IMG/VR virus record: IMGVR_UViG_3300024265_000061
Coordinates: 1 to 55,673 of that record
Origin: a virus
Lineage: Duplodnaviria; Caudoviricetes
DNA length: 55,673 nucleotides
Reading direction: 5' to 3' (one strand)
The position numbers were made by a program, and so were the translations under genes. The notes beneath the pieces are model-generated. The model was not told where the DNA came from, did no database searches, and saw only the letters and a list, made by a program, of their open reading frames with translations. Of the stretch, positions 1 to 55,673 are shown piece after piece (position 1 is the first letter of the stretch; the number at the start of each line of letters is the position of its first letter).

Positions 1-148
1 GTGGGTGCGACTCCTGCTACGACCGGAGCGGAAGTAAAGAACTATGAGTATGGGGAAACGGATTATGTGATACTCATCATCACCAGTGTTGATTATCTCG
101 GCAAGGCCATAACCGTCAAGGCTATTAATTCGGTGGATGGTGGAGGGA
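1..148. repeat. Terminal direct repeat, left copy (circular assembly overlap)
   Basis: 1-148 equals 55526-55673 except A22 vs T55547; it lies inside the capsid ORF, so it reflects circularity rather than a physical terminus. Confidence 0.95.
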
Positions 149-906
149 TGGATTTCGAGTGGGCGGCAACTGGAGATGCCTTTAGTGTCGAACCAGTAGC
201 AGATGACTGGATTGTAATGGCCAAATCAACCCGGTACAATTCGGGGTCGCGTCCACAGCTTAGTTGGGGACTCAATGACTGGATTAAATCGTCTGGTTAT
301 ATTCTTGGGGGTTCTTCCTCAAATGCTGCGGCTCTTAACTTGACGACATATCCACAGTTTAAGTCTCAGGTTAAGGCCGTGAACGGGCCTCTTACCGATG
401 ACGTGATTAACGGTTATATCGGTGGATACCTGGATGCTTATCCGGGTGAAACCTTAGACACTGTTATTACTACACAGGGCGTTCAGTTGAAGTGGCTGCA
501 ACAGCCGGGTCTGTATAACAACAGACAGAACTATGAGCGTACCGGAAAAGCCCTGAGTTTCAAGGGTGGTTGGTCTCAGATTGCTTATGAGTTCGGTGGA
601 CGAACCTATGAGTGGATTATGAGTCCGATGTGCTTGAGTAATACTCTGTATGCCTTGAAGTTTGGTGGGGACAATATTCAGCGATTTAGTCCTCCGAGAT
701 TGGGCGGAGTGGAAGCAAGTATGGGGCCAGAGATTGAATTTTTGGCTCCTCTTGGTGGCCTCTCCGGGGTGTTTATGATTTCTACTGCCTCTACAGGTGC
801 TCCGCAGGATTTATTGGAGGCTCCGTTCTGGTATTACAATTTAATTGCTCCAAGTGATCCGCGAGCGGTCAAGCTCGAAAATTTAACTGAGGCCACAATG
901 CTTTGA
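1..906 (+). CDS. Major capsid protein, C-terminal part
   Basis: Continuation of the 54833 ORF across the overlap; synteny portal-scaffold-capsid; capsid-like C-terminus (YYNLIAPSDPRAVKLENL). Confidence 0.8.
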   Translation: MGATPATTGAEVKNYEYGETDYVILIITSVDYLGKAITVKAINSVDGGGMDFEWAATGDAFSVEPVADDWIVMAKSTRYNSGSRPQLSWGLNDWIKSSGYILGGSSSNAAALNLTTYPQFKSQVKAVNGPLTDDVINGYIGGYLDAYPGETLDTVITTQGVQLKWLQQPGLYNNRQNYERTGKALSFKGGWSQIAYEFGGRTYEWIMSPMCLSNTLYALKFGGDNIQRFSPPRLGGVEASMGPEIEFLAPLGGLSGVFMISTASTGAPQDLLEAPFWYYNLIAPSDPRAVKLENLTEATML

Positions 907-930
907 TAACTCCTTATACAATAAGGACTT

Positions 931-1719
931 ATGATGCCAAAACTAAACGAAATAAGACAAGGTCGGGACATTGGCAAAAAACCAGATGCTCAAAAATTTA
1001 TCTGGGCTGCTTGTCCTGATTGTGAGATAGCTCGTTGGGTTGTTCTTCTTGTAGGAGAAAATAAACCTCAACGAGAACGATGCAGAGCATGTGCTCAACA
1101 TCTCCGTAAAGGAGAAAAAAGAGGCATCGCCCATAATCGACTCAATCTCATCGGCCAACGGTTTACTCGTTTAGTTGTATTACATGATACTGGAAAAACA
1201 AAGCATAAAGAAAGTCTCTGGGAATGTCAATGTGATTGTGGTAACATAACAGTCACAACTGGTTATAGTCTTACTTCTGGAAACACAAAAAGTTGTGGGT
1301 GCTATCACAAGATACGCACCCAACAGCTTTTCAGTAAACCATTAGATGAATTACGAGTTAATCGAATTTTCTTTGCTTATCGGAAACTTGCCCGAACTAA
1401 AGGTCATTGTTTCAAACTCTCTAAGGAGCAAATTCAAAGTTTGATTTCCGCTGATTGTTACTACTGTGGATGTAACCCTGAAAATTCTCTGGTATATCAC
1501 GGAAAAACTATTATCTATCAAGGTATCGACCGATTAGATAATTCCAGAGGATATGAGACTAAAAATGTCGTTCCTTGTTGCATACGGTGCAATAAAATGA
1601 AAAAAATCTTGAGCCACGATGAGTTTCTGTTGCACATTCACAGAATATCTTCGAGGTTTGAGACAGAATCTCCACAGGCTGATTGTTATTCCGAAGTCTG
1701 CGGAGGTCAAGTTCTTTAG
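931..1719 (+). CDS. HNH-type homing endonuclease with Zn-binding N-terminus
   Basis: GQRFTRLVV..WECQCDCGN..SGNTKSCGC domain; CYYCG..GIDRLDNSRGY..NVVPCCIRCNKMK nuclease motif. Confidence 0.85.
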   Translation: MMPKLNEIRQGRDIGKKPDAQKFIWAACPDCEIARWVVLLVGENKPQRERCRACAQHLRKGEKRGIAHNRLNLIGQRFTRLVVLHDTGKTKHKESLWECQCDCGNITVTTGYSLTSGNTKSCGCYHKIRTQQLFSKPLDELRVNRIFFAYRKLARTKGHCFKLSKEQIQSLISADCYYCGCNPENSLVYHGKTIIYQGIDRLDNSRGYETKNVVPCCIRCNKMKKILSHDEFLLHIHRISSRFETESPQADCYSEVCGGQVL

Positions 1720-1730
1720 AAAAAGTGAAT

Positions 1731-1801
1731 AACGGAGAGGTCGATATTTTTCATTTTCTTCCTTTCTCGTAGTCGGTGTTTCAGACCTCTCCGTTTTCTT
1801 T
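1731..1801 (+). terminator. Long-loop hairpin/terminator after the capsid-HNH unit
   Basis: AACGGAGAGGTC (1731-1742) pairs with GACCTCTCCGTT (1784-1795), followed by TTCTTT. Confidence 0.65.
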
Positions 1802-1831
1802 GAAATGTAATTTAGCTAAGGAGAAAAAACA

Positions 1832-2866
1832 ATGGCTTTAACTATAAAAGAGGCCGTCCGGAAGTGGGGGCCGGAATACCTCACCATTTGCGGAATCGCA
1901 AATTATTTCCCCACAATGAACTACAATTCCCATGTCTTTTTTGTCGATGGAAACTCGGCAGTAGGCGATGACGGTGTTAATAGATTGGGACAGGTTCCCG
2001 ATGAACCCCTCCTGACGATTACTCACGCATTGAGTTTATGTACCAGTGGTGCAAATGACTACATCTTCGTCTTGAATTATCCCAGTACCGCCCCCGCAGA
2101 GACTTGGCCTATCGTAATTAGTAAACAGAGAGTTCATATCCTCGGCATACGCAACGGGATACTTCCGACCTTCAAGATAGTGGCTCCAGGTGACACCACC
2201 GATACTCCGGTTTTTGCCTTTGGTGCTGCCGGTGGAACATACGGAGCATACTGTGAAATCGCCAACTTGATATTGGGCAGTGAAAAGGCTGACTCAATTC
2301 GTGGAGCTATAGAGAGTCACTATGGGGGTGCATGGGGCAATCATATCCATCACTGTCACTTTGGCCCAGAGGGTCGAAGCAACACTGGTGCATCCTACGG
2401 CATCGTCGCCGGTCGTTCTTCCAGTACCTATACTGCTGGCGAATTGCTCTATGGCTTGATTGAAAAGTGTACTTTTGGCAAGTCGCTTATTGAGGCTGGC
2501 ATTTTTGTAGGTTCTGGCTTAGCTGATAGTGGGCCGAATGCTATTTATGGATTAGTCATCCGAGACAACACCTTCTATGTCAATTCGGGTGACGTAGGTA
2601 TCCATATCAACAAGGCGACCGCAAACTTCCGAAATGGTGGAATCTACAACAACAGATTCATCTTGGCCGCTGACGACACGGGCGATGCCATTACCTTAGC
2701 GGCTGGTGTAACTGGTGGAATGATTGATGGCAACGTCGCTGGTGTGCTGGCGAATCTTGCTTCTATGTCGAACAATCCGTACTTAACAAATACTGCCTGC
2801 GGCCCTGCGTGGGGTCGGAATTACAAGGGTGGTTCAGAACTTGTTGTCAGGCCAGCATTGGCTTAA
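1832..2866 (+). CDS. Virion protein with right-handed beta-helix (pectate-lyase-like)
   Basis: VFFVDGNS..GDDG..PDEPLLTITHAL motif followed by I..C.F / I..N.F beta-helix repeats. Confidence 0.65.
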   Translation: MALTIKEAVRKWGPEYLTICGIANYFPTMNYNSHVFFVDGNSAVGDDGVNRLGQVPDEPLLTITHALSLCTSGANDYIFVLNYPSTAPAETWPIVISKQRVHILGIRNGILPTFKIVAPGDTTDTPVFAFGAAGGTYGAYCEIANLILGSEKADSIRGAIESHYGGAWGNHIHHCHFGPEGRSNTGASYGIVAGRSSSTYTAGELLYGLIEKCTFGKSLIEAGIFVGSGLADSGPNAIYGLVIRDNTFYVNSGDVGIHINKATANFRNGGIYNNRFILAADDTGDAITLAAGVTGGMIDGNVAGVLANLASMSNNPYLTNTACGPAWGRNYKGGSELVVRPALA

Positions 2867-2883
2867 TTTTAGGAGAATTTATT

Positions 2884-3789
2884 ATGGCTTTTACTTTAGC
2901 CGATAATTTAGCACGGTTAGGTCTGGGACAGTTAGGGCCTATCCTTAATCCCGATGCTGGATTTGCAGAAGTCTATTGGGTAGATGCAGATTCAGGCAGC
3001 GATTCAGATAATGGTTTGTCCCCCGAACACGCCTTCGCATCAATGGCTGTGGCAATAGCGGCAAACAATACTGCCTTTGGTTTGGACGGGGACACTCAAC
3101 GTACTATGTATGTTCACTCCAAGACCTACACACAGAATTTATCAGCATTTCCCAAAAACTGTACCGTGATTGGAATTGGTGGCAAGGTGCGAATACAGGG
3201 TTATCATTCTACGGGTGCTGCCCAGAATAGTCGCTGGCATAATATCCAGTTTAGAAGTAATCAGACATCTGTTCCTATTATTTCTGTCGCAGGAGGCAGT
3301 CATGGTATTGAGTTCCATGAGTGTACTTTTGATAGTCAGGCTACAATTTCGGAATGTCTCTTATTCGCCGGTAGTTGCTCGGACGTAGTAATCGAAAAAT
3401 GTAGAATTGGTTACGAGTCAGCCGTTGCTAATAGCCCGGACTTTGCTATCCGGTTCTCAGGGCTACAAGCTCAACGATCCAAAGTTGTCGATAATCAAAT
3501 CTATACCACCGGTATAGGTATCCAAATTGATGCCGCTATGAGTTCCAATATGTTTATGTTGGTAAAGGATAATGTTATATCCGTTGGCCCCGGTAGTCAT
3601 ACAGATCAAATGGACATCGGTATTTACGATAAAACAGCCCAACCCAGAGGTGCATTATATGTCAATAACTATATTAGTGCCGTTGATGCAATCAAGTTTG
3701 ATGCTGCAAATGTCGTATCTCAGAATATGTGTATTGGTAATCACATTGTCCAAGCCGGAAGTGGTGGAATTGAGACTTCTGGTTCTTAA
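2884..3789 (+). CDS. Second beta-helix virion protein
   Basis: ATG 2884 after AGGAG; YWVDADSGSDSDNGLSPEHAFASM motif and beta-helix repeats. Confidence 0.65.
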   Translation: MAFTLADNLARLGLGQLGPILNPDAGFAEVYWVDADSGSDSDNGLSPEHAFASMAVAIAANNTAFGLDGDTQRTMYVHSKTYTQNLSAFPKNCTVIGIGGKVRIQGYHSTGAAQNSRWHNIQFRSNQTSVPIISVAGGSHGIEFHECTFDSQATISECLLFAGSCSDVVIEKCRIGYESAVANSPDFAIRFSGLQAQRSKVVDNQIYTTGIGIQIDAAMSSNMFMLVKDNVISVGPGSHTDQMDIGIYDKTAQPRGALYVNNYISAVDAIKFDAANVVSQNMCIGNHIVQAGSGGIETSGS

Positions 3790-3812
3790 TCCAAATTGAA
3801 TACTTACCAATG

Positions 3813-3851
3813 CGTTGGAGGGCGAGGATATGCTCTCCAACGGCTTTTTTC
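3813..3851 (+). terminator. Rho-independent terminator
   Basis: CGTTGGAGGGC / GCTCTCCAACG stem followed by a T run. Confidence 0.7.
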
Positions 3852-3865
3852 TATAGGAGAATAAT

Positions 3866-4390
3866 ATGCTTGTTCATACAGTTAGAGCAGCTTGGACGGC
3901 GATTAGAACAGCCATAGCTACGGTAGATTGGCCGACGACCGGTGGAAATACATACGACCCTCCGGATGATGTAACAGAGCGGTTTGTTGATTATATGGTT
4001 GATACCGATGAAGCTGCCTTGCCATATATCAATTTATCTAACGATACGGCTCTGAACCATCTGGAACTTCGGGCACATTTTAACGACAACGCAGGCACGG
4101 CCACTATGCAAATATTCGCAGCCCGCGAAGGTGAAACTACTGTTAAAATGATTGCAGAAGTGGCGTGGACTGCCGGAACTCAACCAACGGCCATATCATC
4201 GGCTCGATATTTTGCCAAAACAGGTGTTGTGACTCAATATTGGAATAAAACTATTAGTGTTACTGCGGAGGAATCTGGAACAGGAATTGCAACGGTCTCA
4301 TTCGATACTTTTGGTTACAATAGATTTTGGATTGGCTTCGATGCCATCAGCGGTTCAGATAATGTGACAGTCGAATATAGTGGACTTTGA
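3866..4390 (+). CDS. Hypothetical beta-rich virion protein
   Basis: 174 aa, AGGAG RBS, within the structural module. Confidence 0.55.
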   Translation: MLVHTVRAAWTAIRTAIATVDWPTTGGNTYDPPDDVTERFVDYMVDTDEAALPYINLSNDTALNHLELRAHFNDNAGTATMQIFAAREGETTVKMIAEVAWTAGTQPTAISSARYFAKTGVVTQYWNKTISVTAEESGTGIATVSFDTFGYNRFWIGFDAISGSDNVTVEYSGL

Positions 4391-4396
4391 TGAATC

Positions 4397-5680
4397 ATGC
4401 CTCCAAAACATGATAAGAAAATCAAAAAAAAGATGGGTTATACTCTTACATATGATGACGAACTAAAAAAATCCATTTGGAGAGGATTCCCAGACCTTAA
4501 CTATTTATTTGAGGGGGAAGATATACTTGTCTGGGAACGTGAGATTATCAACGAAGATGGGAAGAAAGAAACAGTCAAGACCTACAAACTGCCTATTAGG
4601 ATAACCGCCGATTTCAAACCTGAAAGCATAGTTTACGGCCTCGACAAGGAAGGCAAAATTGAGGGGGCTGCCGTCAAGAAATTCGGCGGTGCACTTAAAG
4701 GTTTTGTGTGGCTTGATAATGTATCTGGTGGTGGTGAAGTTATTTTCCCGTTTACAGCCCCACACATATTCATAGCCAAAGGTAGCAGACTTCTCCCGGA
4801 ACTCATTGAAATCTTTACAGACCCTAAATCTGATAATTACTACAAGATTGTAGATGAGAAAACCCACGTTTTTGTCCAGAGCTTTTCCGGTGTCGGCGGT
4901 GCTGCCGGTTCTCCACCCACGCTTATTGCTGAGTACAAAATGAATGATAGGCTTGCTACTGCTGTCATTCTTGATTCAAGTGGAAATGGCCATAATGGGG
5001 CGGTTAAAGACGCCACAGGAACGGCGACCTCGGCATTTCATTCTGTAGTTGGAAAAATAAATAGAGCACAAGACTTGGATGGGACAGATGATTACATTAA
5101 GATACCTGACCACGCCAACTTTACCCCGGCCTCGACTCCGTTTAGCATTGAGACATGGATTTATATGCACGATACTTCTAATTTTCGGATTATAACCAAA
5201 GGAGTATTTAATACAGATGCCGAATGGCTGTTGCGTATATTTAGCAATAAGTTGGGTATATTCTTTTACGATGAATCTGTTGATGATTGTTTTATTGGCC
5301 GAAGTTATGATACAGCTTTAGTCGAAAATCGGTGGTATCATTCAGTCGCAACTTATGATGGAGGAACTTTAACTTCTGGAATAGGAATCTATGTAGATGG
5401 TAAACGTGTTGATGATAAGGATATTCATAGTAATCCTGACTCTTTTGTGGCTGTAGAAAATCTCAATGCACCTGTTTATATTGGTCGATTGGGTACAGAT
5501 TATGCTGACGGCCTCATCGATATTACAAGATTCTACAACAAAGTACTCACACTTGATGAGATTAAACGTCTTTATAACAACGGACATGGAACTGAAATAT
5601 TAACTGAAGTAGATGAACCTCGATTGCTATTGAGACGCAATAATTCACAGTTTGGCCTCCGCAGTAGATATGAAAAATAA
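4397..5680 (+). CDS. LamG/concanavalin-A-like domain virion protein
   Basis: DSSGNGHNG..LDGTDDYI..FSIETWI..WYHSVATYDG..IYVDG..IDITRFYNKVLT. Confidence 0.8.
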   Translation: MPPKHDKKIKKKMGYTLTYDDELKKSIWRGFPDLNYLFEGEDILVWEREIINEDGKKETVKTYKLPIRITADFKPESIVYGLDKEGKIEGAAVKKFGGALKGFVWLDNVSGGGEVIFPFTAPHIFIAKGSRLLPELIEIFTDPKSDNYYKIVDEKTHVFVQSFSGVGGAAGSPPTLIAEYKMNDRLATAVILDSSGNGHNGAVKDATGTATSAFHSVVGKINRAQDLDGTDDYIKIPDHANFTPASTPFSIETWIYMHDTSNFRIITKGVFNTDAEWLLRIFSNKLGIFFYDESVDDCFIGRSYDTALVENRWYHSVATYDGGTLTSGIGIYVDGKRVDDKDIHSNPDSFVAVENLNAPVYIGRLGTDYADGLIDITRFYNKVLTLDEIKRLYNNGHGTEILTEVDEPRLLLRRNNSQFGLRSRYEK

Positions 5681-5692
5681 AAGGAACAAATA

Positions 5693-5917
5693 ATGGCTAA
5701 ATATGATTTAATTCGGGCTTTGATGGGGATGAAACACAGCCCTGCGGGTCTAAAACATATTACGAGTAAAAGATTCGCAGCCGCCGAGAAGAAAGCTGGC
5801 AAAAAGAAAAAAGGAGTAACTGCTGGTATGCGTTCTCACAGGATAGATTCTGCATTGAAGAAGGCGGGTTTAACCGATGCTCAAATTCGTAATTTAAGGG
5901 GAAGTAAAACCGAATAA
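5693..5917 (+). CDS. Small basic protein
   Basis: K/R-rich 74 aa, AAGGA RBS. Confidence 0.55.
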   Translation: MAKYDLIRALMGMKHSPAGLKHITSKRFAAAEKKAGKKKKGVTAGMRSHRIDSALKKAGLTDAQIRNLRGSKTE

Positions 5918-5938
5918 CTTTTTTGAAAGGAACTGAAA

Positions 5939-6124
5939 ATGAATCCTACAGAACAAGCACACAACCAGTTGCGGCAAGTATTACTTAAGGGTCGGATACT
6001 ATTTAACGGAATGCCTCTGACCGGGGAAGAATTAGGGTCAATAGTTCGGGATGAGCAGATGCTCTATGAAAAGGCAATGCAACTGGACAAGGTCAATGCA
6101 CCTGTCACTGTTAAAAAGGAGTAA
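5939..6124 (+). CDS. Hypothetical protein
   Basis: GAAAGG RBS, tight gene packing. Confidence 0.55.
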   Translation: MNPTEQAHNQLRQVLLKGRILFNGMPLTGEELGSIVRDEQMLYEKAMQLDKVNAPVTVKKE

Positions 6125-6127
6125 AAT

Positions 6128-6520
6128 ATGCTTGGGATGATCTCTGTATTTACCTCCGCAGAACATACAATTATCAAAGGTAGTGGGATTCCTGAATTCT
6201 TAGGGCGATTAGTGGAAGGGGACTCTCAACGGAAGGGTTGTCTATTCCTTATTCGATATAATAAGCTCGGAGTCTTTTGTATCTGTGAATGGATTGGTGG
6301 TGGCCAAGATACTTTTGTGGATATTTTGAATCTCGGGAAATCTCTGGGAAACTTCGGTCATGCGGAGGCCCAGGAACTACGCAGACGATTATTTGCCCCG
6401 GTTACTGCGGAGGAATCAGCCCAAGAAATTATAAGGAATGATAGCGATTTCTACCACAATCTTCAAGACGAGGATTCAGAAGAAACAGAAAGACAGGAGC
6501 GAGTTGCGATAGGAGAATAA
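6128..6520 (+). CDS. Hypothetical protein
   Basis: AAGGAG RBS, 130 aa. Confidence 0.6.
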   Translation: MLGMISVFTSAEHTIIKGSGIPEFLGRLVEGDSQRKGCLFLIRYNKLGVFCICEWIGGGQDTFVDILNLGKSLGNFGHAEAQELRRRLFAPVTAEESAQEIIRNDSDFYHNLQDEDSEETERQERVAIGE

Positions 6521-6521
6521 A

Positions 6522-7109
6522 ATGCCTATTAGCGAAGAGTCAAGACAAAAGATGGGTTGGAAGAAGGGTAGACTTTTTACTGCTTATTGGAAATCTTGTG
6601 TAATATGCGGGAAAGAATTTAAGACTGTTCCATCAAGCAGTAAACAATATACTTGTAGTTCTAAATGTATGGGAATAAGAAGAAGAGTTGAACGCAAAAC
6701 CTATAAATGTGCTTTTTGTAATGAAGATATAACTGCAATTAAAACATCTGGACGTAAATACTGTAGCAATAAATGTAAAATAAATGCTTTAGCTGTGTTA
6801 AAGAAACAGCGATATGCAAATAAAAGAATATTTGGCAAATGGCGAACTCATAAAACATTAAAAGCATATTTGCTTGATAAGTATAGAGCATGTCAAATAT
6901 GTGGTTGGAATTCTGAAATAAGAGTATTGGAGAAACACCATATAGACCGAAACAAAAAGAATAATGTAGAGGATAATCTTTTACTTCTATGCCCTAATTG
7001 TCATTCTATTGAACATTATAAGGCTTTGGACGGCCAATATAAATATAGCTTGGGAGGTCTTCGAGATGCCCTTCAAGTCGGAAAAGCAAAGAGGTTGGTT
7101 ATGGCATAA
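6522..7109 (+). CDS. HNH endonuclease with Cys-rich N-terminal repeats
   Basis: CxxC..CSxKC repeats; CQICG..LEKHHIDRNKKNN..NLLLLCPNCH. Confidence 0.85.
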   Translation: MPISEESRQKMGWKKGRLFTAYWKSCVICGKEFKTVPSSSKQYTCSSKCMGIRRRVERKTYKCAFCNEDITAIKTSGRKYCSNKCKINALAVLKKQRYANKRIFGKWRTHKTLKAYLLDKYRACQICGWNSEIRVLEKHHIDRNKKNNVEDNLLLLCPNCHSIEHYKALDGQYKYSLGGLRDALQVGKAKRLVMA

Positions 7110-7203
7110 CAAACCAAAACTTGCAAAGAAATGGACTAAGAAATATAGAGCTAAAATTGTCGCCAAGATGATAAAACATAAACGTAAAGGAGTTCACAAA
7201 TGA
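7066..7203 (+). CDS. Small basic phage protein (MPFKSEKQR type)
   Basis: GGAGG RBS before ATG 7066; MPFKSEKQRGWLW..PKLAKKW. Confidence 0.6.
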   Translation: MPFKSEKQRGWLWHNKPKLAKKWTKKYRAKIVAKMIKHKRKGVHK

Positions 7204-7358
7204 ATGGGATAGAACGCGATGAGCTACTAATAAGAATTGATGAACGGGTATGCAGTCTTACTAAACATTTTACTAATCACATTAAACATCACTGGATGGT
7301 AGCTATCCCTGTGATTATGTTGGTTTTAGGATTGGTTATTGCTTTGTTGACAAAGTAA
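7200..7358 (+). CDS. Small membrane protein, possibly holin-like
   Basis: 52 aa, MNGIERDELLIRIDER.. with one C-terminal hydrophobic helix; below the ORF-track cutoff. Confidence 0.45.
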   Translation: MNGIERDELLIRIDERVCSLTKHFTNHIKHHWMVAIPVIMLVLGLVIALLTK

Positions 7359-7379
7359 ATTTAAGAAAGGTAGTTACAA

Positions 7380-8939
7380 ATGCCTGCTCCTATTTCATTG
7401 CCCCCAAATCTCGGAGATTACTTAGTAGATTCGACGGTCTACATTTTCTGGGATACTTTTAATTCCAGTAATGCCTCCGTGACCCAGAGCGGTCTCGCCG
7501 TAACCGATATTGAAATCTATAAAAATGAGAGCATGACTCAACGGGCCTCTGATGCGGGTTATACACTTCTTGACACCGATGGGATTGATATTGATGGGGC
7601 TACTGGTTGTCATGGGATTTCTATTGATTTAAGTGATAATACCACAGCAGGATTTTATGTTCGGGGAAATGATTATTCGGTTATGGTTAATGCCGTAACC
7701 GTTGACGGCCAGACTGTACGATTCTGTGCAGCCGTCTTTAGTATTGAGAATCGAGCCGGAAGAAATGGAGTTGGGGATTATCAAGTTACTCTGACGATTC
7801 GGACTACCGGTGGAGATGCTGTTTCTGGGATTTCTGTATGGGTCAATAGTTCCAATACTCGTTCTGCTTCCGTAGCTGGAACCAAAGTCACTGACACGAA
7901 TGGCCAAATTGTGTTCAATCTGGAATATACTACATACTATATATTCTGTAATTTGTCTGGTTATACTTTTGCTTCTGCGTCTTTTACCTCCGCAGCAGGA
8001 AGTGTTTCATTCACAAAAGATATAGCTACGGTCACAAGTGCTGGCTCAAGTGCTTACTATACTGAGAGCTTTTTAACAAGAGCAATAGTGGATGCACGGG
8101 AAAGTACAGATGAACCAGTCGTTGCAGCTAAATATTCAGATTCAAGGATCATAAATATTCTTGAAAAAGCATATATACTGGTTCTTAATGAGGTGAATCG
8201 AAACTCTCGGACACCTGCCGTTGCTAAAATTAACAAGACGATTGTTTCCGGGACTACAACATATCCACTACCTCATACTGTTGGGTCTGTTCACGGAATC
8301 TATAAAGTAGGTGATACTGGTGGAAAGGTTTTTTATGATTCTCGAAGTAAATTTAATTCATTCGGGAGAGGTATGTGGATTGAGAATCAAACTCTTCATA
8401 TCCAAACCACTGATATGTATGGTCTTGGGACAGAAATAACAATCGAATATATCCCATCAGGAATTGCAAGGCTTCACAATGGAACCTGCACTCTGAATGC
8501 CGATGGTGATGTTGTAACGTTTGGTGCTGTTCCAAATGCAGGAGCACTTGATACACATCACGAGGCTTATGCAGGAAGTATATTCAGATGTTTAGGGTCA
8601 GATGGAACTGGAAATTATTTGCAGGAACGAGTAATACCAGCCTACGACGAAACTACACGGGAAGCCTCACTTGATGCTCCTCTTGATCCAATTCCAACTG
8701 GGAATATTTATTACGAGATTGCACCTGCGATTAGTAAGGGAATGGATACTGTCGTTGCCTTATATGCGGCCTATAGGATTATGGCTACTGAAGGAAATGC
8801 TAAAAGAGCCACAGGTATTCTCAAGGCTTACCGGAATGAAATAAGAAATGTCCGATTAACGGCCTACTATTCCTATTTACCTGATGCCCCGATAGACCGG
8901 AGTGATAACCCTAACAACAGACGTTATTGGAGAGGTTAA
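7380..8939 (+). CDS. Tail adaptor (tubular-A-like) protein with Ig-like N-terminal extension
   Basis: 519 aa; C-terminal half resembles a head-tail adaptor (helical start, YPLP, VVALYAAYR); position in tail module. Confidence 0.5.
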   Translation: MPAPISLPPNLGDYLVDSTVYIFWDTFNSSNASVTQSGLAVTDIEIYKNESMTQRASDAGYTLLDTDGIDIDGATGCHGISIDLSDNTTAGFYVRGNDYSVMVNAVTVDGQTVRFCAAVFSIENRAGRNGVGDYQVTLTIRTTGGDAVSGISVWVNSSNTRSASVAGTKVTDTNGQIVFNLEYTTYYIFCNLSGYTFASASFTSAAGSVSFTKDIATVTSAGSSAYYTESFLTRAIVDARESTDEPVVAAKYSDSRIINILEKAYILVLNEVNRNSRTPAVAKINKTIVSGTTTYPLPHTVGSVHGIYKVGDTGGKVFYDSRSKFNSFGRGMWIENQTLHIQTTDMYGLGTEITIEYIPSGIARLHNGTCTLNADGDVVTFGAVPNAGALDTHHEAYAGSIFRCLGSDGTGNYLQERVIPAYDETTREASLDAPLDPIPTGNIYYEIAPAISKGMDTVVALYAAYRIMATEGNAKRATGILKAYRNEIRNVRLTAYYSYLPDAPIDRSDNPNNRRYWRG

Positions 8940-8941
8940 TT

Positions 8942-11248
8942 GTGGCAGAAGTTTTTACTACCTCCGGTGAAGATAGTAATAATGTCACGGTTCCCCGTCC
9001 GATTTTACAGGGTTTATTAATACCTGGCATAGACGACCCCCAAGCAGTAGATGGGTTTGGAATAGTCACTCCTTGGGGAGGAGGTAGCACCACAAGACGA
9101 TATGGGGATTATGGAATCTCCCAAGATATATCATCTCAGCAGACCCAATTAAATGACTTATCAAGTGCTTTTATCCCTGCGGAGGGTCGAGGAATAGGAA
9201 CAACATATAATTTCGAGGGATTAGTCGGCCCACAAGGGCCACGAGGCCCAGCGGGGCCACCGGGAGTTTCCGGAATAACTAGTTTACCTTATGGTTATGT
9301 TTTACCAACTAATTCTAATTTTCTGGCAGTACTTCCTCACAATATTGACCAAATAAATGTCCTTGGTACAGCAGCCGATAAATTACTTTACACAGACGCA
9401 CTTAATACTTACGGAGGAAGTACAGAGTGGGTAGAGCGACAACCGGCTGGGGCTGTGAATGTGAATTGGCAAAGTGTAGCATCTGACTTAGATGGTTCTA
9501 ATCTAATAGCTTGTGTTGAGGATGGAAGATTATATACCTCTGCTGATTATGGGGTAACATGGACAGAGAGACAACCGGCTGGAGCGGCAAATAAAGTTTG
9601 GGCGGCTGTCGCTTCGGATGCGGATGGTTCTCATCTAATTGCCGTTATTAAGGATGGAAGATTATATACTTCTAATAATTCTGGTGTAAGTTGGACAGAG
9701 AGACAACCAGCCGGAAATGCTGATAAACAGTGGAGCAGTGTAGCTTCTGATTCAGATGGTTCCAATTTAATAGCATGTGTTACCAATGGAAGATTATATA
9801 CTTCCGCTAACTATGGTGTAAGTTGGACAGAGAGACAACCAGATGATGCAGATGACAATTATTGGACAAGTGTTGCATCAGATGATGATGGTTCTGTTTT
9901 AATAGCCGGGAAAGGTAATACTACTGTAGCGGCTTTATATATATCCATTAACTCCGGAGTTAGTTGGTCAGAGGAAATACCAGCCGCCGCTACTATTTCT
10001 TGGTATGGAGCAGCCTCTGATGCAGATGGTTCTGTTTTAATAGCCGGGGGTCTTACCGGAAGAATAGCTATATCAGCCGATAGTGGTGGTTCTTGGACGT
10101 TAAAAGGGGCTGCTGGAGGGGATGATTGGCATTGTACCGCTACAAATTCAGATGGTTCTTATATAATAGTTGGTAGTGGAACTAATTTATATGAATCTTT
10201 TGATTCAGGTGTAACCTTTGCAGAAACAAAACCTGCCGGGGCTACAACTAAAGTTTGGCGAACAGTATCAACTTCCTTGGAAGGTTCTAATACAATCGTA
10301 GGAGTTCGGGGAGGTCGATTATATACCGGCACGGTATCTATGGGATACTCTGAAGCGACTTGGGCAGAAGCAGATTTAACCTCAGCGGGGAGAGCTATAT
10401 TAGATGATGCTAATGCAGCGGCACAAGCAACTACTTTAGGGGTAGGAACAGGAGACAGTCCAACTTGGGCGGGGGCTACGTTCACAGGCACGGCATCGGG
10501 TGTCATCCCAACAGCAGGTGCACATCTTGCTACCAAAGAATATGTAGATTTAGCGATAGGTGCTTCGTCAGATTATTTTCTATCAGATAATGATGATGCA
10601 ATCGCTAATTATCATATATTATATGAAACTGATACAGGTGAGGCAGCAAGCGATGAAGAAACTGCTGCGATGGATGAGGGTGACGACCAACTGATGTTCA
10701 GTTTTATTACTGCATCTGGTGTACCTGGAGTCACGTTCTTGAGGTCAGGTATATATGTTTTACATACGCATTTAGCAAGAACAACAGGAAACAGACCAAC
10801 TACATTTTATTGGACATTAAGCAAATATGCGTTAAACGCCGACGAAACGGTTTTGATGACTTCTGAAACGTCATCTGCGATTCCTGGTTCAATGGCTTCA
10901 TTTATTACCCATGCGGTGCTGGCTGCCGATGCGACTATTTTAACTACCGATAGATTGGTTCTTAAACTACACGCTAATGTTACGGGTGGTGGTCAGGATT
11001 CTATAATCACCATCTATATGGAAGGCTCTCACGATTGTCACCTAACTAATTTACTTCCGAGTGATATATGGCAGACACAGGGGGATATGCTTGATGCTGT
11101 AAATGCTCTTGGTGATATTGCTGATAATGAGTTCTTAGTCGGTACTGGTGCTGGTACATTGGCTTGGGAGAGCGGAGCGACTGCACGAACATCCTTGGGT
11201 GTTGAGAGTTCAGATGATTCAAAAAGGTATGCTTTAATGTTATGCTAA
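8942..11248 (+). CDS. Tail fibre / receptor-binding protein with short collagen stretch and BNR-like propeller repeats
   Basis: GPQGPRGPAGPPG; repeated SVASDxDGSxLIA..GRLYTSxxxGVSWTERQP; GRAILDDANAAAQATTLG; probable GTG start 8942. Confidence 0.75.
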   Translation: MAEVFTTSGEDSNNVTVPRPILQGLLIPGIDDPQAVDGFGIVTPWGGGSTTRRYGDYGISQDISSQQTQLNDLSSAFIPAEGRGIGTTYNFEGLVGPQGPRGPAGPPGVSGITSLPYGYVLPTNSNFLAVLPHNIDQINVLGTAADKLLYTDALNTYGGSTEWVERQPAGAVNVNWQSVASDLDGSNLIACVEDGRLYTSADYGVTWTERQPAGAANKVWAAVASDADGSHLIAVIKDGRLYTSNNSGVSWTERQPAGNADKQWSSVASDSDGSNLIACVTNGRLYTSANYGVSWTERQPDDADDNYWTSVASDDDGSVLIAGKGNTTVAALYISINSGVSWSEEIPAAATISWYGAASDADGSVLIAGGLTGRIAISADSGGSWTLKGAAGGDDWHCTATNSDGSYIIVGSGTNLYESFDSGVTFAETKPAGATTKVWRTVSTSLEGSNTIVGVRGGRLYTGTVSMGYSEATWAEADLTSAGRAILDDANAAAQATTLGVGTGDSPTWAGATFTGTASGVIPTAGAHLATKEYVDLAIGASSDYFLSDNDDAIANYHILYETDTGEAASDEETAAMDEGDDQLMFSFITASGVPGVTFLRSGIYVLHTHLARTTGNRPTTFYWTLSKYALNADETVLMTSETSSAIPGSMASFITHAVLAADATILTTDRLVLKLHANVTGGGQDSIITIYMEGSHDCHLTNLLPSDIWQTQGDMLDAVNALGDIADNEFLVGTGAGTLAWESGATARTSLGVESSDDSKRYALMLC
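9420..10330 (+). repeat. Intragenic ~129-bp (43-aa) tandem repeats
   Basis: Recurrent TGGACAGAGAGACAACC and GGAAGATTATATAC blocks. Confidence 0.8.
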
Positions 11249-11257
11249 GGATATATT

Positions 11258-11596
11258 ATGAGCATAAGTAAAATCACCAAAGGAACATACATATTAAATA
11301 ATTCAGGTGACCGTGTTACTTTAGTAGAAGCAGCCGATCCCCTACAGGGAACTTGTTTGAAATTAACCGGCGATACTGTTTATCGCAGTGTACCCGTTAC
11401 AGCAGATAGCTGGAATACATTTATGCCAATTTTAGGTAATTGGTTGTTTTCAACCGAAGGAACTGTAGAAACCGTATCAAATATAGGATGGGTATGTCCA
11501 GTTAATAAATCAATTTTGATACATATTCCTGCTGGAAAAACTACACTATATTATAGTGGTTCTGCTGATTTTGGTTATTTAATAGAATTAGCATAA
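11258..11596 (+). CDS. Hypothetical tail-associated protein
   Basis: 112 aa directly after the fibre gene. Confidence 0.55.
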   Translation: MSISKITKGTYILNNSGDRVTLVEAADPLQGTCLKLTGDTVYRSVPVTADSWNTFMPILGNWLFSTEGTVETVSNIGWVCPVNKSILIHIPAGKTTLYYSGSADFGYLIELA

Positions 11597-11612
11597 GTTA
11601 AGGTATTGAGTT

Positions 11613-11948
11613 ATGGCTTTTCAAGAAAAACAATTAGGACAAAGGCGAGATAATGATACGAGTGCTCATAGTGTATATTCTCCGGGAGCAAGTACCACTG
11701 CTGTTATTAAAACAATTACATTAATGAATACTACAAGTACTGACGCTACCATTAGGTTATTTATAGATGATGATGGAACAACTTACGACCAGTCAACTGC
11801 TATACTCTATGATGTTATAATTGATGCTAATTCTTTATTACAGCTTGACGGATTTTATCCGATGAATGATGCAAGCGGTAACTTGGCATACCAACAAGGA
11901 ACAGCTAATGCGATTACAATAACTGTATTTGGTGCGGAGATAACATAA
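11613..11948 (+). CDS. Small beta-sandwich virion protein
   Basis: VYSPGA..TAVIKTITLMN..ITVFGAEIT pattern common in phage structural genes. Confidence 0.6.
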   Translation: MAFQEKQLGQRRDNDTSAHSVYSPGASTTAVIKTITLMNTTSTDATIRLFIDDDGTTYDQSTAILYDVIIDANSLLQLDGFYPMNDASGNLAYQQGTANAITITVFGAEIT

Positions 11949-11962
11949 ACAGGAGATAAATA

Positions 11963-14614
11963 ATGGCTGAAGATCGTATTTATGTGCCGTACCAATTCCG
12001 AACTCCTCGAATGGATCAATCTGTGCCTCCAAATCAGGTTCGCCCGGGGTCATTCGGGAGATTGTCAGGTGTAGATGGGAGATTCAATGGGGGACTCCGA
12101 AAATTCTACGGAATGAAAGAAGTTCTTGATTTGGATGATGTATCGGGGATGGGGAGTATAGATGCTAATGCCGGGCCGGATTTCATGCGATATGTTACCT
12201 TTCAGAAAAAAGCTACCTCTACTGTTTATCGGGGTTTTGTTGTCCGATGGGACAGTCAAGATGATACTGATGATGAGCAAATTGATTTAATTTATACGGC
12301 TGATAGTGGAACTTCTTGGACAAAGCTCGCTATATGGGCAGCGGGGAATACTGTAACCTCGAGTCTTGAAATAGATTGCGTTGTGTCTGGGGCATATTTA
12401 CTCGTTGCTGTGGACACTAAGGCGACCAAAACCGTGTATTGGGATACGGCTGAGGAAGCCTTGACAGTTGTATCCTCGGGGCCAGGGGGGTTTGACTCCG
12501 AACTTACCACCCCGACATTAAATACCTCCGCAGTGGACACAAGTTATCAGTTGAGGGGGAATGGAACTTATCAAATAGCCTATCGTTTTTATAGCTCTAC
12601 ACGGGGAATATACAGTAGTCTTAGTGCTCCGCTTGTAGTGCATTTAGACCATTATAAAACCACCAAAGCAGTGGGTACGATTAGTTTTGCTGCGGGGGGG
12701 GACAGCGGGATAATGATTGCCGGAGATGTCTTTACAATTAATAGTCGGACTTATGAATATATTGATTCCGGGTCGGATGTTACCATTGCGGCAGCGGCAG
12801 GAGGGACATCGGCAGAACACGCAACAGCTTTGGCGGATGCTATTAACGGAGATAGCTCGGCAACTGTTACTGCTTCGGCACAATCTTCAAGTGTTCTTTT
12901 GGAATCTATAGTTCGGGGCACGGCGGGAAACGCCTACGGACTCAGTGTAGTAGAAGTTGAACCAAATGCAAATGATATTTCGGTGTCAGGAAGTACCTTA
13001 TCTGGAGGCGGTGTTGTTACTACAGAGGCCGAGACACAAGTTAAGATTACCTTAGATTTCCCGGCCAATACCGCTGTCGTATCCGGAGAAGTTCATACTT
13101 CCGACCCTGTGGGAGATGGGTTTGCAGACTTATTCGATACAGTTGATATATTCCGCACAATAGATTTAGGTAATACAACTGCTACACAAGGAGCTATCTT
13201 CTATCTCGAACAGACAATCGCTAAGGCAGGAAATTGGGCAACATCTGGGACGTGGGATTCCTTAACGGCTGGCATAGGGACAGTTGTTGATGAGGCACTC
13301 CCATTCTTAACTATGTATGATCCTGAGAAAGATATTATAGCCACTCCTCCGCAGAGTGGGACTATTGGTAGATATAGTGATGTGACGTTTATGGCACAAG
13401 CCTCAAGTGTGGATGGTGGGTATGATACTTTATCCAGTAGTCCGGAACATAATTCGCCGGAGTATTTCAGTACCTACAACAAAAGAGTAGCTGATGTTGA
13501 GGATGGGCGACCACTAAGATTTATTGCTGCGGGGGATTCATTGTTTCAACTCTGCTATAATGCGATAATCCATATCTTCAAATCCGGTAAACTCAAACCA
13601 CTACAATTTTCAAGACTGCATAAGAAAAGAGGTATCGTAGGGAAAGAAGTTGCTCATTCATCTGGGAATAGTGTATTTATGATTTCTGGTCTCGGCCTTG
13701 TTATTCTTAATGCTACTGATGGAAGTATGGGAAGCATCACTGCGGCAGACCGGGTAATATTTGATGATTGGAAGTCTGAACTCTCAGATGTTAAAAGTTG
13801 TTATGATGCACTAATGAATGCCTCTTTCTTTTTGAACTCTACCCAGGAGGAGATGGTAATCTTATGGCATTCGACTCAAGTATGTAGTATGCTTGACGGG
13901 GCTAATTTTGTGGGAGCAACATCAGGCCCAGATATTACAACAGGCAAAAATGACAGGGCTTTCTTTATTACTGCAACGGGCCTTATAGTGAGTCCAGATA
14001 AATTAGAGAGCGGAAGTGGTACGATGTGGGATATAAGCAGTTCTTATACATTGAATGGAACAGCAACCGCAACATCCAGTTCAACTTTGACCGATGCAAA
14101 TGCGACCTTGAATGCGGATATGGTTGGGGCAAAATTGTATATGACAAGTGGTGATAATGCGGGAGATTCCCGGGAAATACTAACCGCAAGTGGCGGAGTA
14201 TTTGCATTCACAGAGGTTTTTGATAATGATATTACTACTGGAGATACCTATGCTGTTAGTCCAGTTCCTTTTTCTGCAAGATGCTGGCGATTGCAACATG
14301 AGGAAGTATCTCCGTTTACCCGGTGGATTACATCTGGAGTAGCTTTGAAGGCAAGGAAATTGTCGGGATTTGACGACAACGTGAATAATAAATGGCGTGT
14401 GGGGGCTTATAGGAATGGTGGAACCTCGATTGAGTCCACTGTAGCCTATCCAAACGTAAATTCTAATCCCGCCGATTCTGCGGAGGGTTTGAATGTAGAA
14501 GGCATTGATTTAGAGCCTTATATTGAGCAAATTGCGTCCGGTGTGAAATTTGAGCTTACGGACGCAGAATTCGCGGTTTCATACACAGAAAGCAGGAAAG
14601 TGAGTGCTTCTTAG
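11963..14614 (+). CDS. Tail nozzle / DNA-stabilisation-like protein
   Basis: 883 aa, beta-rich, located between fibre and ejection-type genes; assigned by synteny. Confidence 0.5.
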   Translation: MAEDRIYVPYQFRTPRMDQSVPPNQVRPGSFGRLSGVDGRFNGGLRKFYGMKEVLDLDDVSGMGSIDANAGPDFMRYVTFQKKATSTVYRGFVVRWDSQDDTDDEQIDLIYTADSGTSWTKLAIWAAGNTVTSSLEIDCVVSGAYLLVAVDTKATKTVYWDTAEEALTVVSSGPGGFDSELTTPTLNTSAVDTSYQLRGNGTYQIAYRFYSSTRGIYSSLSAPLVVHLDHYKTTKAVGTISFAAGGDSGIMIAGDVFTINSRTYEYIDSGSDVTIAAAAGGTSAEHATALADAINGDSSATVTASAQSSSVLLESIVRGTAGNAYGLSVVEVEPNANDISVSGSTLSGGGVVTTEAETQVKITLDFPANTAVVSGEVHTSDPVGDGFADLFDTVDIFRTIDLGNTTATQGAIFYLEQTIAKAGNWATSGTWDSLTAGIGTVVDEALPFLTMYDPEKDIIATPPQSGTIGRYSDVTFMAQASSVDGGYDTLSSSPEHNSPEYFSTYNKRVADVEDGRPLRFIAAGDSLFQLCYNAIIHIFKSGKLKPLQFSRLHKKRGIVGKEVAHSSGNSVFMISGLGLVILNATDGSMGSITAADRVIFDDWKSELSDVKSCYDALMNASFFLNSTQEEMVILWHSTQVCSMLDGANFVGATSGPDITTGKNDRAFFITATGLIVSPDKLESGSGTMWDISSSYTLNGTATATSSSTLTDANATLNADMVGAKLYMTSGDNAGDSREILTASGGVFAFTEVFDNDITTGDTYAVSPVPFSARCWRLQHEEVSPFTRWITSGVALKARKLSGFDDNVNNKWRVGAYRNGGTSIESTVAYPNVNSNPADSAEGLNVEGIDLEPYIEQIASGVKFELTDAEFAVSYTESRKVSAS

Positions 14615-14615
14615 G

Positions 14616-14643
14616 TTGACAATTTTGGGTAATATGGTACAAT
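14616..14643 (+). promoter_or_regulatory. sigma70-like promoter
   Basis: TTGACA-N16-TACAAT with TGn extension. Confidence 0.65.
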
Positions 14644-14663
14644 AATAATAAGGGAATCTGTCT

Positions 14664-14885
14664 ATGTTAGTTACAGGGGAACCAACGATGGCATATAAAG
14701 AACCAATGTTATTTGGGCATCCAAAATATAAGGTGGAAAGTGCCGCCAGAACTTTAGAGGAAGCTCGTGAATTAGAAAAAGCAGAACCTGACCTCTATAA
14801 AGCGGCCTTAAAGCAACTAAAGCGGAGACAAAATGCTATAGGGGATGTGCTTCGTGCAGCGAGAAGGTCTAAGGGGAATTCGTAA
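14664..14885 (+). CDS. Hypothetical protein
   Basis: 73 aa (alternative start 14688). Confidence 0.55.
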   Translation: MLVTGEPTMAYKEPMLFGHPKYKVESAARTLEEARELEKAEPDLYKAALKQLKRRQNAIGDVLRAARRSKGNS

Positions 14886-15934
14886 TGGCAAATGATGTAT
14901 TAAATCCTGTCACTCCTACTGGTGATTTTGATTACGAGGCTTATAAGACGAAGATAGCTCAAACGGCGGCTGCGACTCGGGATATTGGAGATGTATCGGT
15001 TCCAAAAGGGGCTGAGACTACTGTTGGGGGATTGCGGGGGGTTTATAAGGGAGTAGGTGAAACTGCTGTAGCTCAATATGGTAAGCAAGCTGAAACTAAA
15101 CAGAAAGAAGCCGAGAAAGCTGCGACTGCTCTTGAGATGCAGGGCGGAGCTACAATAGATTATTTACAGAGATTGGAGAAAATACAAGAAGGAGTGACTA
15201 CCCGGGCTGGGGCGGCACGAGAAGCATGGGCGGCGGCTCCTGAGAAGGCAGATGAATATGTCCAAGCCGCTCGTAGTAGAGTGGGGGAGGTTCTTACAAA
15301 ACTTGATGAAATAAATGCTGAGATTGGTAAAGATAGAGATTTCTCTAAAGCTCACGCTATGCAAGCCTCGGTACAAGCTACTATTGGCTCTATGAAAGCT
15401 GAGGAAAGAAATATTGTTGAGACTTATGGGGCGGATAGTAAGGAATATGAACAGTTCCAAATGAGTAAAATGAATTCCTTGGCGACTGTTCAAAGTAATA
15501 TACATGCCTCATATCAGCAATTACAGGAACAGCAGGGTCAAAATTATTTGAATGTTGTTAGTGAAGCCTATACTAAATCTAATATGTATCTTGGTTTTCA
15601 GGAACAACAGCATGTTGATATGCTAAAATATAAAGCAGATGCTCAAAATGCTTATGACTTGCAGGTATCTCAATTTGAAATTGGAGTAGAACAACTTAGA
15701 ATGTCGGGGATGGAAAATCTTGCTAATTGGGTAATCGAGACTCCAACTTTCTCTATGGATGCTACTCCTCTTATGACCTTACTATCTGATATGGCTCAGG
15801 CACAAGTAGCTGCAAACCAAGCCGATTTGCTTAGGGCTGCCCAGACAAAAGCTGCTACTCCTGAAAAATCAAAAGGGACACTACATTCTCCGGCTTTCTT
15901 AAATGTCGGAATAAGTGGCCGTAGAATGTATTAA
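14885..15934 (+). CDS. Putative internal virion/ejection protein
   Basis: A/Q-rich coiled-coil, 349 aa, podovirus-like position. Confidence 0.5.
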   Translation: MANDVLNPVTPTGDFDYEAYKTKIAQTAAATRDIGDVSVPKGAETTVGGLRGVYKGVGETAVAQYGKQAETKQKEAEKAATALEMQGGATIDYLQRLEKIQEGVTTRAGAAREAWAAAPEKADEYVQAARSRVGEVLTKLDEINAEIGKDRDFSKAHAMQASVQATIGSMKAEERNIVETYGADSKEYEQFQMSKMNSLATVQSNIHASYQQLQEQQGQNYLNVVSEAYTKSNMYLGFQEQQHVDMLKYKADAQNAYDLQVSQFEIGVEQLRMSGMENLANWVIETPTFSMDATPLMTLLSDMAQAQVAANQADLLRAAQTKAATPEKSKGTLHSPAFLNVGISGRRMY

Positions 15935-15949
15935 CGAGGGATTTTACTT

Positions 15950-17251
15950 ATGCCAAGAGGAAAAGATGCTCCTACACAAGTCGGTGGTCAGATAGACCCT
16001 TATGTTCAACGGTCTATGCAACAGAGTAAACAACAGGCTGAAAGCAGGCTTGTGGCTGCTATGCAAGAAACTGGGGCCACAGAACGAACTGCTATGACTC
16101 AACGCGGAGCAGGAGAACGAGCAGCATTACAGGCTCAGACACAACGAGAAGGTATAGCGGCCCAGGCAGCATCGGATGATAAACGAGCTGCGGAGGATGA
16201 ACGAGCGAGACGAGAGGATAGAAAATTTGCTCAAACTATGTCCGAAGCATCTCGGGATTTTCAGGAAAAACAGGCCGAACTTGATAGAGAACAACAAAGA
16301 GCTATTATCGCTGGGGACAGGAAAGCCAAAAACGAAATCGAGAAAAGACGAGAATCCCTCCGCAGGTTTAATATTGAATTGAGTATGGATGCCTCTGAGC
16401 GGAATACAAATGCGATGCTTTCTATTCTTAAAGGAGGTCTTAACCGTGAGACCTCGATGGAGAAAGCCAAAACGATATTAGAAGAGGAGGCCACTCGGTT
16501 TGATAATGATAAGGATGTTTATAATAAAACAAGGGAGCGAGTGACGGAGGCCGTAAGATTTGACAAACGGTTGGATTTGCCGATTCGGGGTGAGCGTGTA
16601 ACGAAGGGGGTAATGGTCGGTGGGCAGATGGGTTTTGGTGCTGGTTTTGCAAGAATTCCGGCAGGAATAAAGCCAGGGACTCAGGCTGATCCTATGGGTG
16701 TTCTTCAAGACCAGATTAATAAGTACGGTGGAAATATCTCAGTTGAGGAATTGGCCCCAGAGAATATTAATAAAGTAGAGGATCAGATTCAGAAGGGGGT
16801 TGTAAAAACTGAGGACATCAATAAAACTCTTGGGGCGTTAGAAGGAATGTTGGAGGCCATTAATATAAAGAGAAGAGGTGTAAGTAGAGACTCAGATGAG
16901 TTTGATTTTTGGGCTGATGCTTCCTTGAACATCTCTCAGATGCGGGATGATTTAGAAGGTCTTGCAAAAAGTAAAAAGAAAGTCGAAGGTTCCGAAACAG
17001 AAACAGTCGGGTCACGAGTGCAATATGCTTTGGGGACAGTTAATGATAGTTCTTTGGGTGGACGGGCCGCCCGCATGCGAGATTTGGTCGGTGGAGATTT
17101 TACAGCCGTGTTTGAGGAAATGACAAAATCCGTACAAGTCCCTAAATTGTATGACATCTCTGCCGATATGAATGAGTACGATGCTGAGTACAGAACTTGG
17201 TTTAATGGTTATCTGCGTTCAAGATACCCAGAATTAGAAGGAGTTGAATAA
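15950..17251 (+). CDS. Putative internal virion/ejection protein
   Basis: Coiled-coil, 433 aa. Confidence 0.5.
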   Translation: MPRGKDAPTQVGGQIDPYVQRSMQQSKQQAESRLVAAMQETGATERTAMTQRGAGERAALQAQTQREGIAAQAASDDKRAAEDERARREDRKFAQTMSEASRDFQEKQAELDREQQRAIIAGDRKAKNEIEKRRESLRRFNIELSMDASERNTNAMLSILKGGLNRETSMEKAKTILEEEATRFDNDKDVYNKTRERVTEAVRFDKRLDLPIRGERVTKGVMVGGQMGFGAGFARIPAGIKPGTQADPMGVLQDQINKYGGNISVEELAPENINKVEDQIQKGVVKTEDINKTLGALEGMLEAINIKRRGVSRDSDEFDFWADASLNISQMRDDLEGLAKSKKKVEGSETETVGSRVQYALGTVNDSSLGGRAARMRDLVGGDFTAVFEEMTKSVQVPKLYDISADMNEYDAEYRTWFNGYLRSRYPELEGVE

Positions 17252-17736
17252 TGCCTTTAGGTGTAGGAATAGGAGCAGGATTAGCTACTGGAAAAATACT
17301 TGGTGGGGCAAAAGGACTTGGAGGGCTTCTCAAAGCATTTTATGGCTCTAAACATTTTCTTACCGCATTGTTGGGAGCGGGTTATTTGGGGAGTACGGCG
17401 GTCGGAGCCTATGGACAAGCCGGGGAGCGTGGGCTGACCCGCGAACAAATGAAACTACAAGCATTGATGGGCAAGACCACTGCGGAGGCTACCGAGAGAG
17501 GTGTTAAGGAATCCAGGGCCAGAACAAAAGAGTATATGAAGGCTCTTTTGAAAATCAAAAAAGAAGAAAAGAAAGAAGCCCGGGAATTCATGGCTCTACA
17601 ATCATTTACAGAGAGCCAGAATAGGCAGATGGCTTTAATTGTTCAGGCGGTGCAGACGATGGGCCAGCGGCAGATGGGAGCTTCTACACAGGCTCCCGGA
17701 GGCGGGATGCTTGGTCTGATGAGAGGAGGATTCTGA
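17251..17736 (+). CDS. Putative ejection protein with Gly-rich hydrophobic N-terminus
   Basis: GxG-rich N-terminus, helical C-terminus. Confidence 0.45.
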   Translation: MPLGVGIGAGLATGKILGGAKGLGGLLKAFYGSKHFLTALLGAGYLGSTAVGAYGQAGERGLTREQMKLQALMGKTTAEATERGVKESRARTKEYMKALLKIKKEEKKEAREFMALQSFTESQNRQMALIVQAVQTMGQRQMGASTQAPGGGMLGLMRGGF

Positions 17737-17737
17737 T

Positions 17738-18121
17738 ATGCCAAACGGTGGAACTTATCCAATCGGGCCAGGAGCGGGGCCAGGGGCAGGAATCGGAGGA
17801 GTACCTGGAGGAGATACTCCTTGGTGGCAGGGATTAACACAAAAACCAGGTGTTAAAGGGGCAGGGGCCGGTATCTTTCTTACATGGCTTCTAAATAAAG
17901 TATTGCAGACCAAACATGAAACAGGGATGCGAGGCATACAAAGAGAAGGAATCCGCTCTCAGGCAGAAATGGTCACACCGGAAAATTTATATTATCAAGC
18001 CGCCCAGCCTACTGCCCAAGCCGAAGAATCTCAAGCACGTCAGGCTTTGTTCTCTCAGTTAATGGGGGGTGTAATCGGCCCCCAACAACTTGCTAAAGGC
18101 GAATATATGATAGGTCAATAA
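17738..18121 (+). CDS. Putative ejection protein
   Basis: G/P-rich N-terminus, Q/A-rich C-terminus. Confidence 0.45.
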   Translation: MPNGGTYPIGPGAGPGAGIGGVPGGDTPWWQGLTQKPGVKGAGAGIFLTWLLNKVLQTKHETGMRGIQREGIRSQAEMVTPENLYYQAAQPTAQAEESQARQALFSQLMGGVIGPQQLAKGEYMIGQ

Positions 18122-18139
18122 TTCTTTGAAAGGAAGAGA

Positions 18140-18640
18140 ATGAAACCGATTCTTGGATTCCCAGACTATTGTATTACAAAAGATGGGCAGATATGGTCTA
18201 AACCTCGTAAAGATGCAGTTGGTCATAATCTAAAAGGCCGATGGCTAAAACCAGTAATTGGTAGTAATGGATATTTAGGAATTGCTCTAACTGTTAATTC
18301 ACAGATGTATCGCCGCTCTATCCACCGGCTCTTATTGGAAACTTTTGTTGGCCTGTGTCCTAAAGGTATGGAGTGTCGGCATTTGAATGGCATCAGAACA
18401 GACAACCGTCTTAGTAATCTGGCTTGGGGGACAAGGAGTGAGAATCTAATTGATTCAATCGAACACGGGACGCGTGCATCGGCTAAACTAACTGCGGATA
18501 AAGTCAGAGTGATTCGTTACCTATATAAGGTAGCTAAATTTACTTTGTCAGATTTGGCTTGGCAATTCGATGTTGGAATAACTGCTATCTATAATATTTG
18601 CAGGGGAATAAGTTGGAAGCATTTATATGCCAAAGTATAA
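18140..18640 (+). CDS. NUMOD4-HNH homing endonuclease
   Basis: GFPDYCITKDGQIWS..IHRLLLETFVG..CRHLNGIRTDNRLSNLAWGT..EN; C-terminal HTH. Confidence 0.9.
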   Translation: MKPILGFPDYCITKDGQIWSKPRKDAVGHNLKGRWLKPVIGSNGYLGIALTVNSQMYRRSIHRLLLETFVGLCPKGMECRHLNGIRTDNRLSNLAWGTRSENLIDSIEHGTRASAKLTADKVRVIRYLYKVAKFTLSDLAWQFDVGITAIYNICRGISWKHLYAKV

Positions 18641-21600
18641 TGTCGATGAAGATATTCCGTTTGGTCTTGGAGCAGCAGCCTTCCCGATAACCTTCTATGA
18701 TCGGCCAAATCTTGCTTTTGCCAACCTTTTGCGGGGGGATGTGGACGCTGCAACGAGAGCTATTTTTAGCCCACAAACACTTTCGCCTTCAGAAATCCAA
18801 TCGTTTCGCAATGCTCTATTCAAAGGAAAAAAGCCAGACCCAATCCTGAAAACAATTACTGATATTGCTACAAATCCTTTAGTCATAATGGGACTCGCTG
18901 CTGGTTTGATGTTCCCAATCGGCACTACAAAACCTCTACTAACCTTGGCTGCTGGATTAATCCCCAAAGCTAAAGCTATGGGGCAAGCAATGTCTTATGT
19001 TCATCCGGCAATTTATAACCTCCGCAGTGTACCGGGACTTTATCAAGCCTTTGCCGATGTTGTAAGCACTAAAACTAAGTTTCTTTCTAAGGAATTTGAC
19101 AGTATAAACAAAATATTTGGTAAAGCAGGCCGCCTCTCAAAAGCAGAGGGATATGCGGTGGCTGCGAGATTGGATGGGTTACACAAATCAAATCATGCTT
19201 TGGTTACAATGCTCGGCAGTGAACCAGAAATAGTCGCCATAATGGGCGGCAAGGGGCTACCAATAGCCCCCGGCCTCAAAGTAGGAATGCGGAAAGAAGT
19301 TTCAGGTCTCGCCGGAGGCTTACGAGGATGGATGAACAAAATTAGAACCACCCTGAAGGCTACTCCCGGGGGTGAAGAGCGAATACGAGATACCTTGGCA
19401 AAACAAGGCTTGACCTACGGTGATGACGTAAAGTATTATTATCCTCGAAATGCTCAGTTTGATAGATACCATTTGAAAGCAATACGAGCATCAACTGGGC
19501 CGAGGTATAGACAGTTTATGCGAAAAGAGGCACAAACTGGGCCTCTCCCAAAACACTCTATTGCAAGACAGGGCGGGGCGATGCCTAACATCGAACACCT
19601 GCAACTCTTAGAATCTCAGGGGGTAATTCCACAGGGCTATACCAGTGCTGCCACTAAGGTTTTCAATAGGTGGGGAGACGATGCTGCCCGAGAAGTCGAG
19701 AAAGTCTGGCGGGAAGTTCAAGGATTAGGAATGGCCTCTGGGCAAGCAGATACCGCATTTATAAATAAGATGCAATATTATTTTACAAAAGGGGCTGGGA
19801 AGAAATATGACTTTGCAGGTAGATTTGGACGCAAACATATTGCACAAGATACTCTAAAAGCTATGGCTGAATCTTTAACAGATGCTCGTATTCGGGGAGG
19901 AGATTTCTTTCAAAATGAATTACGAGAAGTAGGTCGGGTAATTGGAACCCCACGTCAATATTCCCTTGATGTTTGGGACGCAGCTAAAAGATATACTAAT
20001 TCTTCTGCGACCGTTCAGGCTTGGCATGGGTCAGGTCTTGGTAGGGAAATAAATAATATAGCCAATCAACCAGGCGTGTGGGGCAAACAGCCTTGGCTCG
20101 AATCCTATGTATATGACGACTTAGTACCTCACGTAAGAGGACTAAAATCTTGGCAAGAACTGCGGAGGTCTATCTGGTTTTCTCAGACGAAAGCTAAGGT
20201 GCATGAGTTTGTCTCTACTCATCCTATGATGGATAAACTGATGCCCACCAAAACCAAAGACTTTTTAATGAAATATACTGGTGATTTATCTGGTTCTTGG
20301 TCTGGAGAGGGGGGCGGAGCATCTATAGCTCACTGGTTCCATCTGTCAACTCTCGGAGCTAACATATCCCCAGCAAGTAAAAACTTGCTACAGACTTTCA
20401 TAACAACAACCAATGTAGTCGGGCCTCAGGGTATGATGCGAGGCTTAAAAGGTGTCCCAGGTGGAGGCGGGGCTGTAAAAAAAATACAAAACTATTTCGG
20501 TATGCTTGCAAAAGGAAAACCTTCCAAAGAAGCCTTTAGATTGGCTTTCCCGGAATACGTAAAGGATATGGGAGATGCCTCTCAGATTGTGGAATCTCTA
20601 ATCGCCGGAGATATTGCCAAGGAAGGATTAACTGGGAAATTGGTTGGTGCAGGCGGCTTAAAAAAGAAGTGGGAGATGATTAAGAAGGGGCTGTTGACGC
20701 CTTTTAGTATGTCAGAAAACTTTAATAGAATCACATCCTATTATGCTGGCCGTAATCAACATATATATCAAAATGCCCACAAATTAGCCGGAGCATCCTC
20801 CGCAGTGAGAGATCAGATATTCAATGAAGCTGGTAAGGTAGGTCAAACTCTCACTATGACGACACAGTTTACGGGGGGGCCACTTGGTATTCCCAGAGCT
20901 ATTATGAATACCTGGGCTCCTTGGCGGCAGTTTATGCACTTCCCACTTCGATTTGGAAGTTTCTTACAGGGGTCTATGCGGATGGGTGCAGACCCGTCTA
21001 AAATAGACTTAGGCACTATAGGAAGGACGCTGGCTGGCTCTACGGCGGCGTATGTGGCAGCAAAGAACCTATTAGGGGTCGATATATCACAAGGATTGAT
21101 GGTAGGAGCCTTGCCAGTACCAATGTATGAAGGTGCTCCTTTTTACCCCTGGCCGCTTGTACCCCCCGCTGCGGGGGTTATTGGTACTGCTGCTAAGGCT
21201 TTGATGACTGGAGAATCCCGGAATTTAGGGGCGACGGCGGCATTGCTGGTTCCCGGGGGAATAGCGGCCAGAAAAGCATACCGAACTCTGCATCCGAAAT
21301 ATGCGGATTATCAGAACAAAACCCCGGATGGCAGGATACCTATCTACAACAACAAACATGCTCTAATTGGGGCTATGACGCCTCTCCAACTCACTCTTAA
21401 ATCGTTAGGGCTGCGTCCCTCTGGCATCGCTGCGGAACAGGGGGCTGCCAAGTGGCTTTTGGCCCAGAGGGAGAAGATACGGGCCTATAAGCGGGACTAT
21501 CTACAGGCTCTAACTGAGAATGATAACAGGAAAGCCGAAGCCGTACAGCGGGAATTTACCAAAGCCTATCCCGAACTGGGGCCCCTACAGGTCAAGAAGT

Positions 21601-21776
21601 CCGATATTAGAGCCATTGAGAACCGACGAGAGGTTTCCCGCCTACACAGGATAGAAAAAGGACTCCCTTCAGCATACCGACCGCTATTCAGCCAAATCTT
21701 AGGAGAGGCATCTCTGGCCAATATCACACGAGATATTGATGTGGGAGATGTCGGTCTCGGACAATATTTGCAATAA
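18627..21776 (+). CDS. Large internal virion / DNA-ejection protein
   Basis: 1049 aa, helical; last gene of the structural module; STLGANISPASKNLLQ and SENFNRITSY blocks. Confidence 0.55.
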   Translation: MPKYNVDEDIPFGLGAAAFPITFYDRPNLAFANLLRGDVDAATRAIFSPQTLSPSEIQSFRNALFKGKKPDPILKTITDIATNPLVIMGLAAGLMFPIGTTKPLLTLAAGLIPKAKAMGQAMSYVHPAIYNLRSVPGLYQAFADVVSTKTKFLSKEFDSINKIFGKAGRLSKAEGYAVAARLDGLHKSNHALVTMLGSEPEIVAIMGGKGLPIAPGLKVGMRKEVSGLAGGLRGWMNKIRTTLKATPGGEERIRDTLAKQGLTYGDDVKYYYPRNAQFDRYHLKAIRASTGPRYRQFMRKEAQTGPLPKHSIARQGGAMPNIEHLQLLESQGVIPQGYTSAATKVFNRWGDDAAREVEKVWREVQGLGMASGQADTAFINKMQYYFTKGAGKKYDFAGRFGRKHIAQDTLKAMAESLTDARIRGGDFFQNELREVGRVIGTPRQYSLDVWDAAKRYTNSSATVQAWHGSGLGREINNIANQPGVWGKQPWLESYVYDDLVPHVRGLKSWQELRRSIWFSQTKAKVHEFVSTHPMMDKLMPTKTKDFLMKYTGDLSGSWSGEGGGASIAHWFHLSTLGANISPASKNLLQTFITTTNVVGPQGMMRGLKGVPGGGGAVKKIQNYFGMLAKGKPSKEAFRLAFPEYVKDMGDASQIVESLIAGDIAKEGLTGKLVGAGGLKKKWEMIKKGLLTPFSMSENFNRITSYYAGRNQHIYQNAHKLAGASSAVRDQIFNEAGKVGQTLTMTTQFTGGPLGIPRAIMNTWAPWRQFMHFPLRFGSFLQGSMRMGADPSKIDLGTIGRTLAGSTAAYVAAKNLLGVDISQGLMVGALPVPMYEGAPFYPWPLVPPAAGVIGTAAKALMTGESRNLGATAALLVPGGIAARKAYRTLHPKYADYQNKTPDGRIPIYNNKHALIGAMTPLQLTLKSLGLRPSGIAAEQGAAKWLLAQREKIRAYKRDYLQALTENDNRKAEAVQREFTKAYPELGPLQVKKSDIRAIENRREVSRLHRIEKGLPSAYRPLFSQILGEASLANITRDIDVGDVGLGQYLQ

Positions 21777-21790
21777 AAATTATTTTCCCC

Positions 21791-21819
21791 TTGACTTCCC
21801 TCCGCAGGTTTTGTATAAT
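21791..21819 (+). promoter_or_regulatory. sigma70-like promoter with CCTCCGCAG in its spacer
   Basis: TTGACT-tccctccgcaggttttg(17)-TATAAT. Confidence 0.8.
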
Positions 21820-22316
21820 ACAGAAAATGAAACACTAAATGAAACTCTATTTGAAAGGTGAAAAAGGAAAAAAGGCGACATTGTAACAGTAAATGATTTT
21901 TCATTCAGTAGGAGTGTTGAAGGTGGTAGGCTTAGTGCAAATTTCCATGCCTACCATCCTCGGTGCAGGGATAGATTTGTTGTTGTTGAAACTGGTTGTG
22001 TGTTTCCTCGCACATCAAGTCATCCTGGTTGCAACCATAACGACACGGTAATACAATCTGTTGAATCGGGCTTGGTAGTATTCATCGAAAAACGCTTCCT
22101 ACGTCTGGCAACACATACGATTACCATCGACGGGAAAAAGATTGAACTTTCCCCCGAGTCCCATGAAAATCTCAAGAGGCAACTAACACAATAAACCCTG
22201 CGGAGGTAGAAAAATGCCAAACATTGATGAATGCGGAAACAAAATCGCTGCAAAAATGAAAGATTCAATGTGGTCACGGTTCACCGACAGAATAAAGAAA
22301 TTTTTGAGGTAGAAAA

Positions 22317-22520
22317 ATGACAGACTCTTTTAAGTTAAAATTACTGCTATCCTGTTTGAGGATAACCTGTCGCTATTTCCAAGGGGACGAAGAGGTATGT
22401 GGCCTTTCAGAAGAATACAATACCAAAGCCACTGAGTATTCTGAATGGCATGTAGCCTGTAACTGTGATGGGAACATAAGCCGATGTGATTTACCAGAGA
22501 AATTTCAAATGTGTTTATAA
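22317..22520 (+). CDS. Cys-rich hypothetical protein
   Basis: GAGGT RBS, 67 aa. Confidence 0.5.
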   Translation: MTDSFKLKLLLSCLRITCRYFQGDEEVCGLSEEYNTKATEYSEWHVACNCDGNISRCDLPEKFQMCL

Positions 22521-22541
22521 AAATATTGAAAGGAAGAAAAA

Positions 22542-22772
22542 ATGAAAGTATCTCCAAGAACAAGAAAGCATAGTGAGGTTGATTTTTCTAATCTCAAATC
22601 GGGGAACGCTTTTTTCTGGCGTGGTGCTATTTGGTTGAAAGTTGACGATGGGGAGCAGGGGTGTGTAAACCTAAATACAGGAGAATGTCAATGTAATATG
22701 TGTAAGGAGCTTGTAACCTCGGTGGACGCTACCGTAACTTGGAAACGCAAAGAAACCAAAAAGAAAAAATGA
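22542..22772 (+). CDS. Hypothetical protein
   Basis: GAAAGG RBS, 76 aa. Confidence 0.6.
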   Translation: MKVSPRTRKHSEVDFSNLKSGNAFFWRGAIWLKVDDGEQGCVNLNTGECQCNMCKELVTSVDATVTWKRKETKKKK

Positions 22773-25408
22773 TTGATTTTCCAGCACATCCTGATTGCGT
22801 AAAATGTTCATTACATGAATCTGCGACAAATGTTGGCATCCCAACAAGGGAATTTGATGTCGGCCTTGCCACTCAAAGTAGGGCTTTGCTAATTGTAGGG
22901 CAGAATCCTGGTGTGAACGAAAATAAATCCACTCAAGCTAATCCAAATGGCAAGTCTTGGATTGGATATACAGGCCAACTATTGTCTAAATTTGTGGCTG
23001 TGTCCGGATTAGGGGGACTTTGCGATGTCTATGTGGCCAATGCCTGCCGGTGTCGTCACCCTCAAGGTGGTGACATATCCCAAGCACAGGTGAGAGCCTG
23101 CCGGACACATTTAGAATATGATATTCAAACATTGGCAGTGTATTATAAGGAAATAATTATCTTCGCCATCGGTGCTAAGGCGGCTTATAGTGTCACTAAT
23201 AATAGTTCATTGAAAGATACCTTTAAGAAACAAGGACAAGTCTCGGAAATATTTCCAGTAGATGTGTGTGGCCCAACATCGAACCCGATTCAAATTCGGG
23301 TTTTTAGTACATTTCACTTGGCGATGCTGCATCCTATGAGGAAACCGGCTCTCGTAAGAGCAGTCGAGGCTCACTTTGTACTTCTGCGGAGGTATCTGGA
23401 AGGCAAATTTATACCTAATGAGGAAATTGAGGAGCCGGAACTCGGAATTCCTGTTCCGAAAGAATTGCCTGATGTAGTATCCTGTGACATCGAGACCTAT
23501 GGAATTTTAGAGGGAGTAGAGCAGACGGTTTTCAATCCCATCAAGTCAAAATATATCGACGGAGTTGATTTTGCCGACCAAGTAGTTTGTGCCAATTTCT
23601 CGTGGCGAGATTCTAATTTGAAGATGCACTCCGCAGAATATGTTTTCCGCGACCGGAGACACTTGGGGATTATTAGACAGTGGTTCCAGACAATATCGCA
23701 AAGAGGAATTACTCTTGTTGGTCAGAATATTAAATTTGATTTGATGTATTTAGCCTCCGCAGATACGGAACTTCGGTATTGGATTGATCCTCGGAGATTG
23801 AAAATAGATGACACTCTAATCTTGAGTTTTCTCTTGTACGAGCAGCATCCAGAGAAAGGTCTCAAGGAACTCTCAATGTTATTCGGAGTTTCAGATTATA
23901 GCAAAGTGATGATTTCGGGAGGTTCGGGTAATGCTAAGTCCTGTTGGGATAAGGAGTTACATAAATACAACGGGGTCGATGGCGTCACCACCTTGAAGCT
24001 GCGGGAAGAATTATTGATAAGGATGACCACTCGATATGGAAAAGATTCTCCGAAACTCAGTGACGAATGTGTGTGGATGCGGAATACGATTGTATGGGAC
24101 ACCTTCGATTTGGATATGAATGGAAGTGCTTTGAACATCTCCAAACTCGAAGCGTTTCACACCAAAGAGAAAGAACGATGCCAAGAACTTCTCGAATATA
24201 CGGAGGCTTGGCATGGAATCAAACTTGCAGGGACAGGTTCAGACAAACCACTGCGGAGTTTCTTTATGGATTGCATAATGGAGGCGGAGTTACTGGGCGA
24301 CAGTCGGGTGACATATACGGAAAAGACTAAGAACATTTCCATTGGAGTTGAGAATGCGAATCTGTTGAAGAAACATTTACCTGTGGGGGAATCGCTGGAT
24401 ATTATAACTAACTTTCAGGAATTTAAGCAAAGGAGCAAAATTGTCAACACATATACAAAACCACTCCTCGAAAAGCCAAGGCGAGGTATTGTTAGGACAC
24501 TCGGAAATGTCGGTATGGTGTACCCATCGTGGTATCCTATACCAAGTTATTTTGAGCGAGGAGGTAGTTCAGATGATAAAGTCGGCGGTCAGACTCAAGG
24601 CCGATTCTCTTGCAAGAAACCCGCTCGACAAACAGAACCTCATTCAATCCGTGATTGTTCTACGTCTCGATGGGAAGGCGGGAAGTTAGCAGAGTATGAT
24701 TATAATCAAGACCATATTAGGATGGCAGCTTTGTTATCTGGTGACCCGTTGTTGATGGATATATATTTGAATCCTACTGGCAGAAGTGTTCATACTGAAA
24801 CTGCGGTCTCCATTTTTCCTGATGCCGACCCTACCGACCCCGGCTGGAAGAAAACAGATATGTATCAGGTTGGGAAAGACCTGAACTTTTTGGTTCTGTT
24901 CAAAGGGGGGGCCGGAGGGTTTCAATCATTGGTACTAAAAGAATCTGGTATTGAGATTGATATTGGATTCTGTGCTCAAGCTATTAAGACGTGGTATAAG
25001 AATCATCCGGTCTATGAGGAATGGCAAAACGGGCTGATTGAGTTGGCGGCCAAGCAGGGATACCTTGTCTTGCCTACGGGATGGAGCAGAACATTTGGGT
25101 TAGGGCCAAGTGGTGTAGCAAACTATACTGGGGAAATCTGTAATTTCATGCACCAGTGTCCTTGCAGTCAACTCTTACAGGCGGCCCACTATCAGATAAC
25201 AAAGGAATTTAGGGATTTACACCTAAAGACTTTAATATGTTTGCAAATATACGATGCCGTATTTGCCGATATTTACCCAAATGAAGAAAAAATTGTTGAC
25301 GAAATAATAATCAGAAATATGGAACATAATAAGGTTCTTGATATTTTCTACGACTGGACTTGTCGGTATGTACCTTGGCAGGTTGAACGCAAGGAGTACA
25401 AAATATGA
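22769..25408 (+). CDS. polA: Family A DNA polymerase with N-terminal family-4 uracil-DNA-glycosylase-like domain and 3'-5' exonuclease
   Basis: UDG4: CVKC, IVGQNPG, ANACRC, TFH; Exo I DIET, Exo II NIKFD, Exo III YNGVD; polymerase GRFS, DYNQDHIR, GKDLNF, LQIYD. Confidence 0.9.
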   Translation: MIDFPAHPDCVKCSLHESATNVGIPTREFDVGLATQSRALLIVGQNPGVNENKSTQANPNGKSWIGYTGQLLSKFVAVSGLGGLCDVYVANACRCRHPQGGDISQAQVRACRTHLEYDIQTLAVYYKEIIIFAIGAKAAYSVTNNSSLKDTFKKQGQVSEIFPVDVCGPTSNPIQIRVFSTFHLAMLHPMRKPALVRAVEAHFVLLRRYLEGKFIPNEEIEEPELGIPVPKELPDVVSCDIETYGILEGVEQTVFNPIKSKYIDGVDFADQVVCANFSWRDSNLKMHSAEYVFRDRRHLGIIRQWFQTISQRGITLVGQNIKFDLMYLASADTELRYWIDPRRLKIDDTLILSFLLYEQHPEKGLKELSMLFGVSDYSKVMISGGSGNAKSCWDKELHKYNGVDGVTTLKLREELLIRMTTRYGKDSPKLSDECVWMRNTIVWDTFDLDMNGSALNISKLEAFHTKEKERCQELLEYTEAWHGIKLAGTGSDKPLRSFFMDCIMEAELLGDSRVTYTEKTKNISIGVENANLLKKHLPVGESLDIITNFQEFKQRSKIVNTYTKPLLEKPRRGIVRTLGNVGMVYPSWYPIPSYFERGGSSDDKVGGQTQGRFSCKKPARQTEPHSIRDCSTSRWEGGKLAEYDYNQDHIRMAALLSGDPLLMDIYLNPTGRSVHTETAVSIFPDADPTDPGWKKTDMYQVGKDLNFLVLFKGGAGGFQSLVLKESGIEIDIGFCAQAIKTWYKNHPVYEEWQNGLIELAAKQGYLVLPTGWSRTFGLGPSGVANYTGEICNFMHQCPCSQLLQAAHYQITKEFRDLHLKTLICLQIYDAVFADIYPNEEKIVDEIIIRNMEHNKVLDIFYDWTCRYVPWQVERKEYKI

Positions 25409-25590
25409 AACAATGTAAAATTATATTTGAGCGGTACAAGAAGAATTTGTCGAATCGTCCTCCAGATGAAATCGATTTCTCCTTAGGTTTCCGGGCCGCT
25501 TTGAAGTGGCTACAGCGGGAGAACACAGATGGTTCTTGTGGAGTCAGAAAGTGTGTTCCTATGGAATGTATTCGAGAGGAGCTACGATGA
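25405..25590 (+). CDS. Hypothetical protein
   Basis: AAGGAG RBS, 61 aa. Confidence 0.5.
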   Translation: MKQCKIIFERYKKNLSNRPPDEIDFSLGFRAALKWLQRENTDGSCGVRKCVPMECIREELR

Positions 25591-26120
25591 AGCCAAGAAA
25601 ACTCGATGTGAAAATTCATCCTATCTTTACGAATTATGCCGTCACCAAAGATGGACGAGTCTGGAGCAAGCCTCGGTTAGATAAATTAGGCCGACCGAAA
25701 GGGGGGCTTTGGTTGAGGCCATTTCCAGACCGCAGGGGGTATCTATATGTAACTATTTGGAATAACAACCAATCTATTCCAAAAAGAATACATAATCTTG
25801 TTCTTGAGACATATAGGGGAAATCGACCTCTTGGAATGGAGGGATGCCATAACGATGGCAATAAAAATAACAACAAAGTATCAAATTTGCGTTGGGCAAC
25901 CCATCAAGAAAATGAACAAGATAAAATAGAACATGGAACATCAGGAAAGGGAGCACTTAATAGCCAAGCCATATTAACAGAAAAAAAAGTTAGATTAATA
26001 TTTCATGCTTACCACGATGGGACTTATTCAATAAAAGAATTAGCCAAATATTTTAAGGTAGCTTACGAGACTGTATATCAGATTGTTAATAAGAAAAGAT
26101 GGGGGCACTTATGGGCATAA
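25587..26120 (+). CDS. NUMOD4-HNH homing endonuclease
   Basis: YAVTKDGRVWS..IHNLVLETY..GCHNDGNKNNNKVSNLRWAT..EN; paralogue of the 18140 ORF. Confidence 0.9.
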   Translation: MKPRKLDVKIHPIFTNYAVTKDGRVWSKPRLDKLGRPKGGLWLRPFPDRRGYLYVTIWNNNQSIPKRIHNLVLETYRGNRPLGMEGCHNDGNKNNNKVSNLRWATHQENEQDKIEHGTSGKGALNSQAILTEKKVRLIFHAYHDGTYSIKELAKYFKVAYETVYQIVNKKRWGHLWA

Positions 26121-26701
26121 AAAAAATAAGAAAAACCGATATTTTTTGGAGATACAAAATACCAAATTTAATAACTGTCTGTGTAGATACAAGAGAGAAA
26201 TTTCCACTTTTATTCCCTGAAATTATCAGAATAGGGCATCCAGAACTCACCTATAAAATGATACCGATTCAAGTGGTAGTAAAAAGAATTGCATTGCCTT
26301 GTGGTGATTATATGCTTGAGGAATTCCCTGCGGAGTGCATCGTAGAGCGTAAGGCAAGTCAGCTTGAGATATACAAGAATCTCAATGAATCCCACGACCG
26401 CATCAGGCAGGCCAAGGCATTCAGGAAACTGGTGGCATCATGTGAGCATCCTGTCCTATTGGTTGAGGCTTCTCCACAGGAACTCTTTGCCAAAGACCCC
26501 CACATCAAGAATCCGGAGATAGTCGCCCATCGACTGTCACTCGCCATCGCAAAGTACGGTTTCCACGTTATCTTCCTGCCCTGGAAATCTCGATGTGCCA
26601 ATACCCGCCGTAAGGCCGGACATCTCCTTTTACATCTGATGATGGGATATGTACTGCAAAAAACATTCTCTGTCCCCCCGGTATTATTAGAGGAGAAATA
26701 A
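26111..26701 (+). CDS. ERCC4/XPF-type nuclease (possible resolvase)
   Basis: VDTREK..LPCGDY..IVERKAS..LLVE motifs. Confidence 0.8.
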   Translation: MGIKKIRKTDIFWRYKIPNLITVCVDTREKFPLLFPEIIRIGHPELTYKMIPIQVVVKRIALPCGDYMLEEFPAECIVERKASQLEIYKNLNESHDRIRQAKAFRKLVASCEHPVLLVEASPQELFAKDPHIKNPEIVAHRLSLAIAKYGFHVIFLPWKSRCANTRRKAGHLLLHLMMGYVLQKTFSVPPVLLEEK

Positions 26702-26801
26702 AATGAGTTTTGCTTATGGAGTTCTTGTTGCATCATTATTTTTAAGCGTTTATATTTTTATTTGTATTGGAAATTTTATTTTCCAAAAAATAAAAAAATG
26801 G

Positions 26802-26829
26802 TTGACTTTATTATGAAATATGCTATAAT
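26802..26829 (+). promoter_or_regulatory. sigma70-like promoter
   Basis: TTGACT-N16-TATAAT with TGn extension. Confidence 0.75.
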
Positions 26830-26910
26830 TAAGGGTAGATACAGGGGCAACGACGTTAAAAAACATTGCCATAAAGAACGAATGACGTGCCCCTTATTTT
26901 TAACCTCCGC

Positions 26911-26960
26911 AGAGACGGGGGTTGACGACGCAAAAGCCCGTTAGCCCCCTCTCGTTTTTT
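26911..26960 (+). terminator. Rho-independent terminator
   Basis: GAGACGGGGGTTGACG / CGTTAGCCCCCTCTC followed by GTTTTTT. Confidence 0.6.
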
Positions 26961-26988
26961 GAGTAAATACCACTGAAAAAGGAACCCC

Positions 26989-27213
26989 GTGAAAGAAGCA
27001 CAGCGTAAGCTCAAAAATTCAATCAAATCTAAACCACCTCCTATAGTCGTTGTGCCTGATAAAACCTATTTAGATGATACGGGGGAAGTAACTCCTACAG
27101 ACGTTATACTCATTGTAGACCCCATCCTCTACAAACGGATGGAAGCAGTTCTGGATGCTTGGGGGAAAGAACAAATGGGTGTCCCCGGCAAGAGAGGAGC
27201 CATAAAAGAATGA
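26989..27213 (+). CDS. Hypothetical protein
   Basis: AAAGGA RBS, GTG start. Confidence 0.5.
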   Translation: MKEAQRKLKNSIKSKPPPIVVVPDKTYLDDTGEVTPTDVILIVDPILYKRMEAVLDAWGKEQMGVPGKRGAIKE

Positions 27214-27343
27214 AAAAAACTGTTAAATTTGTATTTGGGATTTGTACTATTCCGGGAATAATTTTAGGTTTTCTTTATATAATTTTTAAGTGCAGTTTTA
27301 TGGTGGGTAAGGAATATGCACAATCTTTTGCAAGGTGGTTGAT

Positions 27344-27658
27344 ATGAGAAATCCCAATCGTGGCTCAAGTAAAGAAGTTCTGCGGAGGTTGAAAGAGGCC
27401 AGCTATGAGCGGATGCGGGTTGAGCTAAAGTGTTCCGTTGAGCTCCTTATGAAAGATTTTGGCTTTACTTGGGACGACATCGGGCGATTGTTGCAGGTTA
27501 TTGATAATCCCCGTAGTAAGAGGACGAGGGCTGAGATTGTTAGACATAGAATTATTGAGGGGCAGGTTACTCTCAAAGACCTGAACACCCTCGCCCATCT
27601 CTTTAGCTGTGAACCATATATCCTATTCAGACCTCGGCTCCCTTGGACAAAAACTTAG
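27344..27658 (+). CDS. Putative HTH (Cro/XRE-like) DNA-binding protein
   Basis: LLMKDFGFTWDDIGRLL..VTLKDLNTLAHLF pattern. Confidence 0.45.
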   Translation: MRNPNRGSSKEVLRRLKEASYERMRVELKCSVELLMKDFGFTWDDIGRLLQVIDNPRSKRTRAEIVRHRIIEGQVTLKDLNTLAHLFSCEPYILFRPRLPWTKT

Positions 27659-27668
27659 GAGAAAGAAA

Positions 27669-27860
27669 ATGACTGATGAACAAAAAGCAGCTTATATTTA
27701 TAGTCAAAGTATATGTGCTCAGATTGAAATGGAGGCGATGAAAGTCGCTAACATAGAAAAGCAGACTCCTGGAGTGAAGTATGGAGAATCTGATTTCCGT
27801 GCTATAGTCGATAGATTTGTTATCGGACATAATGATGTATTGGGAATTTTTTACCCTTAA
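27669..27860 (+). CDS. Hypothetical protein
   Basis: AGGAG RBS; MTDEQKAAYI. Confidence 0.55.
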   Translation: MTDEQKAAYIYSQSICAQIEMEAMKVANIEKQTPGVKYGESDFRAIVDRFVIGHNDVLGIFYP

Positions 27861-27878
27861 AATTTTTTCAAAAAACAC

Positions 27879-27907
27879 TTGACTTAGATTTTAGGATATA
27901 GTATAAT
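27879..27907 (+). promoter_or_regulatory. sigma70-like promoter
   Basis: TTGACT-N17-TATAAT; closely resembles the 40199 promoter. Confidence 0.75.
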
Positions 27908-27927
27908 ACTGTTTTGAAAGGTAGAAA

Positions 27928-28257
27928 ATGAAAAAAAGAACACTTAATCAAACTTGGACATTGTGCTTGCGGATGTGGCGGAGTATTTCAAAAGCAAAAA
28001 TGGCAAACCCCCGCCTATGGGTTTCTGCTCTTAAACGGCGATGGCTTCACGATAATGGGTTTAAGAATCTAAAAGGTGATTGCTTTTTCTGTGAATTTAA
28101 GAAAGAAAAAAGAGGTTGTTTTGGTTGTCCGGGGAAATTAGTTGACACTGACACTGGTTTTAACTGTTGCACAGGTAGTTATCATTATAGATACAAACCT
28201 GTTGCTTTCTACAAAGAACTCCTGCGGCTAAATCGAATACGAAAGGCCAAGAAATGA
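27928..28257 (+). CDS. Cys-rich hypothetical protein
   Basis: CFFCEF..CFGCP; GAAAGG RBS. Confidence 0.6.
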   Translation: MKKRTLNQTWTLCLRMWRSISKAKMANPRLWVSALKRRWLHDNGFKNLKGDCFFCEFKKEKRGCFGCPGKLVDTDTGFNCCTGSYHYRYKPVAFYKELLRLNRIRKAKK

Positions 28258-29306
28258 AAATTGAAGAAATCCAAATGAGGCCGTTTGCATGTCACCAATC
28301 AAGCATATCCTGTGCTCACGGATGCGAGCGATGTTGGTTCTTTTCAGAGCGGTGGGGTGTTACATTACGGGGCGTCAAAGTAAAAGAAGGAGCAGAACTT
28401 GGCACGATTTATCACGAATTCCAAAAACTTGGGCCAGGAGAGGAGAATATAGAAAAAGTACATGCTTGGGTTCGAGGAATGCAGACTGACCTGATGGCTC
28501 AAGTTGAGAAGGGTGAAGATTTGGACGGTCAGATACTTCGGCTGGCCAATCTTCTCACAACACTCTACAACAAAGCTGAGGCGATGGCTAAAATCTTTTG
28601 GGAGCGGTATCCAACTCCAAGCTACCTCAAGACAATCGGAACCGAAATAAAACATTCAATGACGATTCAGGATGGGCCATTAGTGGGAATGGTGCTGGAA
28701 GGCATTATTGATAAGCTCATCCAAGATACTCGCAATGGCAACGTCTGGATTCGAGACCATAAAAGTACCGGAATGAAAACACTGGATGTTATCTTCGCTG
28801 GATTCCCTTGGTCGCCACAAGCCCGGATGTACCGAATCTTGGCCGAGGATTTTGTGAAAATACCTATTAAACTTCCCAAACCAATGCCTGTTGTGGGGTT
28901 TATTCTCGATGGGATTATGAAGCCGGGGATTAAGCTCTGTGGCAAGGACGAGAAGAACTCGAAGGTTTGGAACTGTTCTGTTGAAGATGCTTATCTCCGC
29001 AGGGTTAAAGAATGGTATGGTGAGAAAGATACCGATGCGATTAAGTCCAAGTCCATAATGTATAATGAGCCTTTGTACTCCGCTGAATTCGTGAAAGAAT
29101 TGGTATTTATGCAGAGACTTAGCAAGCGGCCTAATGTACCGGAGGTTTATGGCCGAGACCCGTCGAGATTTCATTGCTTCTTGTATGACTCACCGTGTAT
29201 ATATCTCGACCTGTGTGAGTCCCCAATGGCACGGTGGCCGGAACTGTTCGATACCAAATACCGCATAACAGAAAAAGAGGAAGAAAAATGCGAGAATACC
29301 GAATAG
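28254..29306 (+). CDS. PD-(D/E)xK (RecB/Cas4-like) exonuclease
   Basis: GTIYH..E..GIIDKL..DHKS..QARMY; C-terminal cysteines. Confidence 0.8.
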   Translation: MKIEEIQMRPFACHQSSISCAHGCERCWFFSERWGVTLRGVKVKEGAELGTIYHEFQKLGPGEENIEKVHAWVRGMQTDLMAQVEKGEDLDGQILRLANLLTTLYNKAEAMAKIFWERYPTPSYLKTIGTEIKHSMTIQDGPLVGMVLEGIIDKLIQDTRNGNVWIRDHKSTGMKTLDVIFAGFPWSPQARMYRILAEDFVKIPIKLPKPMPVVGFILDGIMKPGIKLCGKDEKNSKVWNCSVEDAYLRRVKEWYGEKDTDAIKSKSIMYNEPLYSAEFVKELVFMQRLSKRPNVPEVYGRDPSRFHCFLYDSPCIYLDLCESPMARWPELFDTKYRITEKEEEKCENTE

Positions 29307-29506
29307 TAACTAACGGACTAACCTACCGTATCCAGTGGCTTGGGAAAACATTTTTGCTACGGAGACCTAAATGGTATTATCTCCGAAAATATACTTACGC
29401 CGGGGATTATATTGAGGATTACACAACAGAAATGAACGCAAGAGCCAATCTTGCCCTCGCCGAGAAACACGACAAAGCACAGAAACAAGGTTTTTTACCT
29501 ATATAG
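29288..29506 (+). CDS. Hypothetical protein
   Basis: GAGG RBS; MREYRIV. Confidence 0.5.
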   Translation: MREYRIVTNGLTYRIQWLGKTFLLRRPKWYYLRKYTYAGDYIEDYTTEMNARANLALAEKHDKAQKQGFLPI

Positions 29507-29517
29507 AAAGGAAGAAA

Positions 29518-29823
29518 ATGAAAACAAATGAACTGGAGAATAGAATTGTTCAAATAGAATCCAGAGAAGAGATAAATGCAAAAACCATCTCTGGAATGAT
29601 TAGCAGATTAGAATTTCAAATGCAGTGTAGTGTAAAAGATGGTCATCATTTTACTTTATCTTGGGAACGATACGGTAATTTCCATTTCCGTTGTATCAAC
29701 TGTGATTTGGAATATTCTAAGACAAAAGAAAACCTCACCGAAAAAGAAAAGAAATTAGTAGAAGCCGTGTTGTCAAATCAAAATGGAAAGGTAGAAAATG
29801 AAGATACTGAAATTTGTAGCTGA
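29518..29823 (+). CDS. Hypothetical protein
   Basis: GAAAGG RBS, 101 aa. Confidence 0.55.
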   Translation: MKTNELENRIVQIESREEINAKTISGMISRLEFQMQCSVKDGHHFTLSWERYGNFHFRCINCDLEYSKTKENLTEKEKKLVEAVLSNQNGKVENEDTEICS

Positions 29824-29894
29824 GAATTTTAAGAAGTTATCCGCTGTCGAGATTACGCCAGATGGGAATGTAGAAGTAGAGGATTAATATCTTT

Positions 29895-30113
29895 ATGGGA
29901 CAACACCTTTTAATAGATTGTAAGGAATGTGGAACTCCTTGTGGTAATCCGGGACATCCTATTTTGCCCTGTGATTTTTGCGATAATATGGCTTGTGAGT
30001 TTTGTTTTAGAGAGATATGGAAAGAATGTCCGGAATGTGGACGAAGGGGTTGTAGAAAACATTTCGATGGGATGTATTGTAAGGAGTGTGTCAATGAAAA
30101 AGAAACAAACTAA
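29895..30113 (+). CDS. Zn-finger small protein
   Basis: Multiple CxxC motifs. Confidence 0.55.
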   Translation: MGQHLLIDCKECGTPCGNPGHPILPCDFCDNMACEFCFREIWKECPECGRRGCRKHFDGMYCKECVNEKETN

Positions 30114-30312
30114 GCATTTTGTTCCAGATGAAGACTCCTATAATGATAATCGAGGTTCCGCCCTCACCCTTATTGGCATCCCTGCTTGTAAGTGTTATCG
30201 AGATTTTAATGGGGCTTCTCTTAAAGCCTTTAGAAAGGAAACTGCCAAAACAAGGCGGGGTATTACCTGTGGGAACTGCCAAAGAACACGAGTATTTAGG
30301 AAGCTGAAATGA
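30094..30312 (+). CDS. Hypothetical protein
   Basis: AAGGAG RBS; ITCGNC. Confidence 0.5.
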   Translation: MKKKQTKHFVPDEDSYNDNRGSALTLIGIPACKCYRDFNGASLKAFRKETAKTRRGITCGNCQRTRVFRKLK

Positions 30313-30530
30313 AGATTAACCGTAAAGTATGTTGGATGATTACGCTCGGATTTCACTGGTGGAAACACTACCCCGGTGAGAAGCGATATGTGCGGTGTTG
30401 TCTGTGTGGACGACTGCCGAAAAGTATGTGGAATACCCTCCGCAAGTTGAAAAACATAACGAAAGACTGGGGGTTGGCATGTGTAGAAGATATATGTATA
30501 GCAATTCCATTTGAAAGGGCGAAGAAATGA
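30309..30530 (+). CDS. Hypothetical protein
   Basis: ATGA overlaps with both neighbours. Confidence 0.45.
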   Translation: MKINRKVCWMITLGFHWWKHYPGEKRYVRCCLCGRLPKSMWNTLRKLKNITKDWGLACVEDICIAIPFERAKK

Positions 30531-31009
30531 GAAGAAAAATCTTAGTAACATTCACAATAACATTGTTGGTATCGGTAGGTGGCTTGTTCGTAACAAGCTG
30601 TGCCCTTACTCGGAACGAAGATGGTAGTACGAGCATACGCCTCACACCAAAGACACATAAGACCATTGGAGATATTGGCAAAGGTGGAGTCGATTTACTC
30701 AGTATATTGAGTCTATTTATTCCTGCATTGGCTCCAATAACAGCAGCGGCGGGGGCCAGTGTTGTAACTTGGAACCGTATGGGTAAGAAAGTCACCAAGT
30801 ATAGAACCCCATTGGAACATACTGTGGCCGTACTTGAAATGCTTAAGAAAGATGAAACGTTGTGGGCAAAAGTTAAACCTTATCTTAAAGGAGATACGGT
30901 TACTATTCCAACAAAAACCGGGGAAACGATCATTACGTTACGGAAACCCTCTGCCAAGACCGAGGCTACTATTAGAGAAGCCATCGACAAGAAAATGGGG
31001 GCAGCATAA
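30527..31009 (+). CDS. Membrane / lipoprotein-like protein
   Basis: Signal-like N-terminus ending VTSC; second hydrophobic segment. Confidence 0.55.
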   Translation: MRRKILVTFTITLLVSVGGLFVTSCALTRNEDGSTSIRLTPKTHKTIGDIGKGGVDLLSILSLFIPALAPITAAAGASVVTWNRMGKKVTKYRTPLEHTVAVLEMLKKDETLWAKVKPYLKGDTVTIPTKTGETIITLRKPSAKTEATIREAIDKKMGAA

Positions 31010-31968
31010 TGACCTCAGAACAAACTAAAAATATACAGCAGGCAGTTCAAAGAGCAAAAGTGAAACCTTCGCAGGTTATATCGAAACCCCCTGCGGTGGG
31101 GAACATTGTGCTGCCTGCAACTCCCAACACTGTGCCGAAGATTCCCGCTGATTGGGCTAAACTTGGAGTCGAGGCTGGATACAATCCCAAGAAGCCTGAG
31201 GATTTGAATCTGTGGATTGTCGGCCCAAGTGGTGAAGGTAAGACCACTTTTGATTCAAGTATTCCTGACCACTTGATTTTAGATTTTGACAAGTCGGCAG
31301 AGAGTATCATAGGGTCAAGGGCAAAGAGAGTTCCTATCCTAAACTATGAACATTATATGAAGATTACCCAAAAGCTCATTGATGAAGGTATAGCCGGTAA
31401 GCATGTGTGGCATCGAGTATCTTTTGACACTGTAGATGAGTGGGTAGGGATGATTATAAACCAGTTACAAAAAGAAAAAGATGTCGAGGATATTACAGAT
31501 TTTGGTTCTCATGGGCGTGGATGGGCAATGATTATTAAAAGGTGCTGGTCAAGATTGCGAGAATTGGAACATGCTGGTTATGTGTGGTCTTGTGTTGGAC
31601 ACATGATTATCAAGACTGAGACTAATCCTGCTACCCACAAAGAACGGACTATTGTACGAGATTCGGTATTTCCAACAATGTCTGCTCAGATTGTCAATAG
31701 TAGTGATTTCAAATTGACTATTTATTACCTTAGTACGACAGTTAAGAAATCCGTCGTGAAAAAACTTCCCAGTGGTCAAATCATCAAGCAAACAGAAGAG
31801 TCGATTGTTCCCACATATTATCTTAATTCTATTACAACAGAAGAGCGGCAAGGGAAAAGTAGAGGTGCTCCTGGAATGAACCGTAAATTTGAAATCCCAC
31901 ACCTCAACGCTTGGGATATATTTGTTAGAAATTACAATACCGCCATTGAAGCGGCAAAGAAACAATAA
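31009..31968 (+). CDS. Sak4-like AAA ATPase (AAA_24) recombinase
   Basis: GPSGEGKTT, LILDFD, VSFDTVD, GRGW, VGH; located between exonuclease and SSB. Confidence 0.75.
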   Translation: MTSEQTKNIQQAVQRAKVKPSQVISKPPAVGNIVLPATPNTVPKIPADWAKLGVEAGYNPKKPEDLNLWIVGPSGEGKTTFDSSIPDHLILDFDKSAESIIGSRAKRVPILNYEHYMKITQKLIDEGIAGKHVWHRVSFDTVDEWVGMIINQLQKEKDVEDITDFGSHGRGWAMIIKRCWSRLRELEHAGYVWSCVGHMIIKTETNPATHKERTIVRDSVFPTMSAQIVNSSDFKLTIYYLSTTVKKSVVKKLPSGQIIKQTEESIVPTYYLNSITTEERQGKSRGAPGMNRKFEIPHLNAWDIFVRNYNTAIEAAKKQ

Positions 31969-31991
31969 TATTATTTTTTAGGAGACACATT

Positions 31992-32555
31992 ATGGACTTA
32001 AATTTTGAGCAAATGCTCGCAACGCACAACCAGGAGTTTAAGGAAGCAGAGGTTTTCGATAATTGGATGCCTCCGGTCGGTTTGTATGTTATTTCAGTTG
32101 ACAAATTCAGTTGCGGACAAGGGTCAAAGAATGACCCTGATTTCGGGTGGTGGAAACTCACCTGTAAAATCGAAGTAGAAAGTAGTCCCACCGTGGACGA
32201 AAAACTTGGCGGAAAAACATTCACGGTATTCTACTCTACAAAAGCCCCTGGAATCTTCAAAGGAGCAGCAAGGATTCTATCCGGGAATGGTTCTTTGAAC
32301 GACCTCACTGAGGCCCATGAAGTAATTGAAAACTCTCCGGGATTAGTAGCCAATGTGGAAATTCTTATAACAACTGCTAAAAACGGCAAGGATTATAAGA
32401 ATTGCTATTTCCGGGAAGTCATCAACACGACCGCAGAACCTGTGTCCGATACCGCCCAGGCTCCAATTGAAGAAGCCCAAGCTGTAGCCCAAGAAGCAGT
32501 TGAAGTCTCGGCTGAAATACCAACAACAGTTCCAGACGATGACATCCCGTTTTAA
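31992..32555 (+). CDS. ssb: Single-stranded DNA-binding protein
   Basis: Follows the Sak4-like gene; acidic tail ending DDDIPF. Confidence 0.65.
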   Translation: MDLNFEQMLATHNQEFKEAEVFDNWMPPVGLYVISVDKFSCGQGSKNDPDFGWWKLTCKIEVESSPTVDEKLGGKTFTVFYSTKAPGIFKGAARILSGNGSLNDLTEAHEVIENSPGLVANVEILITTAKNGKDYKNCYFREVINTTAEPVSDTAQAPIEEAQAVAQEAVEVSAEIPTTVPDDDIPF

Positions 32556-32586
32556 GAAAGACTCTATCCTATTGAGTTAGGGGTTA

Positions 32587-32652
32587 AGGATAGTGTGGTA
32601 GCGGGCGTAGCTCGTGATAGGGCATTAAGCAGGTTCGAGTCCTGCCTATCCT
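32587..32652 (+). ncRNA. tRNA-like element (degenerate D and anticodon arms)
   Basis: Acceptor AGGATAG/CTATCCT and perfect T-arm GCAGG-TTCGAGT-CCTGC; only 66 nt, no canonical D arm, no CCA. Confidence 0.45.
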
Positions 32653-32866
32653 TTGAGCGAAATAGCTCACGAAGACTACCAGGACGCCGGTGGGTTGCAA
32701 TTGGTCGCATGGGTGGAATTAGATGCCACCAACAGGCGTGACCAGCCCGGGAGAGAAGCGGGCATTATTATTGACAAGGGAATAATGCTGGCGACGGCTT
32801 GTAAAAAGTGGGTCTTACCGATATTAAACGTATCCGGCTCGCCAGTATTTTCAGGAATTATAAATT

Positions 32867-33304
32867 ATGAAACCAGTAATCATACCAGTGTCGATTTGTC
32901 CTCATTTCTCGCAGGGTAAGGCGAGGGGGCATTACATATTGGCCAAGAAGCTGTTCACTCAGGATCAGCCGATTTTGGTGGGGCGGCAGTTCGTGGGATT
33001 CAATGGGTTTTTGTTCGTGACAGTCGTGCATCCTAATTGGTGGGATACAGTTTTCAAAATTGCCAAGCATATTAGCCAGATGGACGACCAGTCGATTATA
33101 TGGCTCGGGGCGGTTCCCCTTTATGGATTGCCCAAAGGATTCAAAATTTATCTCCCTGAGACTATTCTTAAGGCAAAGAAGCCTGGGCGAGTCGAAGGGA
33201 TTGGAATCTTCAGGAAATACGAGGCTCCTGGATTTAACTGTTACTATCTTGAGATTCCTAAGCTCACTGCGGAGGTTTTGTTAGGTGAGAAAGAACTAAA
33301 ATGA
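32867..33304 (+). CDS. Hypothetical protein
   Basis: 145-aa ORF. Confidence 0.55.
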   Translation: MKPVIIPVSICPHFSQGKARGHYILAKKLFTQDQPILVGRQFVGFNGFLFVTVVHPNWWDTVFKIAKHISQMDDQSIIWLGAVPLYGLPKGFKIYLPETILKAKKPGRVEGIGIFRKYEAPGFNCYYLEIPKLTAEVLLGEKELK

Positions 33305-33320
33305 AAGAAGGAGATTAAAG

Positions 33321-34046
33321 ATGGGTAAACGATTAACAGAAGTACGAAGAAGAAGAGTATTGGGTGTTCCCAGTAATAATTGGGTGGTGGATATTTTGGG
33401 AAACAGAGTCGCCAGAAATGGTTATGTTCAACCGGATGGAACCGTTGGGGAGATTTATGAGTATAAGGAAAGAAAAGATGCTGAGGATGCAGAGGCGTTG
33501 TATCTTACGAAAAATATGGGGAAACATAATGGAATAGAAACCTCCGCAGGACGCGATTGTCGAGATTGTACCTATTATCGTCTTGGCTCTTCTCTACATA
33601 TAAATCATTGTAGGCAGGGGGAACATTATTGTGCAAGTGGGGCAGAAAAAACAGGGTGTTCTGATTTTAAGCCAAAAACCCCCACAGGGGAGATTCGGAA
33701 ATTTGAGACTGGGGCCACGAGGGATACGGTGGAGGGTAAACTCAGTTATGTGAAAGCCCTGTCTCCTATTGTATTGCAACGATATGTGCAATATTTAGAC
33801 GCTCATCGAAAGCAACCAGATGGTTCTATGCGGGGTTTCGATAATTGGAAAAAAGGAATCCCGGAAGAAACATATCTCGATGGATTGGGGAGACATTTTG
33901 TAGCTGTTTGGTTGTTGGCTCAAGGATTCCCTGCGAAGGATAATCACGGGCCGGTTACTTTAGAGGATACGCTGTGTGCTCTAATCTTTGGTGCTTCTGG
34001 TTGGTTACATGAGATATTGAAAGGAGATAATCATCTGGCAGGATAA
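33321..34046 (+). CDS. DUF5664-like dATP/dGTP diphosphohydrolase domain protein with N-terminal extension
   Basis: RKFETGATRD..GKLSY..NWKKGIP..LGRH motifs. Confidence 0.7.
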   Translation: MGKRLTEVRRRRVLGVPSNNWVVDILGNRVARNGYVQPDGTVGEIYEYKERKDAEDAEALYLTKNMGKHNGIETSAGRDCRDCTYYRLGSSLHINHCRQGEHYCASGAEKTGCSDFKPKTPTGEIRKFETGATRDTVEGKLSYVKALSPIVLQRYVQYLDAHRKQPDGSMRGFDNWKKGIPEETYLDGLGRHFVAVWLLAQGFPAKDNHGPVTLEDTLCALIFGASGWLHEILKGDNHLAG

Positions 34047-34302
34047 GATTAATGGATTGTTTGAGCTTTTGGGGGGTTTATTTATCACGCTCAGTTGTTT
34101 CAAGCTGTACCGAGATAAGAAGGTTCGAGGGGTGAGCTTTATACACATAGCTTATTTTACACTCTGGGGCTATTGGAATATCGAATACTATTCTAATCTT
34201 GGACAGTGGATGAGTTTTGCCGGGAGTTTAGCCGTGACAGGAATAAACACAGTGTGGTTGGGAATGTTGTTTTACTATATACGAAAGGAACGTAATGGCT
34301 GA
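34033..34302 (+). CDS. PQ-loop / SemiSWEET-like three-helix membrane protein (start uncertain)
   Basis: KLYRDKKVRGVS between hydrophobic helices; RBS GAAAGGAG at 34019-34026. Confidence 0.55.
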   Translation: MWQDKINGLFELLGGLFITLSCFKLYRDKKVRGVSFIHIAYFTLWGYWNIEYYSNLGQWMSFAGSLAVTGINTVWLGMLFYYIRKERNG

Positions 34303-34870
34303 GAAGGTACTACATATTGCGACCTTTACTGGGAAGGTTTTCGATTTGCTGAATCCGAAGCCGGAGATGGTGTGTATAGAAGATATTGCTCATTCACTGG
34401 CCTATCAGTGTAGGTACACTGGGCACACCAAAATATTCTATTCAGTCGCTCAACATTGTGTATTGATGGCAGAGAATCCTGATTTTCCTGGTGATCCTAT
34501 GAAAAAACTGCTCCATGATGCCGATGAAACGTATCTTGGGGACATAGCAAAACCTTGGAAAGACCTTCTTCGAGTACAAAAGGGTTATGGTGTGGGCAGT
34601 AGAATAGAGGGTGTTGGAAAGACTGAGCAAGCAGTTCAGACGGTAATTGGAGAAGCATTAGGAGTAGATTTGAGCTTCTCTGAGGATGTTAAAGAGAGTG
34701 ATATTAGGATGGCAGCAACTGAGATTCGAGATGTGATGACAGAAATGGATGCTACTTTTCTATGGGGATATGATCTTGGCGACGAGGCACAAGAACGAAT
34801 AATTTCTTGGAGTCCTGAGATTGCGGAGGTACGATTCTTGAAAACATATAATAACTTAAAAAAAGGATAA
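34295..34870 (+). CDS. HD-domain phosphohydrolase (YfdR / 5'-deoxynucleotidase-like)
   Basis: IEDIAHSL..CRYTGH..YSVAQH..LLHDADETYLGD. Confidence 0.85.
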   Translation: MAEKVLHIATFTGKVFDLLNPKPEMVCIEDIAHSLAYQCRYTGHTKIFYSVAQHCVLMAENPDFPGDPMKKLLHDADETYLGDIAKPWKDLLRVQKGYGVGSRIEGVGKTEQAVQTVIGEALGVDLSFSEDVKESDIRMAATEIRDVMTEMDATFLWGYDLGDEAQERIISWSPEIAEVRFLKTYNNLKKG

Positions 34871-34874
34871 AAAT

Positions 34875-35783
34875 ATGAGGTTGTTAGATATTGAAATACA
34901 ATGCGATGGGCGTAGTGATAGAGTGGAGATTTTTCCGTTATGGGATATACATATTGGGAAACATAACTGCAACGAATCGGCTTTGAAAAAAGAGGTTTCC
35001 GAAATCGTAAAACGAGATGCGATGCCGGGGCGTCATGTTCGGGTTTTACTTGGAGGGGATGTTTTGAATGCCGTCAATCCTAAAGATATAAAGAGGTTTG
35101 ATTTCTCAGATGTGGCAGAATGGCTTTTGTCTGGGAGAGTGGCTGATATAAAAGATAAACTGTCCAATATGACAACACAGGAGGTTAAGAGAGCCGTAGG
35201 AATCCTTAAACCAATAAAACATCTGATTGTTGGAGCACTTGAGGGGAATCACGAGAAAGTAATTCGCAAGAGAGTTAATCAAGATATTCAAATGGCATTA
35301 TGTGAGAAACTTGAGATTCCTAATTTGTCGGACGAGGTTCTGTTGCGGTTTAGATTCAGGCGGGGTGGTCGGACGGGATCATCTATTGTTGTGGTTGCTC
35401 GGCATGGATATGGAGGAGGCCGGAGTGCGGGGGCCGAGCCAATGAAATTAAAAGCTATGCTGGATGAATGGGTATGTGCGGATGTTTGCATCAGTGGACA
35501 TACGCATACTTTCTGTAATCTACCCCCACAGCCAATGGCATGGTTGCCCACACGAGGAAAGATGCCAGTAGATTTATTGTGGAAACATCGTTTCGCTCTT
35601 AATCCGGGATGCTGGCTCGATAGTCATTCCGTTGGCAGGGGGACTTATGAATCCAATAACTGCTATCCGGCCAGAGCGTTTATGACAGCTAAGATTGTAG
35701 TATGGCCTTTTTATGATCAATATGTAGGGGGCCGGGAATATGTATCCCCCAAAATCGAAATACGAAGCTATCCGATTCTTTAG
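34875..35783 (+). CDS. Calcineurin-like metallophosphoesterase
   Basis: DIHIG, GGD, GNHE, HG, GHTH motifs. Confidence 0.85.
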   Translation: MRLLDIEIQCDGRSDRVEIFPLWDIHIGKHNCNESALKKEVSEIVKRDAMPGRHVRVLLGGDVLNAVNPKDIKRFDFSDVAEWLLSGRVADIKDKLSNMTTQEVKRAVGILKPIKHLIVGALEGNHEKVIRKRVNQDIQMALCEKLEIPNLSDEVLLRFRFRRGGRTGSSIVVVARHGYGGGRSAGAEPMKLKAMLDEWVCADVCISGHTHTFCNLPPQPMAWLPTRGKMPVDLLWKHRFALNPGCWLDSHSVGRGTYESNNCYPARAFMTAKIVVWPFYDQYVGGREYVSPKIEIRSYPIL

Positions 35784-35794
35784 AAAGGAAAATT

Positions 35795-36022
35795 ATGAAT
35801 GTAAGTAAAATTCAAATGCTTAGTGAAGAACACGCAGAGTTAAAGATTTTTCACGATAGTTGTTGTTATGAGGTTGCACAACTTACCGTTGATGGGGGCG
35901 GTGTACCTTCTGCGTCCTTATCAAGTCGCACAACCCACCGAATCATTATAATGGTACGGAAAGCTCTTTTTGAACAACTTGGTAAAATAGAAGCGGAAAT
36001 CAAAAGAGAAACTACAGTATAA
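35795..36022 (+). CDS. Hypothetical protein
   Basis: GAAAGG RBS. Confidence 0.5.
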   Translation: MNVSKIQMLSEEHAELKIFHDSCCYEVAQLTVDGGGVPSASLSSRTTHRIIIMVRKALFEQLGKIEAEIKRETTV

Positions 36023-36035
36023 TTGGGGTTTAGCG

Positions 36036-36203
36036 ATGGGAATTAAAGGCAGTTGGAGACGACCGAGGCAGATTACCCAAGAGGAGGAATCTCTGCGTTG
36101 GATGCTTATTGATGGACAGATTTCCTTGGCTACTTACAAGCGGAGATTTGCCAAGCTCAAGCGGCAAGGATTGATTCAACGGAATGGGCGGGTTTTGAAA
36201 TGA
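36036..36203 (+). CDS. Small basic protein
   Basis: 55 aa, MGIKGSWRRPRQ; ATGA overlap with the next gene. Confidence 0.45.
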   Translation: MGIKGSWRRPRQITQEEESLRWMLIDGQISLATYKRRFAKLKRQGLIQRNGRVLK

Positions 36204-36673
36204 AACGCATAGAATTGACGCAGGGACAGATTGCTTTAGTTGATGACACTGACTACGATTGGCTGAACCAATACAAGTGGTGTGCTTATAAACCTCCGAC
36301 TGGGGGCTTTTATGCTAAAAGGGAAGAATCTGGACGGACGATCCTTATGCACCGTCAAATCCTGGGATTAGAAAAAGGAGACAAACGACAGGGCGACCAC
36401 CAAAATCACAACACTTTGGATAACAGGCGAGAAAACATTCGGATTTGCTCTTGTCAACAAAACCAAAGGAATCGGAAACCCAGACTAAATATATCCAGCG
36501 TTTATAAAGGAGTTTCTTGGTATAAGCGTTGCAAAAAATGGCAAGCCCATATACAAATGAATAAGAAAAGAAAACATTTAGGCTATTTCAAACGAGAAAG
36601 GGAGGCTGCTTTTGCTTACAACGAAGTAGCGAGGAATCTCTTTGGAGAGTTTGCATGGCTAAATCCAGTATAA
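36200..36673 (+). CDS. HNH-AP2 homing endonuclease
   Basis: IELTQGQIALVD..MHRQIL..DHQNHNTLDNRRENIR..YKGVSW..HLGYF..EAAFAYN. Confidence 0.9.
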   Translation: MKRIELTQGQIALVDDTDYDWLNQYKWCAYKPPTGGFYAKREESGRTILMHRQILGLEKGDKRQGDHQNHNTLDNRRENIRICSCQQNQRNRKPRLNISSVYKGVSWYKRCKKWQAHIQMNKKRKHLGYFKREREAAFAYNEVARNLFGEFAWLNPV

Positions 36674-36869
36674 ATTTTGCGTATTGAATTTACGCAGTAT
36701 CCCGAGCGAATGGTAGAGTCCGATAATCCTTCTTGTCCGATAGTACTCCCGCCCCCCCAGTGGCGTCCGATAACTTTTGGGCACTATCGGGAAAAATGCC
36801 ATTATCATTATACCACACAAGTAAAGGATAGTCAAGGGAAAAATATTTTGGTTTTTCGGGATTTTTAGC

Positions 36870-36898
36870 TTGCATTTTGCTTGTTAGTGTGCTATAGT
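36870..36898 (+). promoter_or_regulatory. sigma70-like promoter (TATAGT class)
   Basis: TTGCAT-N17-TATAGT followed by TTATAT. Confidence 0.55.
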
Positions 36899-37188
36899 TT
36901 ATATATGCAAAACAGGATATTTATTTGGAGGATTGAAAAATGAAAAAATTAGCGGAGTATTTGGCAAGAGGTTTGCAGGTTCAATTAGACAGGGCAGGCA
37001 AGCATATCGAATTGGTTACACTTGAGGCTTGGGTATTAACAATGCTGCGGAGGCTGATATGATATTTGCACACAACAAACCAAACAGGATTAAGGCATTT
37101 TGTGATTATTGGCGGTTCCGTTTACGGTTCAAACTATACAAGTACCCAGTAGTTTATATACAATAAGACATTTTCCTCCTCCCCCTCA

Positions 37189-37224
37189 AGGCCCGGTGGT
37201 GTATGCTGCTGGGCCTGTTTTTTT
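37189..37224 (+). terminator. Rho-independent terminator
   Basis: AGGCCCGGTGG / CTGCTGGGCCT stem followed by GTTTTTTT. Confidence 0.7.
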
Positions 37225-37368
37225 GACAGCTTTGGTTGGGGATGGATTGTAGTGGTTAGCTGTTTTGTGCAGGATATAATTATTCTACATCCTCCGCAGG
37301 TTATAAGATGGTTTTACGAGTAGTGGGGGAGAAATTGCAGATATTTTCTAAAGTTTATCATTTTGCAC

Positions 37369-37397
37369 TTGCGTAGTGAGGGGGAATAGTGTATAGT
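37369..37397 (+). promoter_or_regulatory. sigma70-like promoter (TATAGT class)
   Basis: TTGCGT-N17-TATAGT followed by TTATAT, as at 36870. Confidence 0.55.
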
Positions 37398-37555
37398 TTA
37401 TATAGTGAAACGAGTTTTTCAGGTTTTTTTGTGAGGAGGTGGAGAAATGTTTTATACAAAAGAGCAGATAAAAGACAGAGTAAAACAAGCAATTCGTGTA
37501 ATTTGGTTAGCAGTAGCATCATATATTGCCTTGTGCTAATTGCGGAGGAGTTAAA

Positions 37556-37888
37556 ATGAAAGAATATCCTAAACATTGTATCGATTGTCGGAATAAAGAA
37601 AAATGTCAACAAAAGTATCATATGCTGGCAGATACAGAACCAGTTATCGGTTATGCTAATTTTGATGCCGCTGATCTTGTTTGTGAAAATTGTTTGGATA
37701 TACAGGATCATTTTCAAGTCTTGGACAATCCCGAAGTTGATAGTCCTATTCACTGTGCTATTTGTGGTATTCCGTTAGAATGTCAATTAACAACAGACGG
37801 TATTGATTATGTGAAAGAAACTATTGAGGCCGAGGACGATTGTTGCCGGGAATTATGGCCGGTATTATTTGCAGGGGCTCTCGAATGA
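37556..37888 (+). CDS. Cys-rich hypothetical protein
   Basis: GGAGGAG RBS; CxxC motifs. Confidence 0.6.
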   Translation: MKEYPKHCIDCRNKEKCQQKYHMLADTEPVIGYANFDAADLVCENCLDIQDHFQVLDNPEVDSPIHCAICGIPLECQLTTDGIDYVKETIEAEDDCCRELWPVLFAGALE

Positions 37889-38030
37889 AATTGACGAAAA
37901 ACGATCTTGACAGAATGGCAAAGAGAATATCGGATAATCTGCTGGCAACGGCGGGATTAGCTAATGCCAAGAGGATTGTTGTTCAGGTTAAGAAAAATTT
38001 AATGGCTGAGGCCAAGAGGAGGAAAAACTT

Positions 38031-38507
38031 ATGAGAATCAAGAGAACCGAAGTAAAAGTTTATCCATTTGCTGAATTGTCGGACGAAGTACAGGAAACAA
38101 TAATTGAAAGATTTAGAGATTCTGCTATTGATTATGAATGGTGGGAAAATACTTTTGAAGATGCAGAGAATGTCGGGATTATAATCGAAGAATTTGATAT
38201 TGACCGGGCATCATTTTGTCGGGGAACCATTGATGACGCAATAGACACGGCCAGAGCTATCCTTAAAGGACATGGCGATACTTGTGAGACATGGCAGACG
38301 GCTAAAAACTTTCACGATGCAGTGGCAAAAGATGGAGAAGATACAGAGGATTATGAGAACCTATGTTTGGATTTTAAGTATAGTCTATTGGAGGATTATC
38401 GTATTATCCTACAAAAGGAATATGAGTATCTTCTATCAGATACAGTCATAAGAGACACAATAGACGCAAACGAATATGAGTTTACAGTCAATGGAGTATT
38501 GGCGTAA
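38031..38507 (+). CDS. Acidic hypothetical phage protein (early region)
   Basis: VYPFAELSDE..YEWWE..EYEYL..ANEYEFT; highly acidic. Confidence 0.65.
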   Translation: MRIKRTEVKVYPFAELSDEVQETIIERFRDSAIDYEWWENTFEDAENVGIIIEEFDIDRASFCRGTIDDAIDTARAILKGHGDTCETWQTAKNFHDAVAKDGEDTEDYENLCLDFKYSLLEDYRIILQKEYEYLLSDTVIRDTIDANEYEFTVNGVLA

Positions 38508-38699
38508 TGCTTATTGACCATAAAATCACGGTAGAGAAGCGGATGATAGTTTACGGTTATGCTAATAGACATGACAAACATCGAGAGCAGCGGCGTAAAA
38601 GGATTAAGGATTGTATCGCGTCAATACGCAGATTGCAAAACAATCCGACTGATAAAGATAGATACTGGAATCCGGCTCACGGAGATTAGGAGAAATAAA

Positions 38700-39005
38700 A
38701 TGAAAGTTAGAAACATGACAAACAGTAATGGTCGGGCAGTGCCAAATCAGTTTTTTATTAGTGGGATAAGCCCCGAATCATTTCAAATCGGCGTTAAATA
38801 TGAAACAGGAATACTGGGGTATGCTTTTCAGTCTTATCAAAGCGTAATCGTTTTTATGTATCGTGGACGAGTTTATCTCGACTGCAATAAATGGGACTAC
38901 TCCAAAACAGCCAGCAGATACCGGAACCTGTTTCTTGGTGAAACTACAAAAGAGACACAAGTCAAGATTGACTCCGGGGAATATATCTTGACGAACCTGA
39001 ATTAG
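38700..39005 (+). CDS. Hypothetical phage protein
   Basis: AGGAG RBS; GRAVPNQF..FQSYQS..WDYSKT..YRNLFLGE. Confidence 0.65.
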   Translation: MKVRNMTNSNGRAVPNQFFISGISPESFQIGVKYETGILGYAFQSYQSVIVFMYRGRVYLDCNKWDYSKTASRYRNLFLGETTKETQVKIDSGEYILTNLN

Positions 39006-39088
39006 AGGGTAGGTTTAGGACTGATTGAATTGAGATCGTCCATTACAGAGGACGTGAGAGAATCGAATTTTAGCAAAAGGGGATAAAA

Positions 39089-39349
39089 ATGGAAATTACA
39101 GTATTGAAATGTGATAGATGTAAAAAAGAGGTTAAGGGATTGATCGAGTATAGCTTTATCAATCGTAACATTCAGGAGGAGGACGGAAATGAGAAGCCGC
39201 TTGACGGACTCACTTCTCTTATGATATTTGGCAAGCAGATAGAATATCCAACTGTTCAGGGGGGATTGTGTTTGGATTGTATTGAGGAAATCAGCAGGTG
39301 GTTAGGACATCCGGAGAATATGCTAACTGTCGGGAAGGATGGAGGATAA
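39089..39349 (+). CDS. Zn-ribbon hypothetical protein
   Basis: CDRC..CLDC. Confidence 0.55.
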   Translation: MEITVLKCDRCKKEVKGLIEYSFINRNIQEEDGNEKPLDGLTSLMIFGKQIEYPTVQGGLCLDCIEEISRWLGHPENMLTVGKDGG

Positions 39350-39427
39350 TAATGAATGATACTCGATACGACGACGGCGTTTTGGTTTGTAACATAACAA
39401 CAATCAGGTTAAGTTAGGAGGTGTAAA

Positions 39428-39685
39428 ATGTTGACAATAGGGGATTATAAAGAACCAACAAGTCATCCTTTTGGTATGTTAAGCAACTATGAAGAGGAGT
39501 CATTCATGGCATGGTTTCTCAGTAAGTGTATTGAGGAGGGGGATTTGGATGCAAGTATTAAGACTGTAGTAAATGAGGATCATATGTGCAGTCCGTCTAT
39601 TGGTATGTTGTTGAAAGTATCCAGTCAGACTTATAAGTTGACGACTAAAGCAAAGGGTTTGTTGTATGCCCATTATGGAGTATAA
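39428..39685 (+). CDS. Hypothetical protein
   Basis: AGGAGGT RBS. Confidence 0.55.
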   Translation: MLTIGDYKEPTSHPFGMLSNYEEESFMAWFLSKCIEEGDLDASIKTVVNEDHMCSPSIGMLLKVSSQTYKLTTKAKGLLYAHYGV

Positions 39686-39819
39686 CCGGTAGAATGTAAG
39701 GGTTATGGTTATAGCCCTCATCAATCATAAAACACTCGTTTTATATTCACTTCACCGAGGCCCTGGCCGGAGCTACCTCCACTCCAACAAAGCCGGGGCC
39801 TTCACTTTGATCCATCCCA

Positions 39820-40005
39820 GCAGTATAAGCCCAGCTTATTATAAGTATAGCTTATAGTGTGATAGTATAAGCAAAACTTATAGTAGCTGTCGGTATTACT
39901 AAGGGATTGGCCACCGAGTCCGATAACATAAGCTCAGCTTATAGTATATGGCCCGCCAGTCCATCAGCCAGTCCGATAACATCACTGCGGAGGGGGAGGG
40001 GGGTC
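39820..40005. repeat. Short-repeat cluster at a strand-composition switch (candidate origin or packaging/terminus region)
   Basis: AGTATAAGC x2, CTTATAGT x3, AGTCCGATAACAT x2, then a G-tract. Confidence 0.55.
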
Positions 40006-40198
40006 GGCCCCTGGGCGAAGTGTGATATTGTTGGTGAAAGGAAACGCCCGTTAAAACTCAAAAAAAATTCCGAGCCAAAATTTACGCAGTCCAGTACGCC
40101 AAAATCCCCTATAGTAAATTTTCCAAAAAATACAACATATATATAGTATCTCCCATATCCGGTTGGCAAAAAAAATAAAAAAAATCCCCAAAAATCCC

Positions 40199-40227
40199 TT
40201 GACTCAGATTCCCCAGTATACTATAAT
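40199..40227 (+). promoter_or_regulatory. sigma70-like promoter
   Basis: TTGACT-N17-TATAAT with A-tracts upstream. Confidence 0.8.
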
Positions 40228-40269
40228 ACAACCATAGAAACCGAAACCTTAATTTGAAAGGAACCCAAA

Positions 40270-40617
40270 ATGAGTGAAGTTGCCGACAAACTATGTGCTG
40301 CCATAAGACACGAGGGCGAGAAACAGCGTCAACAAGTATTGGTCTCAATTAAAATAGACCTTTCTATCCCCGAAGCAGAAAGACTTGTAGCTGAAAATAA
40401 AATTCACGATAAATCCTTCCAGTATGAACTTAAAAAAAGAATGACGGGTCTTTTACATCATATAAATCCCAACTGTGATGTGCGATTCCCAGTATTAGAG
40501 GCTGGTCATCTTAATTGTTTTGCCATAGACTATACAAATAGTGGAAGGGTAATAGAAAATCTTATCGCTGAGGCATTTGCATTTCCCCAAGAATCTCCTC
40601 GAAAGGAACCAAAATGA
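40270..40617 (+). CDS. Hypothetical protein
   Basis: GAAAGG RBS. Confidence 0.6.
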   Translation: MSEVADKLCAAIRHEGEKQRQQVLVSIKIDLSIPEAERLVAENKIHDKSFQYELKKRMTGLLHHINPNCDVRFPVLEAGHLNCFAIDYTNSGRVIENLIAEAFAFPQESPRKEPK

Positions 40618-40877
40618 AAAACGCCGACATCGCCAAAATCCGCCAACTCCTTCAAAAAGCCCAAAAGGAGGTAGGAAATCTCACTCCTGCCGATGTATGT
40701 TATCCTTTGTATGGTGAGGTAGCGGTTGAAAAAACTATCAGCAAAGCTATCGCCCTCCTCCCATGCCCAACCTGCGACGGTGCTGATAAGTTACGCAACT
40801 ATAATTCAGCGGGCCAATGTACAAGTAGTTCCCCCTGCCCCGACTGCCAGAAAAAACCCATTGACAAACAATCCTAA
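40614..40877 (+). CDS. Hypothetical protein with DnaJ-like CxxCxG Zn motif
   Basis: CPTCDG..CPDC. Confidence 0.55.
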   Translation: MKNADIAKIRQLLQKAQKEVGNLTPADVCYPLYGEVAVEKTISKAIALLPCPTCDGADKLRNYNSAGQCTSSSPCPDCQKKPIDKQS

Positions 40878-40888
40878 TCTGCTACAAT
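40861..40888 (+). promoter_or_regulatory. sigma70-like promoter
   Basis: TTGACA-N16-TACAAT with TGn extension. Confidence 0.65.
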
Positions 40889-41038
40889 ACAACATAGAGC
40901 GGAGATGACAACTGAGTTAAGGAAAGGATATGCGGACACCTATCGCAATCATGCACATCAAATACGGGTCACAGCCCGTCATAGGGGCTGGTTTTGCCTT
41001 GTCCGCTTCCCCAGCCCCACCTTTTTGAAAGGATAAAA

Positions 41039-41155
41039 ATGAAATATCATTATGAATGTTATGAGTGCGGATTTGAGTGGGACAGTGAAGATGATGAAGA
41101 ACGTTGCTCTGAATGTGGTGCATCTGAGAATATTGAAGTAACAGAAATTTCCTGA
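41039..41155 (+). CDS. 38-aa Zn-ribbon protein
   Basis: GAAAGG RBS; YECYECG..RCSECGA. Confidence 0.55.
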   Translation: MKYHYECYECGFEWDSEDDEERCSECGASENIEVTEIS

Positions 41156-41163
41156 TTAACCAG

Positions 41164-42249
41164 ATGGGTATAGCCAAAAAAGAACCTGTTTTTGTCTGGG
41201 GGGATAAGGTCAAGGTCGAGCACATCGACTGGCTCTGGCCCAACCGCTTCCCGCTCAGTATGCTGTCCCTGATGGTAGGAATCGGTGGTGTCAGTAAATC
41301 TACCCTCTGCCTCTACATGGCAGCCCAGATAACCACTGGCCGACCTTGGATAGACGACCCGCCCGGAACCGCCCGAGAACCAGGCGATGTTATAATCCTA
41401 TCCGCTGAGGACTTACCAGGCCAAATCATTATCCCCCGCCTAATTGCTATGCAGGCCGACCTCAGTAGAGTCTGTATCCTTAAAGCCACCAAAGTCACGT
41501 TAGATAACGGCCAAACTGGAATTGTAGGCATCGAGGACTTAACCAAATCCGGCGATCTTGATATGCTCCTCGCTGTCTTAGACCAAGCTCCAAATCCCAA
41601 ACTGGCTATCATTGACCCCTACACTGGCTATATGGGCAACTCTGACTCCAATGACAACATTGCTGTCCGAGGATTTCTCCGCCCCCTTGGTGATGTAGCG
41701 GCAGATTACGGCATCTCCATAATCGGCATAACCCACCTCAACAAGAAAGAAGATTCATCCGCTGCTTTCCGCGTCCTCGGCTCTGTAGGCCAACAGAACG
41801 CCGCCCGCATGGTCTGGCTGGTCGCTCAAGACCCTGACGCAGAGGATCGACGCTATATGGTCTGGCTCAAAGGCAATCTGGCCCCACGCACTCACGGTTT
41901 GGCCTACCGGCTCCTCAACACACCCGTCATGGCCGATAACCGTACATCCTACCAACCCTCTTGCAGCTTCGAGAAAACAGAAATCCATCTCACCGCCGAA
42001 GAACTGCTGGCCCCCCGGCCCAAAAAATCAGGCCGACCTCGCAAACAAACCGACGCTTCAGAGTGGCTCGAATCCATCCTATCCAAAGGCTCTGTCGACT
42101 CCAAACTAATATTCTCAGAAGGTGAAGAACTCGGCTACTCCTCTGCAACTCTAAACCGAGTCAAGAAATCAATGGGTATTTTAGGTATCCCAATCCGCCC
42201 CAAGGGAAGTCCTCATATAGACCATTGGGATTGGAGATTGCCATCATAA
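41164..42249 (+). CDS. AAA_25 / RepA-like (SF4-related) helicase with C-terminal putative winged-helix; no primase domain
   Basis: IDWLWPNRFP..GIGGVSKST..SAED..IIDP..ITHLNK..LGS..AAR..KGN. Confidence 0.8.
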   Translation: MGIAKKEPVFVWGDKVKVEHIDWLWPNRFPLSMLSLMVGIGGVSKSTLCLYMAAQITTGRPWIDDPPGTAREPGDVIILSAEDLPGQIIIPRLIAMQADLSRVCILKATKVTLDNGQTGIVGIEDLTKSGDLDMLLAVLDQAPNPKLAIIDPYTGYMGNSDSNDNIAVRGFLRPLGDVAADYGISIIGITHLNKKEDSSAAFRVLGSVGQQNAARMVWLVAQDPDAEDRRYMVWLKGNLAPRTHGLAYRLLNTPVMADNRTSYQPSCSFEKTEIHLTAEELLAPRPKKSGRPRKQTDASEWLESILSKGSVDSKLIFSEGEELGYSSATLNRVKKSMGILGIPIRPKGSPHIDHWDWRLPS

Positions 42250-42452
42250 CCGATACATCCACTACAACTGCCTTGCAGACCCCCCACTGGGGGGAATTGA
42301 TAATGTTCATTATTAGACTAATATCCCACACTATCAGAACCTCCCTCCCCCCGCTCCGCAAGCAAAATCACCCGCCAGGCCCTCCAAACGGCACTTTCCG
42401 CTCTACATTATCAAATACTGATAATGTAGGTTACAGTTATTATGAGGCTAAA

Positions 42453-42650
42453 ATGATACAAGAAAATACAATTATATTTCTGCGAGCTATGCTATGTGAT
42501 GGCCCAGAACCAGCCCAAGAAATTATCTCCCGGGGCATTCAAGCAGGGTTCCTCCTCAGCCAACTCAAAGCTGCTAAAAAAGCAGATGGAATTAAATCAG
42601 TCCCGGAATATAGAGAGAATGGTAAAATAAAAAAATGGTGGTGGGTATAA
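42453..42650 (+). CDS. Stand-alone paralogue of the helicase C-terminal domain
   Basis: FLRAMLCDGP..GIQAGF..LKAAKKADGI..WWW aligns by eye with WLESILSKGS..GEELGY..LNRVKKSMGI..WDW. Confidence 0.6.
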   Translation: MIQENTIIFLRAMLCDGPEPAQEIISRGIQAGFLLSQLKAAKKADGIKSVPEYRENGKIKKWWWV

Positions 42651-42657
42651 AAAAGAC

Positions 42658-42686
42658 TTGACTTTTCCCACAGGAATCAGTACAAT
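42658..42686 (+). promoter_or_regulatory. sigma70-like promoter
   Basis: TTGACT-N17-TACAAT. Confidence 0.7.
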
Positions 42687-42708
42687 AGAGAAAATTGAAA
42701 GGAACCTA

Positions 42709-42906
42709 ATGATTGACCCTGTTTGTTTGTTGCACGGCAAGAAGTTTTCAGAACACGAATTAGGATATTGTTTGTATTGTTGTTTGTGTTTCAAACCTCT
42801 AACTCCAGAAGAATGCAACATACGAGCAGATGGGAAAAAGGAAGATGTTTGTAAACCTTGTGGAGAAAAAGAAAGAAACCAAATGAGTCGAAGGGGCAAA
42901 CATTAA
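42709..42906 (+). CDS. Cys-rich small protein
   Basis: GAAAGG RBS. Confidence 0.55.
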   Translation: MIDPVCLLHGKKFSEHELGYCLYCCLCFKPLTPEECNIRADGKKEDVCKPCGEKERNQMSRRGKH

Positions 42907-42967
42907 CCTGGCCCGCGTGGTACGGGATGTAAACGTAAGCCCCCTTCGACTTTTTAAGGAACCTAAA

Positions 42968-43129
42968 ATGAGAGTAACCAATGCAAAAAATTGTTATTGT
43001 CATACTTGCAATAAAGATTTTCATTATCTCGGTATAGCTCGTCACAGGGCAAAACACCGAGAAAAAAAAGAAACCTGTGAAATAACATATACATCCGGGA
43101 AGACTTATATTCATTCCTATGGAGAATAA
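42968..43129 (+). CDS. Small C2H2-like Zn-finger protein
   Basis: CHTC..F..LGIARHRAKH. Confidence 0.5.
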   Translation: MRVTNAKNCYCHTCNKDFHYLGIARHRAKHREKKETCEITYTSGKTYIHSYGE

Positions 43130-43257
43130 AGATGGGTAGAAACTGGGTTCCTAAATACAAAGTCAGATGCAAATGTGGTTGGCGAGGCGTTAGAGCCACC
43201 ATCCGTAAGTCCTGTCCCAAGTGTGGGCACTTCTATCCCCAGAGACAAAAATAAGAT

Positions 43258-43551
43258 ATGTTAACCAACGACCGAAATATAATCGGAGTAGTGATAGAAT
43301 GCTACGACCACTCTGCAACTCATCGCATAATGGTCGCCCAGTTGAATGATGAACCAGAGGCAAAAGAATTTCTCTATTTCTATCTTCCCAAAACCCCCAA
43401 CATAGATTTCGGAGACCATATCCAAATAAACCTTGCGGAGGACAGAATCTATGTTGTCAAAGGAAACTCCCGACTATCCTACAGAATAATCCCCTCCACA
43501 TTCCCGAATACCTTACTCTGGGAGCTAATGACCGAAAGGATGAACCTATGA
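43258..43551 (+). CDS. Hypothetical protein
   Basis: 97-aa ORF. Confidence 0.55.
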   Translation: MLTNDRNIIGVVIECYDHSATHRIMVAQLNDEPEAKEFLYFYLPKTPNIDFGDHIQINLAEDRIYVVKGNSRLSYRIIPSTFPNTLLWELMTERMNL

Positions 43552-44249
43552 AAAAACAAGGTATAATTCGATCTTTCTCCACCGGCCCCTATAACAAAAT
43601 GAACGACACCGAACAATGGATACGCCTCTCCCAAGGATGTCCCAATCGATGTGACTTCTGTTATGAACCTCCGCAGATGATTGAATTTCCAATCCCGCTG
43701 ATTGAACGCAACCGGGTTAAGATAATGGACATGAACCTACTATCTCAAAAGGACGCTATCTATACTATTCAGCATTTAGGTGGGATTAAAGTCAACAACA
43801 AAGTCGTACACTATGAACTCGTATGTGGAATAGACCATCGATTTCTAACTCTTCTTCTTGCGGAGGGTTTGAAAAAATCCCGATTCAAAAAGATTCGTCT
43901 GGCGTGGGATTTCGGATACATGGAACAATTTAGGATCAGGAAGGCTCTGAAATTATTGATGGCTGTCGGGTACAGGTCGAAAGATTTGACTATCTTTATG
44001 ATTTGCAACTGGAAAATCCCCTACGAGGAATGTCTCAAGAAACTGTACCTATGTGCTATATGGTCTGTGAAGGTAGCCGATTGCTACTTTGACGGCCAGA
44101 TTTCTCCAAACATAATCCCTATTGGATGGGCGGCAGACCAAATAAAAGACTTCCGCAGGCGTGTCCGAAAACATAATCAACTGGTGAATTTTGGGATAGA
44201 CCCTGAACTGAAAAAGCCCTCTTGGAAACACATCAAAAATCTGATATAA
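43548..44249 (+). CDS. Radical SAM superfamily protein
   Basis: LSQGCPNRCDFC (CxxxCxxC), then DMN, GIDHR, IRLAWD partial TIM-barrel motifs. Confidence 0.75.
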   Translation: MKKQGIIRSFSTGPYNKMNDTEQWIRLSQGCPNRCDFCYEPPQMIEFPIPLIERNRVKIMDMNLLSQKDAIYTIQHLGGIKVNNKVVHYELVCGIDHRFLTLLLAEGLKKSRFKKIRLAWDFGYMEQFRIRKALKLLMAVGYRSKDLTIFMICNWKIPYEECLKKLYLCAIWSVKVADCYFDGQISPNIIPIGWAADQIKDFRRRVRKHNQLVNFGIDPELKKPSWKHIKNLI

Positions 44250-44268
44250 TATAGTAAAGGAAGAAATT

Positions 44269-44685
44269 ATGGGTGAATTAAAGATACCAAAAGTCCACGA
44301 CTTCGGTTTTGGAGAATTAGTCGAGCTTTCTCATTTAGAGACCACCTTTGATATTTCAAGAGGGGTCGCATTAAAATATCTCAAAGTTCTACATATTCAA
44401 CCTCTATATTTTAAGGATGATGTATTTTTCTGTTTGCCTACTTTTAATAGGATTTTATTTGTTCTTAGTCGGCCCGGCAGTCCCGGATTCATATTTCCTG
44501 CCAGCAAAGCCAAGGCCAATCAACATCTCCGCAAGAAAGGTTTTCTCACTGAGGTCAATGATGGCATCCTCACAGAAGCCGCTTCCCCCCGAATCTTGGC
44601 AGAGATGGCGGCTACTTCCGGTCGGGACAATTCAATGATTAAAAAGTTAGTTACACATCCCTCCGCAGAGAAAGGGGACAAATAA
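44269..44685 (+). CDS. Hypothetical protein, possible HTH
   Basis: LSHLETTFDISRGVALKYL. Confidence 0.5.
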   Translation: MGELKIPKVHDFGFGELVELSHLETTFDISRGVALKYLKVLHIQPLYFKDDVFFCLPTFNRILFVLSRPGSPGFIFPASKAKANQHLRKKGFLTEVNDGILTEAASPRILAEMAATSGRDNSMIKKLVTHPSAEKGDK

Positions 44686-44838
44686 TATGGCGAGGTTTTG
44701 TGTGGATTGTGAATGGTTAAAAAATGGGCGATGTCCTAAAACTAAGAAAAATAATTATCCGTTAAGTTCAGATAGTCCCTATATAAACCCCGATGATTGG
44801 TGTGCGGATTTTAGTCTTAAACCAGAAAGAGTTGAAAA

Positions 44839-45111
44839 ATGAAGTTAGCTCGTTTGTGGAATTTATTGCCTAATGATTTACATTTGTTTGGGCCGGGGAC
44901 ACGAATCCATAGGCTCGTTCAGAGGATTATAGATAAAGTAAAGAAGTGTCCGAATTGTGGTAGTTCTCAATTCCAAAAAAATCGACTACGTTGTTATCGG
45001 GGTTGGCATTGGTTTTGTCTTGATTGCTCTCTTAGTTTCAGAACCGCTGTGGATTGTCCCGTCTGCTATAAAAAACTTCCAAACTCTATAAAAAAAGGGG
45101 AACAAAAATGA
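44839..45111 (+). CDS. Zn-ribbon hypothetical protein
   Basis: CPNC, CLDC, CPVC. Confidence 0.5.
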   Translation: MKLARLWNLLPNDLHLFGPGTRIHRLVQRIIDKVKKCPNCGSSQFQKNRLRCYRGWHWFCLDCSLSFRTAVDCPVCYKKLPNSIKKGEQK

Positions 45112-45473
45112 AACTTGCAATCGTAGGTGGCCGAACATTTGATGATTATCCAAAACTCTGTGGGATAATAGGAACTCACTTTTATTACTTAATAAATTGT
45201 GTCGCCGCCAATGACGATGAAATAATATCAGGTGGTGCAAATGGGGCTGATGGTTTAGCTAAAAAGTATGCAGTTTGTTGTGGTTTAAGATATATAGAAT
45301 TTCTTGCAGAGTGGGACAAATACGGCAAGTCGGCGGGATTCCTTCGCAACCAGACAATAGTTGACAACTGTGATATGGTACTGGCCTTCTGGGATGGTAA
45401 ATCTCGCGGAACTGCCGACACAATCGAAAAAGCCAAAAGAGCAAAGAAACCAACTTTTATTGTATTTTATTAG
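45108..45473 (+). CDS. SLOG / YspA-like (DUF2493) protein
   Basis: AIVGGRTF..ISGGANGAD..GKSAGFLRN..AFWDGKSRGT. Confidence 0.85.
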   Translation: MKLAIVGGRTFDDYPKLCGIIGTHFYYLINCVAANDDEIISGGANGADGLAKKYAVCCGLRYIEFLAEWDKYGKSAGFLRNQTIVDNCDMVLAFWDGKSRGTADTIEKAKRAKKPTFIVFY

Positions 45474-45629
45474 GAGGTAGAAAATGATTAAGCTTATTCT
45501 TCTTTGGTGGTTTACATGCAGTTTTATTTCATTGGCAACTGACTTAATAAACTTAGGATTAGATTGTCCTAATGTATTTTTAACTATCCTATCCGGGCCA
45601 ATAGGTCTTATAAAGAGAATTATATTTTA

Positions 45630-46376
45630 ATGACCAACGAAATTGAAAAACCAAATCCTGATGATGTGTTGGCGGCCATTACCAGCTTTAATGACCCGTC
45701 TATCATCACAAATATATTTCGGGAACTTGGGTGGACATATTCTTTTGAGATTAAAGAGTGGCTTATATTGGCCAAACAGAATGCCAATCTCTCTGTTAAA
45801 TCTAAAGCTCTTATTCAGCTTCGTCATTTACTACAGGAGGCCGCTGAAACTGCGGGTTATACAGCTAAAATATCTCAAACGATGCCTAATGCCCAAGGAG
45901 GTCAAACTACTTTCTCAGCAAAACGTATCTCCGGTATTTTGAATCCGGTCAAACAAATAAAATCAACTATTAAGGAATCCAAAAATGTCCAAACCGAAGA
46001 AACCCGAACCGAACCCAATCGAGAAAGCGATAGGCGAGAGAACGAAACCGAAAACGGAAGTGGAGAAAATACTCCAAGCCCCGACAGAGGTAGCAAAGAA
46101 GATTCTATCCGAGATACCAGACGAGCCTTCCCCCTCGGAGATGCTGAATTTGGAGGAATTGAACCGCCAGACGGAGGAGAGATTTCAGGAAGAGTGGCCG
46201 GAGGATGCGGCGACGGGGCCGACAACTGTAAAGACAGCGGAACAACTCAAAGAGGAGAGGGTATTGGGAATGGCGGAAGTGGTGGGGTCATTGAAGGAGG
46301 AAGTCCCTGTATCAAAACCCGTCCCCCAACCTGTGACAGAGATTTATTCCCCGGAATCTCCTCCGCAGAAGAATGA
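45630..46376 (+). CDS. Hypothetical protein, candidate small terminase
   Basis: Helical N-terminal 118 aa, upstream of the large terminase; tail overlaps the next ORF. Confidence 0.45.
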   Translation: MTNEIEKPNPDDVLAAITSFNDPSIITNIFRELGWTYSFEIKEWLILAKQNANLSVKSKALIQLRHLLQEAAETAGYTAKISQTMPNAQGGQTTFSAKRISGILNPVKQIKSTIKESKNVQTEETRTEPNRESDRRENETENGSGENTPSPDRGSKEDSIRDTRRAFPLGDAEFGGIEPPDGGEISGRVAGGCGDGADNCKDSGTTQRGEGIGNGGSGGVIEGGSPCIKTRPPTCDRDLFPGISSAEE

Positions 46377-46869
46377 TTTTTATTGTCCTGCTTGTGGGAT
46401 TTCGTTTGAGAGTAATAAGGTTCTAATAGGCCATGATTGTGAAGCAGCCCAAAAAGAGGTGCAAGAGTATGAGGGTATGAAAAAAGAATTCACAACACTT
46501 CAAATGAATTGTAAATATTGTATTCCTGCGGAGGATATTGAACTTACGGCTCTTCGGAAATATATTCTGGAGGATGGTTTTGTCTTGGCCACCGTCGCTT
46601 TTCATATCGTGACATTATGTGCTCAACCGATGGTGACACCATCAACGACTACTTGGGATTTCAAAGACCGGGCAAATGTTCCAGATATGGTTTTGGCTCT
46701 CCTGAATCAGCCAGGGTATCTTGAAGGTATTTGGCCAAGCCTGAGAATTGTGATGGGTTCAAATAAAGGTAATTCTGCTTGGTGTGCAGGAATCGCTACG
46801 ACCTTGGCATTTTTCGATACCGTGAGGTTGCTCCCAACATTAAAGGAGTTACAAGATGAAGAAAAGTAG
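45985..46869 (+). CDS. Hypothetical protein with E/P-rich N-terminus and Zn motif
   Basis: Own AAGGA RBS; FYCPACG..HDC. Confidence 0.55.
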   Translation: MSKPKKPEPNPIEKAIGERTKPKTEVEKILQAPTEVAKKILSEIPDEPSPSEMLNLEELNRQTEERFQEEWPEDAATGPTTVKTAEQLKEERVLGMAEVVGSLKEEVPVSKPVPQPVTEIYSPESPPQKNDFYCPACGISFESNKVLIGHDCEAAQKEVQEYEGMKKEFTTLQMNCKYCIPAEDIELTALRKYILEDGFVLATVAFHIVTLCAQPMVTPSTTTWDFKDRANVPDMVLALLNQPGYLEGIWPSLRIVMGSNKGNSAWCAGIATTLAFFDTVRLLPTLKELQDEEK

Positions 46870-47080
46870 AAACATACATCTAAGGGACGTTTGTGATTTA
46901 GAGGCCAAAAATTTTGATACTGAATTCCAACTCGACTTTTTCGACTATCAGAAAAATTTGAATGTTGTGGTGCATTTACCTCGATGGTGGATTAAGGTTA
47001 TAGCGAGCCAGTTGTGGTTGGTAATCAAAGACGAACAACAAGAATTAGATAAAATTAAAGATAGTATGCTTGAGCCTTAA
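46856..47080 (+). CDS. Hypothetical protein
   Basis: AAAGGAG RBS. Confidence 0.55.
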   Translation: MKKSRNIHLRDVCDLEAKNFDTEFQLDFFDYQKNLNVVVHLPRWWIKVIASQLWLVIKDEQQELDKIKDSMLEP

Positions 47081-47083
47081 AGA

Positions 47084-48931
47084 ATGTGGCTAAATAGACC
47101 TTATCCGCTGTGGCCTCTACCGAGGGACTACGAGGAACTGAATTCTGAAGCTCAGAAGCAGGCACGGTTGACTGTGTTGCATAATCAATCAACTCCTTTT
47201 GACTTGGTAGTTGCTTGGGATTTTTTTCGTCGCTGCTACTTAGCTGGGGCCGGAAAACTCTTTTATAAAAAGTCCTTTGAGGAATCACCTGAATTTCATT
47301 ATGAGTTAGTTAATGACCTTGGGCAATATGCCAGAAATTGTATAGCCGCCCCAAGAGGTTCTGCTAAATCTACTGTGATAGGATTGGAAATCCCTATATT
47401 ACTTGCTCTAACTCGTCCTCATTATGAAATGTCACTTGGGTTATCTACCGATAAACAAGTAGAAAAGCGATTTAGTAAAATAATGCAACAATTTGTAAAG
47501 AACGAGTTAATATTGCAGGACTTTGGGGAGATGAAACCGCGTCGTGGCTTGGGTATATGGAATCATCATTATTTACAGTTGGAAAATGGAGCCGTTATAA
47601 ATGGAGAAAGTGTAATGGGAAAAAAGAGGGGGGGGAGACCTCGATTATATATACTCGATGACCCTGAGTTTGATCCGGATTCTGATTCACAGGCCGCTGC
47701 TCAAGCTGTTATAGAGAAATTTGAGATGATTTTATTTCATCAGATTTTACCCATGCTTGAAGAGGGTTCGTCAATTTTCTGGATAGGAACATTGATTAAT
47801 CGGCGGTCTTTTTTGTATCACGCTACGGAGGGAGACGACCCTCGATTTAGTTTTTGGAATCGCAAAGTCTTGAAAGCAATAGCGTATGATAAAGAGGATT
47901 CTAAAAAGGTTTATGTTCTGTGGCCAGAAAAGTGGTCGCAGGAATTTCTTGAGGCTCTTCGTGAGTCGATGGGGCCATCTGCATTTGCAAGTGAATTCTG
48001 TAATGAGCCGGTGTCGGCACAAGAACGCATTTTAGTGATTGACCCTCGGAAGAATGAATATAGTGTTGATGGTGAATTTGATTGGAAGAATCCGCTGGCC
48101 CACATGGGGAATATAAAGTGGTCGGAACGATATATGGAGCCCGGACGCCGGGTCTATAAAGACTTTGAGAAACCCTACAAAGAACTCGTGTTGCCGATGT
48201 ATCGGATTTTACTATTCGATTATGGCAGTGGGATGTCCCAGTATAATGACTATTCCTGTATTATGATTCTTGGATTTGACACCACGAATACTTTATGGAT
48301 TTTGGATATGTGGCTTGGACGTGCCAAGGATGCGACTTTACTACGACTGATTTATGAATACGGATTGGCTTGGCGACCGCGTGTTCTTGGAATTGAAGCC
48401 GTGAGTATTCAGATGAGTTTTGCGGAGGCCGTTAAAGAATATATTGAGGAGATGGAGGAGAAAATCTCACAGCCTTGGAGAGCGAGAGTTTTCCCAATTA
48501 CATATCCGGCTCGTGTAACTAAATCTAATCGAATCTCTGGTATGGAATGGAGATACCGTCCCGGCAGGATAAAATATCCGGCACACCTCGCTGGCAAGTG
48601 GCCCTTTGATCAGCTATATCAACAGACGGAGGATTTCACCCCAGACTTGGCCTTATTGCCCCACGATGATGCTATTGATACCCTCTCAATGTATCAGTAT
48701 GTTGTTAAGAATCGTGGTGGGAAATTCGTTAAAGAGAAGGGGAAACCAAGTTTGTTGGAGCGTATTAAGAGAAATCTTCCCATTGTGCGTGGAATCCCAC
48801 TACTTTCGGGGGTCAGTTCTACCGAAATCACTTCGGAGATGCTTGATATACTCTCCCAGAATGCCCGCAAAAGTGTTATAGATAAAAATGACCGCCGAGT
48901 AATTCGAGGCCAAAGAAACATTATAGGATAG
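47084..48931 (+). CDS. terL: Terminase large subunit
   Basis: Walker A APRGSAKST, Walker B YILDD, IGT coupling motif, nuclease FD..DYS..HDDAID. Confidence 0.9.
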   Translation: MWLNRPYPLWPLPRDYEELNSEAQKQARLTVLHNQSTPFDLVVAWDFFRRCYLAGAGKLFYKKSFEESPEFHYELVNDLGQYARNCIAAPRGSAKSTVIGLEIPILLALTRPHYEMSLGLSTDKQVEKRFSKIMQQFVKNELILQDFGEMKPRRGLGIWNHHYLQLENGAVINGESVMGKKRGGRPRLYILDDPEFDPDSDSQAAAQAVIEKFEMILFHQILPMLEEGSSIFWIGTLINRRSFLYHATEGDDPRFSFWNRKVLKAIAYDKEDSKKVYVLWPEKWSQEFLEALRESMGPSAFASEFCNEPVSAQERILVIDPRKNEYSVDGEFDWKNPLAHMGNIKWSERYMEPGRRVYKDFEKPYKELVLPMYRILLFDYGSGMSQYNDYSCIMILGFDTTNTLWILDMWLGRAKDATLLRLIYEYGLAWRPRVLGIEAVSIQMSFAEAVKEYIEEMEEKISQPWRARVFPITYPARVTKSNRISGMEWRYRPGRIKYPAHLAGKWPFDQLYQQTEDFTPDLALLPHDDAIDTLSMYQYVVKNRGGKFVKEKGKPSLLERIKRNLPIVRGIPLLSGVSSTEITSEMLDILSQNARKSVIDKNDRRVIRGQRNIIG

Positions 48932-49039
48932 AAAGGCACAGAATGGCCAAAGTTATATTTCTAATCGGTTACAGTATTATCTACTCGGCAGTTTGGATTA
49001 TTCCCTATTTGTCAAGGCGGAGAATTAGAGGGCGGAAAA

Positions 49040-49285
49040 ATGTGTGAATATGGAACAACACAATTAGTCCGAGTTCGTATCCCCTCCGATTTGAGTTGTT
49101 CCGGGCGTGCCAAATGGAAACGAATGAGTATAGATGCCTGTATTGCTCCCATCGTATCCGCCCTTCAAATAGCAGGGATTAATATGAGAGGTTCTTGTTG
49201 TGGACACGGGAAACAGAATGGAGAAATTGAATTGGAGGATGGGAGAAAGTTGCTTGTGCGAGGTCAAAGAAATATTGTAGGATAA
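49040..49285 (+). CDS. Hypothetical phage protein
   Basis: IDACIAPIVSAL..GSCCGHG. Confidence 0.6.
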   Translation: MCEYGTTQLVRVRIPSDLSCSGRAKWKRMSIDACIAPIVSALQIAGINMRGSCCGHGKQNGEIELEDGRKLLVRGQRNIVG

Positions 49286-49297
49286 GAAAGGAACAAG

Positions 49298-49723
49298 ATG
49301 AGACAATATAAAGGTTTAACCAAAGACATAAGGTGGATATATGGGTGGTATTTGAGAGTTGGTGGTGAACACTATATTGTCCCCGATACTGGTTATAAAG
49401 CTGGAAATCCACATTGTCCTCTATCTCTTTTAATGAACTTTACTGTAGTCCTTTCCGAAACAGTAGGCCAATCTACTGACTCCAAGGACAAGAACGGTAA
49501 GGATTGCTATTTCAATGATGTTGTAAAATGGAACAATAAGCTCTGGGTTGTTGTTAGGTCAAAAACTTTGTCGAGTATTGAGCTACAGCCATTAGACAAT
49601 TATAGAGAACAACAAAAAGACCCGAAGATAAAACGGCTTTATGGTACTTGCTTTGGTATTGGACAAGCGAGCCGTTCTGAGGTTATCGGCGACATCTACC
49701 AGAATCCAGAATTATTAAAATGA
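49298..49723 (+). CDS. YopX-family protein
   Basis: WIYGWY..TVGQST..KDKNGK..EVIGDIYQNPELL. Confidence 0.8.
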   Translation: MRQYKGLTKDIRWIYGWYLRVGGEHYIVPDTGYKAGNPHCPLSLLMNFTVVLSETVGQSTDSKDKNGKDCYFNDVVKWNNKLWVVVRSKTLSSIELQPLDNYREQQKDPKIKRLYGTCFGIGQASRSEVIGDIYQNPELLK

Positions 49724-49807
49724 TTAAAAATATACTATGTATCCTGATTATCGCTTATACCCTGCGGAGGATATATTGCATATTTAGGAAACATTGGAGA
49801 ACTTACA

Positions 49808-50053
49808 ATGGATGATGAACAATACTATCTTTTCGTAGATAAATCCGGGAACTGTTTTGAAGCCTTTCAAAAGATGGGGGATTTTGAAAATGGAGAGCGA
49901 AATTATAATGACTATGTGGGGGCTTTAATGGGGTCAGGCCGTAAATTTACGGTAGGGGATATGATGTGTTTCAAAGATGATTTGACTGATGCTGGTTTTA
50001 AGTGGGGAGTTGATTTTTACGTCAAAAAAGTAAAAAAAGTTGACAAAGATTAG
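49808..50053 (+). CDS. Hypothetical protein
   Basis: GGAG RBS. Confidence 0.5.
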   Translation: MDDEQYYLFVDKSGNCFEAFQKMGDFENGERNYNDYVGALMGSGRKFTVGDMMCFKDDLTDAGFKWGVDFYVKKVKKVDKD

Positions 50054-50067
50054 GTTTGTGTTATAAT
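50040..50067 (+). promoter_or_regulatory. sigma70-like promoter upstream of portal
   Basis: TTGACA-N16-TATAAT with TGn extension. Confidence 0.75.
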
Positions 50068-50093
50068 GAAAATATGAAGAAAGGAAGGTTTCT

Positions 50094-50390
50094 ATGTTTA
50101 ACTTGAATTTGGGATTAATTTTCTTGGCTGGACTGGTTTCGGTTGGGATTCTTGTTTATATTCTGGTACTGTTAATAATTCAGCTTAAAATCGTCAATCG
50201 TCTCACTGAAACTAATAAGCAGCTTCTTATTGTTGTGGCGGGGCAGAATCAGAAACCAGAGACATTACGAGCACTTGTGGCATCGGCAAAACCTCCGCAG
50301 GGGAAGTTAAAAGGGATAGCTGGTGGGGGGAAAGATAAGAAGAATAAGTCTGGTAATACCAATTTCACAATGGATATAGGGGTTAGATAA
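50094..50390 (+). CDS. Small membrane protein
   Basis: N-terminal transmembrane helix, basic tail. Confidence 0.6.
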   Translation: MFNLNLGLIFLAGLVSVGILVYILVLLIIQLKIVNRLTETNKQLLIVVAGQNQKPETLRALVASAKPPQGKLKGIAGGGKDKKNKSGNTNFTMDIGVR

Positions 50391-52411
50391 TGGGCTATAA
50401 GTTCCAGTTACCAGAAAATACACCTGGGAATAAACAGCAAGTTGAGGCTATATTCCAATATCTTGTCTCGTCAGGCAAGTCGAAAATGAATCCCATTTCG
50501 ATTAATTGGTATATGAATCATTTCTATATGAGGGGATTACGGAATTTTAGTAATATTAATTATGGAGCTGGCACACTTAATGCGTCTTATCTGGACTCAT
50601 CTGGGACACTGAAGTTTAAGTACGAGGACATCGTGGCGAAATATCAAGCCCAGCTTGGGAGGTTATTGGCGATAAATCTGGCTCCGGCTGTATCAAGGAG
50701 AGGTGTGAGTCTTGATGGTTTAAGGAAGGCAAGTACCGCTCAAGTCGTTTTGGATTCCGCTTTCCCACAAGAGAAAGTTTCTAAATTGGCTCTGAGTGCT
50801 TTCCCTCCACTTCTGCACTATGGAACTATTGGATTTGGATTATGGGTTGAGGGAATTGATAGTATTGGGATTGAGGTTATCAATCCTTGGGAATTGATTC
50901 CGATTCCAATAGATGTCTCTACGCCGTCAGATGTGCGAGGATTGATTCGAGTACGATATGTGCCCTCAGATTATGTGAAGGGTCTTTCAATAACTCCGGG
51001 TAAGGGGTCAAAAGTCTATAAGGGGATGGATGATGTGAAAGTTCCTTTGGGGGACATACCTGCGGATGTATCCTCTAACTTCCGAGGAACTGCTTCTCTT
51101 ACTCATACAGGCGGGGGCTTTTATATTCGTAGTGGTCAGAGTCAAGTTGAGACTCAATGGAAAGGGCGACATACTAAAAAAGACAAGACGCAAGTTGATG
51201 TTACCCTGCTTGTTGAAGTGTGGACAGAAACATCGGATGGATATTTGGCAGAGTATCTTATTTTTGCCGGTTCTTATGAGAAATTAAATCAGTTGTATCG
51301 CCACGATCATTCTCAGAGTAAATATCCTATGCCTGTGAAAATTGCACGGGATATTGTTGTAGGTGGATTTTATGGTCGTTCTTTTATTGATATTTTAACT
51401 CCACTGAACACCGAGGCCGAATACAGTCTTAGTAGTCTCTTTCAATCAGTAGCCGATTTTGATTTGTACGGTGTAATGATGTGGCCTGCATCTCTTGGGA
51501 CACCTACAGATGCTCATAGAGGGAGGGATGGAATCAAGCGAATAACATTCGAGCCTGATTATACAACCCCGGAATTAAAACCTTTCCCTCTATTACCTGC
51601 AAAAATGGGGAAAGCTAACATAGAGGCTGCGATGGTTGCTGGTGGTTTGATGGACAAACTTGCAAATCAGCCAAGAGAAATGATGCAGGGGGATGCTCCT
51701 GGTCGTGTGGATTCTGCTTCTGGCTTGGGTTTCCTTTACGAAACAAGTGGAATTCCTCTTTCCCCCACAGCTAAAAATGTGGCCGAGGCAATATCAGGAA
51801 TCTACAGGGCAATGTTAGGAATATGTAAAGATATTTGGCCTGCGGAGAAGGTTGTTAATATCAGCAACCTCGATGATTCTCTGGCCGGAATAGCTTTCGA
51901 TATGGAAACCGGGGAAATCAATCTCGCCAGAAATGCTATCCCTGCTCCTGATGAGGTCAACATCAATGTGGCTTCCGAAGTTCCAATTTCTACGGAGCAA
52001 CAAAAATTAGAATTAAAAGAAGCCCTTGAAAAACAAATAATCACTCTTGGTGAATATGGTTTCGAGGTTAGAAAAAGAGGATTAAATTTGGTGGTCGGCA
52101 ATGAAGTTGATTATCAGAATCGAAGGCGAGCGAAACTCGAAAATCTTGCTCTTTACGGGGATGGAGAAAAACCCGGTAAAGTTATCGTAAGTGAACGCGA
52201 TATGCACCTAATTCATAAAGAAGTACTTGATGCTTTTATGGCTCGGCCTGAATTCTACGCCGCAGACCAAAAAGTAAGAGACGCTTTTGTGCAACACTAC
52301 GAAGAACACAATGTCGGATTGGGAATATTCCCGGAAGGAATGCCTCCGATGGAAGATGCCGCAGAAATGGAAATGCAACCTCCGCAGGGTGGAGGCGAAA
52401 TACCACAATAA
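50390..52411 (+). CDS. Portal protein
   Basis: 673 aa between terL and scaffold; INPWELIP, GFYGRSFID..PLN, GRVDSASG. Confidence 0.8.
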   Translation: MGYKFQLPENTPGNKQQVEAIFQYLVSSGKSKMNPISINWYMNHFYMRGLRNFSNINYGAGTLNASYLDSSGTLKFKYEDIVAKYQAQLGRLLAINLAPAVSRRGVSLDGLRKASTAQVVLDSAFPQEKVSKLALSAFPPLLHYGTIGFGLWVEGIDSIGIEVINPWELIPIPIDVSTPSDVRGLIRVRYVPSDYVKGLSITPGKGSKVYKGMDDVKVPLGDIPADVSSNFRGTASLTHTGGGFYIRSGQSQVETQWKGRHTKKDKTQVDVTLLVEVWTETSDGYLAEYLIFAGSYEKLNQLYRHDHSQSKYPMPVKIARDIVVGGFYGRSFIDILTPLNTEAEYSLSSLFQSVADFDLYGVMMWPASLGTPTDAHRGRDGIKRITFEPDYTTPELKPFPLLPAKMGKANIEAAMVAGGLMDKLANQPREMMQGDAPGRVDSASGLGFLYETSGIPLSPTAKNVAEAISGIYRAMLGICKDIWPAEKVVNISNLDDSLAGIAFDMETGEINLARNAIPAPDEVNINVASEVPISTEQQKLELKEALEKQIITLGEYGFEVRKRGLNLVVGNEVDYQNRRRAKLENLALYGDGEKPGKVIVSERDMHLIHKEVLDAFMARPEFYAADQKVRDAFVQHYEEHNVGLGIFPEGMPPMEDAAEMEMQPPQGGGEIPQ

Positions 52412-52429
52412 TAATTTGAAAGGAACAAA

Positions 52430-52723
52430 ATGGAAAGAACAAACGTTTACAGATTGATTGATGGAGAGCGGGAATACCAAGAATCTTTGCCTTTGCATCA
52501 GGATAAAAAACAACAGCGAAATACCCCGATAGCATCTTGGTTGATTTATATGGAAGAACAAATTAGAGAAGCGAAGTTCGCTATATATAATTTGAATGGA
52601 GATGGGGCATTAGAGCATATACGAAAAGCAACGGCTATTGGTGTAGCTTGTATGGAGCATAACGATACAAATCCTCGGAAAGTTCTTTCTCAAGGAAAAC
52701 TACATACTTACGATGGTAGTTAA
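52430..52723 (+). CDS. Small helical protein (MazG-like fold possible)
   Basis: IDGEREYQ..WLIYMEE..IRKATAIGVACME. Confidence 0.55.
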   Translation: MERTNVYRLIDGEREYQESLPLHQDKKQQRNTPIASWLIYMEEQIREAKFAIYNLNGDGALEHIRKATAIGVACMEHNDTNPRKVLSQGKLHTYDGS

Positions 52724-52753
52724 GATAAATACAAAAATTTTGAAAGGAAAAAA

Positions 52754-53311
52754 ATGTTTCGATTGAAAAAAGGGGATATTGTTATAATTAAGGATGATAG
52801 TACCTTGTCGCCTGTATATGGTGGTTCCAAACGGAGTATTGTATCGGGGACACTGGTTGAACAAATTTTTCTTCTTAAATATAAACATTTATTTAGAATT
52901 GTCGAGCTTGATTGTATATTTCCTGATACGAATAACAATACTGTAATCCAAGCTATAACGCCGGAAGATCATCAAGTGGTAATATTTATTGAATATCGTT
53001 ATCTCCAATTATATGAAAAATCAATACTCCCTGACGAAATAGGGCCATTACTGCCAAGTCAAAAACCTCCAGAACAACGTAGCACAATATTCACTTTATC
53101 CGAAAGAAAAAAAAAGAACGAAAAAATCAAAAGGCCAGAAAAAGAAACCTACCGTGTTGAGGTAATTTGCTCTAATTGTGGAAAATTCCAACATGACTCA
53201 AATAGTGGTATAGGTTTTGAAATTCCAAAAGGTACATCAACCCCCCGATTTTTGGCTGACAAGCCCTGCGAGGGTTGTGGTTGTAAGACATTAAGAGCCA
53301 GAATCTTATAA
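52754..53311 (+). CDS. Hypothetical protein with C-terminal Zn ribbon
   Basis: CSNCG..CEGCG. Confidence 0.55.
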   Translation: MFRLKKGDIVIIKDDSTLSPVYGGSKRSIVSGTLVEQIFLLKYKHLFRIVELDCIFPDTNNNTVIQAITPEDHQVVIFIEYRYLQLYEKSILPDEIGPLLPSQKPPEQRSTIFTLSERKKKNEKIKRPEKETYRVEVICSNCGKFQHDSNSGIGFEIPKGTSTPRFLADKPCEGCGCKTLRARIL

Positions 53312-53339
53312 GTGAAATCTTATTTTAGAAAGGAAAAAA

Positions 53340-54221
53340 ATGCCAGAGCCAGAATCCAAAATAGAGCCGGTCGTAGAACCGAAAACTGAACCCAAGACAG
53401 AGCCAAAAACCGAACCAAAGGTTGAAACCCACACTATTAAGGTGGATGGAGCAGATGTAGCCTTGACTCTTGACGAGCTAAAAACAAGAGCCGAAAAAGC
53501 GTCGGGGGCTGACAAAAGATTTCAAGAATCCGCAGAAGGCCTAAAAACCGCTGAGCGGGGAATTAGGATAGAAACTCTCGTAAAGTCAATATCTAACAAC
53601 GATACGCCGTCAGAAGCCGATGTTCGTGAGTTGGCCGGATTGTTGGAGATTGAACCTGCTGAGTTTATGTCCTATCTTAAAGAAGGTGAGCCTGAGCCGA
53701 AACCAGGCACAAAAACCACCTCCGCAGACTTTAATACTGAGTTCCAGAAGGTGATGGGGGCTTCCCCTGCGGAGGTCAAAGCTGTTTTGGATTTCTCCCA
53801 GCAACGGCACGTCAATGATGCTCGGAAAGAAATTCGAGAAATATCGGACAAAGCGGTTGACAAAGATGAGATAATTGGTAAAATGATAGTAGGTGAGGAC
53901 AGCAAAGAAGTGTTGTCCGAAGTTAAGAATATGGTAGCTGAGGATGTTCTACAGAAGATACAGAATGGAAAGACGTTTGGAGCCGAGTTGGTTACGGCGA
54001 GCGTACAGATGGTGCGGTCGAAGTTGACTAAATTGGGTATCCCAAAGAAACTCAACCAGCAACCCATTGTTTTGGGCCTGGCTCCGAGTGAAGGACTTTC
54101 ATCTTTAATCCAAGCTGATGAACCAATCAAGCGAGTTCCTTCTAACGAAGATGACCAAGAGAAGAATCTTATCGCAAGGTATCTTCAGAAGGCAGTTCAT
54201 ACTGCTCGGAAAATGAAGTGA
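53340..54221 (+). CDS. Capsid scaffolding protein
   Basis: EPKT repeats, HTIKVDG..LTLDEL motif, helical; upstream of the capsid gene. Confidence 0.75.
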   Translation: MPEPESKIEPVVEPKTEPKTEPKTEPKVETHTIKVDGADVALTLDELKTRAEKASGADKRFQESAEGLKTAERGIRIETLVKSISNNDTPSEADVRELAGLLEIEPAEFMSYLKEGEPEPKPGTKTTSADFNTEFQKVMGASPAEVKAVLDFSQQRHVNDARKEIREISDKAVDKDEIIGKMIVGEDSKEVLSEVKNMVAEDVLQKIQNGKTFGAELVTASVQMVRSKLTKLGIPKKLNQQPIVLGLAPSEGLSSLIQADEPIKRVPSNEDDQEKNLIARYLQKAVHTARKMK

Positions 54222-54403
54222 TTCGCTGATTGAAACCTCTGGCTAATTCATAAATGTGCCGGATAGAGCCGGTTAAATAAGTTTATGTGTAGTCAAGGGT
54301 TAGTAAAATTCCGCTTTTTAGAAGAAAATATTATACTGACCGTCAGGGTGTTGTCTGTAAAAGGTTACGTTGTAGGGCAGTCGGATGCAAAAATTACCGG
54401 AAA

Positions 54404-54826
54404 TTGGCATATTGCTACCATACAAGCGGAGACCTATATTGCATTCAAAGACCAGTTTGTCATAAACATCGGATAGACGGGTCTATTGTAGACTCAAAAA
54501 ACTCTGATAGTAATAGAGCATGTCGTTGGCGTTGCCAAGGAATAAAGTTCACTTCAAAAGATTATAATCTTTTGCTCCAATTGCAAGGTGGAAAGTGTCT
54601 GTTGTGTGGAGCCGAAGAGAGTGAATCTAAACGTAGATTGTCAGTAGACCACAACCACATGACAGGTGCTATTCGGGGGTTACTTTGTTCAATGTGTAAT
54701 GCTGTTGTTGGGTGGGCGGAAAGAGTAACAAATCTTGACGAAATAAAAGACTATGTGGACAATGATATTGTGTCACAATATGGTGATATATTTGAGAGTC
54801 AAAAACCACAAGTCCTTAAGGAGTAA
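54404..54826 (+). CDS. Endonuclease VII-like homing endonuclease (true start possibly ATT 54308)
   Basis: LQGGKCLLC..LSVDHNHMTGAIRGLLCSMCN. Confidence 0.85.
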   Translation: MAYCYHTSGDLYCIQRPVCHKHRIDGSIVDSKNSDSNRACRWRCQGIKFTSKDYNLLLQLQGGKCLLCGAEESESKRRLSVDHNHMTGAIRGLLCSMCNAVVGWAERVTNLDEIKDYVDNDIVSQYGDIFESQKPQVLKE

Positions 54827-54832
54827 GTAATT

Positions 54833-55673
54833 ATGACACAGGCAATTGGAATCCTCGATAACCTCGTGAGGGAAGAACTGCCACAGATGATTACCGAGGC
54901 AGGCCCGGCCATAGCCCCCGTGTTCGATAAGATTAAACGGACAGCGTTAGGGGTTAAGAGCCAGACAGGTGTCGGTCGTGGATATAAGGTGCTTCACCTT
55001 TACGAAACCGGCGTGGCTGGTATGATTGAGTCGGCTGATCCGCTCGGCCCGACAATGGAAGCCTTTACCGGGACGCAGACTCAGATGTTAGATGTAACAC
55101 CTGCGACTTTAACATCCGGTTTGACAATTTTCCCGAAGGCTTCGGAATCGCCTCACATGGGCGATATTAAGAGGGAGCTTGTCCTTCATAAAGTCGTGGG
55201 TAACTTTTCCATTCCTGCCGCTTGGAAACAGGCCGAATTGCTGAATGCTGCTCAGATTAAGAAAGTGGCACGGGATATGAAGGCTGTAGCCAAGCTGAAA
55301 GCTATTTATGAGGCTTCCAGTTTCTTCTCTCATAGTGTAACGAATGAAGCTGGTTTTCAGAGTCAAGTTCTTGGAAGAATTGACGTGATAGCTCGGGTTG
55401 GTGATGCAGGTTCGGAATACGGCAAAATTACGATTGATGAGACTTATGGCCGTATCGCCAATTTCCGCCAAGGTATGCGGATTGATTTGGTTACTGATGA
55501 TACTGGTGTACTCCAGAATGGTGCGGTGGGTGCGACTCCTGCTACGTCCGGAGCGGAAGTAAAGAACTATGAGTATGGGGAAACGGATTATGTGATACTC
55601 ATCATCACCAGTGTTGATTATCTCGGCAAGGCCATAACCGTCAAGGCTATTAATTCGGTGGATGGTGGAGGGA
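54833..55673 (+). CDS. Major capsid protein, N-terminal part (continues into 1-906; about 532 aa in total)
   Basis: ATG 54833 after AAGGAG; open to the window end and in frame with the GTG at 55526 (= position 1); follows portal and scaffold; begins MTQAIGILDNLVREELPQMI. Confidence 0.8.
   Translation, partial: MTQAIGILDNLVREELPQMITEAGPAIAPVFDKIKRTALGVKSQTGVGRGYKVLHLYETGVAGMIESADPLGPTMEAFTGTQTQMLDVTPATLTSGLTIFPKASESPHMGDIKRELVLHKVVGNFSIPAAWKQAELLNAAQIKKVARDMKAVAKLKAIYEASSFFSHSVTNEAGFQSQVLGRIDVIARVGDAGSEYGKITIDETYGRIANFRQGMRIDLVTDDTGVLQNGAVGATPATSGAEVKNYEYGETDYVILIITSVDYLGKAITVKAINSVDGGG
55526..55673. repeat. Terminal direct repeat, right copy
   Basis: Matches 1-148 with one mismatch. Confidence 0.95.

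What the first reader, a model, noticed from the sequence alone, without database searches (positions are those of the whole stretch)
1698..53775. Genome-wide, heavily over-represented asymmetric 9-mer CCTCCGCAG on both strands
Seen (manual count): CTGCGGAGG starts at 1698, 4263, 6405, 9177, 14478, 16188, 17480, 20160, 22198, 23384, 27380, 33267, 37045, 39985, 46526, 49762 and 53767. CCTCCGCAG starts at 5656, 6153, 7987, 12525, 13346, 16357, 19019, 20797, 21799, 23754, 26904, 33541, 37291, 43668, 44660, 46360, 50292, 52379 and 53719. One-mismatch copies also occur (e.g. 799, 23628, 24251, 26328, 28994, 30437, 34821, 37540, 43433, 43858, 48420, 51840). At roughly 41% GC (my estimate) about 0.15 copies are expected over both strands, so enrichment is around 200-fold. 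The motif sits inside genes in different frames (read as LRR, PPQ, SAE, TAEE, LRS, CGG) and between genes, so selection acts on the DNA rather than the protein. Established analogues are Chi sites, DNA uptake sequences, KOPS/matS/parS and mycobacteriophage stoperators; I do not recognise this 9-mer as any of them. Inference: a cis-acting tag read by a phage or host protein for priming or helicase loading, nuclease protection, self-marking, or genome coating/translocation.
Basis: partly seen in the sequence, partly recalled or inferred. Interest (0 to 1): 0.92.

Follow-up and report, generated by a model that had tools for sequence, protein, structure and literature searches.

The report
Chi-like 9-mer tag in phages
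A nine-base word is written about 36 times, on both DNA strands, through this complete phage genome and its relatives, most likely as a signal that tames a DNA-degrading repair enzyme of the unknown host, as Chi sites do in phage P1.

Summary
CCTCCGCAG occurs 36 times (19 +, 17 -) against 0.13 expected, and all 36 coordinates are right. The word is sharp, with no conserved flanks. It lies in all six frames and survives a synonymous-codon null (36 against 4.6). The window is a complete 55.7 kb uncultivated phage.

- **Relatives:** they carry 30-57 copies each. Orthologous sites are kept exactly in 15 of 25, 12 of 22 and 18 of 27 cases, against 9-11% for any 9-mer.
- **Layout:** spacing per strand is regular. 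In 9 of 10 relatives, but not in the window, convergent pairs lie close together and divergent intervals are long.
- **Dialects:** distant TerL relatives carry other sharp words such as CCTCTGCAG, GCCCCGCAG and ACCCCCACTG.
- **Unrelated phages:** two dialects are each shared by unrelated phages. This points to a host-specified reader.

My best reading (0.45) is that this is the Chi-type site of the unknown host, accumulated as in P1, LLS and MD8 (PMC12315714). No enriched host was found among 1,103 sampled genomes. A phage-encoded nickase or terminase, a priming function or a self-marking function all remain open.

The parts
1698..1706 (-). motif copy (CTGCGGAGG on + strand)
   Evidence: in ORF 931-1719
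4263..4271 (-). motif copy (CTGCGGAGG on + strand)
5656..5664 (+). motif copy CCTCCGCAG
6153..6161 (+). motif copy CCTCCGCAG; kept in G001
6405..6413 (-). motif copy; kept in G001, G002, G003
7987..7995 (+). motif copy; not kept in the 3 aligned relatives
9177..9185 (-). motif copy; kept in G001, G003
12525..12533 (+). motif copy; kept in G001, G002, G003
13346..13354 (+). motif copy; kept in G001, G002
14478..14486 (-). motif copy; kept in G001, G002, G003
16188..16196 (-). motif copy; kept in G003
16357..16365 (+). motif copy; kept in G003
17480..17488 (-). motif copy; kept in G002, G003
19019..19027 (+). motif copy; kept in G001, G003
20160..20168 (-). motif copy; window-specific
20797..20805 (+). 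motif copy; kept in G001, G003
21799..21807 (+). motif copy, intergenic; kept in G002
22198..22206 (-). motif copy
23384..23392 (-). motif copy in the DNA polymerase gene; kept in G002
23754..23762 (+). motif copy in the DNA polymerase gene; kept in G001, G002, G003
26904..26912 (+). motif copy; kept in G003
27380..27388 (-). motif copy (codes LRR of the conserved EVLRRLK); kept in G001, G002, G003
33267..33275 (-). motif copy; window-specific
33541..33549 (+). motif copy
37045..37053 (-). motif copy, intergenic
37291..37299 (+). motif copy, intergenic
39985..39993 (-). motif copy
43668..43676 (+). motif copy
44660..44668 (+). motif copy
46360..46368 (+). motif copy (codes PPQ of SPESPPQ) in the gene upstream of TerL; kept in G001, G002, G003, G005
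46526..46534 (-). motif copy (codes PAED); convergent partner of 46360, 166 bp away; kept in G001, G002, G003, G005
49762..49770 (-). motif copy, intergenic; kept in G001
50292..50300 (+). motif copy; kept in G003
52379..52387 (+). motif copy; kept in G001, G003, G005
53719..53727 (+). motif copy; left arm of the closest convergent pair (48 bp start to start); kept in G003
53767..53775 (-). motif copy; right arm of that pair; kept in G001, G002, G003, G005
31009..31968 (+). Sak4-like / AAA_24 single-strand annealing protein; family core gene; would act on processed ends (inferred)
28254..29306 (+). PD-(D/E)XK exonuclease; family core gene (context)
26099..26701 (+). ERCC4-type nuclease; family core gene; candidate for the rival nickase reading
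47084..48931 (+). terminase large subunit, used to define the family; candidate reader in a rival reading

Best explanation
CCTCCGCAG, read as 5'-CTGCGGAGG-3' on the other strand, is a polar, DNA-level signal kept by selection on both strands of this phage and its whole clade. It most likely works like a Chi site of the still unknown host. A helicase-nuclease of the RecBCD/AddAB kind enters at a double-strand end and degrades the DNA until it meets the word in the right orientation. It then switches to leaving a protected, recombinogenic 3' tail. A copy about every 3 kb on each strand limits the loss wherever an end arises (injection, packaging cuts, breaks by the many homing nucleases). The tails feed recombination, which circularises or concatenates the genome, as described for P1.

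What is shown:
- the enrichment and the DNA-level selection;
- conservation at orthologous sites;
- regular spacing on each strand;
- lineage-specific 'dialects';
- the same dialect in unrelated phages.

What is inferred:
- the polarity of reading;
- my idea that close convergent pairs leave an overlap that the phage's Sak4-like annealing protein can join.
For: (1) The word is the commonest 9-mer. It has 36 copies against 0.13 expected, in all frames, and is robust to a codon-preserving null.
(2) Exact conservation at orthologous positions is 15 of 25 (G001), 12 of 22 (G002), 18 of 27 (G003) and 4 of 5 (G005). Any 9-mer window is identical in 8.9-11.4% of cases, in genomes that are about 74% identical over about half their length.
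(3) Every family genome carries it on both strands. Counts are G001 17/18, G002 20/20, G003 16/20, G004 17/18, G005 8/7, G006 22/21, G007 11/20, G008 25/32, G009 16/14, G010 17/17, G011 7/8 and G013 16/22. Reversed-word controls give 0-2. GC ranges from 0.41 to 0.60.
(4) Each strand is regularly spaced: CV is 0.45-0.69, with 6 of 8 strand sets at P<=0.031. All sites pooled are not regular (CV 0.85-0.91). This fits a reader that sees one orientation at a time.
(5) The word changes with lineage. Canonical rows form one TerL clade of 17 rows (SH-aLRT 95) with CCTCCGCAA nested inside it. GCCCCGCAG is sister, and other sharp words sit on deeper branches. Chi likewise differs between host groups (PMC5959072, Table 3, passage read).
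(6) Unrelated phages share a dialect. Siphovirus-like contigs L090, L084, L068 and L343 carry 6, 5, 3 and 6 canonical copies in 6.4-8.1 kb. They have no tblastx hit to any family sequence even at E<=1e-3, and a different head protein family, phrog_29. Their own distant relatives carry none, 0 copies in 16 of 16 loci. The variant CCTCTGCAG is the top 9-mer both of G728 (family member, 7/7) and of the unrelated G726 (17 copies; no tblastx hit to G728).
(7) G726 has a terminase of the type that one record annotates as gpA/gpNu1. It carries 15 of its 17 copies as CTGCAGAGG on the terminase-sense strand. LLS carries 20 of 23 Chi, and MD8 32 of 32, in the orientation that paper calls active (presumed for MD8) (PMC12315714, passages).
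(8) There is precedent. [quoted passage not shown] P1 has 50 Chi in 94.8 kb, one per 1.9 kb, and needs RecA and RecBCD to recombine its terminal repeats. In the first 48,000 of P1's 94,800 bases I count 26 Chi, 14 on the top strand and 12 on the bottom. The window has one copy per 1.5 kb.
(9) Phages without RecBCD inhibitors over-represent Chi (PMC3784561, passages).
Against: No host is known. No genome with host-type enrichment was found among 401 + 301 + 401 sampled genomes of three phyla. The maxima were 92, 168 and 75 copies, close to the reversed-word controls. The collection-wide pair scan stopped at 120 rows, which showed only tandem repeats and chance hits.

A 9-mer is longer than the Chi sites listed in PMC5959072, which it describes as running from a 5-mer to 8-mers (passage and the part of its Table 3 shown).

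The family encodes its own recombination genes (Sak4-like protein and nucleases). The lambdoid phages richest in Chi lack such a module, although Rec+ phages without inhibitors also over-represent Chi.

The convergent-pair layout is not predicted by simple Chi logic. It is not seen in the first half of P1, where conv and div medians are 320 and 362. It is also absent in the window itself (conv median 1123, div 637, P=0.38).

The motif stays identical across phages of GC 0.41-0.60, which requires hosts of very different composition to share one 9-mer.

Co-divergence with TerL fits a phage-encoded reader equally well.
Confidence: 0.45

Rival explanations
1. The sites belong to a phage-encoded strand-specific nickase or to the terminase. 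Convergent pairs would give staggered nicks that start strand-displacement or recombination-dependent replication, or that form genome ends with short repeats. The reader co-evolves with the phage.
For: The motif dialect follows the TerL tree. In 9 of 10 family genomes convergent intervals are shorter than divergent ones (medians 323-770 against 781-1928; permutation P 0.006-0.076). Pooled over 11 records, intervals under 150 bp are 28 convergent, 2 divergent and 8 same-strand. No primase domain was found in the window, so priming from nicks or ends is plausible. Conserved nucleases are present: ERCC4-type 26099-26701 and PD-(D/E)XK 28254-29306. The best-conserved pair (46360/46526) lies in the gene just upstream of TerL.
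Against: Unrelated phages share the same word with no detectable shared protein in the sequence available. ERCC4 nucleases are known as structure-specific, not sequence-specific (general knowledge). Contig ends do not pile up at sites: 8 of 66 ends lie within 100 bp against 4.5 expected. The pair rule does not hold in the window itself. No raw reads were on hand to look for nicks.
Confidence: 0.17
2. The word marks phage DNA as 'self' through a base modification, or through binding of a protein that shields it from a phage or host nuclease or defence system other than RecBCD/AddAB.
For: A T5-Dmp-type dNMP phosphatase (34295-34870, PHROG name) is a family core gene and hints at host DNA breakdown. 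A radical-SAM-like gene lies at 43548-44249. Sharing of the word by unrelated phages could reflect a shared defence system in one host.
Against: No N6_N4_Mtase, DNA_methylase or MethyltransfD12 domain was found in the window. The radical-SAM-like gene is found only in G001 among 10 relatives. Known modification systems do not enrich their own target words (general knowledge). Nothing here explains the regular spacing on each strand.
Confidence: 0.12
3. The sites are priming or helicase-loading sites for lagging-strand synthesis, one every ~3 kb on each template strand.
For: Spacing per strand is regular at about 3 kb, which is Okazaki-fragment scale. Numbers are equal on the two strands. The dialects keep a CTG/CAG trinucleotide, like the primase trinucleotide sites I recall for DnaG and T7.
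Against: No Prim-Pol, Toprim_2 or DnaG zinc-ribbon domain was found in the window. The AAA_25 helicase 41164-42249 has no homologue in G008, G009 or G013. The replicative primases I recall use 3-5 nt sites. The strong one-strand bias in G726 and L285/L288 and sharing by unrelated phages would need a host primase with 9-nt specificity.
Confidence: 0.08
4. It is a DNA-uptake-sequence-like signature of a naturally competent host, carried by its phages.
For: It is a 9-mer on both strands at about 1 per 1.5 kb, in all frames, with dialects that differ by one or two bases. This resembles DUS/USS and their dialects as I recall them. It is shared by unrelated phages.
Against: No host was found with the thousands of copies this would need. 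I know of no mechanism that would maintain uptake signals at orthologous sites in phages that look virulent; no integrase turned up among the roughly 70 window ORFs scanned. Strong strand polarity in G726 and L285/L288 is not a DUS property.
Confidence: 0.06
5. It has no function: a mutational or gene-conversion drive, or an RNA-level hairpin effect.
For: Plus and minus copies can pair as a 9-bp stem, and opposite-strand copies lie closer together than chance (median nearest distance 428-530 against 909-1106 simulated; P 0.007-0.03).
Against: Hairpin formation alone does not tell convergent order from divergent order (28 against 2 under 150 bp). A drive would not give regular spacing on each strand. 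Nor would it give the same word in unrelated phages while their relatives lack it.
Confidence: 0.04

Closest known systems
Phages with abundant host Chi sites: P1, lambdoid LLS, P. aeruginosa MD8 (PMC12315714; also PMC3784561)
   Same: A short asymmetric word is the commonest k-mer of the phage. Density is about one per 1.5-2 kb. It sits inside genes. It is on both strands in a headful, terminally redundant phage (P1: 14 top and 12 bottom in its first 48 kb) and almost all on one strand in a cos-type phage (LLS 20 of 23; MD8 32 of 32; here G726 15 of 17). The word differs between host groups.
   Different: Here the word is a 9-mer with no known host or enzyme. It spans a broad uncultivated clade, with at least ten dialects. 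Spacing on each strand is regular. Most relatives show a close-convergent-pair layout that the first half of P1 does not. These phages carry their own recombination genes.
DNA uptake sequences (Neisseria DUS, Pasteurellaceae USS) and their dialects (recalled)
   Same: Sharp 9-12-mers on both strands at about 1 per kb, in all frames, with lineage dialects.
   Different: Those are features of host chromosomes driven by competence. No enriched host was found here. Strand-polar cases (G726, L285/L288) do not fit.
Mycobacteriophage stoperators (recalled)
   Same: Tens of copies of an asymmetric word through a phage genome.
   Different: As I recall them, stoperators are 13-14 bp, mostly intergenic, oriented with transcription and bound by the repressor. 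Here 32 of 36 copies are inside genes, on both strands of a genome transcribed almost wholly in one direction.
Site-specific nicks of T5 and of phiKMV/tf-like phages (recalled)
   Same: A fixed short sequence recurs along a phage genome and is read on one strand.
   Different: Those nicks are few and, as I recall, nearly all on one strand. Whether nicks exist here could not be tested.
KOPS/SRS translocase-guiding words (recalled)
   Same: Polar, G-rich 8-mers that differ between taxa.
   Different: KOPS are strongly skewed along a replichore. The window has 19 + and 17 - copies, interleaved.

Membership tests
Chi sites | Short asymmetric DNA word read in one orientation only | tested here: inconclusive
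   The word is asymmetric and sharp. Orientation-specific use is suggested by regular spacing on each strand and by one-strand bias in G726 (15 of 17) and L285/L288 (13 of 16 and 11 of 14). It was not shown biochemically. At 9 nt it exceeds the Chi lengths that PMC5959072 describes, a 5-mer up to 8-mers.
Chi sites | Attenuates RecBCD/AddAB nuclease and stimulates recombination | not testable with these tools
   This needs the host enzyme.
Chi sites | Over-represented in the host chromosome | tested here: inconclusive
   The host is unknown. 0 of 1,103 sampled genomes from three phyla show enrichment. The whole-collection scan was cut at 120 rows.
Chi sites | The sequence differs between host groups, and unrelated phages of one host share it | tested here: met
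   Dialects follow lineage. Two dialects are each shared by phages with no detectable similarity. That they share a host is inferred.
DNA uptake sequences | Thousands of copies in a competent host genome | tested here: inconclusive
   The same negative sampling as above.
DNA uptake sequences | No strand polarity | tested here: not met
   The window family is balanced. But G726 is 2/15 and L285/L288 are 3/13 and 3/11.
Mycobacteriophage stoperators | Intergenic, oriented with transcription, bound by the phage repressor | tested here: not met
   32 of 36 copies are in ORFs. There are 19 + and 17 - copies, while 81 of 87 called genes are on the + strand.
T5-type nick sites | A single-strand interruption at the site in virion DNA | not testable with these tools
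   The only holder listed is an assembly (Logan contigs), with no raw reads. The contig-end test was not significant.
Primase recognition sites | A cognate phage primase | tested here: not met
   No Prim-Pol, Toprim_2 or Zn_ribbon_DnaG match in the window, while the control genomes did match.

The most novel reading that the evidence does not exclude
The words are not host Chi. They would instead be a so far unrecognised class of phage 'self' tags: lineage-specific 9-10-mer dialects, laid out as outward-facing convergent pairs about every 3 kb. They would be read by an unknown translocating or nicking machine that moves between phages or belongs to a defence system, and would decide which DNA is protected, recombined, replicated or packaged in the infected cell.
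Probability: 0.25. Interest if true: 0.9.

Novelty: new variant of a known kind. Interest (0 to 1): 0.72.

Why it matters
If the reading is right, the phage genomes themselves reveal the Chi-type sequence of hosts that have never been cultured, one dialect per host group. Such a shared word would be a new, alignment-free way to link uncultivated phages to each other and to their hosts. It would extend the recently described 'abundant Chi' strategy of P1, LLS and MD8 from enteric and Pseudomonas phages to a large environmental clade. It would also extend it to phages that have recombination genes of their own. The regular per-strand spacing and the convergent-pair layout are not part of the known picture. 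They would need a mechanistic explanation, for example survival of an overlap between the two ends of a terminally redundant genome. If the reading is wrong, the element is a new kind of genome-wide cis signal in phages.

Tried and rejected
**Literature.** A full-text search for the two 9-mers returned 503 papers. The 25 listed were primer or unrelated hits. Combining the words with Chi, phage or over-representation terms found no paper holding the motif. My statement that the word is not in print rests on these two searches only.

**Cultured relatives.** There are none. Megablast of 25 kb found nothing. The best terminase hit was 22% identical and the best polymerase hit 23%.

**tRNAs.** None found.

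**Sequencing runs.** One DNA holder was listed, kept as Logan contigs, with no RNA holder. Read laying was not run because contigs cannot show nicks or ends.

**Host search.**
The 120 stretches held only tandem repeats or chance pairs.
- Three phylum samples gave no enriched genome. The sample includes the unpublished genome G1114, whose counts (15/19) are unremarkable. That negative tally therefore rests in part on it.
- The metagenome scan gave no longer contig of the siphovirus lineage.

**Protein leads.**
- The Atlas search on 45985-46869 gave nothing usable.
- I considered that gene as a small terminase because it abuts TerL in all relatives. It has no family match, so I leave this open.
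- Pfam and PHROGs on small replication-region proteins gave nothing.
- No structure prediction or complex prediction was run.

**Other tests.**
- Contig ends against sites: not significant.
- Convergent-pair rule in P1: not seen in the first 48,000 of 94,800 bases. The second half was not fetched.
- G421 has 4 copies, all clustered at 102-270 of a 44.9 kb record, so I dropped it as not genome-wide. G012, G014 and G015 (2-4 copies) were dropped as chance hits. G004 was left out of the interval counts because its listed site coordinates coincide with those of G002. L282 was left out of the tree because its TerL is partial.
- The careful tree did not finish, so the quick tree is what I cite.

**Supplements.** The supplementary tables of PMC12315714 and PMC3784561 (Chi counts per phage) may bear on how unusual the present density is.

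Full report
**Observation.** Dinucleotide-preserving shuffles give 0.13 copies, with a maximum of 2. It is the commonest 9-mer of the window. The 7-mer core CTCCGCA occurs 52 times and the two 8-mers 43 and 42 times. There are 24 one-mismatch copies, and 13 of them vary only the first or last base. No flanking position is conserved. By my crude gene of 36 copies lie in ORFs in all six frame/orientation classes, and 81 of 87 called genes are on the + strand. Shuffling synonymous codons while keeping every protein and the codon usage leaves 4.6 copies on average. About 4 of these are the untouched intergenic ones. So the count is real, and it reflects selection on DNA rather than on protein.

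**What the window is.** It is a whole IMG/VR virus record rated 100% complete. It has a 148-base terminal overlap typical of a circular assembly. It encodes:
- a family A DNA polymerase, an AAA_25 helicase-like protein and a Sak4-like AAA_24 annealing protein;
- PD-(D/E)XK, ERCC4-type and Mre11-like nucleases;
- a dNMP phosphatase, a large terminase and five HNH endonucleases.

No tRNA, primase domain or DNA methyltransferase domain was found. It has no cultured relative. The one listed sequencing holder is a subsurface metagenome assembly.

**The family.**
- A terminase search found 21 related viral contigs at 75-87% amino-acid identity. 20 of the 21 hold the word, and it is the commonest 9-mer in 12 of them, plus one tie.
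- Whole records carry 30-57 copies, split almost evenly between strands. Reversed-word controls give 0-2.
- Members reach down to about 53% terminase identity, and GC runs from 0.41 to 0.60.
- Against three relatives that are about 74% identical in nucleotides over roughly half the genome, the exact 9-mer is kept at 15 of 25, 12 of 22 and 18 of 27 alignable sites. Any 9-mer window is kept in 9-11% of cases. Other sites are gained or lost.

The sites are therefore under purifying selection, with turnover.

**Layout.**
- Each strand taken alone is more evenly spaced than chance: CV 0.45-0.69, with 6 of 8 strand sets at P<=0.031. All sites together are not (CV 0.85-0.91).
- Opposite-strand copies lie nearer to each other than chance (median 428-530 bp against 909-1106 simulated).
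- Over 11 records, neighbour intervals under 150 bp are 28 convergent (CCTCCGCAG then CTGCGGAGG), 2 divergent and 8 same-strand. Intervals over 1,200 bp are 16, 64 and 68.
- These records are related, and six of them were found through a scan for close convergent pairs. I therefore permuted strand labels within each genome and also dropped the ascertained pairs. Convergent intervals are shorter than divergent ones in 9 of 10 genomes (P 0.006-0.076).
- The rule does not hold in the window itself (medians 1123 against 637, P=0.38).

**Dialects.** A terminase profile reached relatives down to 27% identity.
- The canonical word drops to 0 or 1 copies in 28 of 28 loci with terminase identity of 48% or less.
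- Many of those loci have their own sharp, over-represented asymmetric word. Examples are GCCCCGCAG, CCTCTGCAG, CCTCCGCAA, TCCCGGCAG, GGGCGGCAG, GCCCCCTGAG, GTCCCCTGTAG, TCCCCCGTC, CCCCGACCC, TCCCCCCAC and ACCCCCACTG.
- L282 (CCTCTGCAG, 9 copies, no canonical copy) repeats the layout: convergent gaps of 3, 31, 51 and 840 bp and divergent gaps of 2454, 2693 and 4603 bp.
- On a quick terminase tree of 34 rows the canonical rows form one clade (17 rows, SH-aLRT 95) with CCTCCGCAA nested inside. GCCCCGCAG is sister. L282 was left out because its terminase is partial.

**Unrelated phages share a dialect.**
- Two scans for close convergent pairs also returned contigs that are not family members. L090, L084, L068 and L343 hold 6, 5, 3 and 6 dispersed canonical copies in 6.4-8.1 kb.
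- These four are related to each other. They have no tblastx hit to any family sequence even at E<=1e-3.
- They encode an HK97-type head protein (phrog_29), a tape measure and lambda-like tail proteins.
- Their own distant relatives (head protein 37-46% identical, 16 loci) have no copy and no sharp 9-mer.
- The variant CCTCTGCAG is the top 9-mer both of G728 (the L282 contig, 7/7) and of G726. G726 is a 37 kb contig with no tblastx hit to G728 or to the family. It has 17 copies, 15 of them as CTGCAGAGG on the strand that encodes its terminase.
- The G726 terminase resembles ones annotated gpA/gpNu1.

Two dialects, each shared by phages that share no detectable gene, point to a reader specified by the host, or by something else the phages have in common, rather than by the family's own genes.

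**Comparison with what is known.** Chi is a short asymmetric word read by RecBCD or AddAB only from its 3' side. It differs between bacteria: GCTGGTGG, GCTGGCGC, AGCGG, GCGCGTG, GAAGCGG. It is recognised about 30-40% of the time (PMC5959072, passages and Table 3). Phages without RecBCD inhibitors over-represent it (PMC3784561, passages). A 2025 paper reports the following (PMC12315714, passages):
- LLS has 20 of 23, and MD8 32 of 32, in the orientation active for an enzyme entering the free right end;
- P1 has 50 Chi in 94.8 kb and needs RecA and RecBCD to recombine its terminal repeats.

In the first 48,000 of P1's 94,800 bases I count 26 Chi, 14 on the top strand and 12 on the bottom. The balanced two-strand pattern at about one per 1.5-2 kb therefore has a direct precedent in a headful phage, and the one-strand pattern of G726 has one in cos-type phages. 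This is why I rank a Chi-type function first (0.45).

**What does not fit, or is missing.**
- No host is known. None of 401, 301 and 401 genomes sampled evenly from three phyla has more than 92, 168 and 75 copies, near the reversed-word controls. At the phage's density, a host would carry about two thousand copies in 3 Mb.
- The word is one base longer than any listed Chi.
- The family has recombination genes of its own.
- The convergent-pair rule is not seen in the first half of P1 (medians 320 against 362).

My explanation for the pair rule is inference only. If both ends of a permuted, terminally redundant genome are resected up to the first correctly oriented site, the two ends keep an overlap only where a rightward-stopping site lies to the left of a leftward-stopping site, which is a convergent pair.

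**Rivals.**
- A phage nickase or terminase making staggered nicks (0.17).
- A modification or binding-based self mark (0.12).
- Priming sites (0.08).
- An uptake-sequence-like host signature (0.06).
- A functionless drive or an RNA effect (0.04).

**Verdict.** The finding is real and strong, and it extends far beyond the window. It is best filed as a new variant of a known kind: phages that accumulate a host Chi-type word. It has features the known cases do not show, namely 9-10-mer dialects across an uncultivated clade, regular spacing on each strand and close convergent pairs.

Noticed in passing
window 36718-36726, 36765-36773, 39918-39926, 39971-39979 (+) and 27820-27828 (-): A second repeated word, GTCCGATAA(C), occurs in tight same-strand clusters in the window and in relatives. 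G003 has 10 copies, G013 has 9 and L282 has 10. This looks like iterons or operators, and it is a separate element from the dispersed 9-mer.
   Followed up: partly
window 931-1719, 6522-7109, 18140-18640, 25506-26120, 36200-36673: Five HNH endonuclease genes in one 55 kb genome, mostly not shared with relatives. They are probably homing endonucleases and a likely source of double-strand breaks.
   Followed up: partly
window 1-148 and 55526-55673: A 148-base terminal direct repeat (99% identical). It is probably the overlap of a circular assembly. G001 and G002 have exact overlaps of 121 and 123 bases.
   Followed up: partly
window 9428-10174: About six tandem 132-base (44-codon) repeats inside the 773-aa ORF 8927-11248, as in a repeat-domain tail fibre.
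   Followed up: no
window 27335-27658: A 107-aa protein conserved in all nine relatives compared. By eye, its alignment looks like an XRE-type helix-turn-helix. It has no Pfam or PHROG match.
   Followed up: partly
window 34295-34870: A dNMP phosphatase of the family that PHROGs names after T5 Dmp. It is conserved in most relatives and may hint at host DNA breakdown or nucleotide replacement.
   Followed up: no
window 40001-45000: The only 5-kb stretch with negative GC skew (-0.06, against +0.09 to +0.22 elsewhere). It holds the helicase-like gene and genes that distant relatives lack.
   Followed up: no
window 50039-50074 and 53856-53891: Two copies of a near-consensus sigma-70-type promoter (TTGACA, then a TG-extended TATAAT/TAAAAT). 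Start sites share the context TTTGAAAGGAAnnAAAATG. Both suggest a host with canonical promoters and Shine-Dalgarno use.
   Followed up: no
L285 and L288 (viral contigs, terminase 36-38% identical): Their word GGGCGGCAG is strongly one-stranded (3/13 and 3/11), unlike the balanced window family.
   Followed up: partly
G421 (record of L347) 102-270: Four canonical copies are clustered within 170 bases at the start of an otherwise copy-free 44.9 kb viral record. This is a local repeat, not genome-wide enrichment.
   Followed up: partly
window 45985-46869: The gene directly upstream of TerL in all relatives has a short basic N-terminus, a long variable low-complexity linker and a conserved hydrophobic C-terminal domain. 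Its conserved peptides PPQ and PAED are spelled by the two best-conserved motif copies.
   Followed up: partly

Follow-up and report, generated by a model that had tools for sequence, protein, structure and literature searches.

A nine-letter word spaced strand by strand along a tailed-phage genome: a possible Chi-like signal

Genes and word copies in the window

The window analysed here is the whole 55.7-kb record of a phage (55,673 nucleotides), which assembles as a circle and carries every gene on the + strand. Its predicted recombination genes encode an AAA_24 (Sak4-like) ATPase, a PD-(D/E)XK nuclease, an SbcD-like exonuclease, an ERCC4 protein and an endonuclease VII; a family A polymerase and a T5-like dNMP phosphatase are also predicted. 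No primase was revealed by Pfam scanning, which covered about 58 of the 91 ORFs, or by PHROGs scanning of 8 further large ORFs, and a DnaB-like helicase is absent from some members of the phage family. We found no conserved candidate nickase, three HNH genes being sporadic among relatives, and no integrase or lysogeny module in the ORFs scanned. Two conserved small proteins are encoded, one with a DNA-binding fold of the XRE type (27335-27658) and the other a weak winged-helix candidate (44269-44685).

The commonest 9-mer in the window is CTGCGGAGG, with 36 exact copies against 0.19 expected. This is an excess of about 190-fold over the whole record, and none of 100 shuffled sequences contained 36 or more copies. 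Every position given for the word in the original prediction was correct on re-search, although the strand split is 17 on + and 19 on - rather than the 18/18 first reported. The two strands together carry about one copy per 1.5 kb. The core TGCGGAGG occurs 43 times and is preceded by C in 36 cases, T in 6 and A in 1; the word is an 8-letter G-rich core plus one letter, (Y)TGCGGAGG. The variant TTGCGGAGG has six copies, some of which are kept in relatives. Most copies are solitary, and 31 of the 36 lie inside genes, in all three reading frames and both orientations, with no conservation of the flanks. A strand skew towards a fixed end point, of the KOPS/SRS type, is absent, the 17 and 19 copies being mixed along the entire genome.

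The individual copies were compared with three relatives, G001, G002 and G003. Exact copies at 6405-6413 (+), 12525-12533 (-), 14478-14486 (+), 23754-23762 (-), 27380-27388 (+), 46360-46368 (-), 46526-46534 (+) and 53767-53775 (+) are kept in all three; the first of these stands back-to-back with 6153-6161 (-), which is kept in G002, and those at 46360 and 46526 stand back-to-back with one another. The copy back-to-back with 53767 at a distance of 48 bp, 53719-53727 (-), is kept in G001, and in G002 and G003 a - site lies 28 bp off. Both G001 and G002 keep 9177-9185 (+), 19019-19027 (-), 20797-20805 (-) and 52379-52387 (-), and G003 has a + site 59 bp from the first and a - site 13 bp from the last. 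Copies 17480-17488 (+) and 50292-50300 (-) are kept in G001 and G003, and 13346-13354 (-) and 23384-23392 (+) in G002 and G003, the latter as TTGCGGAGG in G002. Kept in G001 are 16188-16196 (+), 16357-16365 (-) and 26904-26912 (-), while the intergenic copies 49762-49770 (+) and 21799-21807 (-) are kept in G002 and G003, respectively.

Other copies have changed or moved. Those at 4263-4271 (+) and 5656-5664 (-) have a one-mismatch form in G001, as does 43668-43676 (-) in G002. The copy at 20160-20168 (+) is private to the window genome, and all three relatives have a + site 142 bp off (projected 20302); for 33541-33549 (-), G003 has a - site 138 bp off. No conserved copy was found in the relatives for 7987-7995 (-), 33267-33275 (+) is not conserved, and 1698-1706 (+) is unaligned in all three. 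The remaining exact copies are 22198-22206 (+), 37045-37053 (+) and 37291-37299 (-), all intergenic, the last with a word hairpin in the matching intergenic region of relatives, together with 39985-39993 (+), which is followed by a G-rich tract, and 44660-44668 (-). The variant lies at 30437-30445 (-), 34821-34829 (+), 37540-37548 (+), 43433-43441 (+), 43858-43866 (+) and 48420-48428 (+). That at 43858 is kept in G002 and that at 48420 is kept as TTGCGGAGG in all three relatives, and near 34821, though not at the same position, a + site is found within 300 bp in both G002 and G003.

Spacing, orientation and turnover of the copies

The original prediction held that all 17 gaps between same-strand copies are at least 1186 bp. 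This is true of the + strand, where the 16 linear gaps (17 on the circle) have a minimum of 1186 bp and a mean of about 3.26 kb, but not of the - strand, where the minimum is 497 bp. The + strand has a coefficient of variation (CV) of 0.49, where random placement would give about 0.95 (P = 0.0004-0.0014 for the CV and 0.0003 for the minimum gap), whereas the - strand is only mildly even (CV 0.67-0.71, P = 0.04-0.08). Both strands remain under-dispersed when TTGCGGAGG is added, with CVs of 0.55 (P = 0.002) and 0.66 (P = 0.03). The one-mismatch copies reported at 12690, 13527, 31091, 43433 and 43858 do exist, and all of them fall in the three largest + gaps. Spacing regardless of strand is random-like in the window (CV 0.88).

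Opposite orientation in 11 of the 12 adjacent pairs less than 700 bp apart, as originally noted, was upheld when strand labels were permuted (P = 0.0046). Among window pairs within 1 kb, opposite-strand pairs number 12 against 11.6 expected and same-strand pairs 3 against 11.0 expected. Because same-strand pairs are depleted while opposite-strand pairs are at expectation, the even spacing per strand and the excess of opposite neighbours are not independent observations.

Nine related genomes with GC contents of 0.41-0.55 share both the word and its evenness on each strand. Across the 10 genomes, the per-strand CV is at most 0.76 in 18 of 20 strand sets, and the strand-blind CV is 0.84-1.03 in 8 of the 10. 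It ranks first among 9-mers in each of the 9 genomes tabulated (tied in G009), and G013 has 38 copies. Strand counts are balanced in the relatives except G007 (20/11), and same-strand pairs within 1 kb total 56 against about 127 expected in 9 genomes. The exact motif is conserved over the family beyond its sequence similarity, terminase identity falling to 53% and contig GC ranging over 0.39-0.60, and in one clade the word is lengthened to CTGCGGAGGCC.

Individual sites are exactly conserved at 19 of 29, 18 of 28 and 14 of 23 alignable positions (about 63%) at about 73% DNA identity. Of 104 lost sites, 37 have a same-strand replacement within 200 bp and 11 an opposite-strand one, and seven groups of mutually exclusive same-strand alternative sites were identified. 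These comparisons show a word apparently held by stabilising or purifying selection with turnover on the same strand. Such replacement, and per-strand evenness with random strand-blind spacing, bear out the earlier suggestion that the element is polar, and evenness and replacement also argue, as had been proposed, against a promoter-linked operator. The suggestion that each strand independently needs a site about every 3 kb survives as to the need of each strand, but not as to independence, given a bias towards back-to-back pairs.

This bias is pronounced. Nearly all close opposite pairs stand back-to-back (CCTCCGCAG...CTGCGGAGG), the ratio of back-to-back to head-to-head pairs being 16:0 below 100 bp, with no head-to-head pair among the 16 opposite pairs that close, and 84:36 at 100-800 bp. 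In collection-wide scans, word-rich contigs accounted for 11 of 72 and 15 of 43 matches to the back-to-back pattern and for 0 of 55 matches to the alternative pattern. The polarity of the pairs, back-to-back and not head-to-head, is a new observation. Some opposite-strand words are only 23 bp apart, and some intergenic inverted pairs form hairpins, one of them followed by a run of eight T.

The word is also enriched in a second lineage, siphovirus-like and structurally unrelated (L090, L082, L062 and L323), although the 20 kb of L120, which is related to this lineage, contain only 2 copies. A terminase search of prokaryote genomes found no relative, and a direct-pair scan of prokaryote genomes found no word-rich genome among the 120 matches listed.

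A direction-sensitive signal compared with Chi

These data show that the word is over-represented, depends on orientation, is under purifying selection and turns over on the same strand. The 190-fold excess in three frames and both orientations, without conserved flanks, indicates a signal in the DNA itself, and even spacing of each strand with random strand-blind spacing in 10 genomes indicates that orientation matters. Judged by its sequence pattern, (Y)TGCGGAGG is thus a direction-sensitive DNA signal, apparently maintained by selection at about one copy per 3 kb per strand.

We regard a Chi-like signal that tames a nuclease as the likeliest reading, with a probability of roughly 35%. A helicase-nuclease would enter at any DNA end or break and degrade until it met the word in the right orientation, whereupon degradation would cease and a 3' tail would be left for recombination or recombination-primed replication. 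The relatives G002 and G003 have identical ends of 121 and 123 bp, the related genomes are rotated relative to one another, and the window genome assembles as a circle, so an end may lie at any position and face in either direction; both orientations would therefore be required everywhere, and even spacing would limit the DNA lost. Per-strand evenness and same-strand replacement are consistent with each strand needing a site every few kb. Equal copy numbers on the two strands despite one-way genes indicate that the signal does not depend on the direction of transcription or packaging, and fit a process starting from ends of either polarity. The enzyme would probably be either a host enzyme of the RecBCD/AddAB type or the phage's own nuclease set (PD-(D/E)XK, SbcD-like, ERCC4). 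A shared host factor would explain the presence of the word in the siphovirus-like lineage.

According to Zheng (2025; PMC12315714), Chi sites "come and go", Chi is the commonest word of its length in LLS and P1 at about one per 1.9 kb, and 20 of the 23 copies in LLS share one orientation and cluster at one end. Our word resembles Chi in such phages in being a G-rich, asymmetric short word that is the commonest oligomer (about one per 1.5-1.9 kb), is embedded in genes, has enriched one-letter variants and turns over between relatives. Its nine letters (8-letter core) make it longer than any of the known Chi words in the entries of PMC5959072 Table 3, which are GC-rich and have 5-8 letters, and its excess of about 190-fold exceeds the about 27-fold of Chi-rich phages. 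In our P1 control, Chi is clustered (per-strand CV 1.27 and 1.39), same-strand pairs are not depleted, and the four Chi pairs less than 100 bp apart are all head-to-head. Unlike clustered P1 and one-sided LLS, the window has equal strands, each evenly spaced, and unlike P1 its close pairs are back-to-back. Chi-rich lambdoid phages mostly lack a Rec module of their own, although Rec+ phages without a RecBCD inhibitor may still be Chi-rich (Bobay 2013, PMC3784561); here, recombination genes are predicted.

Several of these features count against the Chi-like reading, namely the phage's own predicted recombination genes, the nine-letter length, the arrangement in P1 and LLS and the lack of a word-rich host among the prokaryote matches listed. 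Moreover, a plain Chi model predicts neither the back-to-back bias nor the lack of head-to-head pairs below 100 bp, and persistence of the word over a phage GC range of 0.39-0.60 would ask for one host specificity over very different hosts.

Alternative readings

In an alternative that is almost as probable, the word is a programmed strand-specific start site on both strands, nicked or primed by a phage enzyme. The resulting 3' ends would start DNA synthesis, back-to-back pairs would form small bidirectional start units, and close head-to-head pairs would be avoided as converging synthesis would meet the other interruption. The pair polarity suits such diverging action, both in the 16:0 and 84:36 ratios and in the restriction of word-rich contigs to the back-to-back pattern. 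The closest documented look-alike of the word is the nick word of tf, LUZ24 and Rembedalsseter, described in PMC3517423 and PMC11780129 as an exact 9-mer (TACTRTGMC / WACTRTGAC). Genomes of about 46 kb have 13-14 copies of it, so that the strand concerned bears one per about 3.3 kb; about 88% of the copies are in genes, and the nick word is conserved in 61 phages of little DNA similarity. Our word is likewise an exact 9-mer at about one per 3 kb per strand, mostly in genes, with positions partly conserved across a family of little DNA identity. Its retention despite the family's terminase and GC divergence favours a nick or priming site, the CTGCGGAGGCC clade is what co-evolution of the word with a reader inside the phage would produce, and the lack of a primase in the ORFs scanned, the absence of the DnaB-like helicase from some members, the family A polymerase and the T5-like phosphatase would also suit one.

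Every described nick word is, however, one-stranded and unevenly spread, whereas here, on sequence alone, the strands are equal (17/19), even and back-to-back, unlike the nick words of the tf cluster, phiKMV-like phages and T5. The lack of a conserved nickase also weighs against nicking, and nicking at both of two opposite words separated by only 23 bp would produce very short overlaps. Contig ends show no enrichment near words, 2 of 47 lying within 30 bp against 2.6% expected, a weak test, and occurrence in a structurally unrelated lineage would require transfer of the reader gene.

In defining respects the layout of the word differs from that in known Chi-rich phages (P1) and in phages with nick motifs. 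We tentatively suggest that very different families of tailed phages may maintain a private direction-sensitive word, in back-to-back units every few kb on both strands. If so, the word would be a self-marker or start signal for an undescribed DNA-tracking enzyme. One version would be a Chi-like system belonging to the phage, which would protect phage DNA during the destruction of host DNA; another would be a two-strand programmed-nick replication system. The present phage family would then be a clean, sequence-defined example.

It is improbable that the word is an orientation-blind site, either of the uptake type or bound by a packaging or condensing protein, and merely frequent in double-stranded DNA. 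The uptake sequences of Pasteurellaceae (USS) and Neisseriaceae (DUS) have 9-12 letters and occur about once per kb, using both strands and every frame; hairpins are formed behind genes by some inverted pairs, the carrier is a competent bacterium and orientation is irrelevant. The nine-letter word resembles them in its frequency of about one per 1.5 kb, in its use of both strands and every frame and in its intergenic hairpin pairs, including the one with eight T, and the XRE-type and winged-helix candidates could serve as binding proteins. The carrier here is a phage, however, and an orientation-blind reader predicts even pooled spacing, whereas it is each strand that is even, the pooled copies being random-like. 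Replacement of lost sites is likewise strand-specific (37 versus 11), and the prokaryote scan listed no word-rich genome.

We give similarly little credence to an RNA or expression signal, in which GGAGG (Shine-Dalgarno-like) and CCUCC (anti-Shine-Dalgarno-like) would act as hairpins, terminators or translation controls in long one-way transcripts. The word does end in GGAGG, its opposite strand reading CCUCC in transcripts; the + copies at 22198 and 37045 lie just upstream of ATG codons, in the favoured pair order the 3' arm is followed by a T-rich flank, and one intergenic pair resembles an intrinsic terminator. Yet most copies are solitary and lie in genes in every frame, a role in RNA offers no obvious reason for kb-scale evenness or for equal counts of the two forms, and the excess within 50 bp of gene boundaries is marginal (13 versus 8.4 expected, P = 0.06).

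Least probable, and very much so, are dispersed repressor sites bound by a phage regulator. Asymmetric sites of this kind are known in Cluster A mycobacteriophages (stoperators) and in P1, whose record has annotated C1 operators, and the conserved XRE-type protein could be such a regulator; against this, no lysogeny module was detected in the ORFs scanned, stoperators point with transcription whereas both orientations are equal in this one-way genome, and the sites lie mostly in genes rather than at promoters. A mobile element was also rejected, as were a promoter or operator, because the copies are mostly in genes and in both orientations of a one-way genome, and a protein motif, because the word is found in all three frames and both orientations.

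Abundance and spacing of the word

The word CTGCGGAGG (reverse complement CCTCCGCAG) is present in 36 copies in the window, where 0.19 would be expected, with 17 copies on the plus strand and 19 on the minus strand. Chance and base composition are excluded as explanations, since none of 100 shuffled controls reached 36 copies and a control word, the same letters read backwards, occurs only 0-2 times in related genomes. The core TGCGGAGG occurs 43 times, preceded by C in 36 cases, by T in six and by A in one, and one-mismatch forms number 24 against an expectation of about 6.4. Because the flanks are not conserved, a mobile element or longer repeat is excluded; there is a weak preference for pyrimidines directly 5' and for T directly 3' of the word. 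Likewise, a protein motif is excluded because the copies, 31 of 36 of which lie within genes, use all three reading frames and encode differing peptides. No tRNA gene or Rfam family was detected in the window, which excludes a tRNA or known RNA family, and the excess of words at gene boundaries is marginal only. A full-text literature search with the word and its complement gave, among the matches listed, only primer-type occurrences and none describing a word of phage or bacterial genomes.

The original prediction held that copies are evenly spaced on each strand and that close neighbours mostly lie in opposite orientation. Even spacing is clear for the plus strand (minimum gap 1186 bp, coefficient of variation (CV) 0.49, P ~0.001) and weaker for the minus strand (minimum gap 497 bp, CV 0.67-0.71, P = 0.04-0.08), so this part of the claim stands firmly for one strand and less so for the other. 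With the two strands pooled, spacing is random-like (CV 0.88). The claim about orientation was borne out, with 11 of 12 adjacent pairs less than 700 bp apart in opposite orientation (P = 0.0046), a result that mainly restates a shortage of same-strand neighbours: same-strand pairs closer than 1 kb number three, against 11.0 expected, and opposite-strand pairs are at expectation.

At two places where relatives have exact words, the window has the one-letter variants CTGCGGAGA (28994, minus strand) and CTGCGAAGG (33931, plus strand). These look like recent losses, which would partly explain the longest gaps. Five Logan contig pieces over window positions 5001-25000 contain no variants; one of their three junctions (23738-23767) has the word at 23754 at its centre, a coincidence that lacks significance with three junctions.

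Searches with the terminase and polymerase recovered related uncultured phage contigs, and the commonest 9-mer of these contigs is the word. Nine further genomes or large fragments (G001-G003, G006-G010 and G013) were examined whole. Their terminases are 53-85% identical to that of the window, their GC fractions range from 0.41 to 0.55, and they carry 15-57 exact copies each, divided about equally between the strands except in G007 (20 and 11). The even spacing per strand recurs in this family, with a CV of at most 0.76 in 18 of 20 strand sets and of 0.93 and 0.98 in the other two (random placement gives ~0.95), although the ten genomes share kinship and are not independent replicates. The pooled-strand CV is 0.84-1.03 in eight of the ten. 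Over nine genomes, 56 same-strand pairs are closer than 1 kb, compared with ~127 expected.

In G009, whose clade also includes the contigs L012, L013 and L018, 25 of 30 copies have the extended form CTGCGGAGGCC and C is also favoured 5' of the word; the short contigs of this clade have a lower word density. The second commonest 9-mer of G007, GATGCCGCC, was rejected as a dispersed word, as 23 copies lie within 29401-29731 at 9-21-bp steps, with two elsewhere, and form a tandem coding repeat.

Replacement of sites and polarity of pairs

An alignment of the window with G001, G002 and G003 covers about half of its length at ~73% identity, and the genomes are collinear but rotated; G002 and G003 have identical ends of 121 and 123 bp, respectively, as in circular assemblies. 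The window contains 42 YTGCGGAGG sites, and 29, 28 and 23 of them lie in DNA aligned with G001, G002 and G003. Exact conservation is seen at 19/29, 18/28 and 14/23 of these sites, against the ~6% (0.73 to the 9th power) that we would estimate under neutrality. When sites of all four genomes are projected on window coordinates, seven sets of same-strand sites emerge in which the members, 13-300 bp apart, exclude one another. Examples are 20160 (plus) in the window versus 20302 (plus) in the three relatives, and 34521, 34680 and 34821 (all plus), of which each genome has one; only one same-strand pair that close co-occurs. For 37 of 104 lost sites, the other genome has a same-strand site no more than 200 bp away, compared with 16% of random aligned positions, and an opposite-strand site lies within that distance for 11 of 104, these being ordered pairwise comparisons with double counting and shared ancestry. 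Selection thus maintains a site on a given strand near a given place, in addition to individual fixed positions.

Pairs of opposite copies also have a polarity bias, which is new in this analysis. Pairs with the order CCTCCGCAG...CTGCGGAGG along one strand are termed back-to-back, and those with the reverse order head-to-head, a classification that reverse complementation leaves unchanged. Pooled over nine genomes, back-to-back and head-to-head pairs number 11 and 0 at 0-50 bp and 5 and 0 at 50-100 bp (3.2 of each expected in both bins), with orthologous pairs counted repeatedly, independent loci below 100 bp judged to be 8-9, and the shortest pairs of G006-G010 ascertained because these genomes were discovered by the back-to-back pattern. 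The corresponding counts are 20 and 6 at 100-200 bp (6.5 of each expected), 25 and 12 at 200-400 bp (13), 39 and 18 at 400-800 bp (26), and 45 and 48 at 800-1600 bp (52). For G006-G010 at 100-800 bp, a range that was not directly ascertained, there are 52 back-to-back versus 18 head-to-head pairs, with ~28 of each expected. The window alone has a weak bias (back-to-back to head-to-head 1:0 below 100 bp and 3:4 at 100-400 bp).

A fairer test is provided by three collection-wide scans of virus contigs, in which a stretch was scored as word-rich if it held at least three further copies. Word-rich stretches made up 11 of 72 in the back-to-back scan with gaps of 5-35, 15 of 43 examined in that with gaps of 36-66, and none of 55 in the head-to-head scan with gaps of 0-30.

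Of the short pairs, some form hairpins at a single conserved intergenic spot and others lie within genes (e.g. window 53719/53767). The hairpin CCTCCGCAG-N14-CTGCGGAGG is conserved in G001, G003 and G010 with a variable loop sequence, and G008 has at the same spot a hairpin with a 19-nt loop, after which come eight consecutive T. Next to the intergenic hairpin of the relatives, an AT-rich element resembling TTAGAAAATATCCACA is conserved. The window has at this spot (36868-37389) a head-to-head pair, 246 bp apart, instead.

Gene content and candidate readers

The window, a complete viral record (55,673 bp), is ~95% coding, with all large ORFs on the plus strand. It encodes a terminase large subunit, a tail sheath (weak match), a DNA polymerase of family A that carries a UDG-like (uracil-DNA-glycosylase-superfamily) domain near its N terminus at residues 49-197 (22739-25408), an ERCC4 nuclease, a PD-(D/E)XK nuclease, a Sak4-like AAA_24 ATPase, a DnaB/RepA-like helicase and an endonuclease VII. 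A T5-like dNMP (deoxyribonucleoside-5'-monophosphate) phosphatase gene adjoins that of an SbcD-like exonuclease (34295-35783), an arrangement that suggests a possible role in host DNA breakdown during infection. No primase, DNA methyltransferase or integrase was found by Pfam searches of ~58 of 91 ORFs and PHROGs searches of eight further large ORFs. Megablast found no close cultured relative, and protein matches reach 25% identity at best. The ORF at 45985-46869 is probably not a small terminase, since the C-terminal part is hydrophobic in the alignment; ESM Atlas gave nothing useful for it. Over 37.5-45 kb the GC skew is about zero or below, the ORFs are small and poorly conserved, and words are few; a regulatory function or an origin could be located at window 37500-45000. 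The word at 39985 leads directly into a G-rich tract (GGGGAGGGGGG..., 39985-40025).

The non-structural genes common to all complete members of the family are those for the polymerase, the ERCC4 and PD-(D/E)XK nucleases, the Sak4-like ATPase and the dNMP phosphatase, together with several small proteins. For three core proteins without an assigned function, PDB profile searches gave no match. Models of two small core proteins are of moderate confidence (pLDDT 70 and 73). The model of protein 27335-27658 resembles XRE-type helix-turn-helix proteins (Foldseek probability up to 1.0, E-values ~0.3), and that of protein 44269-44685 weakly resembles winged-helix regulators (E-values >0.1). Both would be ordinary phage DNA-binding folds, and we regard them as leads only, which do not in themselves point to a reader. 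Three HNH endonuclease genes (6522-7109, 25506-26120 and 36200-36673), one with an AP2 domain fusion, look like free-standing homing endonucleases; the HNH-AP2 and other HNH genes were rejected as core readers because they are sporadic among relatives. None of the candidate readers is supported. With respect to the host, a terminase profile found no match in prokaryote genomes, and a direct-pair scan of prokaryote genomes returned at least 120 rows, none of them word-rich among the matches listed; L202 proved to be a 36-bp tandem repeat.

Candidate processes and a second lineage

The signal is direction-dependent and strand-symmetric, and it bears no relation to the direction in which genes are transcribed or DNA is packaged. 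Such a signal points to a process initiated at DNA ends or start points, whichever their polarity, namely recombination, repair, or replication begun by recombination or nicks. Our leading reading, with a probability of about 0.35, is a Chi-like signal, that is, an orientation-dependent signal that tames a helicase-nuclease. The density of the word, its G-rich core, the turnover of sites and the enriched near-variants fit this reading, as does the presence of the word in a structurally unrelated, siphovirus-like lineage. However, the phage has its own recombination genes, and Chi in our positive control, phage P1 (NC_005856), behaves differently: the sites (31 plus, 19 minus) are clustered (CV 1.27 and 1.39), lack the same-strand depletion of the word and, in the four pairs closer than 100 bp, are all head-to-head (gaps of 6 to ~50 nt; 0.6 expected). 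Two of these four pairs would make short hairpins. Chi sites of LLS are biased in orientation and clustered at one end (PMC12315714).

Nick or priming sites, akin to the strand-break motifs of phages tf, LUZ24 and Rembedalsseter, are a reading that we consider only slightly less probable than the Chi-like one. They would naturally explain the diverging pairs, and there is a close precedent in an exact 9-mer shared by a whole phage family with roughly one copy every 3 kb (PMC3517423, PMC11780129), although the nick words described to date are all confined to one strand. Moreover, a conserved nickase was not found in our searches, and contig ends, a weak proxy, show no excess near words. The two-strand, evenly spaced, back-to-back layout is not known from either the Chi or the nick-motif literature. 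The remaining probability is shared among other readings. Promoters, operators and stoperators fit poorly with equal orientations inside the genes of a genome transcribed in one direction, and translocase guides would show strand skew. Orientation-blind sites, whether uptake-like or condensing, predict strand-blind evenness, which the genomes do not show.

If a signal of this kind is real, phage genomes would contain, overlaid on their genes, an additional layer of information that organises the chromosome into ~3-kb units for some DNA-processing step. With an exact word and known copies, the question is directly testable.

The siphovirus-like lineage is represented by the contigs L090, L082, L062 and L323, which carry a siphovirus-type structural module (phrog_29 head protein, tail terminator, chaperone and tape measure) and show no similarity to the ten family genomes by tblastx. 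The shared word may mark such unrelated uncultured phages as tied to one host or enzyme. There are six copies in 6.9 kb of L090 (those on the plus strand at 840, 2455, 3985 and 5360), five in 6.4 kb of L082, six in 8.1 kb of L323 and only three in 6.5 kb of L062. Capsid scans of viral and metagenome collections gave no longer contig of the lineage, returning the same short contigs, a relative with 70% capsid identity (L120) and the distant L298 (36% identity). L120 has only two copies of the word in 20 kb. Over 583-18392 of this 20-kb contig, TGTTGGAA occurs nine times, five of these, spread over both strands, as yTGTTGGAACT, and this type of repeat may be L120's own word.
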